Positions 1-64,000 of a stretch of 64,000 bases of DNA are shown piece by piece; within the stretch, counting starts at the first letter, position 1, and every line of letters begins with the position of its first letter. The stretch lies in contig OX597820.1 of NCBI GenBank assembly GCA_951406725.2, forward strand, positions 36,766,001 through 36,830,000, given 5' to 3'. The notes under the pieces are model-generated. The model did no database searches, was not told the origin of the DNA, and worked only from the letters and a program-made list of their open reading frames with translations. The position numbers and the translations under genes are program-made. The DNA comes from Octopus vulgaris. Lineage: Eukaryota.

Positions 1-44
1 CACCTTCTTGTACAAACAATGGTAAACTAAATAAGTAGCAGGTA

Positions 45-135
45 CTTTCCTGTACAAACTAAGTGTCTTCTACTATAGCCTGGAACTGACCAAAACTTTG
101 TAATGGATTTGATAGATAGAAACTAAAAGAAGCCA
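45..135 (+). mobile_element. SINE fragment
   Basis: aagtgtcttctactatagcc..tggatttgatagatagaaactaaaagaagcc matches the SINE core. Confidence 0.6.
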
Positions 136-1171
136 TCCTATAAGTGAGAATTATTTTTCTCCATGGTAAAATGCAGGTAAATTGCCTTCAAAAGTTAAAA
201 TATGTCACAAATATATTTGAACTAACCTAAAGTTTGTATATTTCTTATCATTGCTTAGTACTACTACTAATATATTTGTTCTGACTGGGCATTGGCAAAA
301 TCTTCATTTGGATATAGGAACTAATAGCAAAGTACACCTAACATTTATCATACAGCTTAGCCTTTATGTATTCTACTACCCATTCCTTTCTACTCCTTAC
401 AAACTCATAGTTATATTTAAAAACTTTATTTACTTTACTATTCCATCCTTGTCATATACTGCCTATGTGTGGTCCTGCTCTAATTATGGAATTAGTTCTT
501 GACTTGCAGCATGTTTTATCAAAATCCAAATCTCTGTTATACTGCAATTCTTTATCAAAAATTTAGATTTCCAATAGATGTTACTAATTCCAATAAAAGC
601 TATTTTCAACTTCTACATCCCCCTTTTCTAAGTTATAGTTCTATTCTCAAATTGATAATTTGAAATATTTATTTTATTTTTGAATTGACATGTTGAATAC
701 AATAACCTGCAAACAAAACCATTTCAGTTAAAGAATAAAAAAATCTTACAGTAAATCACCTTTCTTCCAAACTTATTGCATAAACAACTGATATAGATTA
801 TTGCAGCTTAAATTCACAAAGACAAAAGTAATTGAATCATAATACACAACTATCAACTGTTTGTAACATCAAAATAGTGACAAATGTGTGAAATCAGATC
901 AGATATTTATATTAATCCAAAGTGAATCAATAAAGAGGTTTATGAATTTATATAAAGTTTAATCATACATATCATAACTTCTTTTATTTACACTGATTTT
1001 CTACCAATGAAATGGCCCCATTGACACAAGTAAGTCCAAATTTATTTGCATTGTAGAAGGTTCAGTTCAACATTATATCATTATTGCATAGTACTAACTG
1101 CCTCATAGGAATTCCATTGTGGTTTCCTGAAATAATAATTGGTATAATTTATTCAAAGTAATTCTATTTTT

Positions 1172-2410
1172 TCATGTCTTGTCTTTCAAGTGATTTTGTC
1201 TATGACTACTCAAACTACCATTTTTTGGGAATGTTTCTCCACATATATCACAACGATATGATTTTTCACCTGTGTGAATACGTCTATGTCGAGTTAAATG
1301 TTGATTATCAGAGAAGGTTTTACCACAAATATCACAATAATATGGTTTTTCACCTGTGTGAACACGCACATGTAGTGTCAAATGACTGCTCTGGGAGAAC
1401 GTTTTGCCACAGATATCACAGTGGTATGGTTTTTCACCTGTGTGAACACGTACATGTAGTGTCAGGTGACTACTCTGAGTGAATGTTTTACCACAGATAT
1501 CACAGTGGTATGGTTTCTCACCAGTGTGAATGCGTTTGTGTTTAGATAATTTACTACTGTCAGAAAATGTTTTCCCACAGATATCACAGTGGAATGGTTT
1601 CTCTCCTGTGTGAATTCGTTTGTGACTCGTCAGAGTACCATTCTCAGAGAAGGTTTTCCCACAAATATCACAGTGGTATGGTTTCTCTCCTGTGTGAATT
1701 CGTTTATGAGTAGTCAGAGTACCATTTTCAGAAAATGCTTTCCCACAGACATCACAACGATATGGTTTTTCACCAGTGTGAACATATTTATGACTACTCA
1801 AATAAGAATTTCGGGAAAATGTTTTTGCGCAAATACCACACTGATATGGTTTCTCTCCTGTGTGAATACGTTTATGAATAGTTAAGCTATTACTATGGGA
1901 GAATGTTTTGCTGCAAATATCACAGTGATATGGTTTCTCTCCTGAGTGAATATATTTGTGTCTAGTCAAATGACCATACTGAGTGAATGTTTTGCCACAA
2001 ATATCACAATGATATGGCTTTTCACCAGTATGAATACGTCTATGATTAGTTAAAGTGCTACTTTCAGAGAAATTTCTACCACAGATATCACAATGATGTG
2101 GTCTCTCACCTGTGTGACTGTATCTATGACTAGTTAAATAACACTTTCGAGAGAATGTTTTATTACAAATATCACAATGAAATGGTTTCTCACCAGTGTG
2201 AATATATTTGTGAACTGTTAAACTACTATTATAAGAAAATGATTTACCACAGATATTACAGTGGTATGGTTTCTCAGCAGAATGAACAGCTTGGTGTCTT
2301 GTTAAGTGACTATATTTAAAGAATGTTTTACCACAGGTTACACATTGATAAATGTTCTCATCTATGTGAATATATTTATGAATAGGTAAAGAATTGCTTT
2401 TAGCAATCAT
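1172..2410 (-). CDS. C2H2 zinc-finger protein ZF1, 14 fingers
   Basis: 412-aa ORF of tandem CxxC-x12-HxxxH units with TGEKPY linkers. The ancestral leader upstream (2411-2610) is disrupted. Confidence 0.93.
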   Translation of the reverse strand: MIAKSNSLPIHKYIHIDENIYQCVTCGKTFFKYSHLTRHQAVHSAEKPYHCNICGKSFSYNSSLTVHKYIHTGEKPFHCDICNKTFSRKCYLTSHRYSHTGERPHHCDICGRNFSESSTLTNHRRIHTGEKPYHCDICGKTFTQYGHLTRHKYIHSGEKPYHCDICSKTFSHSNSLTIHKRIHTGEKPYQCGICAKTFSRNSYLSSHKYVHTGEKPYRCDVCGKAFSENGTLTTHKRIHTGEKPYHCDICGKTFSENGTLTSHKRIHTGEKPFHCDICGKTFSDSSKLSKHKRIHTGEKPYHCDICGKTFTQSSHLTLHVRVHTGEKPYHCDICGKTFSQSSHLTLHVRVHTGEKPYYCDICGKTFSDNQHLTRHRRIHTGEKSYRCDICGETFPKNGSLSSHRQNHLKDKT

Positions 2411-2610
2411 TTTACTATAAGTCTCACAATGTTTAAGATTTTAAGCTTGTATGAATTAATTTTTAATCAAGTACATTATTAGATTGTGTGAATATCTTCC
2501 TACAGGCATTGGAGTGTTGAGATTTTTTTTTGTATTTACACATGAGATACAAAACTAGATTCTGACTGCATTTGATTGTGAACCTTTCTTTCACACAATT
2601 TCTCCTCCAC
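2411..2610 (-). pseudogene. Disrupted N-terminal leader of ZF1
   Basis: GTG GAG GAG AAA TTG TGT GAA reads VEEKLCERKVHNQMQSESSFVSHV*, homologous to the MEEKLCE leader. The ATG is lost, there is a stop, and it is out of frame with the main ORF. Confidence 0.8.
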
Positions 2611-3469
2611 AAGTTTCCTCCTTCTTTTATAATATATATTTCCTTTTTGTAAATTTAGTTAAATTTCAGATGTCTCATGAAGAAGAATATATATATTATA
2701 TGAAACTTTCAATAAATACTGAAGATTACAATATATATTCTCTGGGTGTAAAATGTGATGTTTCACAAAGTCTGTAGATGTCTTAGTCATAAAGAAACAG
2801 TTTCAAGATATTTTATTAGGACAGTTATTTTTCTTTTTCCTTCAATCTTGGAATTAAAAACAAGTAAACTGACTCTAGCTTTGAAGAGACGCCTAGATAT
2901 GAAAGATATTATACGTATCCCTTTATAACTATAACTTAAATTTCACAGAAACCTAATCAAGGTTATAAAGAACAGTTAATTAGGTTCCTTGATAATGTCT
3001 GTCTTCCATTTTCAAAATCTGAAGTATTTCTTGATATATCTTGAATCAGCAATTACCATTTCAATATCACCACAAACTCTGAAATAAAGAATATAAAGTA
3101 GAAAGGATACTGAAAACTGAGCATGAGGGTTATTAAGCAGGGGAGACTTCAACAGAGACACGAGATGACAGAATGATAATAATAAAAAGGCTCAGAAAAC
3201 ATCTCCATAAGAAAGAGATAATAGAATGGATATGTAGCACAAATGGATGATGTGGTGTGTGAATGGGGACATTAGAAATGAGTTAATGATAAGCTACACA
3301 CAGATGTCAAAAGAATAGCATAATTAAGGATCATAAACATGACAATATAAGGCTGGGAAGCTTAGACAAGAATAAGATCATTGAAATTCTAGTTCTAATC
3401 ACTTCTGATAACAGATCTTTAGTAACAGCTTGATATCAATGTTGAGATGTCAGTTTATATGTATAGATG

Positions 3470-4200
3470 TGTGTATGTGTGTACTAAGAAGTTTCCTTCC
3501 TAACCACATGGTTCTGGTTCAGTCACATGGCATGGTACCATGGATAAGCATCTTCTACTATAGTTCCAGGCTGACAAAAGTCTTGGGTGTGCATTTGGTA
3601 GTCAGAAACTGAAAGAAGCTCATCATATGTTTATTTATATGTGTGTGTGCATGTGCTACTGTCTCCTTTCTTTGATATCACACTAGCAGTATCGCCCGAC
3701 GTTGCTCGGGTTTGTAAGGGAAATAACTATATAAACATTTTTAGAGAGTTACTTCCCTTATATAAACCGAGCAAAAAAACTCATTAAAAAAAACGAAAAT
3801 ATGATGGTAAATTTTTTTTAAAATCGTAGACTCATCGTAGACGCGCACTAATACTCAGAAGGGCTCGATATGAATCACGACAATAAGATACCCGCTTTTG
3901 GTTAAACTGCACCACAAAATGTGCAGTTTAATGTGCAAAATCGGAGGAGACAGACTCTCACACAACTTCAGTTTTATATATAAAGATAAAAGTTGTAAAT
4001 GAGTGTTACTGTCATGCAAGCAGCACTCTTTATTTCCCATATTCCATGAAAACATGTCTGGTGATGGGGAAATATTATCTCACTTGAAAACAGGTAAGGG
4101 TTGGTGACAGGAAGGACAGCTGGCCATACAAAACCTGCCTCAACAAATTTCGAGTAACCGATGTAAGCAAAGAAATAAATGGATATTAAAATGATGAGAT
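3470..4200 (+). mobile_element. Degenerate tRNA-derived SINE with RTE-like tail, split by the Helitron
   Basis: B-box-like ggttcagtc, a cttctactatag core and a gggttggtgacaggaagg tail. Homologous to 54435-54850 and 57124-57500. Confidence 0.7.
3683..3986 (-). mobile_element. Non-autonomous Helitron nested in a SINE
   Basis: The minus strand starts TC(TTTATATATAAAAC) and ends CTAG, with a CCCGA..TCGGG hairpin at 3695-3710. It is inserted between A and T with no TSD, and the flanks rejoin to the SINE sequence seen intact near 54630. Confidence 0.85.
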
Positions 4201-5264
4201 GATATATATATTTATTTTTACACACACACACACATGTATGTATATACACCTGTGTCATTAAAACTTTTATATCCACATTCCATGCTGGTATTGGATGAAT
4301 CAGTTCTTATTTGGAGTTACCGCTCTCACAGATGGGTCAGGAGATTGTCTCACTTGTACATTCCATTTTTGACATGGCTTCTATGGCTGTATGCTGCTAT
4401 TCCTAACACTAACCACTTTACTGAGTGTAATTGGATTATTTTATCAAAGCACCAACTCAAGGGAGGTTGTGATGTCCCCAACCAGACTAAAGAGTCTTCT
4501 CATCTCTGAATTGCCTCTACCCTTTTGTCATCCACTTTACAGAATGTACTAGCATATTTTACCATAGTACAAGCCCTGATGAGGTTGCACCGTGCAAGGC
4601 TAAAGAGTCCTCACTACCCAACAATGTTTCTGCTCACTCAAGGTAATATGATCAAGAGGGTAAATAGGAGTGAGAGTAATGACAGAGGAAGAACAAGGGT
4701 GAATGAAAGAAGACAACAAGAATATAGAAAAGGAAACAGAATATGAGAAAATAATGAAATAAAGAGAGTGATAGCCGCTACATGTTTGCTTGTGTGAGAC
4801 AAAATAAGAGACAAAGATACAGAGAAAGAGAAACTGAGTGGTTGAAACTAATAGAGATGGGTGGTGGTAAGAGAAAATGATGAATAGTAAGAGTGAGTGG
4901 GATAGTGAGGAAGTAGTAATAACTAATGACACAAAAAAATGATGGTAGTAAGTATTGGTTATGATCTAACATAATCCTTTACAAATAAGTATGTTGCAAA
5001 GAGAGAGGTTGAATAAGGATGGAAAGAGGTTTTGAATCTGCTCATTATCCAGACAGCATGGCGCTGTGAACCGAAAAGATACTCAGTGTCAGAGAAATTA
5101 GATGGTTGGATAGAACCATTGCTATCTTTAGTCATACTTGCTGCATAGTACAATGAATAGAAGAAAAAAGTGAGTGATAGAGAGTTGAGAGAATTAAAAA
5201 AGTGATGGGACACATTAAGCAAGAGACCTAAAATGTAGGTATATTATATCTCCCAATTTCCTTC

Positions 5265-5790
5265 ATTCACTCCATTTTAATGCTTGCTCTGCCATGCCTT
5301 TATGGGTATTCTCCAGCACCAAATCTTGCAACACAGTCCCTTCTTATATCCATCAAGAGGCTGAACATATTGAGGTCAGTTTTCACCACTTCATCTCATA
5401 TCTTCTTAGGTCATTCTCGTCCACAAGTTCAATTCACTATGAGTGTTCTGCTTTGTACAGCTGCCACCCTCCATATACATCTGCCCCAGAATAAACTTTA
5501 TCCTTGCCTCTTATTCTCAGATTTTCTTTCATACATACTAACATTACACATCTAGAAAATCAAGCTTGCTTCATCTCTTTCTGCCAATCTCAAATCGTCT
5601 CTATTTAAGAACCACGTCTAGCAATTGTGCAGCATCACAGTTTGTATACAAGTATCATACAATCTACCTTTTACTTTGAAAGGGAAATACCACTTTGTTT
5701 ACCAGTGGATGTAATAGCTCACTGATCTTTTTCCAACTTGATTTTACTCAGGTTGTTGCACTTTTGAAACCACCAACTTCATTATATATT
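5265..5790 (-). mobile_element. Degenerate RTE-type LINE fragment
   Basis: The minus strand resembles the GRGRPxKTWDEV region and adjacent sequence of the copy at 9160-9460. Confidence 0.5.
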
Positions 5791-6763
5791 AGGTCACCGA
5801 AGTGAAAAAAACAACAACACAGAACAAACAAAAAAAGCCAACTTCTAGGGTACTATTTGGACGTTTGAAAGTCTGTTTCACATGTGTACTTGTGTTTACA
5901 TGTAAATTTGTTGCTGAGCTTATTGCTGACTGAACTTCTGTACCTTGCTTGTGAGACTTACAAGTCATTCATCACTTGCGAGCTTCTTCAATATTCAGCA
6001 AATTACAGTGTGGATGCCTTCGGTAGCAACCACCACATTACAAAAATTGAACCCAGTCATAGATCTTCTATAATGGAATAGGAGAAACGAGTTGTTTTTG
6101 ACAGCGAAAGTGAACACAACAGTGTCAAAATATACGTAGATGAGTGCTAAAGCATCATAGGAAGGAAACGTAGATCCAATGGGTCTTTTTTTATATTTTA
6201 CATGAATATATAATTCATGAAGAATTCGATGACAAAAGTTTAAAATAAACACATTCACCAATCTGTTATTACTGCAGGCGTTCTTTTTATTCCGGAAGTG
6301 ATTTTGTCCAGCATCGGATCATATAATATACCCAGAGTTAATCAATTTGTAGCATCTCCGTTTCTCTAACCAGTTTCAATTTATCGTGTACATCATTCAA
6401 TTTAAAATGTAACTGTGAAAGTGCAAAATCAAACGTAGTCATCGCACCTATAGAAATTGCAGGATAGATGATTCGAGTAACTAAAATCGTCTTTCTCTAC
6501 AGGGAAAAGTCTATGTCATTTTTATACATGTTATAGTTTAATTATCGTACGATTCCTCATGCGAGCAGTTCAGAAAATCAGATCAGTGCACCCTAAACTC
6601 TCCTCTCCCATACACCAGCAGAGGTGGTTTAAAAAATGATTTGAATACAGAATTGGAATATTTTGTGATGCAAGCTGGAAACAATACTGCTATCATTACG
6701 AGGAATGGGATTGGATCTTTGCTTCATATAGACCAAATTAAGCCTAAACGTAGTCACTTTAAA

Positions 6764-6871
6764 CACTAGTGTAGCTAGTGGGGGCGGTAGGGGCTGCACT
6801 TTTGGGGTCTGCTGAAGGCAATGTATTTCTTGTGGGGTCCGGGGGCAGCACACATACTAGCTACGCTAGTT
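6764..6871. mobile_element. hAT-like MITE, 108 bp
   Basis: TIRs cactagtgtagctagt and actagctacgctagtt, with 8-bp TSD actttaaa on both sides. Confidence 0.75.
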
Positions 6872-7630
6872 ACTTTAAATAAGCTAGGATAATGACAAGA
6901 ATGGTGACGATACTAATTTTTCTGGTAGTGCCCCTCTTGGTATGAGAAGCACCTGTGGTAGTGACGAGGAACACTAGGGAAGAAAATGTTGTAAAGGAAA
7001 TCGTAGGAATACTCGATCTATATGTGTATGAAGACCGGGAAATATGAAGATGTTAGCATAATAGAACCAAAAACGATGGCTTACCTAATTATATATTGTG
7101 TTAACAAGTCTGAGCAGAGATAAGAGACGAGAAATTACAAACAACGTAGGGAACAAACAATGGTTTTAATTGCTTTTGGATTTTTACCACAACTGATGTC
7201 TTTCGTTAAAGTGACGATAATTAAGTACAATAACACGATAAACCAAACTATTTATATACACAGAAACTGCTTTAGCAGTTGTGACAATACGTTACAATTA
7301 ATGACAAATATTTCAAAGTCATAAATAGTTTCTTAAACTGAGCGTCACCAATGCTTATTTTTAAATAGAAGTTAAGCCTGCGTGTAAATAACATCTCAGA
7401 ATTAATACATATTGAGGGTGGTTCAAAGATATTTGCACTAAAACATATTCAATAATTAGCTACTGATAGTAGATTAACTTACTGTTTTCTTTGTCTAACC
7501 TCATTCTTTGATGCCACAGTATTGATAGGTGAAATAAATATATAGGTATTAACAGACATAATACACTTCTTACATATTCTTTTAGCTTAATTCACTTGTT
7601 TCACAGAAAAACGTGATCAATCTATCGAAT

Positions 7631-7652
7631 AATAAGCCATACTTTCGTAAAA
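7631..7652 (-). promoter_or_regulatory. Conserved upstream motif of ZF1
   Basis: aataagccatactttcgtaaaa, the same motif as upstream of the other paralogs. Confidence 0.65.
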
Positions 7653-7694
7653 CTAATTCTGCATAACTACAGATTTCGGCGGAGGTAAAGGACA

Positions 7695-8480
7695 AGCACT
7701 GCACCCCATTTCGGTTTTTTTTTTTTCCTACAGAAACCCACTTTTTCGACTGCGGAGATTTCAAATCTGCAAAAAAAAAAAAAAAAAATTGGTGAAAGAC
7801 TTCCACCCCTCCATGTTCTCGCAAATTATTGGGTTTTTTCCCCAAAAAACAACTACGTTTTCGGATACGGAGATTCCGGAAAATTGCCAAAAAACGGAAT
7901 TTTGAAATTTCTGCCCCCCGCCCTAATTTCTTCATTTTTTTCTGTAATGCTAACCCTAACTCTAACACCCTAAAACCCTAACCCTAACCCTAGGTAGAAA
8001 AATCTTTTGAAAATTTTTTCAGAATCATAATATCCGTATTTTTCCGCATATTTTGACAAAAACAATTTCTGAAAAAAATTTTGGAAATCTTTTTCAGAAT
8101 CATAATCTCCGTATTTTTACGCATATTTAGAAAAAAAAATTTCTGAAAAAAGTTTAAAAGGAAGAAATTAGGTGGGTAATTTCAAAATAACGATTTTTGC
8201 CAATTTTTTTGGAGATTCGTATTCTCCGTAGCCGAAAACGGTGGTTTATGTAGAAGAAATATTTAAAAAAAAAAAAAAAAAGGGCTGTTCTTTGGGGGGG
8301 GGGGGACAAAAGGAAGTCTTGCCAAATTGGGTTTTTCAAAATTTTACCCCCTTTCCCCAATTTTTCACTTTTTTTAAAAAGAAATTTTGGTCAATATAAA
8401 GATCCTCACCCGGGAACAAAAAAATAAAAAATTAACCAGCCTGGTGGGTGTTAACAAGTGTGTGGAAAACGAATATGAAA
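7695..8480. repeat. Unclassified repeat with internal inverted repeats and a telomere-like (TAACCC)n tract
   Basis: 7727-7790 is inverted relative to 8190-8253. There is a taaccc tract at 7951-7992 and a direct repeat near 8005-8150. A related copy lies at 21120-21370. Confidence 0.6.
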
Positions 8481-8595
8481 AAATAAAAATGCTCGCTGAT
8501 GACCCTGGAGATGGGGAGGGGACTTTCGGAAAATTCACAAGATCTGATTTTTCCGTCATAAATTCGGATAAACTGGATATATATATACTCTTTAC

Positions 8596-8987
8596 TCTTT
8601 TACTTGTTTCAGTCATTTGACTGCGGCCATGCTGGAGCACCGCCTTTAGTTGAGCAAATCGACCCCAGGACTTATTCTTTGTAAGGCCAGTACTTATTCT
8701 ATCGGTCTCTTTTGCCGAACCGCTAAGTGACGAGGACGTAAACACACCAGCATCGGTTGTCAAGCAATGCTAGGGGGACAAACACAGACACACAAACACA
8801 CGCATACATATATATACATATATACGACAGGCTTCTTTCAGTTTCCGTCTACCAAATCCACTCAAAAGGCTTTGGTCGGCCCGGGGCTATAGCAGAAGAC
8901 ACTTGCCCAAGGTGCCACGCAGTGGGACTGAACCTGGAACCATGTGGTTGGTAAGCAAGCTACTTACCACACAGCCACTCCTGCGGC
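8596..8987 (-). mobile_element. Full-length tRNA-derived SINE (octopus-type)
   Basis: Minus-strand A box TGGCTGTGTGG and B box GGTTCAGTCCC, an internal (TA/CA)n tract, and near-identical copies elsewhere in the window. Confidence 0.9.
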
Positions 8988-9159
8988 TATATATTGATTT
9001 TTTTTAATGGAATCCCACGTTTTTGGTTTATTCTTTAAAAAAAATATTTCAAGCATCACATTTTCAACATTTCATCATGCTATCACAGTTTTGTGAGATT
9101 TGGCTGTTATTTCTAGCATGTGGATAACCTGCTTGAAGGCTTGAGGGTGTATATATATG

Positions 9160-10005
9160 TCCATGCACGACAGAGTGTAAGCGCCCTGAGAGAAATGTTG
9201 GGCATTAGAAGCATTGGATGCAGCGTGCAGGAGAGACGATTACGTTGGTATGGTCATGTACTATGGATGGATGAAGAGAGATGTGTGAAGAAGTGCCACT
9301 CCCAAACTGTTGAAGGAATTTGGGGTAGAGGTAGACTCAGGAAGACATGGGACGAGGTGGTCAAGCATGACCTTCGTACGTTGAGCCTCACAGAGGCTAT
9401 GACAAAAGACCAAGACCTCTGGAGACAAGCTGTGACTTCGAAGACCCAACAAATGAAGTGAGTTCATGGCTTGCAGCAGTACATAGGGCCTCACAGAGGA
9501 AATGACGAAGACCGAGACCCCTGAGATATGCTGTGACTGTGAAGACCCAACAAATGAAGTGAGTTCATGGCTCGCAGGACAGCCTGCTGTGCTAACCCTG
9601 GATCATAGAGTGACCCGCTGTTCTCAAGGAGACCTATTGAGTCAAGTTCGTTAACATCAAAATATAATTCAAATGGAAATTGTAGTTAAGATACCGGTAC
9701 CGGTGACACGTAAAAAGCACTGTCCAAACGTGTCAGATGCCAGCGCCACCTGACTGGCGTCTGTGTCAGTGACATGTAAAAGCACCAACTGATCATGGCC
9801 GTTTGCCAGCCTCTTCTGGCCCCTGTGCCGGCGGCACACAAAAAAACACCCTCTACACTCACGGAGTGGTTGGCGTCAGGAAGGGCATCCAGCTGTAGAA
9901 ACACTGCCAAACCAGACTGGAGCCTGGTGCAGCCTTCGTGACTTACCAGACCCTGGTCAAACTGTCCAACCCATGCTAGCATGGAAAACGGATGTTAAAT
10001 GATGA
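9160..10005 (+). mobile_element. 5'-truncated RTE-clade LINE (ORF C-terminus plus 3' UTR)
   Basis: RRLRWYGHVLWMDEERCVKK..GRGRLRKTWDEVVKHDL; the UTR ends gttaaatgatgat; a local duplication lies at about 9400-9575. Confidence 0.85.
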
Positions 10006-10015
10006 TATATATATA

Positions 10016-10221
10016 TGGCTGTGTGGTAAGTAGCTTGCTTACCAACCACATGGATCTGGGTTCAGTCCCACTGCGTGGCACCTTGGGCAAGTGTCTTCTA
10101 CTATAGCCTCGGGCTGACCAAAGCCTTGTGAGTGGATTTGGTAGACGGAAACTGAAAGAAACCTGTCATATATATGTATATACATATATGTATGTGTCTG
10201 TGTTTGTCCCCTCCCCAACAT
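10016..10221 (+). mobile_element. tRNA-derived SINE, 5' half
   Basis: Reverse complement of 8770-8980. Confidence 0.85.
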
Positions 10222-11079
10222 CGATGGAAGTATGGTTGATGATAAATATCAGTATGGGGGATGTGGGTGAGAGAAATAGAAATGGTTCAAGAAAGAGGAG
10301 ATGGCACACTGCAATATAGGAGGTGTGGAGAGTAGAAAGTAGGAAGATGGTGTAAGATTAAAGGGGAGTGATAAATTGTAGCAGAGATGGAGGTCAGAGG
10401 TCATCAGGGTGCCTATAGTGAGTGTGTGTGTGGTGAAGATATGAGAGGGTATTGAGAATGATAAAATGAAGTGGACTCAGGTGAATTTTCCAAAATTCTT
10501 CCCTCCTAAAATACGTTTCTCCACAAATTTTATATATTCAGAATCTACATGATATAACACAAATTCGTAGAAAATTTCATTAAAAAATATCCATTTTTCT
10601 GAAAGTTATGATCCCCCAAATTCGGTGGGCTGGGGATTCTCTTTAAACACATAGTTTGCCTTTGGTAGGAAATATGTCATCAAAGTGGAGTGAATTACTT
10701 CTCAGACAAATTTAAAGATCCTGCATATTTAATTCTCAACTTAAGCATCTTTTAATTCCATTTTCTTTTTATTGCAAAATGAAATAAAGTTTTTTTCCTT
10801 GCAGTCTTGCTAATCACGAATAGCACTATTTCAAACTTCCTGGGAATGATCGGCATGATGTAATTCAGAAGTTAATCATGTTAAATCCCACCTTCTATGA
10901 AGTTACAGATTTTTGAGGGACGATAACAGACATGAAATAGTTCAAAAAACATTTTTCGTGCTTTGTTTCTTTCTGCTTTTTCTTTCTAATTTGTCAGCTG
11001 TTCAGCAGTCATCTTCCTTTATGTTCTTCAATGGCTGCACTAATTCTGTGTAATATATATATATTAATCTTTTATATAA

Positions 11080-11477
11080 TCTTTTACTTGTTTCAGTCAT
11101 TTGACTGTGGCCATGCTGGAGCACCACCTTTAGTCGAGCAAATCAACCCCAGGACTTATTCTTTGTAAGCCTAGTACTTATTCTATCAGTCTCTTTTGCC
11201 GAACCGCTAAGTTACGGGGACGTAAACACACCGGCATCAGTTGTCAAGCGTTGTTGCGGGGACAAACTCAGATACACAAACATATACACACACACATACA
11301 TTCATATATATACATATATACGACGGGCTTCTTTCAGTTTCCGTCTACCAAATCCACTCACAAGGTTTTGGTCGACCTAAGGCTATAGTAGAAGACACTT
11401 GCCCAAGGTGCCACGCAGTGGGACTGAACCCGGAACCATGTGGTTCGGAAGCAAGCTACTTACCACTCCTATGCCTA
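11080..11477 (-). mobile_element. Full-length tRNA-derived SINE
   Basis: Near-identical to 8596-8987. Confidence 0.9.
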
Positions 11478-12139
11478 TATATTTTTTTTTTTGTGATACA
11501 AATATGAGGAATGTCTACACTTGTTAATTGATAAGTTTTACCAATATAGTTTAACAAAACCACTCTGAATTATTTCTATAAGTTTAAATTTGTTTAAATT
11601 ATGCAAATTACCTACTCTGAGTCTCTCGGATACAGAAGATAAAGGGACAATTTTCATGCTACTGAGGCAGAAACGGGTGACTATGTGTTCTTATCTCAAG
11701 ACAATAAGTCTGCTCCTTTCCTAGTGGCATATCAACATTGGAGAATTCTTGAGATTATTCTCCCCTTATAATATAGAGCTGATCTTGATTGGTACTTGGT
11801 AATTATGACACACACACATCCTCTAGAAACAGAGACCATTTTTATTAATTGAAAATATATGCTGTATAGTATTAGATATACTTCTGTTTGTATATGCTAT
11901 TCCTTTTATTGAACTGGGTACTCATTTAGTTTTGCGGGTTTTATGTGCAGGTAGATGCATGTGACACACACTGGCCAAAGATGTACACAATTCCATATAT
12001 GTATCTTAAATAGATTGATATTAATATAGTTGCTGGTTATGGCTGGCCTCCTGCCACCCACCCACTAATTTAAGAACCTAGTGATGGGTAGCAGTAAGAG
12101 GATTTTGAATTTTTATAGAGATTTTCAATGTTGCATCTC

Positions 12140-13060
12140 CCTATTACAATGAGCTTTGGCAGCCAGCAGATTTAAGGGACACCACTACTTAATGCTGGGA
12201 CCTAATACCTGCAAAAGGAATTGCCACTGTAAAGTCATTTGGTTTACTCCACCCTTTTCACTCAACATCAAGACATACATGGGAAGGATATTCCTCAGAT
12301 TAGTGAACAAGCACTTCACGTAATCCCATAGATATGGATTTTTATTTAATAGAAACAACTTAAGGGTCTCTTTCAGCTGTATGTTCAGTGCTAAAAAAGA
12401 TTTCAGTGAGCACCCCTAAACCCTGCACAGAAGCAGGATGCCCCTAAGGCTGTGGTCAAGGAGGCTGAGGTGGAGTCTGGCAGTAACAGTTGTGATAGCA
12501 GCACCAACAACGTATCCAGCGGTAACAATGATTGCAGCAGCAGCAGTAAGAGCAACATTAGTAGTACATCTGGCAGCAGTTGTAGCAGTACATCTGACAG
12601 TAACAGCAACACTGGCATTGGTAGTGGTAGCAACAGCAACAACTGCAGCACCAACATCGTATCTAGCAGCAATAGCAACAGCAACAACAGCAGCTGCACC
12701 AGCAACATGTGTAGCAGTAGTGCAAGGATCCAGACACAAAGATATGTTGGGGCAACAGAGAGCCCCTTCAAGCGATGTCTAAACAACCACAGGTCTTCTT
12801 TCAGGATCCCAGAGAGGTGCAATGATATATTATTGGTCAGCTGTGTATGGCCTTTAAAAGAATAGGGGATGTCATACAATATTAAACAGTAGCTCCTGGA
12901 ACAACCTGGACCATACCTTAATGAGAGTAGATAATGTAAACCTTGCATGGCCAAGAGAGCAAGGATCCTGAAGAACTTGCTTAACCAAGAGGCCTTCTTA
13001 AACTCCAAAAGTGAAGTATTTAGTTAATGCCCTCATCAGAGGAAATTTATGTTGAAAAAC
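12140..13060 (+). mobile_element. Penelope-like element 3' fragment (GIY-YIG region), pseudogenised
   Basis: KVIWFTPPFSLNIKTYMGRIFLRLVNKHF and YVGATESPFKRCLNNHRSSF motifs, interrupted by stops and a trinucleotide-rich tract. Confidence 0.75.
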
Positions 13061-15826
13061 ATGGAATTCCCCACTATAGCTATGTAAGCTGTTCCTGTGC
13101 TTACAGCCACAACAAGTCACAACAATTTTTAATAACATCCTATTGTAGGAAATAATTATAACTATTGGACAATTTTAATTACAAAATAACTATTTACAAT
13201 GAAAAATAAGCGCTACAGATTGTGGATATTTTTTAACAATTATTTTTTGTAAAATGATTTTATCTATAAGACAATTTTAAATATAGAAATAACTTTTAAT
13301 ATAAAGTAAGTCTAACGAATTACAATTTTAAACATAGAATAATTCATAATATAAAAGACAAAAATAAAATTTCAATTCAAAAGTTTATTTTAAAAAAGAG
13401 GCATGAAGATCATTTGGGCCATACCCTTATGATTTTTCCGTGCAATGGAATCTAAATTTATTTTATAATTTTTAAGTTAATTACACCTGATAAATGTTGA
13501 AGTGCAAAATTACTAAATTCATGTGATAACAGAATTGCATTTTATCTAATAGAAGTTCATCTTCAACATTTAGATGTTTTGAACAAACATTTCCATTGAA
13601 TTGTTAAATTTGAGCTGTGTTAATATTGGATTTTATGACTGATTTAATTTCATTGTTGGAACAAGCACAACTTCAAATATGTCCGAGAGCCATGAAATAT
13701 GTATGATACTGCAAAACTAAAATGCAGTGACACCATCATGCACTTCTAGATTGAACTGTGAAACTGCTTCAGCGGCTTGGATACTCTTTAACAAACTGAG
13801 TCCAAGGCTGAAAACCAGTAGCACAATTTTAAGCATCACATGTAAAGATTAATAACTCAAGAATTCAGGTTTACCAGGAACAAGCAAAAAGATTGGACAT
13901 AAGACTGCACTACAGAATTCATTGAGAGTTATAATTGTGCTTGGACACCATTAACTATCAAGTACTCAAAAGACAAACAATTCATTTTGCCTATGCTGGT
14001 GACAATGAATACTGTTGCTCTGGACATGAAACAGGTAGCTCCTGTTGAGGACTCATGAAAACTGAACCAACTTAAGTCAACTGTGAAGGGCTACCTATCA
14101 ACAAAAAAAAAAAATTCTTGGTATTCAAGGCGTAATTATTTTGAATTTTGAAGAAACATCACAGTCAATGATGTGACCATTTTATGACCCTACTCAACTA
14201 TGATTTGTTCATAGATACTACTCCTCACATATTATGAGTGCCTAAAATATAAAGGTGTGCAAATCTAACCACAAACTGAAGAACAAAGCCCCAGGTGTAG
14301 ATGGTTTGTCTGGCAAAATCCTCACAAATTATTTCAATGTCTTGTTTTCCTGGTTGTACAGTGTAATCACCTGCATCTAGGAACAGGAGACTTAAAATCT
14401 CTCCAACAAGACTGGAGTGACACAAGTCTCCTCTCTTTCTTTAAGAAGTATGATACATATTCTTGCAACAATTAATGAGGCATCGCAGCCAAGATATTCA
14501 CTGTCATTCTACGACAAAATTTCTCCATGAGCATCAACACAGAGCACAAAATCAGTACAAAAATCTTTGCTGATGCTCCATGTTTTGGATTTTGTGTCAA
14601 ATTCTGTTTGTTGTCATTGATAGAGTGATTCTTTTCAACAGCTCTTGCTCAAAAGATACCTCCCTGGGTTTTGGTAATGCATTCTGCTGTTGACAAAACA
14701 AAGTCATTTCTGATGTTACACCAGAGTCCTTCCCAGAATGACTTAAATGGTAAGGTAGACAGCTAAAAAGAGAATTAGTATGATCAAACTGGATCTTGAA
14801 TCAATGTATAGCATCTGCCATTAGAATCATGACTGGCATCAGGCATATGTGATTACATAGCATGGTCAGCTTCTGTGGATTCAGTTTCAGTTTTAACAAT
14901 ATATATATATATGTTTGTGTCTCCTTGTCATTAACATTGCATATTTGTAAATGAGTGTCAGTCATTTCCCTATTCAGCAAAAAACTTATAAGGCCATGGA
15001 AAAATATTACTTTGCTTGGAAATAAATGAGGGTTGGTGACAGGAAGGACATCTGGCCATCATAAGAATGCCTCAACAAACTCATGCAAACATGCACATTA
15101 AAAATGATAACAATGATGATCTATAATAGTTTAAATGCAGTCATCTGCAAGGGAACTCTTTTCAATTAAGACCTGACTTTTAAAGTAAATCACCCTTCCA
15201 GCTACACAAACTTACTATACTATAAATAACTGATAAAAGATATACATTGTAGATTATTGCAACTTCAATTTAAAGTCACAAAAGTAATTCCGTTACGAAA
15301 CACAACTATTGTCAGCTCATAACATTTTAATAGTGACAGATATCAGTGTAAGCAGATAAAATATTAAAATTTAATTATAAAATACATCAACTTTATTTGT
15401 TATTTAAATAAATGATCCCATTTATACATGTAAATCTATATACACTTCTTTAATCATGCTGAAGAATGTTCTGGAAATTCTCCAGATTGTGTTGGAGAGA
15501 GAAAAAAAAGAAAGTATAGTTTGTAAACATTGCAAATCAGTAAAATTATTTTTTTATTAATCAGTGAATGAAAAATTTTATTGAAAATTTTCTTAACTAT
15601 GTAAAATATTTGGGTGATATATAAAACAAATTTTTAGAAAATTAACAGTTAATAAAAATTACAACACACTGATTTATAACTTTTTGCAAATGTTACAAAA
15701 TATTCTTAAATAATTCAAGTAATATTATATAAACATGTCTTTCGTTAATTTTCTGTGATGTTCTTCAAACATTCATGGTATTAATTCCATTATGTCATAA
15801 AGTAATAATTTTACAAATTCTTTTAA

Positions 15827-17089
15827 TTATTTCCCTTGTTTTACAGTCTGTTTTTCATGTACTTTTTGTTTGTGATTAGTCAAAATTTTATTCTTAGAGA
15901 AAGTCCTACCACAGATGTTGCAGCGATATGGTTGCTCACCAGTGTGAACAGGTCTGTGGCGAGTTAAATGCTGATTATCATAAAATGTTTTACCACAAAT
16001 ATCACAACTGTATGGTCTCTCACCTGTGTGACCACGTACATGAATCTTTAAATGTGTATTCTGAGAGAATGTTTTACCACAGATATCACAGTGGTATGGT
16101 TTCTCACCAGTGTGAACCCGTACATGTTGAGTTAAATGAACATTCTGAGAGAATGTTTTACCACAGGTTTTACAGTGGTATGGTCTTTCACCTGTGTGGA
16201 TGCGTATATGATTAGTTAACCTACTACTACGAGTGAATGTTTTCCCACAAATATCACAGTGGTATGGTCTAATTCCTATGTGAGCTTGTTTGTGACTAGC
16301 CAAACTATAATATGCAGAGAAGGCTTTCCCACAGATATCACAATGGTATGGTTTCTCACCAGTGTGGGTACGTCTGTGGACAGTCATGTTACCTCTTCCA
16401 GAGAATGTTTTCCCACAGACATCACAACAGTGTGGCTTTTCACTTGTGTGAATGTATTTGTGAACATTTAAATTAGAACTTCGGGAGAATGTTTTACCAC
16501 ATATACCACACTGATATGGTTTCTCACCTGTATGAATACGTATGTGATGAGTTAAGCTGTCAGTCTGAGAGAATGTTTTCCCACAGATATCACAGTGATA
16601 TGGTTTCTCACCTGAGTGAATATATTTGTGTCTACTCAAATGACTTAGCTGAGTGAAACTTCTCCCACAAATATCACAGTTATATGGCTTTTCACCAGTA
16701 TGAATACGTCTATGATTAGTCAAAGTACTGCTGACAGAAAAGGTTTTGTCACAAATATCACAGTGGTGTGGTTTCTTGCTTCTGTGAATAAGTTTGTGTC
16801 TAGTCAAATATGAATTTTGAAGGAATACTTTACCACAAATTAAGCATTCAAAATCTTTTTGATCTGACTGAACACCCTTTGAGAATAAACGAGTTTTTGC
16901 AATTGCTTTGCTGTAAATTTTTTTAACCTTAAGGCTTGTAAGCAGTACATTAGACTGTGTAAATGTTTTCTTATGAATGTCAAAGGGACATGATTGCTTT
17001 TGTACATCTACATGTACCAGATTAGATATGTCATTGGATTCAGGCTGTGTTTGATCATAAACCTGGTTTTCACAAAGCTTTTCTTCCAT
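15827..17089 (-). CDS. C2H2 zinc-finger protein ZF2, 12 fingers, MEEKLCE leader
   Basis: 420-aa ORF with an ATG start, a leader of about 80 aa, then 12 canonical fingers. Confidence 0.95.
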
Positions 17090-18518
17090 AATTTTCTTCT
17101 TTCTTCAATGATATATTTAAAAAAAAGGAGATTGATTTATAATGTTCAATGAAAGGTAAGCAAATTCTATGAAACTTCTTAAATACTAAAGTTAGAATGA
17201 ATTTTCTTTTACAATAAAAGTTGAGATTTCACAAAGTCTGAAGATATCTCCTTCATAAGGAAACAATTACAAGATATTTTATTAGGACAGTTTCATTTCC
17301 TAGAGTTCAATATTGCAAACAAAAATCAGCAAATAAACAAACTCCAGTTCTCGTGATCCACTCTGATATGAAAAGACATTATAGATAAACCAAATTGAAT
17401 CTTCATGTTCTATGTCTCTGTTACAATCTATTGTGTTCTTGATATAATGATAATCTTCTGTTTTCAAAATCAAATTTCTTGATATCAGCAATTACTATTT
17501 CAGTATCTACACAAATCCTGAAGTGAAGAATATAATGATATAATGTAGAACGGACGTTATGTACAGAGAACAGACACAATAGTACAGACATACAGTGAAA
17601 ACAAATGAAAATTTTGAAGGGAAAAAAATACAGGGATAATAGATTTAGACAAGCAGAATATTTTTTATTAGTGTTAAAATATAGAAAGTTTAGAGTAATA
17701 GTATGTATAAACAGATTGATTTAAATGTCTTTATATCCACCTATCCATGCTAACAGAACCACCTCTGTTTACTACAAGAGAGCCTATATGTAATTAATGA
17801 ATGCGAGAAATAGGAGCCAAATATTCCTGGAATTATAACCTGTCTTGAAAATGAAATGTAGCTTGAGAAAAAGTGGGCTGGCGTGTTATAGAAACCTAGC
17901 TCAAACTCGCGCACTTTTATGTTGTTTCAGTGTTTTGTTTAAATAAAGGAGAAACAAATTCTTTATTTAAGGAATGTTCTGTTTTCAGAATGTCTCAAGA
18001 TAAGATTTCTAATATGGCACTTTTCCTGTCGTATCATAGAATGGTTAATACATGTTAACACAAAAACTATTTGAGGTAGTTATCGTTTTCGTCCGCACGA
18101 TCTGATTTGGTTTGAATTTCCAACATTAATGTAGTTTTACATGCTAGTCATGAAAATTACATTGTTTTTTTTTTTTTTCACACTATTTAAAAATGAAAAT
18201 GTTACAACCCTTTAAAATTCGAATTTTTTTGCTAGTTTTAGCCAATAGAGATTAAACATAAATGTAAATAACATCTCACCATTAATACATATCGCGGATT
18301 GTTACAACAAAGTTGTTTGCACGAGAAATACTAAAATATCCTGTTCAGCAATTAGCTATTGACAATAGATCAACTTACTGTTTTCCTTCCGTATTTTCAT
18401 ACTATTTGATGCAATAATATTTAGAAATGAAGTGAAATCCAACATCTTGCTCCTTCCATGAACTCAAAATCGATGACAGATCAACTTGAAATTCATTAAT
18501 ACAGAGCTGATGAATGTA

Positions 18519-18545
18519 TCATTAGCCGCCATTTCGTAAAAAAAA
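18519..18545 (-). promoter_or_regulatory. Conserved upstream motif of ZF2
   Basis: tcattagccgccatttcgtaaaaaa. Confidence 0.65.
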
Positions 18546-18644
18546 TAATCCTTATAAACTTAAATGATTGGCTTTATTGCATAACAGAGGGTTCATAGAT
18601 TGACTGTTGTTATCGAATGATTTCATTATTTAAATTTTATAAGG

Positions 18645-18790
18645 GCAATGAAATGGCAGAATCGTTCGACTGTTGGTAAAAATGCGTTGCACCATTCGTT
18701 TCGGCTCTTTAAACGTTCTGAGTTCAAGTTCCACCGACGTCAACTTAGCCTTACATCGCTCCAGGGCCGATAAAATAAAATACCAACTAA
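18645..18790 (+). mobile_element. Degenerate SINE 5' region (second family)
   Basis: tggcagaatcgtt A-box-like and gagttcaagttcc B-box-like motifs, followed by gataaaataa..tacca. Confidence 0.6.
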
Positions 18791-20041
18791 GTCTGTGTGT
18801 GTGTGTGCGTTGGTCATTCGGTAATGTCTGATTATTTTTTGCGACTGCTACTGTGTTGGGCCGTTCATATTGAATATGTGGTTCTATGTTGGCTGCTCGA
18901 CTGGCGCAAGTTAACTGCTGACTGTCTGCTTGTCTCTTGACAGTCCACCTGGTGATGGCTACTTTCCCTCTGCCGTATGTCTGACTGTATTTATAATGGT
19001 CATGACAGCTAGAAGGACAGACACACCACAGGAGTAATTTCTACCTGTGTAGGTCGCCTCCTGTCCACTTGAACCTTAAATGACACAACTCAGGTTTTAT
19101 GTCGAAGAGAAATCCATCCATCACTTTTTGACAGGACAACGAAATTTGTTTCACGCCTGTTTGGCCAGTGGTGGATCAAACGAGCGAGAATCATTAGATT
19201 CGATTTCGAATTTCAGCTCGGAAAAAGGAAGTGCTAGTTTTTACAAACTATATTAACTAATGTGTCTTTTTTAAGACAGTACGGTGTGATTTGGTTGCTT
19301 TTGCTTTTTTCTCTTAAAATGAAACATTTGGTTTTCGTTTCTGTATTTCATGTAATTCTTGATGTTTTTATATCCCGCCCCCAATCTCCACGGAAAATTT
19401 GCCGTACTTCTTCACATTCACCAGTTTCTGGATAGAACACTTTACTCCACATTCTTTCATTTAGACTTCTCTCTAAATCTTTCTTGGGCAGTCGGAGGAT
19501 GGCTGCTATCTGCCACGACATTATTTGTATGATGTCTCTCAAAGAGGGATAATGTATTTCACTAAACGCTACAGAAGCATTATTTCTTTTCACATCTTAA
19601 TATGCAACAGGACTTTCTTTCCAGCCTAATTTCTTGATCATTACAACCATAATGAAAGTTAGACACTTTCACAGATATATATTGTTCTGAAAAACTTAAA
19701 CTCCTACTTCAACTGTTGTTTATTGTAGAGCTGAGGCGATTTTCCTTTTCGACTTGCACTTTAGATTAAATACCAAAAAAATATGGATATTAGTGTCTTA
19801 CTAATGTTTTCTCAAGAAAGAAATTCAAGATTTATCTTGAGAGTTGGGAGTACTATTGAAGCTATCATCGAATCCATCAATAAAACAAATAAATCAACGG
19901 TGTAGTCCTGTGGGAACAGTGTTCCCTTACATTTTCGGAGAGGGGAAACAGTGTTACCTCACTATTGCACAGAAATCCAAGCTTAAAATTGTGTAACGTA
20001 TTGAAAATGTCCACCTTTAAAATTACTTTTGCTTCAGCTGA

Positions 20042-20083
<42 letters not shown>

Positions 20084-20094
20084 AATATCTCTTT

Positions 20095-20425
20095 GAAAAT
20101 CAAAGAAAAAGAAGATATCTATGGACAACCGCTTCGAAACCTCCAGCTTCTATATCCAGACTATGAATTCATATTCATACCAATAATTGGAGCACTAGGT
20201 TTTGTTAGTAATTGCTGGGAAAACTGGGATTTTCAGAAAGAGAAATCGACCGGCTTATTCGTACAATTGCAATCTGTAAGTGGAACAGTAAAAATATGCA
20301 AGACTTTTCTCAAGTTCCAAATGTGAATTTGCCTGTGTTAACTACATCCCAAAGAGGGAACTTTGTATCATTGTTGGAAACCGGCTCCCTTCTCAGTGGA
20401 AGATCTATAATAATTTTAAAAAAAT
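20095..20425 (+). mobile_element. R4/Dong-like (RLE-type) non-LTR retrotransposon 3' end
   Basis: EKEDIYG..LRNLQLLYPDYEFIFIPIIGALG..LGF..LQSVSGTVKICKTFLKF resembles RLE-clade C-termini; flanked by (CA)n and (GA)n. Confidence 0.65.
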
Positions 20426-21613
20426 AGAAGAAACACATACAGACAGAGAGAGAGAGAGAGAGAGAGAGAAAGTGAGTGACGGTGGGGAACGTATATTCAA
20501 TATCAAAGACGTCCACACATTCCATACACAGTCTTGATAAGCGATTGTCTTTTGAGAGACACAAGGGAACGAAGGGGCTGACAGAATTCACACACACATC
20601 CATCCATCCAGCATCTTCGCCCACCATTCCTAGGAGGGGGGTCATTGGGATAGAGTCCTCAGGTACCTCCTCCATCAGAAGCAACTATCATTAGACTTCC
20701 AGATGGATTCCCAAGTGTGACCATATGAGACGAGAGATATTATCCAACCATATCGTTCTTAGTTTACTCCAAGGTCTCCTATAGGTTGGCTTAGCTTCAA
20801 GTGTCTATCTTGCGATTATTTCCTGCGGTTTTCTGATCAAGTGTCCAGAGCTGTGACCTTTTATCGCAGGGAAATTGGGGCTCGACCTGGAGAGAGTCCT
20901 TCATCTTGGAGCTACATACCTCGCTCGGTCCTGGAACCGAAACTACAATCTTAAAATCATGAGTGCAACATCCCTAACCACTAAGCCACACACCTCTACA
21001 TTATCTAAAATGTATCTGGAAAATTTCATGAAAAAATGACTTGAAAAAGATGCATGGTAACAAGGCCGGAAAATTTAATTGTGCCAGTAGTTGGTGCAAA
21101 TTACGGCGCACATGTTGATGTAACCCGACCCCTTCCCCACTTAAAAATTATTTTTATTTTTACGGAAACCCACATTTTCGACTATGGAGATTCCGATTCT
21201 GAGAAAAAAATTGGCAAAATCGCAACTTCAAAATTTACCCCCCCCCCCACACACACACACGCATTTTTTTTATTTTTCGCTTTTTCAGAAATTTTTTTAG
21301 GCGAAATACAGAAACAAACAGAAAAATACAGAGATTATGATTCTGAAAAAAAAAAAAAAAAAAAAATTGCTGCTAATGTCGCTGGCCATTAACTGTGGCA
21401 ATGTCTTTGTTATTTATGTCTGCAGACGCATTTGAATACACCGTTCGGACTCTTATTACCTCCCCTCCCATTTTCTTTCGTTGCTAATTTCACTTTTTCT
21501 TTTCTTTGTTTCCTTGTTGAAAGAATCTAGGGGCTGCTATTTGGATGGTTGGATTCTATTTTCACTTATATTTTTCTAAAGCGAAAGATCGCTTTAATTT
21601 TTCGATAATATAG

Positions 21614-21636
21614 TTTTTTTACGAAAGAAAACTTAG
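21614..21636 (+). promoter_or_regulatory. Diverged upstream motif of ZF3, inverted with the gene
   Basis: tttttttacgaaagaaaacttag; the TTTTACGAAAG half is kept and the GGCTG half is lost. Confidence 0.45.
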
Positions 21637-22164
21637 TAATGTCTGGATAAAGATTTATCGCTTGATTTAGTCTGACAACGAATTTGTCCAAATGTTTATA
21701 ATTTCTATCAATTTCATTAGCTTCTTCTGTCCGTCAATGTTATTACGAAATGCAAAAAGAAATATTATACTAAGTGACGAGAAATTACATAAGCCTAACT
21801 ATCAACAGACTGTATTTTCGGGTATTTATTATCTTTTTTAGTTTCTTTCCCTAAACATTTGTAACTAATTTTTTTCTTTATATTTTGCCGATTCCACAAG
21901 TTTCTTTCTTACACGCACGCACACACACACACACGCACCAAAATTACTTGAGTTTAAACCATGATAATCTTCATTTTTTTTTTTGTTTCCTTTAATATGC
22001 TTCTGAACTTCAAACAGCGAGTTAGAACATACTTGGGGAATCCGTAAACTTTTATTAATCGTATAACATATCCTGAATCTCGAGAATTAGTTATTTTTAA
22101 TCCAATCCTTATGACTTGAGGGTGTTAATATAACATGGGTACGCCACACATCCACTTTACTGGC

Positions 22165-22482
22165 ACTCCGCGGATTCCGACGAGTGTTCTGGTTGATCCA
22201 ATCAATGGAACAGCCTGCTTGTGAAATGAATGTGCAAGTAGCTGAGCACTCTCCTGACACGCGTACCTTCACGTAGTTCTCAGGGAGATTCAGCGTGACA
22301 CAAAATGTTACAAAGCTGGCCGTTTGAAGCATTGGAACAACTCATTTTTTGCCACCTGAGTGAACTGGAGCAACGGGAAATAAAATGTCTTGCTCAAGGA
22401 CAGAACTTGTCGCCATGAATCGAACTCATAATCTTACGATCGTGAGCCGAATACTCTAACCACTAGGCCATGCGCCTTCACT
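22165..22482 (-). mobile_element. tRNA-derived SINE (third family)
   Basis: Minus-strand head TGGCCTAGTGGTTAGAGTA..GAGTTCGATTC (A/B boxes) and a cttgagcaagaca core. Confidence 0.7.
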
Positions 22483-23637
22483 ACACGCTCACTGGGCATT
22501 TGGGAAAGACACATAGTGCTAGTCTTACACTCACCTGTGACATGAGTCTGTTCATTAGTTTGTGTTTGAATCATGCATTAGGACTCCTTGCCAAATTCAA
22601 CATTTTTAGTTTTACCTTCATAGAATTAGAGTACATAATCTAATATATGAAAATTCCGAGACATTTCATAGCCAAACGGCACAGGCACAAATTTGCTAAT
22701 GGGACAGGACACCGGGACATATGGTATCTCTTTTTCCCCCTACGATGAAATTTATATGGAATGATTAGCATTAAGTAAGCAGGAGTTTTCTAGCCCCCCC
22801 CCCCCCCCTGCACTGCAGCAGGCCGAGTCAGTTACTAGTCTTTATAGAAAGACAAAGTCAAGCACAGCAGTGTATAAGTTGTTGGGTCTTCTATCCCTTA
22901 TGTCAGAAACAATGTCACTGACTCTGACTCAGTTTCCCCAGGCATTCCCTTTCTACCACTTTCTCCAACAAGTAGTAGTAATAATCCTTTCTAAAATAGG
23001 CTCAAGGCCTGAAATTTTACAGGAGAGGACTAGTTGACTATATTGAAACCAGTGCTCAGCTGGTACTTATTTTGTCAACTCCAAATGATGAAAAGTAGTA
23101 GTAATAATGACAGCACAGATATAGATGGCAATTCCATCCTCATATAAGTCCACCACACTATTCTAGATTACCTAAGCCCAGTAAGCCTGTGTTATATTTT
23201 TTGTTACTTTTTTATTATTTATTGATTGTATGTTAATAAACTTCATTGTAAATATTATTCTAACCATGAAACAATATTATTGAGTGTTTAAAAATTGTTT
23301 GTAGGTGATATTAGGGAGACAATTTTGTGATCATGCAATGAAACCTATTTTTTTGACATATTCTATTATTAATTTATCACGGATTCATTTAACATATTCT
23401 TTTTTTAAAACCAAACCCCCATGATAAACAAGGATAGACATGCATATATGTGTGTGTATGTTCTGTGTGTGCACACACAAATACAATAGGTTTCAATTTC
23501 TGTCTACCAAATTAACTTACTAAGCTTCAGATGGCCTGGAGCTATAGCAGAAGACGCTCATGTGAGATGCAGTGAGATTGAACTTATAGATGGTGGATTG
23601 GTCCATTTAATGCGACTCACTCAGAAGGCTATAATAT

Positions 23638-24887
23638 TGTTACGGAACGGAGCGGAATCGCCCGTCGTCGCTCGTCCCGAACGGCTCACACACTAGTTCC
23701 GCCACGGAGCCCAAAGAGGCGGAGAGAGGAGATACAGATACAACAACCACCACAACCTCAACAGCACAGAGATACAGAGGCACAACCCGAGATACAACCC
23801 AAAGAGGCACAGAGGCAACAGAGACACTGGCTTATATTCAACAACTACTAGTTTATATGACAATCAATTGCTACACATCAAATACATTTAAGGCAAACAA
23901 CAAATCAATACATCATACGGGTATACCACAGATCAATGCATTTAACAACATCATGTAACAATATATCAGTCCGGAGACACAACAAGTCATATACAGTATT
24001 TCAAAGGTACACGTCCGAAGACACAGTTCTTTTAAAGTCTTTTCTAAACATCACAGATAATGTCACATCAACACAATTCTGAACATGAATACCACAACTC
24101 GATAATCGACATATCGACAAGTCCTTGACTGTTCTTTTCACTGTTCAATACATCGTGACACGTATCAATGCACAAACACATACCTCAATTCCTAATTGAA
24201 TCTGCCAGTGTCCCATTCCTCTCAATCCTGCCAATTCCTCTGAATACTGCCAAATCCTTCTGTACATATCCCTTCTGCATATTCCAATCGCCTGCTCTTC
24301 AAATCCCAAGATCCCTGCTGATCTGTCCAAGATCCGTCTGTGTTCTTCCACGACCAACTACCAACTGCCCAGATCCGTCCTTCCTGACGACCAACTGCGA
24401 ACTGCCCTTCTTGACGACCAACTACGAACTGCCCTTCTTGACGACCAACTACGAACTGCCCAGATCCGTCCTTCCTGACAACCAACTGCGAACTGCCCTT
24501 CTTGACGACCAACTACGAACTGCCCTTCTTGACGACCAACTACCAACTGCCAAGACCTCACTTCGTCTCTGTGCTTCCTCCACTCCCTCATCTCCCTCTG
24601 TTCTACCACCTATAGTCTTTCTATTTGCTATCTGATTCCTTACTCTATCTATATCGCCTACTGTCCCTTAGTCTTATACTCTATCTCTCTCATGACAGCT
24701 CTACCAAACTCTCTGCCTGTCCTTCTCTCCTACTGTCAATACCCTCTCCATCTGCTCTTAGATTCCCTTAATCTGTCTTCCTCTTTCACATTCTTCACTG
24801 ACCCTTAATTCACCTGAATCTGACAGGACAATGGGTTTATCCTAAAGTAGGTCATTGGGACATACTACACTAGCTAACCCCGTAACA
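23638..24887. mobile_element. Solo LTR (Gypsy-like), 1250 bp
   Basis: TGTTACGG...CCGTAACA inverted termini, 4-bp TSD atat, and an internal minisatellite. Confidence 0.85.
24350..24550. repeat. Minisatellite within the LTR (acgaccaactacgaactgcccttcttg-type units)
   Basis: About 6-7 imperfect tandem units in two length variants. Confidence 0.9.
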
Positions 24888-26140
24888 ATATCATTTAACA
24901 GGAACAAGGTACAAAGAAATACATGAAACAAGGTGGTGACTTTAAATGTCTTTAATGCTGGCCCCAAATATATATACACAAGCTGAATGAAAATGATTGA
25001 TGGATATTTATTCATACATCTACATGCATTTGCATGGGTTGTATGTTAGCTGTTAACCCTGGTGAGGAAAGCTCATGAACAGCGATATGTTAGAACCAGT
25101 GCAGTATGTTGGTGCTCTTTAGATGTTGTTGACAACGTTGGTGAGAGACATGATGGTGGCAACAAAGATGGAGGTCACTGCAATGTGGTCAGTAGTTAGA
25201 CCTTAGAAGGTCTGGAACCAACAGACTCCGAACTAGAAGGAGGTGAGTTTTTATAGCTGATGGTAGGCTCAACTAGTGTTTAGAACAGACTGTCTCACGT
25301 GTTTATATGGAGGCTGTGATTGGTTGTGTTGCATATTGGTGCGCGATAGAGTAAGAGACAAATACCAACCAATCAGAGTGGTAGACACAACAGGGTCCAA
25401 AACAGTGCTCAAAGGTTAGCTGTCACCTTCTACATTCGTATGTATATATATATATATATATATAAGAGAGAGAGTAAGTTCACTACAGACAGTCCCCCCA
25501 CCCCCAAGTCATTTTGTGGGAGACAAAATAGATGATAAAAGGAAGATATTTCTGTAGCAAAGAGGTGAGATTAAATAAAGAAAATTTCTCATTTGTAAAT
25601 TTGCAACAAATATGTTATGTTTCTAAATATTATCAACACTGTTGCAATCTACTCCATTGAAAGCCTACCTCTACAAAATTTCATTAAAAAACGTGTATTT
25701 TTCAGAAAGTTATTGTCTGGCACCAAGCCTTGTATATGCCCTCATTATACACCACTATGTTAACCCCCTCTCTTTATACAATATAAAGCATGATTGGATA
25801 AATCAATCAACCAACAATTATTTGGTTATTATAAAGAGATTTTGTCTCATTTTTTAATTTTTATTTCAGATTTTCTTTTGACATTGAGAGAACATCAACA
25901 AATGTATGAAATTTTAAAGACTGCTGAATTACATTATCATCAAGAAAGCTTGTGACAGTTTATCTAACTATGATTAAATTACTGTAAAAAATTAAATTTC
26001 ATTAATAATTGTGGTGTTGATTGGAAATATATTAGTTGGATGGTGATGGTCATATTGGAGAAAATTTGACATTACACCAGAACTATATTTTTGTTGTGTC
26101 TGATATTTGTTTCTTTGAAATATTGGCAAAAGAGTAAATT

Positions 26141-27253
26141 ATGGAAGAGAAACTGTGTAGGAGTGAAGTTCATGGTGAAAAACACTCTGATAATCTTTGT
26201 GTATCTAATCAAACAATGTACATTGAAAAGAAATCAAATCTCAGTGGTAACAATGGTAAAATATTTGCACAAAGAACTAACACCTCAAAACATAAGATAC
26301 TCAACACAAGCCCACTCCGTTACCAATGTGAAATTTGTGGTAAACGATTCCTAATAAAAAACTTTTTGTCTTTACATAAATGTATTCACACTTCAGATAA
26401 ACTATATCACTGTGACACCTGTGATAAAACATTCTCTGAGAGAAGTCAGTTAATTTGTCATATATGTTTCCACACTGGTGATGGATTATACAACTGTAAT
26501 ATTTGTGGTAAAACATTCTGTGCGAGAGGCAAATTAAATCGTCACAAACGGATTCACACAGGTGAGAAACCATATTACTGTGATATCTGTGGCAAAACAT
26601 TCTGTGGGAATAGTAATTTGACTAGTCATAAATGTGTTCATACAGGGAAGAAAGCATACCACTGTGATATTTGTGGTAAATCATTTTCTCACAATAGTGC
26701 TTTGACTTGTCATAAACGTATTCACACAGGAGAGAAACCATATCACTGTGATATCTGTGGTAAAACATTCTCGCATACTAGTGGTGTAACATGTCATAAA
26801 CGTATTCACACTGGTGAAAGACCATACCACTGTGATATTTGTAATAAAACATTCTCCCACAACAGTGGCTTAACATGTCACAAACGTATACACTCAGGTG
26901 AGAAACCATACCATTGTGATATCTGTGGGAAAAATTTCTTTCAAAGTGGTAAATTAACAATCCATAAACGTCTTCACACAGGTGAGAAACCCTATCACTG
27001 TGAAACCTGTGGTAAAACATTCTCACGACATGATAGCTTAAACATTCATCAACGTTTCCATACAGGTGAGAAACCATATCACTGTGATATCTGTGGGAAA
27101 ACATTCTCTCAGAATACTCATTTGACTAGTCACAAACGTATTCATACTGGTGAAAAGCCATACTGCTGTGATATTTGTGGCAAAACATTCTCTCATAGTG
27201 GAATTTTATCAAATCATAAACACATTCACACTAGACATAAAGCATGGCACTAA
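26141..27253 (+). CDS. C2H2 zinc-finger protein ZF3, 11 fingers, inverted cluster member
   Basis: 370-aa ORF starting MEEKLCR, 11 fingers, acceptor ttttatttcag ending at 25869. Confidence 0.95.
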   Translation: MEEKLCRSEVHGEKHSDNLCVSNQTMYIEKKSNLSGNNGKIFAQRTNTSKHKILNTSPLRYQCEICGKRFLIKNFLSLHKCIHTSDKLYHCDTCDKTFSERSQLICHICFHTGDGLYNCNICGKTFCARGKLNRHKRIHTGEKPYYCDICGKTFCGNSNLTSHKCVHTGKKAYHCDICGKSFSHNSALTCHKRIHTGEKPYHCDICGKTFSHTSGVTCHKRIHTGERPYHCDICNKTFSHNSGLTCHKRIHSGEKPYHCDICGKNFFQSGKLTIHKRLHTGEKPYHCETCGKTFSRHDSLNIHQRFHTGEKPYHCDICGKTFSQNTHLTSHKRIHTGEKPYCCDICGKTFSHSGILSNHKHIHTRHKAWH

Positions 27254-28359
27254 AATATATCCTATGGTAAACATTGTCTCAGAATGGTAATTTAGCAAAG
27301 ACCTGAACAGAAGATGAATCATAAAAGTTTGAACCAAAGAGAGAGCCTCTATGCAACAAAATTTCTTTTAAATCATACACTATTGTCTTTAAAAAAGATA
27401 TATTGAATGCTGTAATCTGAAATGAACTTTGTCTATAAGCAATAAACTTGTTTCACTTATTCAAACAATGTACTTAAATATTATTATTTTTGTCAGGTTG
27501 ATCATGATAATTAGGTAGAAGTGAGTGGTAAAGGTAAGAGGCTGTGTTCTACAACATGAATTACCCATCAATTAATGTTTTGCATTTCATATATTTATTA
27601 ATCAATCAATTATATTTACATATATACAATGTATAAATTGTAATAAAAGTATGTTTTGTGATATTTAAAGTTTTAAACTGCTTAAGATGAAAATAATATT
27701 TTAGTTGATACTGTTATGTATGATAACTGTACATAGTATAAACAGAGCAAGGCTTGTAATTATATGGAAAGATATTTGCATGTATATAAATATGTATGCC
27801 AGCATTACAACCCAAGTTTGATAACCTTTTGCTTGTTATTGCAAAAGAACAAGTAGAAGAAAGCGAGAGCATCTCTTATGGAACTGAGTAACAGAATTCT
27901 GTGTAGCACCAGAGGCTCAATATTCCAACTTTAAATAACATTGAGCAAAACTTTTAGAAATACAATTTGGCAGGAATTCACACAGTTGTCTTTAAAGTCC
28001 GCTGCCTTACTGGTTACATGCCTGCTGAAATTGGTTGGTTGAAAAAAATCCCTGTAGTCATTCATGCCTTTTAAGTTTTCAGAGCTGGGCATGCCTTTTA
28101 TGGAATTATATTAAGGGTCTGGTTTTAAACTGATAATCTGAACAAGATGGTCTGAATGTAGGCAGAATCCTCGCTACACATTGAATAAATTGAGATTGCA
28201 TTGTACTGACCGAGTCCATTTTGTGAACATTGGAACCATCATCAAACATGAATAAATTATATCACAAAACAAGCAACATATCCATGTCCTGTCTATTACA
28301 TTGGTTTTTCACACATCAAAACACTGCATGATAAATCATGTAAAATATATAATATACTC

Positions 28360-28733
28360 GTGACTGCGGCCATGCTGGAGCACTGCCTTTAGTCGAGCAA
28401 CTTGACCCCGGGACTTAATCTTTGTAAGCCCAGTACTTATTCTATCGGTCTCTTTTGCCGAACCGCTAAGTGACGGGGACATAAACACACCAGCATCGGT
28501 TGTCAAGCAATGCTAGGGGGACAAACACAGACACACAAACATACACGCACACATATATATATACATATATACGACAGGCTTCTTTCAGTTTCCGTCTACC
28601 AAATCCACTCACAAGGCTTTGGTCGGTCCGAGGCTATAGTAGAAGACACTTGCCCAAGATGCCACGCAGTGGGACTGAACCTGGAACCATGTGGTTGGTA
28701 AGCAAGCTACTTACCACACAGCCACTCCTGCAC
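28360..28733 (-). mobile_element. tRNA-derived SINE
   Basis: Near-identical to 8596-8987. Confidence 0.9.
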
Positions 28734-29695
28734 CTATATATATGCAAATCTGCATGTTAGTTGCTTCATATCATTCGGTTATAATCATGCTAGGCTTCAT
28801 GAGCCTGACAGCAGAAGACCAAGTTGTCAATAGAAGCAACAGAGGTTGCCTCAAAGTGGCAGTGGATTAGATGTGAACCCTGGGAGGGTTAGTACTAATA
28901 GGACAAAAGCTGGGGCTTGATCAACTCTGGCTGGTGGGTTTGATTGTTGAAAGACCTGAAACATCCAATGGTCTCTGGAAACGTCACTGATGATGTGTTC
29001 AAGTACATCAAAGGATAATGTAGGATAAAGTTAGTGGATTTTCTCTAATATCATCACCTTCATTGTTTTATTTTAACATTTAAAAGAAAAATTTTTTTTT
29101 TTTCATGTTTAAAACTGTTGGACAATAAAACAAACTGTCCATTTCAAACCAATTGTATATGTTGCTTAGCAGACCAGATGTCAGTACTTCCTTCCATAGT
29201 CTGTCAACTCATGACTCCTTTTGATCACCCTACATAACCATAATTGATTAAGAACTTTACTTTCTTACTATATCATTCTTTGTTTGATCCTACTATGTGG
29301 CACGTAATGCAGGTATCTCCTACCAGTTTCAGGTTAACCATGAAACCTGTCAGATGACCTAAGTAGCAAATGTCAAGTTGAGATGTTGGTGATTCATGCA
29401 GTTGTAATATTTATTCTCAACTTCCTAAAATAGTTGATTTATATATAATTGTTGCTGTATTGATTTCTGTAAAAATATAAACTTCACTACTTGGAACCAT
29501 TTTTACAGTTCGTTCTGTTGGAGTTGAACTTTTGTGAACATTGTTCCAGAAGCCTCTAAGACATTGTGATTTAGAATTAGCGTCAAAGTAATCTTTAACC
29601 TGGCCTAAACTATGAATTTGTAGTTTTGAAAAACATTACTGTTTGAAAATGTGTAGTGGTTACATTTTCCACTGATTTGGAATGAATGAACTTAA

Positions 29696-29916
29696 CCCTT
29701 TTGATACCAAAACATCTGAAACTGTCTTTGGTTCTGTGATACCAATTTCCCTGCTTGAAAGTGATCTAAATTAAATCTTTTCAAAATTTCATGTTAATTC
29801 AAGTTCCAAACACCTGTTTAATGATAACAAAAGTTATTTGACAAATTTTTTTGTTAATTTCAAAATTCTTTATAAGAAAGGCAGTGAATTTCACCAAAAA
29901 TATGGTAATGAAAAGG
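29696..29916. mobile_element. piggyBac-like MITE
   Basis: TTAA|cccttttgatacca...tggtaatgaaaagg|TTAA; second copy at 39880-40105. Confidence 0.7.
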
Positions 29917-30869
29917 TTAAGATCTAGTCTGGTTATATTTTACTGACACAATTCATCAGTGGTTTTACATTAGAAAATCCATTTTAATCAGTTATTTCTA
30001 CAGAATATAAATGCATATTTTGATGTAAGAGTTAACCTAAATCTTGTCCTTCAGAGAATTTAATCATTGTAAATATAAAGTACCAAACAAGTAGTGTGAA
30101 ACAATTGTTATACTGAGTAAATAAAAATGTGGTTTTTTCCATGTGATTATGTTCGTATATGCCATGGCCAACCCTCAAACTTCTTTTTGTTAATTAAATC
30201 TCTGATAAAATTGTGTTGGTGGCACATTTATGGTTTATAGTTCTTTACTATGTACTTGATCTGCTAATGGTAGTCTATCAGTTTCACGGTTAGGCTGTTG
30301 GTTACTTAACTGGCAATACCACTGGGGCTTTACCCTAGTTTATGGAGGCTGGATGAACACTGACAGCACAAAAAACATTATCTGTTTGCAAGAATAGACA
30401 AACTTAATGATTGTTTTCATTCATTAAATTTTTTAATGGAGGCCTCATTAAAGTTTTTTGATCTAGCATTTCTGAATCTTGGTTCTCTATGTCAGATATA
30501 TAGGCTTGCCTTTCCTTTGACCTAAAGGCATGGGTGAGAGAACCCTTATTGATAAATGCAAAGACCATCCAAAGTAACTTAAATCAGTCCTGGCTTTACT
30601 TTTGTTCTTTTTTTCTTTGCATTGTTGAAGGCAACAGACACATTCCACAATTAATATTCTATAAAAAGATTTTTCTAAAAGTATTATTTCATATTAAATG
30701 TAACCACAAGTAAAATGAATCATCTGGGATGTTTAAGTGAAGTTTTAAAAAGGAACATCACATACATAACTTAATGAGCATAATATTAAATGATCAATGC
30801 ATCCAAATCTAACCTGAAACACCAACGGGCAGGGGAATAAAATTGCAAAAATATTATTCATTCAGCCCC

Positions 30870-31260
30870 CACCACCATGTGAAAAGTAGTAACAAATATA
30901 AAGGCATGTAACTTTTTTGCTTGTGAGAACATGGAAGACTGGTGTTGAAAAAATCTGGTTACCAAAATGTGGTAAATGGAGCAGCCAGCTGAGCCAAAAT
31001 GGTAAGCTATGGGTATGTAATGGTGGATACTATGAGACACACACACAAACGATCTAAATGCTGTCCTGTTTTGTCTGTATAGTGCATTGCAAAGTCTGCA
31101 TGTAATGCAGTAGATAAGGTTGGTTAAAATTTTGAGTGACATCATTCTGGGATTTTAGATTGTTTAAAGGTGTATTGTTGGGGTGAAGTTATAGAAGTGG
31201 CATCTGTGATGAGAGCATCTGGTTAGGGGGCGAGGATGTTTCTAATCAGCAGGTTATAGA
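30870..31260 (-). mobile_element. Degenerate Penelope-like GIY-YIG fragment
   Basis: NLIYCITCRLCNALY followed by a frameshifted KTG motif, and PIAYHF. Confidence 0.55.
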
Positions 31261-31534
31261 GATTCCATTTCATTCTGATGGATAATAATAAAAATAAGAC
31301 TGGGAAGATTGTTTTAGAAAGACATAAATATTACAATACGATATTTAATATTACAAAATATTCTTTAATAATTCAATTAACAAAACAATAGTATATAAAC
31401 ATGGTTTTCAAATATTTTGCATAATGTTTATAACATTACATAAACTGTCACACAGAAATTCCATTACAAAGTAATCATATATACAATTTCTTTTTAAATA
31501 ATTCTATTGTTTTACCAATTGACTTCCTTTGGGA

Positions 31535-32686
31535 TCATAGTACCATTTTTAGAAAATGCTTCTTCACAGACATGGCGCTGGATGTGTTGCCTGTGTGAAC
31601 AGGTCTGTGACGTGTTAAACTCTGCTTATCAACATATGTTTTACCACAAATATCACAATTGTATGGTCTCTCACCTGTGTGACCACGTACATGAAGTGTC
31701 AAATGACTGCTTTGAGAAAATGTTTTACCACAGATATCACAGTGGTATGGTTTCTCGCCTGTATGAATGCGTAAATGTTGAGTTAAATGAGCATTCTGAG
31801 AGAATGTTTTATCACAAATATCACAGTGATATGGTTTCTCACCTGTGTGTGTGCGTATATGTCTAGTCAATCCAGTTCTGTCAAAGAAGGTTTTCTCACA
31901 AATATCACAGTAAAATGGTTTATCTCCTGTATGAACCTGTTTGTGAATAGTTAAAGTTTGACAAGCAGAGAAAGTTTTTCCACAGATATCACAGTCATAT
32001 GGTTTCTCACTTGTGTGAATACGTTTGTGATGAGTCATGTTACCTCTTTGAGAAAATGCTTTTCCACAGACATCACAGCTGTACGGCTTTTCACTTGTGT
32101 GAATGGATATGTGTCTATTCAAATAAGAACTTCCAGAAAATGTTTTAGCACAAATACCACACTGATATGGTTTTTCTCCTGTGTGAGTTCGTTTATGAAT
32201 AGTTAATTTATGACTTTGAGAATATTTTTTACCACAGATATCACAGCGATATGGTTTCTCACCCGAGTGAGAATATTTGTGTGTAGTCAAATGAGCTTGC
32301 TGAGAGAATGCTCTCCCACAAATATCACAGTGATATGGTTTTTCACCTGTATGAATACGTTTATGCTTAGTTAAATTACCGCTGTCAGAAAAGGCTTTGT
32401 CACAGATTATGCATTGATAAACTTTCTTATCCTTCTGAACATTTTTATGCAAAGATAAAGAACTGGTTTTAGCAATTGTTTTACTATAAATTTTTAAATA
32501 TTTAAGCTTTGAGCTTTTATGAAGCAATTTTTGCTTAAATAAGGTATCAGATTGTGTGAATGTTTTCATATCATTGTCAAAGTAATCTGATATCTTCTCT
32601 GTATCTTCATATGTCTGATAAGATATGTCACTAGATTCAGACTGTGTCTGATCACAAGCCTGACTCTCACACAGTTTATTCTCCAT
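31535..32686 (-). CDS. C2H2 zinc-finger protein ZF4, 10 fingers, frameshifted tail
   Basis: 383-aa ORF starting MENKLCE with 10 fingers. A remnant of an 11th finger lies in another frame. Confidence 0.93.
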
Positions 32687-35560
32687 AATTACTATACAAA
32701 TATTCTAAAATATTCTGTAATTGTCAAATACCTCCATGGAGAATACTGAAGTGCTTGAATCCACTTAATAAATATTGAAGTTGCAATGTATTTTCTTTTG
32801 AACTAAAAAGTGATATCTGATAAAGACTGATGATGTCTCAATCATAAAGTTTCAAGATATTTTATTAGGACTGTTTCTGTGTTTTTTTCTTCTTCAATTT
32901 TGGAATTAAAAACCAGTAAGTAAACTGACCCCAGTTTTCAATAAACGCCCAGACACAAAAGAAATTACACATAAACCAAGATAGATATTATGTTATCATG
33001 TCTATATTATCTCTTTATAACCATAATATAAACTTCACAGAAACCTAATCAAGGTCATAAAGAATAGTTGAGTTTTTTGATAACGTCTGTCTTCTATTTT
33101 CAAAGTCTGACAAAGTCCTTGATAAATCTTGAATCAGCAATTACCATCTCAATGTCACCATAAATCCTGAAATAAAGAATATAAGGTAAAAAGGACAATG
33201 AAAAAGTAACACAAAGTTTATTCGAGAAGAGGTATTTGATCTCAGACATTGTGTGAGATGTTGGAATAATAAAGAAAAATGAGAAAATAGTTACAGGATG
33301 ACTATGTAGTGTGTAGGTGAGTCTGTAGGAAAACATGATAAATTTCTCTTTTTCCTTGAACACAAGTTAGTTGTTTGGACAGATGCTAACCAGGTAGGGT
33401 TGCATTGTACACATTCAAACAACTTCCACCCAAGGCTAGAATGTGCCTTCAAACAGAAAGTTAATTCAGTCGCTGTTAATACGTTGCACAGTTAACCACA
33501 TCATTTGAAGCTTCTCATTCTATCAGCCTCATCCAGAACATGGAAGGTAACCAGTTCGCTTTCCTGGTTATTATATTCATTGGATCGATAAGTTATTCTG
33601 AGCAATTCTGACTCTTCATACCTAATTTTTCTCTTGACATTCAAGTTGTATGCTGCGATGAGTTTATATCAATTTATCCGGCTTGCAGAATTTAGTCTCT
33701 TCAGTAGTACTAGCGTCTGTACTATGAAATTTATATCCAACTTCATCTTAAAGGCAGTTGAACTCATGTAAATATGTAGTAAGTGAAACCAAATCTATTT
33801 ATGTCTTCCATTATATTCTTGTTAGACTGAGGTCTAAACATTATGATTTGTACAAAATAAAAGTTCCTGTTACACACAATTGTTCAGCATTCTAAAAGTG
33901 TGTAAAATAAATTGTTTTATTAGACCATAAAAAGAAATTATTGCCTTCTGATTCTTTCTGCACACAGTTGACTTTCTTCATTATGATATTCTTGAATGAA
34001 ACTAATGTTTGTACTAATCGAATTTATCATGGTTATTTGAATGTATATTCTGATAACCTTTGCATATTGACTTACAAGGTGTTTAATAACTTTCTGTAAC
34101 GCGTCATATTACTGACTATCATATCTTTTGCAAAAAGTCATTCAGAGTGGAGATAATGATGGGATACATAGACGTAGAAAGAACAGAAGCGAGACTGTGT
34201 ACGAATAGATAAGTCAAAGATGTTATCTGCATAGTAAGTAATAATTTAGCTAAAGTTTGCATATTTCATGAAAAAAAAACCATCCATTTCCAAAACGTCA
34301 AGCAAAATCCAATTATTAAAAATTCCCTAGCATGCTAGATATAGCAACTGTAAAGTTCTTTGCAGCTCTAAAACATTTTGTCTCCCTCATTATTACAACA
34401 ACAATACATTTGTAATTAAATGCTACAATTTACATAATGTAACTTCTCATTGTCATTCTAGCATTACTACAGCTTGATGTCTCCCCCTATGCTTTTCTTT
34501 TCCTTATAATAGAAAAAAAAAAAAAAAAAGGAGGAGTGTTTATTGGACATGTCCACTACAGACTGCTAAATGTTTGGGGTGGGGGAGAACATACTCAGAA
34601 TAAAACAGCAGTTATATTTTCCTATCATGAGCGCTTCCGGCCACTGTGTCTGAAGACTCGCCAATACTGTCAAGCGCAACAATTGACATGTAACATTCTG
34701 ACCATAAACAGAAATATAGGGCTCGACGATATAAATACAAGTTTGCTGAGCCGATTAGTTCGGTTTGCATAAACAGTGCTTCTTTGATAGTAGTGTGTCG
34801 ATGTTGAAAGGCAAAGGAAAAAGACAGAAGAGTTGCGACATTAGAACAATTTGAAACTAATACTTGAAAAATCTATGATGGATTTTATGATATAGTTTAC
34901 GAGTATGACAGTAACTATGCAGTACGATTTAAAATATGTGATTGCTAAAAGATGAGCAAATCTTAAAATAATTTTCACTTGATTTATATGATTAACACGT
35001 CTAATTAGAAATTACACGAGAAGGTACAATCAACGGTTGGGTGTAAATATATTTAATATTTCCACCGCATTTTGATTTAATTATATCTTGTTAAAATACA
35101 ATAATTAAGCATGAACACAAGATGAACCTATATATCTATGTACACACACGAGAACTCGATGAACTAGAAAATTTCCCTAGATGTCAGAAATAAAGGCTGA
35201 CAAAAACTGATTTGGCTGAATTAACACTCGGTTGACAACGAGAGAAAAAACAAGGAGAACGTCGTGATAACATGTGATAATTAATAAACAAATACTGGAA
35301 GTTACCATGTTTAATGTCGGCTAAACATTTCTAAAAGTAAATAGATAATAGAGATTAAACATAAAAGCAAAATAACACGTAACCATTAATACATATGATG
35401 AGTTGTTACCATTAGAAATACTAAAACCTTACATTCAATAAAGTTTTCTTTCTGTCTTTTCTCAAAATTTGGTACAAATAATACAGGGATGAACAGACCT
35501 ACAGACATTAACTGTTGTGCGACAAAATTTGGACACACTTCCGTAGTTTTAAGCAGCTAT

Positions 35561-35583
35561 CTATCAGCCGTATTTTCGTAAAA
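35561..35583 (-). promoter_or_regulatory. Conserved upstream motif of ZF4
   Basis: ctatcagccgtattttcgtaaaa. Confidence 0.7.
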
Positions 35584-35789
35584 GGATTTCTCTTTCAATA
35601 ACTATTTGCTGGCATAAAACATGCGCTTTCCTTTCCAATTTTTAAATGTATGAAAAAAGTTGTCCTGCATCTTATGCGCCCCTATTACGGTTGGAAGACT
35701 GAATGTCCTAGGCTAGGGATCCGGATAAGTATATGTTTGTTTCGTTCAATAACGTAGAAGATTCGGTAAAATTTGGGAAATACACCCAC

Positions 35790-36700
35790 ACGCGTTCCAC
35801 TAAGAAAAAAAATAACTGCGGATTTTTTGCGTGGAAACAAGGGTAATATTTGATTCTTTCACTCGCACGATTTTCACTAAGAAAAAAAATACTCGGATTT
35901 TTTGCATGGAATCAAGTACCTTGACCTCCTAATAAGCTACAAACTCCTTGTTTTTGTTCGGAAAAGTGGGGATGGAGAACCGCCCCCAGCATATCCCGGA
36001 GTCATTAGAATTTTTTTTTTTCCGTTGAATGAATCCGGTGATCGGATCTTTTCCTTTTGAACGGCACAGGTCAACACAATTTCTAGTTAACTAAACACTT
36101 TAAAACTTCGTATACTGGTAGTTTTAGACGCAGCAAATGATTTTAGCTCACTAGAGGCAATTCATTGGTTAAAATTCGAAAAATTAAACTATGTTAAACA
36201 AGCAAATTATAATTTTCTCAAGAAAGCCAAGAGGAAAAAATGTTTTATTTTGACACATTCTACCAGTATACGAAGTTTTAAAGTGTTTAGTTAACTAGAA
36301 ATTGTATTGACATGTGCCGTTCAAAAGGAAAAGATCCCGGTGATCTCCTAGTATGCTACAAAACCCATTTTTGGGTCGGGAAAATGGGGTTAGGTGAGGT
36401 GGGAGCCTCGGAAATTTCACTCCCCACTCCCATTGATCTTTCTATCTGCACGATTTTCACTAAGAAAAAAAACTCAGATTTTTTGCATGGAATCAAGTAC
36501 CCTGACCTCATAATATGCTGCAAACCCCTTATTTTTGTTCGGAAAAAAGAGGTGGGTGGGAAACCGGATCTCACCCTCTATCCCGAAATCATTGGAATTT
36601 TTTTTACATTGAATTTATTCAGGTGACCTAATATGTTAGAAAACCCTTTTTTTGGGTCCGGAAAACGGGGTGGGTGGAACCCTCGGAAATTTCACCCCCA
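35790..36700. repeat. Unclassified internally repetitive element
   Basis: cacgattttcactaagaaaaaaa..ggattttttgcatggaatcaagtacc repeated at about 35795, 35866 and 36449. Confidence 0.7.
36044..36337. mobile_element. MITE with 78-bp TIRs
   Basis: 36044-36121 and 36260-36337 are inverted with 2 mismatches; 8-bp TSD cggtgatc. Confidence 0.9.
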
Positions 36701-39700
36701 TTTTCAAATATTTTTTGCTATTTCTTTCTCTGCCCATAATTTTAGATAGCATTTAGCAGAAATATGTTTTCGAGAGAGTGTGGATTACGTTAGATTGAAA
36801 ATTCAAAGAAGTTTGAAATGAATAAGTAAAGATGTAGAGGTTAGAGAAGTTAGTTGTAACGAAGTGTGGAGAGGTAGACAATAAATTCATCTTTAAAAAA
36901 AAACACGTTAGAGTTTTTGCATATATGAGTGAAATGAAGTAAAATATTAACAAAATATCTTTTTCCTACCTCTTAAAATCACTGGATAAAATATATATAA
37001 TCCCGAATAGATTTTCCTGGCTTGCCACTCCTCAGTCAAACCGATCAACACATGCCAGAATGGAAAGCAGACGTTAAACAATAATGGTGATGATGATCAT
37101 ATATATAATTATGATAGATTGTTACCTATTCAATGTTTAGGTAAATAAACTTCGTCACCCACTCATTCTCTCTCTCTCTCTCTCTCTCCACACTGCAGTT
37201 TGTGCCATATAAAAAGCATCCAGTACACTCTGAAGTCGTTATGTTAGGAAGGGCATCCAACCATAGAAATCATGCCAAAACAGACAGCAGAGCTTGGGTA
37301 GTCTTCTGACTTGCCTGTTCCTGTCAAACCATCATATTCTTGCCAGCATGGAAAACAGATGTTTGATGATAGTGGTAGTGGTGATGTAATGATATTGATG
37401 ATGATGATGGATGGTTTCATACTTTATTCGAGTATACTGTCACAACATCATATTTACATCCATACTTTACACTTAGTACACTGTATGAAATTTTTACTGG
37501 CTCCTTTAATTCCCATCAAGCCTGGTAGGCTCCTTCTATCTTGGTGGTTGTAGAATCCTGTTTTCTAAAATCTTAAGTTTTTGTTAAGTTTACTTTGAGG
37601 CCAATTGATTCTGAGTTTTGCTTCTATCTCTGGCATTCCTTCTTTAAATTTATGGCAGATTCAGCTATATGAATTAAGTTAACATATACAGTTCCTACAG
37701 AGACTATCTTAAACTTCTCTGTTTACAACCTTAAAAGACTAAGTAAATAAGAGGTAGGGTGAGGAGTAAACCTTAGTAGACCTCTACTCACATGTTAAGT
37801 TTGTCATTGTACTCATAACTCTCATCTTGCTGACGTCACTTCTCTATATAGGTTTCATGGTGATCACAAGCCATTCATCTACTTGTAGCAAGCATCTGCC
37901 TCAACTTGAGTTCAAACTACTTATTCTTCAATTAGAAGAAGATTTATGTAAGTGGAAACAGAATTTTTCAAATTGTGTGATGAAGTTTTAAAAAAACTTA
38001 TGATGGTCAATAACTACACATCAAATTTACTGACTGACATCAGCAAAAATACTAACAATCTGTTGATTGAAAATCCATCAAGCTTTGATTTAGCTGAGTT
38101 TTTATATGAAGAGAGGAATGACAGATAGTCAGATGGTTTCTCAGTTACAGACAGACAAGAGAGAAACAAACTCAGTTATGTATCCCATCAGAGGTTATTG
38201 ACCATTGGACAATGTAAACGACTGTAATTGCTACTCATCTAAAAAATGGTAGGAGACACATGCATTCATATCTACATATAAATAAGCTACCCAACTAAAT
38301 CCCTAACATGAGCAGAACATTGTCTTACAGAATCAGGTTACAACATAATTCACATTTGCCAATGGTGTCTGTATTTCTTTTCCTTGAACCCATCATTTCC
38401 ACCTTTAACAATAAAACAATTCATGACTTAAAAATGACAGATTACTCTTATTTTTCTTTCGATATTGTTATTGTTTACTACTCCTAGTTCCCTTAGCAAA
38501 ATCCAGATTACAGAAAGTGGAACCTTGTCAAAGAACTTATCCAGGTCATTGTATGGTAGGTACGAGGGCTTACTCCTTGCTAAGTAATTTTTCTGTTATT
38601 GTCTCATTAGGCAGAGATTTTTGGTAATACCTTTTGTAGCTGAAACCTAAACCATGTAGGTTAATTCTGTTCCAATGGATTGCATTAGCTGGGTCATCAC
38701 ATCATATATGTGGACACAGTTTATACAGAACTTTTTGGATGCGTACAGTTTATACAAATTCACATGAATGGATACACACACAGGTTACTAATCTGTAAAT
38801 CTTATCTGTAATATCATTCTGCTAGGGATGATGTATGTTTTGTTTAACTATGAAATAAAATCAAAGACAATCTACTATGCCCACAAAAATTTATATTTCT
38901 ACTAAACTATGGAACAAAATCAATGAGGTGGCCAATACTGTTATAAACAGCATTTAAATTATTTGCAAATTATTTCAATGTGAAATAAATACATACATAC
39001 ATAAATATATATGTATGTGTCAAGTGTGCGTGTATGTGCAAGGTTTTTTTAAGAATTCACTGTAGGACAGCTGCTATACTTCATTCAAGGGGAGTGTATG
39101 TTCAAGTCCAGTCTTATGCCCTTTTTTGATATGAAAGGAAAGATGTACAATATATCAAAATTTTATTAAAGCATTATCAACATAGTCATACAATAGTAGA
39201 ATTAACATCTTTAATTTCATTGCATAGTTACACAGTTAAGATTATTTAAAGTGTTTGATTATTATTTCTTAATCATTTTAGTCATAATGGAAAGATAAAG
39301 AGAAGTGAACTAATATTTTTAACAGAATACTATATATAACACTTCCTAGAGTATATTTACTCAGGATGTAAAGATAAAAATAAGAAATTAGAAGAAAGAT
39401 AAATTGAGATGGGTATAACAAATATAATTTTCAAAGATGATTTATACTTTTTTTAAAAATGACTTTGAAACTTTACTCTACCTCAAGAAACAAACATCAC
39501 AGCAACAAATGCAGTTTCAAAAGAAATTATACACTTCATGGGTCTCTGTAAACTTCAGTCTTTCAGTTTTCAAACAAAACTGTGGGACTTCCATGGATGT
39601 TGCTAGTTTGCTAAAACCTGCATGCTTATGCAGTTACTAATTGTTGATACCGCAGCCATCACTACATACTAATAAGGCCACTGATCCTTAGATCACCCCC

Positions 39701-39879
39701 TACCCAACCTAAACAATGAATTAGATTATCAACATATAGGGACATCATATATTGTAACCATATCTGAAGTCTGTCATTGACAATAATAAACCTTGATGAA
39801 TGCCTACATATACACTATATTCTGTATCTTTCAAGTATCAAAATTTTAGTTAGTCATGGCTCTCCTCATAATTTATATC

Positions 39880-40105
39880 TTAACTCTTTTGACACCAACC
39901 TACCTGAGGCTGCCCCTGGTTCCATGATTCAAACTTTATGTTTTAAAGTGATCTAAATTAAAACTTTCCATAGAAATTTCATATTAATTTGTTTCAAACA
40001 CCAGCTTAATAATGACAAAGTTATTTTACTATTTTTTTTATTTTCAAAATCAACTGAAACAAAGACAATGTATTTCAACAGAAATATATAATAACAAAAA
40101 TTTTA
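39880..40105. mobile_element. piggyBac-like MITE, second copy
   Basis: Homologous to 29696-29916. Confidence 0.65.
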
Positions 40106-40772
40106 AATCACAAAAATACAACTGTCAACAGCATCAATAAACATAGTGACAAATGTCTGTGAAACCAAATTAAGTTTGATGTTAATCTAAGGTAAATTGT
40201 GAACAATTTTACACATTTATATAAAATATAATTATATAATATTTGAACACCTCATTTGTAACTGACATTAAACCAGATACATTGACAAACATAAATCTAC
40301 AGTCAGTTCCATTATCACATCAATTTTATTTAACATTTTTCCAGGACATCCCAGAAAAAAAAAAATAATAAAATATCCAGTTTGAGAGAACCTGACACCA
40401 GAAATTTCTCAAATATGAGATTTTTCAAGTTTGAGAGACATAAAAATAACACAAGGTAACATAACAAATCAATGAAATTAATTTTAATATATTGTGTGTG
40501 AATATTTTATTGAAACTTTTCTCAACCAAATAAACATTTTGGCTGGTATCTGATAAAACAGTGTTATAGAAAGTTAACAATAGTAAATATTACAACACTG
40601 AGACGTACAATTTTCTTTAAAAATGTTACAAAATATTCTCAAATACTTCAAGTAATATAACATTATATAAACTTTACTTTCAGCCAATTTTCATGATGTT
40701 CCATGACATTTGATTTATGATCAGTAAAGCTACCATACTTAATGGATATTTTGTCCTGATTTCATAAGTTTC

Positions 40773-41876
40773 TTATTTGCGTGCATGAACAGGTTTGTGA
40801 CGGGTTAAACTTTGATTATCAGCATATGCCTTACCACAAATATCACAGCTGAATGGTCTTTCACCTGTGTGACCACGTACATGAAGTTTTAAATGACCTC
40901 TCTGAGAAAATGTTTTACTACAGATATGACAGTGGTATGGATTTTCACCAGTGTGAATACGAACATGTTGAGTTAAATGACCATTCTGAGAGAATGTTTT
41001 CCCACAGATATCACAGTGGTATGGTTTCTCACCAGTATGCATGCGTATATGTCTAGTTAATCCAGTACTCTCAGAGAATGTTTTCCCACAGACATCACAG
41101 TGGTATGGTTTCTCTCCTGTGTGAACTTGTTTGTGACGAGTCAGTTTATTATATTCCGAGAATGTTTTCTCACATATATCACAGTGGTATGGCTTCTCAC
41201 CAGTGTGAGTACGTTTGTGAACAGTCATATTGCCTCTCTGAGAGAATGTTTTCCCACAGACATCACAGCTATATGGTTTTTCCCTTGTGTGAATGTATTT
41301 GTGTCTTTTCAGATAAGACCTTCGCGAAAATGTTTTAGCACAAACACCACATTGATATGGTTTCTCTCCTGTGTGGGTTCGTTTGTGAAGAGTTAATTTA
41401 TCACTTTGAGAGAATCTTTTGCCACAGATATCACAATGATATGGTTTCTCACCTGAGTGAGTATATTTGTGTGTAGTCAAATGACCTTGCTGAGAGAATG
41501 CTCTCCCACAAATATTACAGTGGTATGGTTTTTCACCCGTATGAATACGCTTATGCTTGGTCAAATTACTGCTGTCAAAGAAAGTTTTGTTACAGATTAT
41601 GCATTGATAAACTTTCTTATCCTTCTGAACATTTTTATGAAATGACAAAGAGCTGGTTTTAGCAATTGTTTTACTATAAATTTTTAAATATTTAAGCCTT
41701 GAGCTTTTATGAAGCAATTTTTGCTTAAATAAGGTATCAGATTGCGTGAATGTTTTCACATCATTGTCAAAGTAATCTGATATCTTCTCTGTATCTTCAT
41801 ATCTCTGATAAGATATGTCGCTAGATTCAGGCTGTGTTTGATCACAAGCCAGACTCTCACACAATTTATTCTCCAT
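40773..41876 (-). CDS. C2H2 zinc-finger protein ZF5, 10 fingers, close paralog of ZF4
   Basis: 367-aa ORF with a leader nearly identical to ZF4 and 10 collinear fingers. Confidence 0.95.
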   Translation of the reverse strand: MENKLCESLACDQTQPESSDISYQRYEDTEKISDYFDNDVKTFTQSDTLFKQKLLHKSSRLKYLKIYSKTIAKTSSLSFHKNVQKDKKVYQCIICNKTFFDSSNLTKHKRIHTGEKPYHCNICGRAFSQQGHLTTHKYTHSGEKPYHCDICGKRFSQSDKLTLHKRTHTGEKPYQCGVCAKTFSRRSYLKRHKYIHTREKPYSCDVCGKTFSQRGNMTVHKRTHTGEKPYHCDICEKTFSEYNKLTRHKQVHTGEKPYHCDVCGKTFSESTGLTRHIRMHTGEKPYHCDICGKTFSQNGHLTQHVRIHTGENPYHCHICSKTFSQRGHLKLHVRGHTGERPFSCDICGKAYADNQSLTRHKPVHARK

Positions 41877-43234
41877 AATTACTATACAAATATTCTGTAA
41901 TTGTCAAATACCTCCATGGAGAATACTAAAGTGCTTGAATACACTTAATAAATATTGAAGTTGCAATGTATTTTCTTTTCTAAAAAGTAATATCTTATAA
42001 AGACTGATGATGTCTCAATCATACAGAAACAGTTTCATGATATTTTATTTGGACAGTTTTTTGGGTTTTTTTCCTAGAGTCTAATCTTGGAATTAAAAGG
42101 CACCAGTAAACTGATTTTAGTTCTTAAGAGACACCTAGATAAACCAAGAGAATCGTCATTTTTTAAATTATAATTTGTTTATAAACTTCATTGCTGCTTT
42201 AGGTTACAGAGAACAGTTACTTGTATTCTTGATAATGTCAGTCTTCTGTTTTCAAAATCTGACAAATTTCGTGAATTGGCAATGTTGCCACAAACCCTGA
42301 AATAAATAACATAAGGTGAAATGGACAATGGAAAGTTGACACAAAGGTTATTTTGAAGGTAAATCTTGACTAGAGATACTGAAATGATATGTACAGAAGA
42401 AAGACACAATAGTATGAATATGTGTAAATGGAAGATGTGATATTTGGATGAGGACTTCGGAAAGGAGATAATAAATATGCTGGTGTAGAAAGAAGAGTAG
42501 AATGTTTTTTCATAAATGTATTTACAAATAGATCATTTATGAACATAGATCTGCATGAAAAGTAATAATTCAGTCAGTTCTATCACATTTGATGCAAGAA
42601 ACACTAAAAAAAAAAACTATAACTAGAAATGATTATTAAATGAGAATAAAACAATATTAATCAATGACTAATATAATTTTATTAATTATGGCATGTATAG
42701 GCAACAACTCCTGGTATATTTTGATCTGATCATGGCCTCATTAGCGAAGCATACAGGAGTAAAAATGGAAAAATCTAAGTATATGAACAAATTTATACAT
42801 TGGGTTGTATAGGAAAATAGAGACACATCTGTTTCAGTCTTCTTTTGTAATTTACATTACCGATAAAGCCATATTAGTCTGAAAAAATATCTTAGAACAA
42901 ATATCTCAGAGATATTTTTTCAGCCAAAGTGTAATTATAATATCTTAATAAGACATATATAAATTTATGTTAACAAACCAATTCTCATTACTATTGTAAA
43001 TTCAGAAGATACCAACAACCAGCTGTGAAACACTGTTAATAAATAACTAAAGGAATCAAAGCAATTCATTTTCCAGGTGGGTTGATATTATTGCAGGCAA
43101 TTTGAATGTCTGCATGGAATATGGTCTATTCAAAGGGTAACAATTCAATAGTAACTGTTTGGCTATATATGCAGTTGTACCTGTCATCAACTTTTGCCCT
43201 AATCTATCCAACTTACGCACAATAGATATACACG

Positions 43235-43266
<32 letters not shown>

Positions 43267-43789
43267 TGCATAGAGATATACTCCAAACTATGGGTGTTTG
43301 ATCTCTTTGCTTCTTATTGGCCTGTTTTAAGCCATAACCTCTAATTATCCTTTATATTCAAAAGTTAACCTTCTCAGACCAGGGCACTAGTGTTTAACTT
43401 TACCTTCCACTTGGGCTCCTGAGCATAAAAATTAATAGTTCCATATATAGCTCAAGAATAATGATTGTAGGTAAACTAAAGGACAGAATTGGCTGCATCT
43501 TATTTCTCTGCATGTGTTGTCCATTACCGCTTTACTGAGAATATGGCAGAAATAACATTTAACCTATTTCTGCTATTGCAGGAATACGGCGTGACAGGGT
43601 TAAGTTTGAATGAACCACTGATCCAACAGACGTTAGATTTGTTCAGATCGATGTAAGAAATCTCACCTGTTAACAATTTTACTTGATGATGGTGGATTAT
43701 GTGTTATGTAATCTTCAATGAATGCATTAATAAAATTCTACTGGAACAGCTGTCGTATATTTTGAATATCATTTATGTTTACTTTATAT

Positions 43790-44000
43790 GTACGTATATA
43801 TCTATGTATCTGTTTTTGTCCCCAACAACCATTGTCGGTGTGTTTACGTCCTGGTAATTAGCAGGTGGGGAAAAGATTCCGATAAAATAAATACCGGGCT
43901 TAAAAAAAGAAAACAAGTACAGGTGTCGATTCGTTCGACTAAAAATTCTTCCAAGCGGTTTCCTGCACGGCCGCAGTCTAATAAATGAAACAAGTAAAAG
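43790..44000 (+). mobile_element. Degenerate SINE 3' half
   Basis: gtgtttacgtcc..ccgcagtc..tgaaacaagtaaaaga matches the tail of the SINE family at 8596. Confidence 0.6.
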
Positions 44001-44618
44001 AATATATTACGAAATACACATTTGAACAGAGGCTGGAGAGAAAAGGAACTACAAACACCGACAAAAAATAAATGTTTTTAATTATATTTTACTGCCATAT
44101 ATTAAAGTGAATTTAATAAGCACACTGAACAAAAAGTAAACGTATGTATTCATATTAATTGATACAGAGACATCGTCAGAAGAGAAACTACTCAGATATC
44201 TAAAGTATATGAACACTGAGTACAAACTGTGATTGTAACAAAAATCAGAAGACAGAGAGAGACAAAACCAATGGAAAATATGTTACAATTAATAACAAAT
44301 ACTTTAATGTTACCATACTGGTAAATGACTTCTAAAAGTAAGCATCACTGATGTTTCACTTGTAAATAGAGATGACACCTGCATCACCGTGAGGTGTTTA
44401 TATATTGTGGTTTGTTAAAACAAAGGATTTTGCACTAGAAATACTAAAATATCATATTCAATAATTGGCGACTAACAATACATCAACTTACTGTTTTCTT
44501 TCCAACTATATCGGTCTGTTGATACATTTTCAGTTACTATTTCTACCTCTGACAAAACAAACTTCACGGATAGCAAAACAAACTGATATTCTTTTAAACA
44601 AAACTAAATGACATTAAT

Positions 44619-44642
44619 TCATGAGCCGTACTTTCGTAAAAA
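44619..44642 (-). promoter_or_regulatory. Conserved upstream motif of ZF5
   Basis: tcatgagccgtactttcgtaaaaa. Confidence 0.7.
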
Positions 44643-47242
44643 CGTTTTTTTTAAAAATTATTTTCCACAATAATAATCAGTATATTGATGCAGGAAACAC
44701 TGTACATAAAATTCAATTTCTATATAATCTAAATATAAAGACTGTTACATTTCGATCAACCATAACATTTATTTTACTAAAATTGATAAACAATATAGTC
44801 AAGGTGTACATAATAACTTAGTTATCTTTAAAATTCTCCAGTATGAAGAAAAATCGATATCAGTTAATGACTTAAGTTATTTTCGTTTTACATGTAAGCA
44901 CAGGAAACTGACGATACGAAAGAAGTTGTATAAGAAACATTTAACATTAAAAACTCTTTATATACTTATTGCCAACTTTTGGTTTTATTCTCAAGGAATT
45001 TGCTGTTGAAAATATCATTCATCTGACCCACTGACTCGCATTCCAACCCCACATTTGATAATTGACTTCTATCTTCAACAGTTACAAAATGTCACTATAA
45101 TTTTATTGTGAATTATAAAAAATTTGCTCAAATAGTTATTCTATTTTAAGCTAGAAGTGAACTAACAGAAGCTTACACAGCACACAGGTAGTGAGACATT
45201 TTAGTGAGCAGAGGTGATGGATATATGCTTATTAGAATAGAAGCTGGTATGCCTGCAACAGATGAACGCAATGAATTGTGCGTGTTTAAGAGTTCTCACC
45301 CTTCCCCGTTTTGAGAGTAATTTTCATTAATGTTGATGACTTTCGTTTTCATTCGGATTTATTATTCCACATGATTAAAAATTTAGTTTTTTTACATGAA
45401 ATATGGTATTCTGCACTAAAAGAATAGTGTTAGCAAAAGTGTGTATTGGAAATGATTTCAATATTGAATTTAATTTGTAGATGAATTTTAATACGGTACC
45501 TTCCTCCTCTTCTTTTATAACACATAAAGCAGAAAGTCCTTCCATATGCTGTTGATGTTGCCACTGAAGATTATAAGTGAAAGCAGAAAGAGAATCATGG
45601 AGGTCAACATTGTAGGCCAATCTTCTACCTTATTTCATAGGGTTTCGAGTTTAATCTCACTACATGTCATCTTGGATAAGCATCTTAACTTTGGAATGAC
45701 CAAAACCTTCATCATCATAATTATCATCGTTATAAGTTTGTTTTCCAAGCTGGCGTAGACGAGATGACTCAACAGAAATCAATGAGTCAGAGAACTGTCC
45801 TAAGCTGTAATGTCTGATTTAGTGTGGTTTCAATGGTTGTATACCCTTCCTAATGCCATCTACTTTATAGAGTGTACAGGATACTTTTTTTATAGCACTG
45901 GCACTAATGATGTTACCAAGTAACTCATAATACAAGACCCCTCAACTGAGCAAGGAGGGAATTAAAGGCATGATAGAGGGAAAGGAACAAATATCACGCT
46001 GCAGAGTAGAGAAATGGTTTCCCCAGCTGGGGTAGAGAGAGTGAGAGAGAGATGAGTGATATTTTGGTCAATGGATACTGCATAGAAGCTTATCAAAGGG
46101 ACCATTTCAGTTCTAGAATTGTAGACTTAATCTGTCATCTAGTTAAACATCACCATATAGATTTTGAATGCTTTTAGTGGAGAATCACTTTATAGTAAAC
46201 ATTCAGATCAGGTCTCTTGTCTTCAGATAACTTTCCCCTACACAAACCAGTTTTAGAGCTACTGGGAAAAATGATGGATACTGTCTCTTCACCTAAAGAT
46301 TAAGTAATAAAAATGCTGTAAAGTGAGTGGCTGATTGACAGGAAATGAGATGAATCAGATGTCAACAGCTGTATCTGAATTGAAGTCTGAACAACTTGTA
46401 TAAAAATATGATGCCTGATAATGAAACACAATTGTTAAATATGGAAGATTCACTGCATCTAATGTGTGATCTGTTAGAGGTGCAAATTAGTTGAGCATTA
46501 AAAATATAAACTAGACTTTTGAAACATTAGAATGAAGTGGTTAAATGTGAGGTGATTAAATTTCACAAATCAATTGACATACAATTATAAAAAAACTAGC
46601 TTAAAAACCACTCTCCATGCGGACTTTTAATCTAGCTCCAGCAGAGGGCCAATTGGGCTTGCAACCCAAAACTAAAGAGAGCTAAATAACATGACTATAT
46701 GTCGTAGTGGTGTTTGATTAGAGATTAAGGATGGATGAGAATTAATTCTGTAATGTAGTCATTCTATTGTTCCAGTTGCAAGTTGAATTACAGCCACTGA
46801 CCAATTTGTCCCAAAGTTCTTATCTTAACATAAAATTAACGAAGTAAATGTCATTTATGAAGGTGGTGTGAATCATCCAAGCTTTACCTGCTAGAAATAG
46901 CAACCCAAATGCTTTTAAATCAGATCCTAATGTTGGGTGTTCAAGAACCAAACGAAGGGCAGATTTTCAATCCCAGGATCATCCTGATTCCAAAGAGATA
47001 TAATATGTCTATGTAGAGCAAATGTAGACTGAGATACAAGGATCCCAGAGACAAAATTTTGCTTTTATTAATATAGACATAAAAGATATGTCCAACTCAT
47101 GCCAACCTGGCAGAAAAGAAAATGATACTGCTACTGCTATCTGATTATTTTTTATATATTTCTTTATATGTCAATTCTGTCTGTTTGTCTCTCTTTACCT
47201 GCCTGCCTACCTACCTACCTGTAAGGCCCAAAATATCTATAC

Positions 47243-47890
47243 AGTCCAACCCATGCTAGCATGGAAAGCGGACGTTAAACGATGATGATGATATTCATAT
47301 ATGTATATATGCTTGCGAAGACATGTTGGGGCAAGCAAAATCGAAATCGAAGTCAAAATCGAATTGAACCAGCCAGGATCCCTGGTCTGGTGGTACGTAA
47401 AAAGCACTATCCGACTCGTGGCCGATGCCAGCGCCGCCTCCACTGGCTTCCGTGCCGGTGGCACGTAAAATACACCAATCTGACCGTACGACAGGCACCC
47501 ATGCCAACCCCCTTGCTTGCGAAGACATGTTGGGGCAAGCGAAATCGAAATCAAATTGAACCAGCCAGGATCCCTGGTCTGGTGGTACGTAAAAAGCACC
47601 ATCCGACTCGTGGCCGATGCCAGCACCGCCTCGTCTGGCTTCCGTGCCGGTGGCACATAAAATACACCAATCCGACCGTGGCCGTTGCCAGCCTTGCCTG
47701 GCACCTGTGCAGGTGGCACGTAAAAAGCACCCACTACACTCACGGAGTGGTTGGCGTTAGGAAGGGCATCCAGCTGTAGAAACACTGCCAGATAAGACTG
47801 GAGCCTGGTGCAGCCTTCTGGCTTCCCAGATCCCCGGTCGAACCGTCCAACCCATGCTAGCATGGAGAACGGACGTTAAACGATGATGAT
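47243..47890 (+). mobile_element. RTE-related 3' UTR element with an internal tandem duplication of about 200 bp
   Basis: Homologous to 9700-10005; 47311-47490 is repeated at 47515-47680; ends gttaaacgatgatgat. Confidence 0.8.
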
Positions 47891-50279
47891 ATTATATCAT
47901 ATATATTTGTACTTTCTTTTCCTACTGTCTCTCTTTTACCTTTCTGGCAGTTAATGATGACAATGATGCAACCGCTGTCATTTTCGAAGATAACTTCAAC
48001 AACCTAATAAACTATAAAGTACTTTCACATCAACCACAACTCACGGTCTGAACATTTCAGCATTCCTTGATGAAGCTGCAAACCTTCTCTCTTTTTGTCA
48101 GTTGTTTTACTAACCACCTCTACATCTGAACACATGTAAATCCATTACAAATACATTTTTTTCAGACCATTTGCACAGCAAAATTATCATAAACATGGTC
48201 ATTACATTTTGGACACATCTGGCCCACCATAGTATTGTGGTTTTACATAGGTATATTGTTTTACAGTATATCCTTTGTCATTCTCTACTTAAACAGTAAT
48301 TACAAATTTCTTTCTATTGGCAAGGCACATTCCAATACACTTCATATCTACAATTTAACTTAGTTTCTTTGTATTATTTAGTGTTACCCACTTTTTCCAT
48401 CACTGGTCACTCCTCAGACCTACGCATCTCTTCTCATCTTTACATTCTTACAGCTTCTACTCACCCAGACTTCATGGTCTCCTGTGTCCATCCATTTCTG
48501 TTCACCTTGTATCTTGATGGTCAACTCTAACTTCATTTTATCTCTTTCCAGCTCTACTCTGGCCACTCCCATCCTCTCTTCTATAATGTGAATAGCTGTA
48601 TAACTCTTCAACATCAAGAAACCTGTTCTGTTCTGCCCCCTTCATCCTATAGCATGAAGCTGCCTCCCTCTCTACTGAAGTCCTGCCAACTCAGCCAAAG
48701 GGATGGAGGGTAACCACACTAGTGCTAGTGCCATGAAAATAATACTAAGTACATGCTATAAGTGGTTGACATTGGGAAGGGAATTCAACTGTAGGAACCA
48801 TACCAACACATATACTGGAGCACAATGCAGTTTTTGAACCCATCAGATCCTGTCAAACTGACCAATTTATACCAGCATAGAACACAGACTTTTAATTTTG
48901 ATGATGATAATAATGTTGATTATCAAAACTGTCACCTCATCTATTTAGTTATTTCACCATTGTTTAAGCTTGGCTGGTGGGGGAATTTACCTTACATAAC
49001 CAGCCAACCTACTGCACACATAAAAAAAGGTAATATATCTATACAGTTTGGTATGGACAGAAAAAAGAGGAAAGAGTTCTATGTACATTTCTTTCTTATT
49101 GGAATATTGATCAGTAACTGTGCACTCACTCTGTATTCAAACTGTTAAATATGCAAATTAGTTGAGCCAGTTTGCCTTCACCTCTAAAATAAGTTTATAA
49201 GCAGTGTGTTTGAATTAGAGGGAGTGCTCAGTTGCTTACAAATGCAGTGTATAGATATATTGTTTGTATTCATCATAACACATAGTGATAGCTATTAAAT
49301 GTTCTATTGCACATAATAGCAAGATCTTCACTGTTTTTCTCCACTTGGTATAACCCTCCCAATTTTGCTTTCGGCGCTCTCTTCTAGCAATGATGTAAAA
49401 TTTTGCAGTGATGCCAGGAACTATTCTAAATACATTGCCCTGTATATTCTGTGCAATACCCCAAAATACATTTTATTGTTTGGTATTTTTTACTTGTTTC
49501 AGTCACAAGACTGAGGCTATGCTCAGACATATCCTTGAGGAATTTACTCAATTAAATCAACCACAATACATATTTTAAAGTCTCATACATATTCTATCAA
49601 TCTCTTTTTGCCAAACTGGTACATTGTGGGGACATAAACAAAACAACACAGTTTGTCAAATAGCGAGAGACAAACACTACATGCACATACCCATAACAGA
49701 TTTCAGCAGCACAATTTCTACCAACAAAATCTACATAGAATGCATTTAGTCAACCAGTGCTTCTTAATCACATAATCAAGTTAAAAGAAAAATTTCATTT
49801 TACTTTACTTCCCATTTTGCATTGCAAATGTGGTGAGTGTGTGTGTGCATGCATGCTTGCATTTATATGTGTGCATGTATATGTATGTGTATATATAATG
49901 ATGACAAATGTCTGTGTAACCAGAGTAGATAAAGTGAATCATTTAAAAATATAACTACCATATATTTTTAATCATTAATAATCTTATAGAAAGGTTTATA
50001 CATATAAATAAAGTTTTATTCTAAAACATTAATTTTCTTCGTATTTACAATAATTTTCAACCTGATAAATGATAAGTTTAAATTTACATTCAGTTCTATT
50101 ACCATGTTTTAGAATATTCTGGAAAAAAAATCTTTTAAAAAATATGCAGTTTATGTTACTGAAAATATCATTTTTGTCCATTTTCATTGTATTATCTGTA
50201 TCACAAAAATTCCCTTGTGATTTCATGACATAATAATTTGTGATAAGTTTTCAAAATAATTCTATTCTTTTATTGTTTA

Positions 50280-51524
50280 TTATCCATGTGCCTTTTCTTT
50301 ATGATGAGTCAAGCTCCTACTCTCAGAGTAAGTTTTACCACAAATATCACAATGATATGGTTTTACACCAGTGTGAACAGGTTTGTGACGGTTTAAATTT
50401 TGATTATCAGCATATGATTTACCACAAATATCACAGCTGTATGGTCTTTCACCTGTGTGACCACGTACATGAAGTGTTAAATGACCTTTTTGAGAGAAGG
50501 ATTTACCACAGATATCACAATGAAATGGATTTTCACCAGTGTGAACACGCACATGTTGAATTAAATGACCATTCTGAGAGAATGTTTTCCCACAGATATC
50601 ACAGTGGTATGGTTTCTCACCTGTATGCATACGCATATGCTTAGTTAATCCGCTACTGGCAGAGAATGTTTTGCCACAGATATCACAGGGGTATGGTTTC
50701 TCACCTGTGTGAATACGTACATGTTGAGTTAAATGACCATTCAGAGAGAATGTTTTGCCACAAATTTCACAATGATACGGGTTGTCACCTGTGTGCACAC
50801 GTACATGCCTAGTTAATGTACTATTGTTTGAGAATGTTTTTCCACAGGTATCACAGCAGTATGGGTTGTCACCTGTGTGCATGCGTAGGTGTCTAGATAA
50901 TATACTATTGTTTGAGAATGTTTTTCCACAGATATCACAATAAAATGGTTTATCTCCTGTGTGAACTTGTTTGTGATTAGTTAACTTATTACACACAGAG
51001 AAGGTTTCACCACAAATATCACAATGATATGGTTTTTCACCTGTGTGAATACGTTTGTGAACAGTCAAATTACTTCTAACAGAGAATGTTTTCCCACATT
51101 CATCACAATGAAATGGATTCTCACCTGTGTGAATACGTATATGTTGAGTTAGATGACCGTTCTGAGAGAATGTTTTCCCACAGGTGTCACAGTGGTATGG
51201 TTTCTCTCCTGTATGCATGCGTATGTGTTTAGTTAATCCACTTCTATCAGTGAATCTTTTTCCACAAATATCACAGTGGTATGGTTTTTCCCCAGTGTGC
51301 ATACGTATGTGTGTGGTTAATCTGCTACTTTCAGAGAATGTTTTACCACAGATATCACAGTGATATGGGTTGTCACCAGTGTGCACACGTACATGTTTAC
51401 TTAATGCGCTATTGCCAGAGAATGTTTTCCCACAGACATCACAGTGGAATGGTTTCTCAACCATATGAGTACCTTTGTTATTAGTCATACTATTTCTTTT
51501 GAGGAATGTTTTTTCCAGAGACAT
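50280..51524 (-). CDS. C2H2 zinc-finger protein ZF6, 14 fingers, leaderless
   Basis: Open frame with 14 intact fingers. The first ATG is at 51524; the track start at 51527 is GTG. Confidence 0.88.
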   Translation of the reverse strand: MSLEKTFLKRNSMTNNKGTHMVEKPFHCDVCGKTFSGNSALSKHVRVHTGDNPYHCDICGKTFSESSRLTTHIRMHTGEKPYHCDICGKRFTDRSGLTKHIRMHTGEKPYHCDTCGKTFSQNGHLTQHIRIHTGENPFHCDECGKTFSVRSNLTVHKRIHTGEKPYHCDICGETFSVCNKLTNHKQVHTGDKPFYCDICGKTFSNNSILSRHLRMHTGDNPYCCDTCGKTFSNNSTLTRHVRVHTGDNPYHCEICGKTFSLNGHLTQHVRIHTGEKPYPCDICGKTFSASSGLTKHMRMHTGEKPYHCDICGKTFSQNGHLIQHVRVHTGENPFHCDICGKSFSQKGHLTLHVRGHTGERPYSCDICGKSYADNQNLNRHKPVHTGVKPYHCDICGKTYSESRSLTHHKEKAHG

Positions 51525-51830
51525 CACAGGAATATAATATTTTTATAGATGTAGTTTCAATTTCACAGGAACTTAACCAATGTCATAAAAACAATTAATC
51601 AAATGATTAAAAAACAGTTCTTGATAATGTCAGTCTTCTGTCTTTAAAATCAGACAAATTTCTTGGTAGCTCTTGAATCAGCAATCCCCATCTCAATGTT
51701 AACACAGACACTAAAGTAAAAAACAATGAAAAATAAAGAACATGAAAATAAATTACGAAAAAAAAAGAACAAGAAAATAAAGTAAAAAAACAATGAAAAG
51801 TTAACATAGAGGTTATTTAACTGAAGAGAT

Positions 51831-52389
51831 TGTAAAGGGAACTGGTTGCTTCTTTACACTTTTGGGGTGCAACTTGGGTGCAACACAATTTCCTTTCTTT
51901 TTGTTTCTAGAAACTACCAGTCGGTAACAAAACGCAACTTTAAAAATATATACGATTCTTTATTCTCTTATTCACAAATGAAGCCCGATGGTATACTGGC
52001 ATCCACTTAGTTCAACTCAGCAAGGCTGAATTTTAACGTTTGTAAGAATATTACCCAAATTCAGCAGTTTGTAAGAATATTACCCAAATTCAGGTCAAAT
52101 CCTAAGCGTCTGGGACAGGAGAATAGGCTGATCACACGTTTAAAAATATGTCCTTTCTCTTCTATCGACGTGTCTCAAGTCAACGACGCTATTAAGGAAC
52201 GCGATTGAATTTCTTCCCCAGTCTCTAGCGCATGTGGGAACTTCCTTATGCCTTTCCAGAAGGTTCCAACCCCGCACACGCACACTGAAGAAGGACGTTC
52301 CGCACACGCACACTGAAGAAGGACGTTCCGCACACGCACACTGAAGAATGACGTTGCGTGTGCGCACACTGGAATATGACGTCACTACA
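51831..52389 (-). mobile_element. Solo LTR, 559 bp, in the putative ZF6 intron
   Basis: TGTA...TACA termini, 4-bp TSD agat, minus-strand AATAAA near 51960, and 28-bp tandem repeats at 52272-52384. Confidence 0.75.
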
Positions 52390-53422
52390 AGATTATCAAG
52401 AGAGGTTAATTGGCAGAAGAATAAAAATAAGAAAATATCTACAGAGGGAAGATGCAATACTCTAGCTTTGTAATGTAAATGGATGATATAATGTGTGGAT
52501 GAAGATTTTAGAAACAAGATGGTAGGCTGATTGAACGAACAAATGGCAAGGACATACATATATAAAGTAGTGAGTTGAAAAAGTTTTATTTGCTGATATT
52601 GTTCCTGGAGTTACAAAAAATTCTCTCAAAAGGTTACTTAAAAGATCTAAAATCAAGCAAGAGAGATAATACCTACAAGATCAGCAAATCAAAACTTTTA
52701 GGAAATACAATGCATTAAAAATGTGAGTGGAGTTGGTCTTTGAAACCAACTGGTGAAAGTAACAAATGTTTATCTTATTAATCCTCCTCAATGAAGCATA
52801 CTCAACTCAGCTGGCAACAAGACTTAGTGTGTGAGTGTGTGTGTGTGTGCATGTTTGTTTCTCTGTGTTATTTCTACATTCCAAAACATATAAATACAAA
52901 AAAAAAAAAAAAAACAGGACATACACACACACACACACACACAGGTACAAGCGCACACGCACAACTCATTAGCTTTCTCTTTCCTACTGACAATTGACAA
53001 GACAACATGTGGTCACGGAAATCACCGAATTCAATGTTTACATTATTTCGAGTCAAAACAAGCATATTCAGTAATACACAAAAGGCGATTGCCGAAATGC
53101 ACAAATTATAAATACAGTGACTTTTATGCAAAAAATAAAGAACAAATATGTTTTCAATCGCTTTTCACAGACATTTTTACTGATAAGATTAATATTTTTG
53201 ATGTATAAAAACATTTCTGCGCTTTAAGGTTGTTGTTTCATTAAAATGAATAAACACACAAAATACAAGACAAACCTAGATAATTATAAACAAACTGAAT
53301 GTTCAAAATATATCGAGACTGACAGCGAGCTAATTCGATTGAAATGGGACTAAATACTAAGAGAGCAAAACAAAGAGAATTTGTTATTATTGCAACAATC
53401 CATCACAGATAGTAACAAATAC

Positions 53423-53633
53423 GATACTATTTAAGAAGAGTGGTCCCGGTGCGCGCAGTCGCGTATTCGCGCTAGCTAGTCGATCTTTACTTTGTGTTTT
53501 TGTTTTATTTACTTTGTGTAAAAAATTATCTTTTTTTTTTTATTTACTTTGCTAGGTAGTCGATGTAGGATTGACTAGTCACAACAAGCTATCGCGGATG
53601 CGTGCACCGGGACCGCTCTTCTTAAATAGTACC
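53423..53633. mobile_element. Mutator-like MITE
   Basis: TIRs of about 40 bp (g[a/g]tactatttaagaagag[t/c]ggtcccggtgc) and 9-bp TSD aacaaatac. Empty sites are visible in paralogous introns. Confidence 0.88.
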
Positions 53634-53984
53634 AACAAATACTGGAATGTCACCATGCATAATGTTTACTAAATAGTTTCTAAAATTGAATATTGCTAAT
53701 GTTTACATTTAAACAGATTAAACCTGAACGTAAATAGCATCACACTATCAATACATCATATTGTGGATTGTTACAAGAGACGTTTCCATTAGAAATAATT
53801 AGCTACTGAAAACACATCAACTTGCTGGTTTTTAATCTCTTTCTCATTATTTGGTGTTATAAAATTGAGAGATAATTTGATCTATGGATATATACAGACA
53901 TAATATACTTACTATCTGTCCAATAAACCATCTTTACTGATTCACAGAACCCAAGTGATATACTTCCATGCAGACTTAATCAAA

Positions 53985-54008
53985 TCTTCAGCCGTATTTT
54001 CGTAAAAA
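53985..54008 (-). promoter_or_regulatory. Conserved upstream motif of ZF6
   Basis: tcttcagccgtattttcgtaaaaa. Confidence 0.7.
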
Positions 54009-54434
54009 CGGATCTCTCTCTCTTCTTCTTTTTTGTTATCCAGTACTCCAATATTAAGATGTGTAGCTGAAATTTATTTCTATCATCAAACAAATAGAGT
54101 ACTTATGCTGTGATTGGGTGATCCTACTTATATCGAAGTTTTGCCCTGTAATTGTATATTTCGTGATTTCAAAGTTGCACTTTTCTATTTCAAGAGGGGT
54201 CAAAATGTTCGTCACATACTGCGACCTGTCACTCACAAAATTCCACTGCAGATGTTTTAAAGTCCTTTTTCTTTTCTCTCCCTTTTCCTTGTTATACTTA
54301 CACTGATATAAATCTGTTGTACAGATGTTTGATCTTTTGGAACTAGTCACTTCTGGGTTCTAGTCTATGCTGGCATATCTATTGCAAATATCAGTTATAC
54401 ACTATGGTGTAAACGTTATTAATCAAGGAATAGA

Positions 54435-54850
54435 GGTGCAGGTATGGCTGTGTAGTTGAAACTTTTCTTCTCAATTACATGGTTTGGGATTTATCCTCAT
54501 TGCATCACACATTAGGTATCTTCTATTATAGCCCTGGGCCAACCAAAACTTTGTGAGCGCATTTAATATATGCAAACTGAAAGAAGCTAGATATCTACCT
54601 ATTTGTCTGTATTTGTGTTGCTTTGTCTTGACATCACATGATAGTTGTAAATGAGTGTCACTGTTATACAAGTAGTGTCATTCATTTCCAACGTTCTGTG
54701 AAAACGTGTTTGGTCATGGGAAAATATTACTTTACTTGGAAACAGGTAAAGGTTGGTGAGAAGAAGGGCATCGGGCTATACAAAATTTGCCTCAATAAAC
54801 CAAATTTGACCTATGCAAGTTTGGAATAGTAAGCATTAAAATTATGATGA
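54435..54850 (+). mobile_element. Degenerate tRNA-derived SINE with RTE-like tail
   Basis: ggtgcaggtatggctgtgtagtt head; homologous to 3470-4200. Confidence 0.7.
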
Positions 54851-55694
54851 AAATTAAATCTATTTTCCTTTTCCTCACAAGTAGGGGAAACAATTCTTGA
54901 CTTCTGATGTTAAACCTTGTTAACTGCAAAGATTATGTAATGCATTGACTACAACATTCTACTGCCAAGCATGTCAATTAAATATATATACAGTTGCATG
55001 TGTGTATGTGAACATGTGCACAAGTGTGTATATGTGTGTGTGTGCATGTTTATATATATATATATAAAGTGAGTCTGCATGTGCATGTGAGTGTATGTAT
55101 ATGCCTATGTATATATACATGCAGTGTGTACATACTTGTCAGTCTGTATGCATACTCGCATTTATAAAAATGTGAACACATGTATGATATGACAGTCCAG
55201 CTAACATGCACTTTCAATTTGAAAGTAAGTTTGAAAATTGTGTCTTTATGTGCTCCATATAGCAAAATTGGTAGAATAGTCAGTACTGTTGATGACAGTG
55301 TGTGTAGAAATATCTGTTCTTCACATGACATCATGCATAGAATGGACAATTTTCTGTGTCACAATGTATGCAACCAAGGTAAGTGGGGATGTCAGTAATT
55401 AGATACACCTATTGATATTGCAGCACATTAATCACCGACTAGATGAGAATTAACTTAATTTAAGCATCAAGTATGCAAATTTGCATTACAGATAAGTTAT
55501 GAGATACAATCAGTCATCTTTCAGGAGAGATTTACTACAATGTTCCCCTTCCAGATTGATGGTAACAAAACGAACAGCAATAAATTATGAATTTACTCCA
55601 GCACAGAAAAATAAATGTTTAATGTGTAAATGTAAGTGTAGTTATGAAATTCTTGCATTAACAAGTAAGTTGGTATGAACTAGTCACTAACATT

Positions 55695-55809
55695 GTTCCA
55701 GGTTCAATCCCACTGCACAACACCTAGGGCAAGTGTCTTCTACTATAGCCTCGGGCTGACCAAAGCCTTTTGAGTGGATTTGGTAGACGGAAACTGAAAG
55801 AAGTCCATC

Positions 55810-55855
<46 letters not shown>

Positions 55856-56026
55856 GAATATGTTTGTGTGTCTGTGTTTGTCCCCTCAACATCTCTGTCA
55901 CTTAGCGATTCAGCAAAAGACCGATAGAATAAGAAGTACTAGGCTTACAAAGACTAAGTCCTGGGGTCAATTTGTTTGACTAAAGGCGGTGCTCAAGCAT
56001 GGCTGCAGTCAAATGACTGAAACAAA
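55695..56026 (+). mobile_element. tRNA-derived SINE
   Basis: Same family as 8596-8987, on the opposite strand. Confidence 0.85.
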
Positions 56027-56044
56027 ATAAAAAAACAACAACAA

Positions 56045-56882
56045 GAGCACTGGCAGAGAAAATGGAATGCTCCCACACTGCTATAGAGAAGTATCTTCAC
56101 TCGATGGGAAAGGCTCAGAAGTATGGAGCATGGGTTCAGCATGCTTTAAGTGACAACAAACAAAAATCAACGAGCCACAATCTCTGCTGGTTTGCTTGCT
56201 TGTCACCGCTCAACTCATGGACACAAACAATGATTTCTTTACCGAGTCGTTACTGCTTGTACATCAATATGAAGCAGCGTAAGCAATGGCTTAGCTCCAG
56301 TAAACAAGCGACACCATGCATGGAACAAGATCTTCATCCACGTAAAATGATGTTGTGTGTATGGTGGGACTAGGAAGGGATTATCCATTACAAATTGCTT
56401 GAACAGAACCAAACTGTCAACGCGGAACTCTATGTTTAACAGATGGAATGACTCAACACAGCTATTCAAGAGAAAAGACTTAATCGGCAGTATGGAGTTC
56501 TTCTGCTGCATGACAACGCCCGCCCTCATATCGCCAATATGACCAAGGAAGCCATTCAAACACATAGCTGGGAAGTGCTACCACACCTGCCATACCCTCC
56601 TGATTTGGCACCAATGAATTTCCACCTCTTTCGATCTCTTTCAAATGCTATGCACAGAGTTTCGTCCAATACTGATGCAGAATTGAGAGCTTGGTTGGAT
56701 CAATTTTTCGAGATGAAATCGGGTGATTACTACCAACAAGGTATTGAAAATCTTATATATTATTGAACGTTGGGAAGAAGTTGTAAGCAATAAGGGTGAA
56801 TACATTATTGATTAATTAGTTGATATTTTTTATTAAACCTTTTAAAAAATAAAACGGTGGGAAATTAGTCGCCAAACCAATA
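56045..56882 (+). mobile_element. Mariner transposase relic, 5' truncated
   Basis: WVQHAL (WVPHEL-like), KMMLCVWWD, LLHDNARPH and PHLPYPPDLAPMNFHLF (YSPDLAPxD-like) across stops and frameshifts; TIR-like end gccaaaccaata. Confidence 0.9.
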
Positions 56883-57123
56883 CAAAAACCAAACTATATC
56901 CTATTTAACTGCAGACTGTCTCTTGTACTAATTTACATGTAACTATCTATGATGTAATTATTTGACACTTGTATTTTCTTCTCCCAACCACATCTTTATC
57001 TTTCTGGAAGTTAATGATGTTACATCAGTCCTGTACAACCTGATAAACTACATGATGGATAGTTTAACATCAACCCAACCTCATGGTTTGAATACTTTAA
57101 CAATTGTCATGTTAATTGTTTAC

Positions 57124-57500
57124 TGTGTGGTTAAGACATCTGAATCCCAACCACATGGGTTTGGGTTCAGTCCAAGTGAGTGGCACTTTTGGCAATTGTC
57201 TTCTACTATAGCCCCAAGCTCACCAAAGCCTTGTGTAAGTGGATTTGGTAGAAAGAAACTTGTATGTATATGTGAGTGTGTCTCCTAGCCTTGACATTGC
57301 ATATTAATTGTAAATGAGCATCACCACCATACAAGCAGTGTCCCTCACTTACAATCTTCCATGAAAATATGTCTGGCCAAAAGGAAATCTTATCTTACTT
57401 GGAAACCAGTGAGGACTGGCAACAAAAAGAGCATCTAGCCATACAAAATCTGCCTTATGCAGGCATAGAAAAATGAATGTTAAAACAGTGACGATGATGA
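57124..57500 (+). mobile_element. Degenerate tRNA-derived SINE with RTE-like tail
   Basis: tgtgtggttaag..gggttcagtcc head; homologous to 54435-54850. Confidence 0.7.
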
Positions 57501-59563
57501 TGAATCCTGAAAATGATTCAGAAATCAGCATTTTGTTATCAATGAAGCTGGTATTTGCCATTTATTAAGATCTTTCACATCATGGTATCTTGTAAATATA
57601 CTGTAAATATTCCAAGTTAGACATCATTGACATTAACAGCCATCAGTATGTTCATGAACATACTGATTGCTATTGTATTTTGTCTACTGAGAACAACTTC
57701 TTTCAAACAATGTATGTTCACTAGTTATTTCATCGCTTCATTCCTCAATAATACTTTTGTGTATTTTGAAGAAGGCTGATTTGTTGTAAACAGTTTACTT
57801 TACTTGAAACAAGATATTTTGCAGATTATTGCATTCAAAAACTATGGAAAGAGAAGCAGAGTCATGATTACAAAAAAATATGGAAATAGAATTATCTATT
57901 TGGACCAGGGGCAATGTAGTCTAGGTTGCAATCCAAAGAATCAATAAACACCTGAAACGATTTTAAGCATTAAAGGTGCTGAATTATTAGCAAATTATAT
58001 CTAGAAAAGCATAATAATTTAAGGTTAAAGCTCTCTAATTTCCAGCTAAATATCAATGCAATAACTACTAGTATTCATCAAACACATATTTCACAGTATA
58101 CATCCCATCTATATCAATATAATATGATTGAATTTTTATTTTTCAATTTTGTTGAGTATTTTCATGAAATATTTATTAAAAATGGGTAATAGCACAAAAG
58201 GGAGGAAGGAATTATTGTTTTTAAATCAAGTTTTTATTAATTATACTTACAAATTCACATGAAGGGGTCAATAAGTTATCAACTATTCAATGAAGGGATC
58301 AATGAAATAAGTTTGCTGACCCCTAATTTAGACAGAGGATTATAACATAATAGAATACATGAGAGTATTAAAATATAACATGCTACAGTTCAGTGACTAG
58401 TTGTATAGTGAAAGCAGGACTCATTCTAAGTATACATCGACAGTAGGTGTGATATCTACAAAGCAGGTCAAAGGTGACAGACTTGTGAACACAAATATAA
58501 GCATTCCAGTGGTTCACTGAAATTAATGGAGTAGGACAATTTTAGAAGGTAGCTATATGACCAAACTGGAGCCAAATGGTCAAAGATAGACAATTATGGG
58601 TTGGGGCTGAGAGGTGTTTAAGTTAGATCGATAAGTACCTTAATAATGATCATACATACCGTGTCAATTTGGACATACTTTCCTCCCCAATGACAATGTA
58701 GTTCACATGGACATACCCTTTAACACTTATAACATTTAAATACTTCAACTTCATCAATCATATTCTGATAGCAACAGTAATGTAACATGCATTCTTCTGT
58801 GTCACACTTTTACTTTCTACCCTTAAATGGGTAACTTAGCTTTTCAAACTTCATCCTCCTATTCAACTATTGTATACTGCTTTGCTCCAAGTCCTGCTCT
58901 AACTGTACAATTAGTCACTTCTAACATGTTACAATTTGACAATATCCAGTCCTCTATGATGCTACAAGTCAAAATTATATCTCTCAAATCCCATTGAGAG
59001 ATATTTGTCAGCACATCTAGATTTTCTTTCTCCATTTGTGTCTCTGCTTTTCATATTATTTAACATTCTGCATGCAATAATCAACAGGTCAGAGTGTTTC
59101 AATTAAAGTTAACAGTTTACAGCAAATCATCCTACTTCTAAATACACAAACTTATTCTTGCAGAAACAAATGATGAAATAGTTTTTGTAGATTATCAAAA
59201 CTTTAATTAAAAGACAAAGAAATACATCAGTCACAAAATAGAACAATTCATAGCATTAAAATGATGACAAATGTCTGTGTAAGCAAACTAGATACTAAAG
59301 TTAATCCAAAATGAATCATTGAAAAATGTAATAACCATGTAGTGGAGAGATTCATACATTCATATGAACTTTTATTATAAAACTATGCACTGCTTCTTAT
59401 TTACAATTACCTTCCATGCTTCAGTTCTATCATCATGTAGAATGTGTAAGAAAAAAGAAAATCTCCAGATTATATTTGTCCATTTTCCAAAAAATTCCTT
59501 TGTATTATCTGTCCCATAGAAATTCCCTTTTGCCTTCATGAGGTAACAGTTCATAAAACTTCT

Positions 59564-60292
59564 TCAGATTAATTCTTTTATTGCTTGCTGTCCATGTGCC
59601 TTTTTTTTATGATTAGTCAAACTCCTATTCTCAGAGTAAGTTTTACCACAAATATCACAATGATACGGTTTTACACCTGTGTGAACAGGTTTGTGACGAT
59701 TTAAATTCTGATTGTCAGCATATGATTTACCACAAATATCACAAGTGTATGGTCTTTCACCTGTGTGACCACGTACATGGAGTGTTAAATGACCTTTCTG
59801 AGAGAAGGATTTACCACAGGTATCACAGCGAAATGGATTCTCACCTGTGTGAATACGTACATGTTGAATTAAATGACCATTCTGAGTGAATGTTTTATCA
59901 CATATATCACAGTGATATGGTTTCTCACCTGTGTGGATGCGTACATGTTGAGTTAAATGAGTATTCACCGAGAATGTTTTCCCACAGATTTCACAGTGGT
60001 ATGGATTGTCACCTGTGTGCATGCGTATGTGTCTAGATAAATTACTCTTGCCAGAGAATCTTTTTCCACAAATATCACAGTGGTATGGTTTCTCACCTGT
60101 GTGCATGCGGATGTGCTGAGTTAATCTATTACTGACACAGAATCTTTTACCACAGATATCACAGTGGTATGGGTTATCACCAGTATGTATGCGTATGTGT
60201 CTAGTTAATGCACTACTGCCAGAGAATGTTTTCCCACAGATATCACAATAGTATGGATTCTCACTACCCTGAGCACCTCTGTGATTAGTCAT
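59564..60292 (-). CDS. C2H2 zinc-finger protein ZF7, 8 fingers, N-terminally truncated; sister of ZF6
   Basis: 242-aa ORF with 8 intact fingers. Its C-terminal four fingers are nearly identical to those of ZF6. Confidence 0.85.
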   Translation of the reverse strand: MTNHRGAQGSENPYYCDICGKTFSGSSALTRHIRIHTGDNPYHCDICGKRFCVSNRLTQHIRMHTGEKPYHCDICGKRFSGKSNLSRHIRMHTGDNPYHCEICGKTFSVNTHLTQHVRIHTGEKPYHCDICDKTFTQNGHLIQHVRIHTGENPFRCDTCGKSFSQKGHLTLHVRGHTGERPYTCDICGKSYADNQNLNRHKPVHTGVKPYHCDICGKTYSENRSLTNHKKKAHGQQAIKELI

Positions 60293-60890
60293 GTTACCTC
60301 TTCAAAAAAATGTTTCCCTACAAGTATTAAAATAGCATGGCTTTTCACTTGTGTAAATAGGATTGTGTCTATTAAATGGATATTCTAAAATATGCTTACT
60401 ACAAATACCATTTTCATACAGTCCTGTGTGGATCTTTTGCCAAACATTAATTTATCAAATGCAGCAAATATTTTTCCACAGATATTGCAATGATATGGTT
60501 TCTCACATAAATGAATATATTTGTGTGTAGTCAAATGACTTTGCTAAGAGGTTACTCTCCACAAATATCAAAACAGTATAACTTTTCACCAGTATGGATA
60601 TGGTTATGCTTGGTCAAATTACTGATGTAGGATAAAGTTTTACAAAAAATTATGCCCTGATAAAATTTCTTATCATTCTGGACATCATTATGCAAGAACA
60701 AAATTTGTTTTTGGTAATTATTTAACTATTAATTTTAAAACATTTAAGCTTTTTAGCTTTTATGAAAAAAAATACTTTCTGCAATAAAGGATTAAACTAT
60801 ATAAATGTTTTTTTACTGGTATACAAGAGACAAAATTTGTATTTTTGCGTAGCAACTAGATTCTGATTTAGCTTGATCATGTTACATATC
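60293..60890 (-). pseudogene. Decayed N-terminal half (leader plus fingers 1-5) of ZF7
   Basis: Minus-strand translation gives ..HNDVQNDKKFYQGIIFCKTLSYISNLTKHNHIHTGEKLYCFDICGE* and ..TSEKPCYFNTCRETFF*RGNM, collinear with ZF4/ZF5 but with stops, frameshifts and lost cysteines. Confidence 0.85.
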
Positions 60891-62470
60891 TCTATCACAA
60901 TGTGCTTATAATCATAATTCAAACATTAAAGCAACTTCCTCAAGATTTTATAGATGTGTTACTTGTAATCTATTCTTCATAATACCAGTTTTCTTTCTTC
61001 AAAATCTGGTGAAGTTCCTTAAATATACTGAATTCCACAATACCATGTCATTGTCACCACAAAACCTGAAATATAAAACATAAGGTAAAAAGGACAATGT
61101 AAATGAAAGTTATTAGAGAAATAGGGCTTGACTAAATTGAATGAGAGAATAAAAGGGAAAGAGCAGAAAAATAATATTAAGGATATATAAAGGAAATGAC
61201 TGATGTTATGCATGGATAAGAACTTTTGAAAGGAAATAATGAGACACACAGATGTAGAAAGAAATCAAGAATTCTTTTTGTAGGAGTATACACATATAAA
61301 TAGCAAACTGTTGTCTACATAGAAGGTAGAAAAAAAAGCAATGAAAATTTAACACAAAGATTTGAAGAGAATGGGGACTAGACCAGAACAATAACAATGT
61401 TACAATAAAAAAAAAAAGAAAATACTGTGAAGGTAAGACGCAATAGTATGGACATATAGTGTGTAAATGAATGATGCATAGATGAGGTAATAAATGAAGT
61501 ATACAGATGTAGAAAAACTAATAATTTATTTATTTATTTATTTTATGTGAGTGGACTATAATATAAATAACTCGGGGACACCATCAATCTACTAAAGAAA
61601 ACATACCCATCAGAACTAGGCAATATCAATGAGTACATCTCTTTTGGACTGGATAAAACAATTTAATAACATTGGAAGTAACACACAATACAGCGATGTA
61701 CATGACATTGGGACTTTGATGGAGCGAAGCTATGAGGTGGTTACCAGGGATATAAAAGAAAGTTGGATACACACCCTCGGAATAGGGGCGGAAATCTAAT
61801 TACAAAGATTCTGTTGTTCACAATAAAATTGGATGAGAGCTAAAAGACAGTAAGGAACTTAGGGAGCATAAAATATTTTATGAGTTTTATGACAGAAGAC
61901 ATTAAAAGCAATCCACCATATATGGATGCTAAATAATGCATTTTCATTTAACATTGTCTATTAACATACATATACGAATAGATGCCTCGTCAAAACACAA
62001 AACACTTTGGAAGAACAAAACATATCGGGACTCAGAACAAACTGATATGATTGAAAAGAGATTTAATGACAACAGACAAAAAACAGGATTTGTTATTAAT
62101 TGTGACAATCTGTCACAAATGATACTTGAAAGTTACTATGCTTAATGTTTGGTAAATAGTTTCTGAAACTGAATGTCGTTAATATTTAAATTCAATCGAG
62201 TTTAAGCCTGAATGTAAATAACAACTGACTACCAATAGATCATAATATGGATTGTTACAACAGAGGCTTTTTGTACTAGAAATATTAAAATAATTAACAA
62301 CTGACAAAGCATCAACTTAATGTTTTATCTGTCTCTCAGTATTTGGGGAGATAATCATATACAAGGAGATATGTAGAGATATAATATACTCACTATATGT
62401 TCAGTCAAGAAATTCCACTGATTTCACAGAACCTTAGCGATAAACTTTAATGCAAACCTAATTCATCAAA

Positions 62471-62710
62471 TCTTCAGCCGTGTTTTCGTAAAAAAAAGAC
62501 TTTTTTTCTCATTATTTTGTGTTGTAACACCGAGTGATGGTCTGATCTGTGTATGTATATATATATATATATATAAAGAGAGAGAGAGAGAGATGATATA
62601 CTCAATTTATGTGCAGTCAACCAACTTTATTTTCACAAAATCTACGTGACATACTTTAATACCAACTTAATCCATCAAATCATCAGCCGCACTTTCGTAA
62701 AAAAAAAAAA
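62471..62710 (-). promoter_or_regulatory. Two copies of the upstream motif of ZF7
   Basis: tcttcagccgtgttttcgtaaaa at 62471 and tcatcagccgcactttcgtaaaa at 62680. Confidence 0.7.
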
Positions 62711-64000
62711 GATGCATCTCTATTTTAAACTTTCTTCTATTTGCTTTTTATTTATTTATTTTTCTCTCTTCCCATTCTCTGTGTGTTATCTTCCTTTATT
62801 GGGAAATTGTACGTAAATTCTATTTTTGTATATTAGCTACATGAACGATGTTATCAAATGTTTTCTAAAATGAATGCACATACAAGAAAACAGAGCAAGT
62901 TGATCAATTCCTTGTGAGTGAATTTGACAGATGATAACTGCGGAAGGCCATTGTATATGTGTGCCAGCCATTTAGGTTTGTTTATGCCCCTATAATCTAG
63001 CAGTTTTACACCGATAAAATACTAATTAGACTTGGAAAATAAGAACTGGGGGCAATTTGGTCAATTTAACCATTTAGGGCAGTACTCCATCATGGCCGTT
63101 GACAATCTGGTGTGTTTGTTTGCCAACCCAGGCTTCGCTGCTCATCAAGCTGAGAAGAGTAAATTATCGACCACTCTCTGACTGATTTGTAGTCCAGCCT
63201 GTGGGTGTAGAACCTTCAGCCTACATACCTGCTCTTGGAGCAGAGATGGCTATCTACAAATGCGAACCCTGTGAGTCGGAGTGACTGTTCCAGTGTGTCA
63301 CCCTCACCATCCTCCTGGGCAATACCTTTTCTATTTTGTCCACCAGGACCATGAGGCAGACTGACAAGTTTTATGTCTTATAAACATAGCAACAAAAATG
63401 ACATTAAATAAAAACCAAGTTTATATACAACTGTTTGTCTGGTTATCTATGACTGAGATGTACGCTATGACTGTACGCTAAATTCTTAGAATTCCTGAGC
63501 CTCCCTCCCAACCGGTTTGCCTCCCCTTACCAAAAGGGTGGTGTACGTGGATACTATTTCAAGTCCATATAAGGAAATATTATTGCATCATCATTTTTTA
63601 AAGAAATAAGATTAATCACCATGCAATGACTAAGGAAGATAGTCTGATAAAGGGGCATATAAGCTCTTCACTGAAAAAAGACTTTCCCATCCGATATATA
63701 TATATATATCCTTCTGGTGCAAATGGTTTTTTATATGGCACTGTTTTTACAATCCTTTATATAATAATGGTATTTTTATATTGGCTTAAAGCTTATGGCG
63801 ATCAGCGTGCAATGACTAAGGAAAATGGTCTAATAAAGGGGCATATAAGCTCTCAACAAAAAAAAAAGAAAGCTTTCCTATCTGCTGCTTTGGCATGGTT
63901 TCTATGTCAACCATTTTACAAAGTGTACAGGAGGCTTTTTATGTGGCACCAGCACCAGTAGAGGCACCAAGTAACTTGCAAGATGAATACTTATTAACAG

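Follow-up and report, generated by a model that had tools for sequence, protein, structure and literature searches.

A conserved 10-bp word in clustered octopus C2H2 zinc-finger genes, putatively a promoter-proximal protein-binding site

Seven C2H2 zinc-finger arrays are found in a 64-kb window of Octopus vulgaris DNA (the whole stretch analysed), and each is accompanied by the 10-bp core of a motif that reads TTTTACGAAA-NNNN-GGCTnA in gene sense. The motif is real. With moderate confidence, it may be regarded as a putative promoter-proximal site at which a single sequence-specific protein would bind DNA, situated in the first, non-coding exon of this Octopus C2H2 subfamily. C2H2 genes rank among the largest cephalopod gene expansions, and a link with the nervous system has been described (PMC9068888; PMC12513265). 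The literature searched contained neither a prior description of the motif nor any regulatory sequence for cephalopod C2H2 genes. The scope here is one local subfamily of seven genes in one 64-kb window.

Exact plus-strand cores, written TTTCGTAAAA, begin at positions 7643, 18532, 35574, 44632, 53998, 62484 and 62693, and a minus-sense copy at 21617 is inverted relative to these seven. The eight exact copies in the window compare with a shuffle mean of 0.23 and a shuffle maximum of 2. They are distributed one per C2H2 gene (7/7), plus one 209-bp internal duplicate, which bears out the claim of an earlier sequence-only reading that a common motif is present at every zinc-finger gene. In all seven, a core copy lies 1.5–5.2 kb upstream of the ORF start. 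The 20-mer is present in six copies at ≤2 mismatches (0.01 expected by chance in the window). Motif copies score 19.8–31.7 with a leave-one-out PWM, the best background scores being 5.9–9.1, and the PWM scan of the 64-kb window shows no copies away from C2H2 genes.

Copies with both halves are on the minus strand at 7633–7652 (Z1; core 7643–7652), 18522–18541 (Z2; core 18532–18541), 35564–35583 (Z4; core 35574–35583), 44622–44641 (Z5), 53988–54007 (Z6), 62474–62493 (Z7a) and 62683–62702 (Z7b). Z7b opens a tandem exon-1 duplicate of 209 bp (62494–62702) that is 73% identical to Z7a. Z3 (21617–21626, plus strand) consists of the 10-bp core alone, the second half having been lost, and is the inverted, half-diverged copy that had been reported ahead of the ZF3 gene. 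In the second half, G14, G15, C16 and A19 are kept in 7/8 copies and T17 in 8/8, with zero indels. Of the motif of about 22 bp initially proposed, only the 10-bp core, its CpG included, is invariant. The orientation relative to the gene is consistent across copies, as had been stated, but the motif as it was written is antisense to its genes, because the minus strand carries six of the arrays and the plus strand carries ZF3. It should be pointed out that a shared orientation follows from paralogy and is therefore uninformative on function.

The cluster units are whole-gene paralogs, and each gene is a two-exon unit composed of a non-coding exon 1, an intron and a single coding exon, with contig support for three genes. 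Transcript evidence comes from RNA-like contigs of four of 24 runs (their RNA origin is guessed) over positions 16000–35999, the ZF2–ZF4 region. Contig X1 record 3 splices 21522–21820 to 25869–26587 with GT..AG borders after a 1-nt shift. ZF3 (plus strand) therefore has a non-coding exon 1 at 21522–21821, extending at least this far 5′, a GT-AG intron at 21822–25869 and an exon 2 at 25870–27253, where 271 nt of untranslated sequence precede the CDS (26141–27253; 11 fingers). ZF4 (minus strand) has a non-coding exon 1 at 35433–35842, also at least this far 5′, where X18 record 15 stops at a GTAAGG donor. Its intron spans 35432–33167, and its exon 2 (31535–33166), where X1 record 6 and X2 record 22 stop at an AG acceptor, has 480 untranslated nt followed by the CDS (32686–31535; 10 fingers). 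The ZF4 exon joint is deduced from contig ends, no single row carrying both pieces. For exon 2 of ZF2 (15827–17517, minus strand; CDS 17089–15827, 11 fingers), X1 record 1 and X18 record 8 mark the acceptor. The exon-1 piece of ZF2 is absent from the contig matches listed, and its donor at 18378 is predicted from sequence alone. Among the matches listed, exon 1 of Z3 is spliced to the coding exon of that gene, and the coding exons of Z2 and Z4 each have a separate acceptor.

The remaining arrays are all on the minus strand. The ZF1 ORF (1172–2440) has 14 fingers and a broken ancestral N-terminal leader, the ZF5 CDS (40773–41876) has 10 fingers, and the ZF6 ORF (50280–51542) has 13 fingers and is without a leader. 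ZF7 (59564–60716) consists of seven intact fingers (59564–60301) behind degenerate, stop-bearing fingers.

The contigs span the motif inside exon 1, and therefore the motif is transcribed; what they show is cover and not a start position. Z3 lies within the spliced contig X1 record 3, which covers 95 nt upstream of the core (61 nt in X18), and Z4 lies within X18 record 15, with 259 nt of upstream cover. Contig-supported donors are GTAAGG at 141 nt past the core (Z4) and GTATTT at 195 nt (Z3). The motif had been placed upstream of the genes, 70–170 bp from GTAAGT-type donors. It is on the 5′ side of the coding exon, but the contigs put it inside exon 1, and neither contig-supported donor is GTAAGT.

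Comparison of the paralogs indicates that constraint on the core is well above that of its flanks, as had been suggested when a comparison of substitution rates was proposed. The core is the only 10-mer common to all seven gene-sense 5′ territories (35 kb), and none is found in 30 Markov nulls. In the flank, at 57% identity, the longest invariant run is 2. Neutral simulation yields invariant blocks like the core in 0/4000 trials under HKY and in 11/4000 with gamma rates; leaving out Z3 and adding strong rate variation gives 87/4000, under a model that overshoots the proportion of invariant columns (0.38 vs 0.245 observed). Over positions 10–19, identity is 72% for six copies (flank 62%) and 58% when Z3 is included (flank 57%). 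The core is intact in 7/7 genes and the ancestral splice donor in 3/7 (Z1, Z2 and Z5), and both copies of the Z7 duplicate retain the core. The core CpG is retained although the CpG observed/expected ratio of the window is 0.44; for exon 1, ratios of 1.09 and 1.49 come from small counts.

The motif also marks an edge of paralogy. Similarity is lost within ~20 nt upstream of it in 21/21 pairs and extends 350–450 nt into the intron. Upstream (−330..−31), 0/21 paralog pairs rise above z 1.1, and downstream (+21..+320), 13/15 pairs without Z3 have z values of 4.8–27.5, in agreement with the original observation that similarity fades just past the motif. Z3 has little in common with the other paralogs beyond the core (z 0.5–3.2, six pairs). 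The Z1 module of motif, exon 1 and proximal intron occupies 7101–7652 (minus strand), and modules paralogous to it are at 18239–18548, 34992–35596, 44102–44644, 53639–54007 and 61980–62703.

A protein site could account for these properties as follows. The putative site would have been inherited via whole-gene duplication and maintained by purifying selection, presumably because transcription of the gene depends on a factor bound there. The 10-bp core stayed unchanged as the exon around it diverged to ~60% identity and splice donors were replaced. The site may act locally on a broad region of transcription starts, opening at the core or tens to hundreds of bases upstream, and the weaker GGCTnA half, at its fixed 4-nt gap, is suggestive of a second contact, by a multi-finger protein or a partner. 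Among the points against a protein site, its location inside the transcript is equally compatible with an RNA element. Moreover, a position-flexible site does not account for the abrupt upstream loss of similarity, for which either a duplication breakpoint or a start-defining element would be the better fit.

On sequence likeness alone, the leading named candidate for the factor is a posterior-Hox/Cdx-type homeodomain protein. The motif resembles the HOX13-type site and sites of the posterior Hox/Cdx class in general. The string TCGTAAAA, present in 8/8 copies, matches 8/9 letters, CpG included, of the HOXB13 secondary motif CTCGTAAAA (PMC5694663). The octopus motif differs in having a second, fixed-gap half, and directly ahead of TCGTAAAA it has T in 8/8 copies, where the HOXB13 motif has C. 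A YY1 likeness (ATGGC) was rejected, as it is present in 2/8 copies only. C/EBP and PAR-bZIP sites are palindromes of the TTACGTAA type. The motif's TTACGAAA is one base off this palindrome, but the off-palindrome base is itself invariant in 8/8 copies.

The sequence-only reading took the motif for a core promoter or TSS element; as a positional core promoter or initiator, it would fix the main start site of every gene. We think this unlikely. It would explain the sharp edge of similarity on one side of the motif and its reach into the intron on the other, and the core-to-donor distance of 141–195 nt is the size of an exon 1. However, the contigs pass 61–259 nt upstream through the motif in both readable genes. 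An initiator would require that minor starts, read-through or a neighbouring repeat had produced this cover; its depth of 4.4 (X1) and 3.4 (X3) is similar to that of intron contigs (2.8–6.5), and the Z4 contig ends at 35842–35844 fall in a repeated unit. Matches to consensus sequences of TATA, Inr, DPE, TCT, DRE and Ohler 1/7 are scattered, and none is common to the copies at one offset. The start-site claim is thus weakened rather than refuted, contigs being unable to place a start. The common contig end at 35842–35844 (three runs) was itself considered as a start site and rejected, as it sits in the repeated unit.

An RNA element of the 5′ leader, i.e. a sequence recognised by an RNA-binding protein or a small RNA, or a family-wide translation control signal, is an unlikely explanation. 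The motif is transcribed and kept after splicing, in long leaders that have 11 (Z3) and 14 (Z4) ATG triplets, start codon counted, and an ACG-initiated frame reads T-K-x-R-L in 6/8 copies with synonymous Leu codons. Yet the core has no synonymous change in any frame, stops vary between codons 8 and 24, and short frames are usual, half of flank positions reaching a stop within nine codons. An upstream ORF was rejected, as three frames checked have no consistent coding signature. Structure prediction gives zero consensus pairs across copies and there are no Rfam matches at gathering score; a palindrome forms in single copies (Z6 and Z3) and not in the consensus, and a hairpin was likewise rejected. 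Five miRNA seed strings had no matches in four supplementary files of PMC9699675, which may not contain miRNA sequences. A bipartite, CpG-bearing word with a fixed gap would seem more like a DNA site.

It is very unlikely that the motif is functionless, i.e. left over from a transposon end or duplication breakpoint, or a gene-conversion patch. It does coincide exactly with the edge of the block of homology, after a T-run (poly-A on the opposite strand). A patch of exon 2 is 94–98% identical between Z4 and Z5, which indicates that local homogenisation or exon shuffling occurs in the cluster. But the neutral simulations reject a lack of function, it is implausible that conversion would have been confined to 10 bp in every copy, even the inverted one, and the 3′ ends have no inverted copy or common boundary. 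A search for a transposon terminus (TIR, Helitron end or retroposon tail) gave no second end and no dispersed copies in the window, and the check for a transposon family that had been called for found zero motif copies inside window repeats. Contig depth is 0.4–38 in motif bins vs 10^4–10^5 in the strongest repeat bin, depth not being copy number. The 20-nt pattern has metagenome matches at 26 loci, of which 0/26 are BLAST-similar to the window; these are read as chance, and the one locus with two C2H2-like pattern matches has an unrelated flank.

The motif had also been compared with the conserved sequence element (CSE) of vertebrate clustered protocadherin promoters. That element is ~20 bp long, present once per tandem paralog and far better conserved than its flanks; it binds CTCF in variable-exon promoters and has gene-specific sequence immediately upstream (PMC3333863). 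The likeness in architecture stands: a short element of similar size at 7/7 tandem paralogs, invariant over 10 bp, with gene-specific sequence upstream, cf. the CSE and SSE (PMC3333863). As a mechanism the analogy fails, because the search for CTCF, TATA and Inr patterns, RNA structure and transposon ends was negative throughout. A CTCF-type architectural anchor, by which a shared enhancer picks one cluster promoter per cell, is most improbable, given an AT-rich word inside a non-coding exon 1 (by contigs), no match to the CTCF core pattern within −300..+150 in 8/8 copies, a coding exon of its own spliced to each gene in place of a shared constant exon (matches listed), one gene inverted together with its site, and no free-standing enhancer copy in the 64-kb window.

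The clustered ZNF (FiNZ) genes of zebrafish provide another comparison. They likewise form a lineage-specific tandem C2H2 expansion of two-exon genes with promoter features common to paralogs, the promoters being sharp with TATA vs broad and TATA-less (PMC10547256). However, FiNZ exon 1 encodes the FiNZ domain and the shared feature there is a TATA box (PMC10547256), whereas the octopus exon 1 is non-coding and its word is a different one, with no TATA at a fixed offset.

To return to the putative protein site, a motif common to duplicated genes is ordinary, and its value rests on its extent and its binder. Speculatively, and with rather low probability, the word might be a master site in exon 1 of most octopus C2H2-expansion genes, so that one factor would switch the whole repertoire. 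The candidate factors would be a posterior Hox/Cdx protein or the cluster's own finger protein, acting by feedback, and gene-specific, often transposon-derived, upstream sequence would tune each copy. If true, the site would be a first handle on the regulation of hundreds of cephalopod zinc-finger genes. Paralogs of cephalopod C2H2 expansions are often in different co-expression modules (PMC12513265), which limits what one shared site could dictate. The 10-bp word, which has outlasted the splice donor, offers genome scanning, footprinting and reporter assays a precise target, and paralog footprinting could be extended to other clusters.

At the protein level, a named homolog puts the locus in Octopus. 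Exact look-up matched 0/5 cluster proteins, and in a search with the ZF4 leader 0/7 candidates scored. The full ZF2 protein gives generic C2H2 matches of 35–55% identity among the 120 listed, and a protein-cluster Atlas search returns generic zinc-finger clusters.

The invariant 10-bp core of the motif, TTTCGTAAAA, occurs eight times in the window, on the plus strand at 7643, 18532, 35574, 44632, 53998, 62484 and 62693 and on the minus strand at 21617, compared with 0.23 copies expected and a maximum of two in 100 shuffles. The seven C2H2 arrays lie on the minus strand in six cases and on the plus strand in one (ZF3), and therefore the motif in gene sense is TTTTACGAAA-NNNN-GGCTnA, with a second half after a fixed 4-nt gap. 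All sites listed by the sequence-only reading are present, and its claim of a motif upstream of every zinc-finger gene is borne out (a copy 1.5–5.2 kb upstream in 7/7 arrays). ZF7 has two copies, which stem from a tandem duplication of 209 bp (73% identity). A leave-one-out PWM recovers the seven full copies at 19.8–31.7 bits with background at or below 9.1, and a PWM scan of the window shows no further full copy; the ZF3 region (Z3; the 5′ motif regions are Z1–Z7) has the core only. A one-mismatch core, TATTACGAAA, is found at 21741–21750 within ZF3 exon 1, in a segment absent from the other paralogs, and is within chance numbers for such matches.

The genes are whole-gene duplicates with three paralogous blocks: the motif to ~450 nt downstream, the acceptor to the stop, and a 3′ stretch of ~800 nt. 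A degree of sharing is to be expected from this, and the common motif orientation is a by-product of the duplication. That the motif is itself a relic or a product of gene conversion is nonetheless improbable. Apart from the core, the seven 5′ territories (35 kb) have no 10-mer in common, and none of 30 Markov nulls yields a shared one. Over the aligned flank (offsets 20–380) mean pairwise identity is 57% (62% when Z3 is left out), with no invariant run longer than two columns (three when Z3 is left out). Neutral simulation on the flank tree, scored as blocks with 10 consecutive invariant columns among 4000 blocks of 500 nt, gave 0/4000 under HKY and 11/4000 under gamma rates; without Z3 the counts were 0/4000 and 87/4000, the latter from a gamma model that overstates invariant columns. 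The comparison with flanks, proposed beforehand as a possible refutation, finds the core clearly better conserved. Constraint is strong on the 10 bp and weaker on the second half, which is only modestly above flank (72% vs 62% without Z3, 58% vs 57% with it). The ancestral donor ACA/GTAAGT is intact in Z1, Z2 and Z5, is GC in Z6 and TT in Z7a (the copy at 62484), is lost by deletion in Z4 and cannot be recognised in Z3; the core is more strongly constrained than the splice donor. The motif is intact in ZF1, where the ancestral leader is broken (2400–2700), and in ZF7, where the front fingers are degenerate with stops (60300–60716).

Paralog similarity does fade just beyond the motif, as had been proposed. 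Downstream, 13/15 pairs without Z3 reach z 4.8–27.5, and upstream (−330 to −31) 0/21 exceed z 1.1, including Z6–Z7, 74% identical downstream. Repeats ~60–270 nt upstream of the Z1, Z3, Z4 and Z7b (62693) copies explain part of this loss; in Z5 and Z6 several hundred upstream bases are free of window repeats and still unrelated, and so repeats account for the asymmetry only in part. One palindromic repeat family adjoins both the Z1 motif (7716–8259, with TTAGGG runs) and the Z3 motif (21148–21351) upstream; a different palindromic repeat is upstream of Z4 (35775–36800).

Assembled contigs of four out of 24 runs, from four studies and none recorded as RNA, were placed on 16000–35999, which covers three of the seven genes. 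X1 record 3 joins 21522–21820 with 25869–26587; shifted by one base, the gap between them is a GT-AG intron, and ZF3 thus consists of a non-coding first exon and a single coding exon. Its core is inside exon 1, 95 nt past the start of that record; X18 record 9 begins 61 nt upstream of the core. In ZF4, record 15 of X18 spans 35842–35432, terminates at a GTAAGG donor and contains the core 259 nt inside. The ZF4 AG acceptor is the end of both X1 record 6 and X2 record 22, and X1 depth in exon 1 (35519) equals that of record 6, 7.21. The ZF2 acceptor is backed by contigs, and its exon-1 piece is not among the matches listed. Two-exon units are thereby seen in three genes, with the motif in exon 1, and contigs run through the core, showing it to be transcribed, in both readable genes. 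Intron contigs have depths of 2.8–6.5 and upstream contigs similar ones (X1 4.4, X3 3.4); an intergenic bin (19335–20001) has 0–1.1, which speaks against evenly spread DNA contamination. The AT-rich leaders are long, with many upstream ATG triplets (17089–17517, 25870–26141, 32686–33166); counting the start codon, the Z3 leader has 11 and the Z4 leader 14.

We give an even chance to a protein that would bind DNA at the motif and support transcription from a broad start region. The proposal that the motif is a core promoter defining the start is unlikely: contigs extend 61–259 nt upstream of the core in ZF3 and ZF4, which weakens it without refuting it, as contigs reveal neither transcription starts nor single molecules. 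A common contig end at 35842–35844, within a repeated unit, is probably an assembly break. Consensus patterns for TATA, Inr, DPE, TCT, DRE and CTCF were not found at a fixed offset from the motif copies. An RNA leader element, slightly less likely again, would fit transcription of the motif; the motif has no Rfam match, consensus RNA fold or consistent upstream reading frame. Least probable is a protocadherin-like choice. The protocadherin CSE is a ~22-bp core in every promoter, has gene-specific sequence immediately upstream and is associated with CTCF (PMC3333863). This layout is shared by the octopus motif, and that part of the analogy stands; unlike the CSE, the motif lacks CTCF likeness and its genes lack shared constant exons, and thus it is not classed as a CSE. 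In cephalopods, protocadherins are products of full gene duplication (PMC9068888). Zebrafish ZNF clusters, which have promoter architecture in common (PMC10547256), are a closer precedent in kind. At the 3′ ends there is neither an inverted motif copy nor a common boundary, and therefore the motif does not represent transposon ends; contig depth is 0.4–38 in motif bins vs 10^4–10^5 in the strongest repeat bin. Matches in metagenomes (n = 26) are unrelated.

Returning to a DNA-bound protein, the motif may resemble a C/EBP or PAR-bZIP site. Among named sites it comes closest to the secondary motif of HOXB13, CTCGTAAAA (PMC5694663), with 8/9 letters in all copies and an invariant T where HOXB13 has C; the likeness is a possible lead.

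The motif is a real, constrained element of ordinary kind, and apparently undescribed: titles and abstracts among the matches listed show no such motif in cephalopods. The words promoter, upstream, motif, UTR and exon are absent from the main text of a 2025 paper on cephalopod C2H2 expansions, which places paralogs frequently in different co-expression modules (PMC12513265), and promoter is absent from the available portions of PMC9068888 and PMC9795677. Available sections report only known-motif enrichment for squid ATAC peaks (PMC9023564) and ordinary TATA and DPE promoters for annelid CAGE (PMC7854359).

The motif evidence covers this one subfamily, and its value would be greater if the motif were family-wide. 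A profile of the N-terminal leaders matches 18 proteins among 1.84 billion representatives. Among the ten examined, the best two are Octopus sinensis XP_029639418.1, identical to the ZF3 N-terminus at 37/38 residues, and Octopus vulgaris CAI9725513.1; the remainder include weak generic finger proteins of other animals. These two matches place the locus in Octopus. Around the start codon, Z4 (32503–32893) and Z5 (41690–42100) share 94–98% identity (94% for the leaders at the protein level) vs 54–60% in exon 1 and ~70% in the remaining exon-2 leader, a patch that probably reflects recent gene conversion or exon shuffling. A degenerate frame, YVG..E..FK..L.NH..SF, lies behind a serine-rich repeat at 12720–13050; it has no Pfam match, and we take it to resemble the remnant of a GIY-YIG endonuclease from a Penelope-like element. 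An inverted piece of ZF 3′ untranslated region at 57726–57919 matches 59016–59180, 613–771 and 15103–15218. Six of the seven proteins (ZF1, ZF2, ZF4–ZF7) share a late, C-terminal finger whose contact residues are D-Q-x-R; in most of them a Q-x-H-L or Q-x-H-I finger comes before it, and the other fingers are variable, which suggests a conserved DNA-contact module.

Follow-up and report, generated by a model that had tools for sequence, protein, structure and literature searches.

The 64,000-nucleotide stretch of the Octopus vulgaris genome analysed here (contig OX597820.1; "the window" below) contains seven C2H2 zinc-finger genes, six of them on the minus strand. An earlier note on this DNA had proposed, as a hypothesis, that a conserved triplet of late fingers in these six genes is predicted to bind a motif upstream of the same genes, which would make the cluster an auto- or cross-regulatory network. 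The question raised by the locus is whether the triplet is kept to read this motif or for other targets.

The C2H2 cluster and its late finger triplet

The fingers of each gene are contained in one coding exon, and the 79 C2H2 fingers of all seven genes are spaced at 84 nt. They are tandem Krueppel-type fingers, with the pattern C-x2-C-x12-H-x3-H, 28-residue spacing and TGEKP-type linkers, and in ZF2 Pfam zf-C2H2 was matched in 12 stretches. The genes are located as follows.

1172-2440, minus strand: ZF1 open reading frame.
15827..17089, minus strand (gene 15827-17104): ZF2 coding sequence, 420 aa, 12 C2H2 fingers, with an 80-aa leader without a Pfam match.
26138..27253, plus strand: ZF3 open reading frame, 11 fingers.
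31535-32704, minus strand: ZF4 open reading frame.
40773-41903, minus strand: ZF5 open reading frame.
50280-51542, minus strand: ZF6 open reading frame.
59564-60301, minus strand: ZF7 open reading frame.

The octopus origin, the tandem clustering of seven genes in 64 kb and a leader match to an Octopus sinensis protein place the cluster among the octopus-expanded C2H2 genes, and it is an ordinary member of this expansion. The match came from a leader profile search, in which the single protein found among 989 candidates was from O. sinensis and near-identical to the ZF3 leader; no other match to a full leader was convincing. A further leader profile search gave 12 representatives; P0121, P0122 and P0127, whose sequences were read by eye, resemble family members, and all of them are short and never reach the triplet. 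With the ZF2 leader alone as query the count was 0 of 19 candidates, and the best 120 of 3,111 matches in a full-length protein search were unrelated C2H2 proteins, mostly of vertebrates. Exact sequence look-ups found 0 of 8 on record, metagenome contigs contained 0 matches to a DNA pattern specific for the family, and a solved-structure search returned generic C2H2 relatives and nothing closer.

The leaders of ZF4 (32417-32686) and ZF5 (41607-41876), both on the minus strand, share 93% protein identity, and several middle fingers of the two genes differ at base-reading positions; the likeness of these 80-90 aa leaders suggests strong constraint or conversion. Contigs of 2,615 and 2,644 letters span the end of ZF2 and reach about 2.4 kb past 15800, on the minus-strand side below 15800, which suggests a long 3' UTR for this gene.

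The C2H2 genes of octopus genomes number far above a thousand; in O. bimaculoides, 1,453 have been counted (PMC12513265), and many of the octopus-expanded C2H2 genes described there likewise lie in tandem. The available portion of that paper (Holzinger et al. 2025, PMC12513265) names the discovery of binding sites as a next step and describes no binding motif, promoter element or autoregulation, unlike the predicted pairing treated here. Tandem paralogs with variable base-reading residues, as in this cluster, are also described for KRAB-ZNF and FiNZ-ZNF clusters in the part of PMC10547256 at hand. The octopus cluster differs from these in its scanned leaders without a Pfam effector and in a fixed three-finger core in all six paralogs, and no transposon target was found in the window. 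The accessible text of Wells et al. 2023 (PMC10547256) predicts an enrichment of octopus ZNF motifs in transposons.

As had been claimed, late fingers of the types Q-1/H3, Q-1/H3 and D-1/Q2/R6 were found in all six minus-strand genes, and the place given for them in ZF2 (15900..16200) holds its fingers 9-11, at 16112-16174, 16028-16090 and 15944-16006. The change reported at position 3 of the D/R finger was also observed, with H, H, S, S, N and N in ZF1, ZF2, ZF4, ZF5, ZF6 and ZF7, respectively. The wording QxxHLT for the first finger was too narrow: Q-1/H3 is present in all six genes, but ZF6 and ZF7 have I instead of T at position 5.

1274..1504, minus strand: ZF1 triplet, fingers 11-13, H at position 3 of the D/R finger.
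15944..16174, minus strand: ZF2 triplet, fingers 9-11, Q-1/H3/Q6, Q-1/H3/I6 and D-1/Q2/H3/R6.
31595..31825, minus strand: ZF4 triplet, with S at position 3 of the D/R finger and a frameshift by which the following finger is lost.
40785..41015, minus strand: ZF5 triplet, S at position 3; the reading frame stops directly after the triplet.
50373..50603, minus strand: ZF6 triplet, N at position 3; the gene is without the family leader.
59681..59911, minus strand: ZF7 triplet, with N at position 3, in an array whose last 8 fingers remain intact.

Selection on the triplet was measured with uncorrected proportions in the four collinear genes ZF1, ZF2, ZF4 and ZF5. At positions -1, 3 and 6 the triplet fingers had an identity of 0.78-0.83. 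Of the seven other fingers, six had 0.17-0.39 and the seventh 0.78. The triplet was the best of 8 consecutive three-finger runs, and its identity of 0.81 was reached by 2 of 120 three-finger subsets. The statement that the middle fingers vary passed over one more collinear finger, located eight places ahead of the D/R finger, which is also Q-1/H3 in all four genes. Non-synonymous difference at positions -1, 2, 3 and 6 was 0.13-0.18 in the triplet, compared with 0.28-0.51 elsewhere, and the synonymous difference was 0.38-0.45 in the triplet and 0.39-0.55 in six of the other seven fingers. Since synonymous divergence in the triplet is normal, its conservation is attributed to selection and not to recent copying; since framework identity is alike in the triplet (0.72-0.81) and in the other fingers (0.72-0.79), the extra constraint sits on the base-reading positions. 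These comparisons point to purifying selection on the base-reading residues of the triplet. In the six variable fingers, the ratio of non-synonymous (-1, 2, 3, 6) to synonymous difference was about 0.5-1.2, uncorrected.

Losses on the N-terminal side (ZF6 and ZF7) and on the C-terminal side (ZF4 and ZF5) all spare the triplet. The ZF7 leader and early fingers (60290-61060, minus strand) are broken by stops and frameshifts, with the last 8 fingers open, and the ZF6 leader is lost (51525-51735, minus strand); both genes would start at a Met at or just before the remnant of an internal finger.

The conservation could be only apparent if the array ends, lying by unique flanks, were less subject to shuffling or were homogenised by gene conversion, and Q-1/H3 were simply common in the family. 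Q-1/H3 is indeed found in 18 of the 79 window fingers, and one other collinear finger has a low synonymous difference of 0.15. We nevertheless regard this account as highly improbable, given that the synonymous difference of the triplet equals that of the middle fingers, that its gene-terminal neighbour, the true last finger, is variable or lost, and that D-1 with R6 is rare (7 of the 79 window fingers, six of them at the triplet position, and 6 of 1,324 fingers of other proteins fetched).

Another account holds that the triplet is kept for contacts with RNA or a partner protein and not with DNA, so that a code prediction would be irrelevant. A Pfam scan of the ZF2, ZF3 and ZF4 leaders at E 0.01 found no family, and no KRAB, SCAN, BTB or ZAD effector domain, so on this account a cofactor surface must lie elsewhere in the protein. 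Unusual framework residues are also present in the triplets of five of the six genes, namely, in the second finger, a Gly that precedes the last His and, in the third, a Pro between the histidines. Against this, the extra conservation lies at helix positions -1, 3 and 6 and not in the framework, and the three fingers are joined by linkers of canonical type, which makes non-DNA contacts an unlikely reason for the conservation.

The shared element and its place in transcripts

The motif before the genes belongs to a 20-base element, TTTTACGAAAnnnyGGCTnA, of which the window contains 7 copies against 0.40 expected, a number reached by 0 of 100 shuffles. Each minus-strand gene has one copy except ZF7, which has two, and the element forms the start of a paralogous block of about 400 nt, located 1.45-5.2 kb before the coding starts. 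The fractions in the following list give the agreement of each 9-mer with the seven bases predicted for the triplet.

7630..7652, minus strand: ZF1 copy, 9-mer GGCTTATTA at 7630-7638, 5/7 predicted bases.
18519..18541, minus strand: ZF2 copy, GGCTAATGA, 6/7, 163 nt before a donor-like site at 18378.
21617..21626, plus strand: ZF3 half element, TTTTACGAAA (the first ten bases), without the GGCT half.
35561..35583, minus strand: ZF4 copy, GGCTGATAG, 5/7.
44619..44641, minus strand: ZF5 copy, GGCTCATGA, 6/7.
53985..54007, minus strand: ZF6 copy, GGCTGAAGA, 7/7.
62471..62493, minus strand: ZF7 proximal copy, GGCTGAAGA, 7/7.
62680..62702, minus strand: ZF7 distal copy, GGCTGATGA, 7/7, a local duplicate 209 nt away.

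All the 9-mers that the earlier note had listed were found on the sense strand; the copies are real, but the list left out that of ZF1 itself. ZF3, as claimed, lacks both partners, having the half element only and no D-1/R6 finger. A microsatellite separates the two copies at ZF7.

Fifteen of the 20 columns of the element are invariant in all seven copies, compared with 41 of the 148 columns without gaps in the rest of the block. At the block background, ten invariant columns of ten have P=3e-6 and at least five of six P=0.0075, for columns that were picked after looking. The invariant part of the element ends at GGCTnA. Paralog identity is 39% upstream, 79% in the element and 71% after the donor, and the likeness starts abruptly at the T run of the element in all copies (e.g. 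18542 and 35584). Differing repeat-like inserts lie upstream of ZF1, ZF3 and ZF4; the stretches at 7660-8260 and 21150-21360, just upstream of the ZF1 and ZF3 elements, are related, repeat-rich and partly inverted, and are possibly remnants of DNA transposons.

The invariant half of the element might also be read as a C/EBP-like site. An interpretation as a YY1-like site or a start codon was rejected, since the core concerned is present in one copy only. The reverse strand of the invariant half, TTTCGTAAAA, contains TCGTAAA, which is given as a posterior HOX/CDX (HOXB13/CDX2) site in the portion of 10.1101/205906 at hand; this is a likeness of sequence only, and serves as a lead.

The position of the element in transcripts was assessed with contigs from four sequencing runs over 15800-35799, a range that takes in ZF2, ZF3 and ZF4; none of the runs is recorded as RNA, and the contigs reveal neither transcript start nor strand. 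Three of the four runs yielded contigs in pieces consistent with splicing. In the case of ZF3, an exon with its end at 21820 is connected to 25869 in two runs, whose contigs start at 21443 and 21522, so that the half element at 21617 lies within these spliced contigs of non-coding exon 1. The ZF4 element is contained in one contig that connects 35432-35799, and likely sequence beyond, to 33165. Three ZF2 contigs cover exon 2 to 17516 and continue for 97, 117 and 161 extra letters, which we infer to be exon 1 because of the donor-like site at 18378; the longest would then end within the element, in its run of T. Over 18539-19015, run X13 has a contig that extends upstream of the ZF2 element at a depth of 19.7, compared with 50.4 for the spliced contig, and that suggests an upstream start or an overlapping transcript.

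The element is thus best called start-proximal, lying in exon 1 of at least some transcripts. The description of the motif as upstream is right with respect to the coding starts, but in ZF3 and ZF4 it falls within spliced non-coding exon 1 contigs and is not simply upstream. Such a place would also suit an element that acts on RNA, as a 5' UTR hairpin or a protein site, and a short U-A stem with a UACG loop can be drawn. Over 8 copies, however, z-scores ranged from -1.87 to +1.02, the structures differ with no shared fold, and an Rfam search of the window gave no match, so we consider a role in RNA very unlikely.

Predicted reading of the element by the triplet

The standard code gives GGC-nGA-nGA for the triplet. 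The earlier note had added a further A from Q at position 6, but specification of A by this residue is weak, and it was not used here. In engineered modules, D-1/H3/R6 corresponds to GGC, D-1/N3/R6 to GAC and Q-1/H3 to GGA (PMC7317221, the portion with Table 1), and Q-1/H3 modules are listed for AGA and TGA (PMC3607563, table). Because these published modules agree with the code, it is reasonable to predict GGC-nGA-nGA as the site of ZF1 and ZF2.

The majority element, GGCTGATGA, agrees with the prediction at 7/7 bases. In 5,000 column shuffles of the 36-column alignment, the observed value was reached 0 times for the mean over all copies (6.14/7), once for the lineage-weighted mean (5.80) and once for the majority match. 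Full matches by chance numbered 68 when the majority sequence of the 501-nt block was shuffled 20,000 times, and 316 among 20,000 shuffled 450-nt windows. The exact predicted pattern has 4 matches in the 64 kb against 2.22 expected, a count reached by 22 of 100 shuffles and thus no enrichment; three of the four are copies of the element. The relaxed pattern GnCnGAnGA has 25 matches against 12.5 expected (rank 1 of 60 letter permutations) with an order-2 background and against 13.9 (rank 4 of 60) with an order-3 background. This enrichment was dropped as support, in view of the order-3 rank and of paralogous copies that inflate the count. On the plus strand, a candidate second site, an antisense G(A/T)CTGA(A/T)GA that fits the relaxed prediction, occurs at 17236, 32825 and 42002, at the homologous place in the exon-2 5' UTR of ZF2, ZF4 and ZF5.

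The conservation of single bases follows the prediction only in part. The predicted bases G1, G2, C3 and A6, and also T4, are invariant in all copies, but over five lineages the number of different bases is four at G5, three at G8 and two at A9; for free columns, the probability that all three vary is 0.38. The residues predicted to read G5, G8 and A9 (His and Gln) are invariant in all six genes, and G2 never varies, though its predicted reader changed in four of the six. Nor does each gene fit its own site: ZF1 and ZF2, despite their predicted GGC reading, have sites of 5/7 and 6/7, and the fingers of ZF6 and ZF7 predict GAC at 7/7 sites that read GGC. The three perfect copies all come from ZF6 and ZF7, a close pair (support 86/91, the rest of the tree being unresolved).

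In the predicted complex, the TTTTACGAAA half of the element would lie towards the C-terminal end of the array, where there is at most one finger, variable or lost, and ZF3 keeps this half without the triplet. With no finger to read the best-conserved half, another factor must explain it. Gln reads adenine, and a cross-strand reading by Q2 could account for T4, both being invariant, a fit that was noticed after the fact. A cross-strand contact of position 2 is described in the portion of PMC4330361 at hand, which also gives code predictions as significant for about 46-60% of natural proteins; for KZNF motifs, 11 of 236 were predicted significantly according to the accessible part of PMC10547256.

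A probable anchor module, possible feedback and their meaning

The account that we favour, with little better than even confidence, is that of a conserved anchor module with targets mostly outside the cluster, next to a co-duplicated element that is read mainly by other factors. The tandem-duplicated octopus C2H2 genes would keep the three late fingers by selection as a shared DNA-anchoring module, predicted to bind DNA and to read G(G/A/n)C-nGA-nGA at targets mostly beyond the cluster. The fast-changing middle fingers would extend and retune the site of each paralog on its 3' side, and the H-to-S and H-to-N changes would shift the middle base of the 5' triplet. TTTTACGAAAnnnyGGCTnA would have been co-duplicated at the likely transcription start as a putative promoter element, and its code fit would be due to chance, or would mark an ancestral feedback site that selection no longer fully holds. 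Such a partly relaxed ancestral site is intermediate between an anchor module and feedback.

The conserved triplet, its normal synonymous divergence, the constrained element and the exon 1 place of the element in ZF3 and ZF4 are observed directly. Together with the sparing of the triplet in gene decay, the free variation of G5, G8 and A9 and the lack of a finger for the TTTTACGAAA half, they speak for the anchor module. The 7/7 majority element, the four invariant predicted bases (G1, G2, C3 and A6) and the T4 fit speak against it. So does the joint absence of the D/R finger and the half-site in ZF3, yet this happened only once, in the gene most distant from the others. As a further point against it, an outside target for the triplet was sought in the window with the relaxed pattern, and none was identified: 4 matches lie in 7,355 interspersed-repeat bases and 13 in 38,424 other bases.

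Feedback within the cluster is the other account to be weighed. In it, the triplet would bind the GGCTGAWGA half of the exon-1 element, with ZF1 and ZF2 as the strongest readers, ZF6 and ZF7 as the best targets, and weaker sites as dose sensors. The 7/7 match of the majority element with its low shuffle rates, the code assignments supported by engineered modules in the consulted parts of PMC7317221 and PMC3607563, and the three element copies among the four exact matches in 64 kb argue for it. A parallel is the C2H2 factor ZNF143, which has low-affinity, autoregulatory sites located downstream of where its transcription starts (Ngondo and Carbon 2014, PMC3936768, as far as the available text goes), the arrangement that feedback requires here; the element probably likewise lies downstream of at least some transcript ends. 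In ZF3 and ZF4 the candidate site lies within exon-1 contigs that give neither start nor strand. ZNF143 differs in that, in the same available text, its binding and feedback are experimentally shown for one conserved gene, whereas binding in this cluster is predicted, and across paralogs.

Several results count against feedback. G5, G8 and A9 are unconstrained, the predicted GGC readers ZF1 and ZF2 have imperfect sites of their own, and the genes with 7/7 sites carry D-1/N3/R6, which is GAC in the published modules. The perfect copies are confined to the closely related ZF6 and ZF7, and code predictors are weak on natural proteins (PMC4330361 and PMC10547256, in the parts at hand). The proposal of auto- or cross-regulation therefore fared unevenly: the standard code together with an improbable match makes the hypothesis deserving of a test, but autoregulation is at odds with the conservation of single bases and with the way fingers and sites pair in each gene. 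A prior of a few percent for such an element being read by the product of its own gene, raised about tenfold by the match with the poor footprint allowed for, leads by our own estimate to about one in four, and we hold feedback to be possible but doubtful. In its fuller form, which we put forward just as tentatively, an ancestral gene would have bound its own first exon and the site would have been copied with each duplication; ZF1 and ZF2 would read the sites of their siblings, best at ZF6 and ZF7, and the siblings with S or N would have escaped to new targets. ZF1 and ZF2 may thus cross-regulate ZF6 and ZF7.

A literature search, over titles and the beginnings of abstracts of mostly non-subscription papers, found no cephalopod C2H2 motif or autoregulation of such kind. 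The cluster narrows the question of octopus C2H2 binding sites to one three-finger peptide and seven natural 9-mers. If feedback were true, a cephalopod-expanded C2H2 factor would for the first time have a defined DNA target, and a fast-growing transcription factor family that has no known repressor domain would carry its own brake on dosage. Should there be no feedback, the combination of a fixed core of three fingers with changing middle fingers is still a possible route by which the paralogs diversify.
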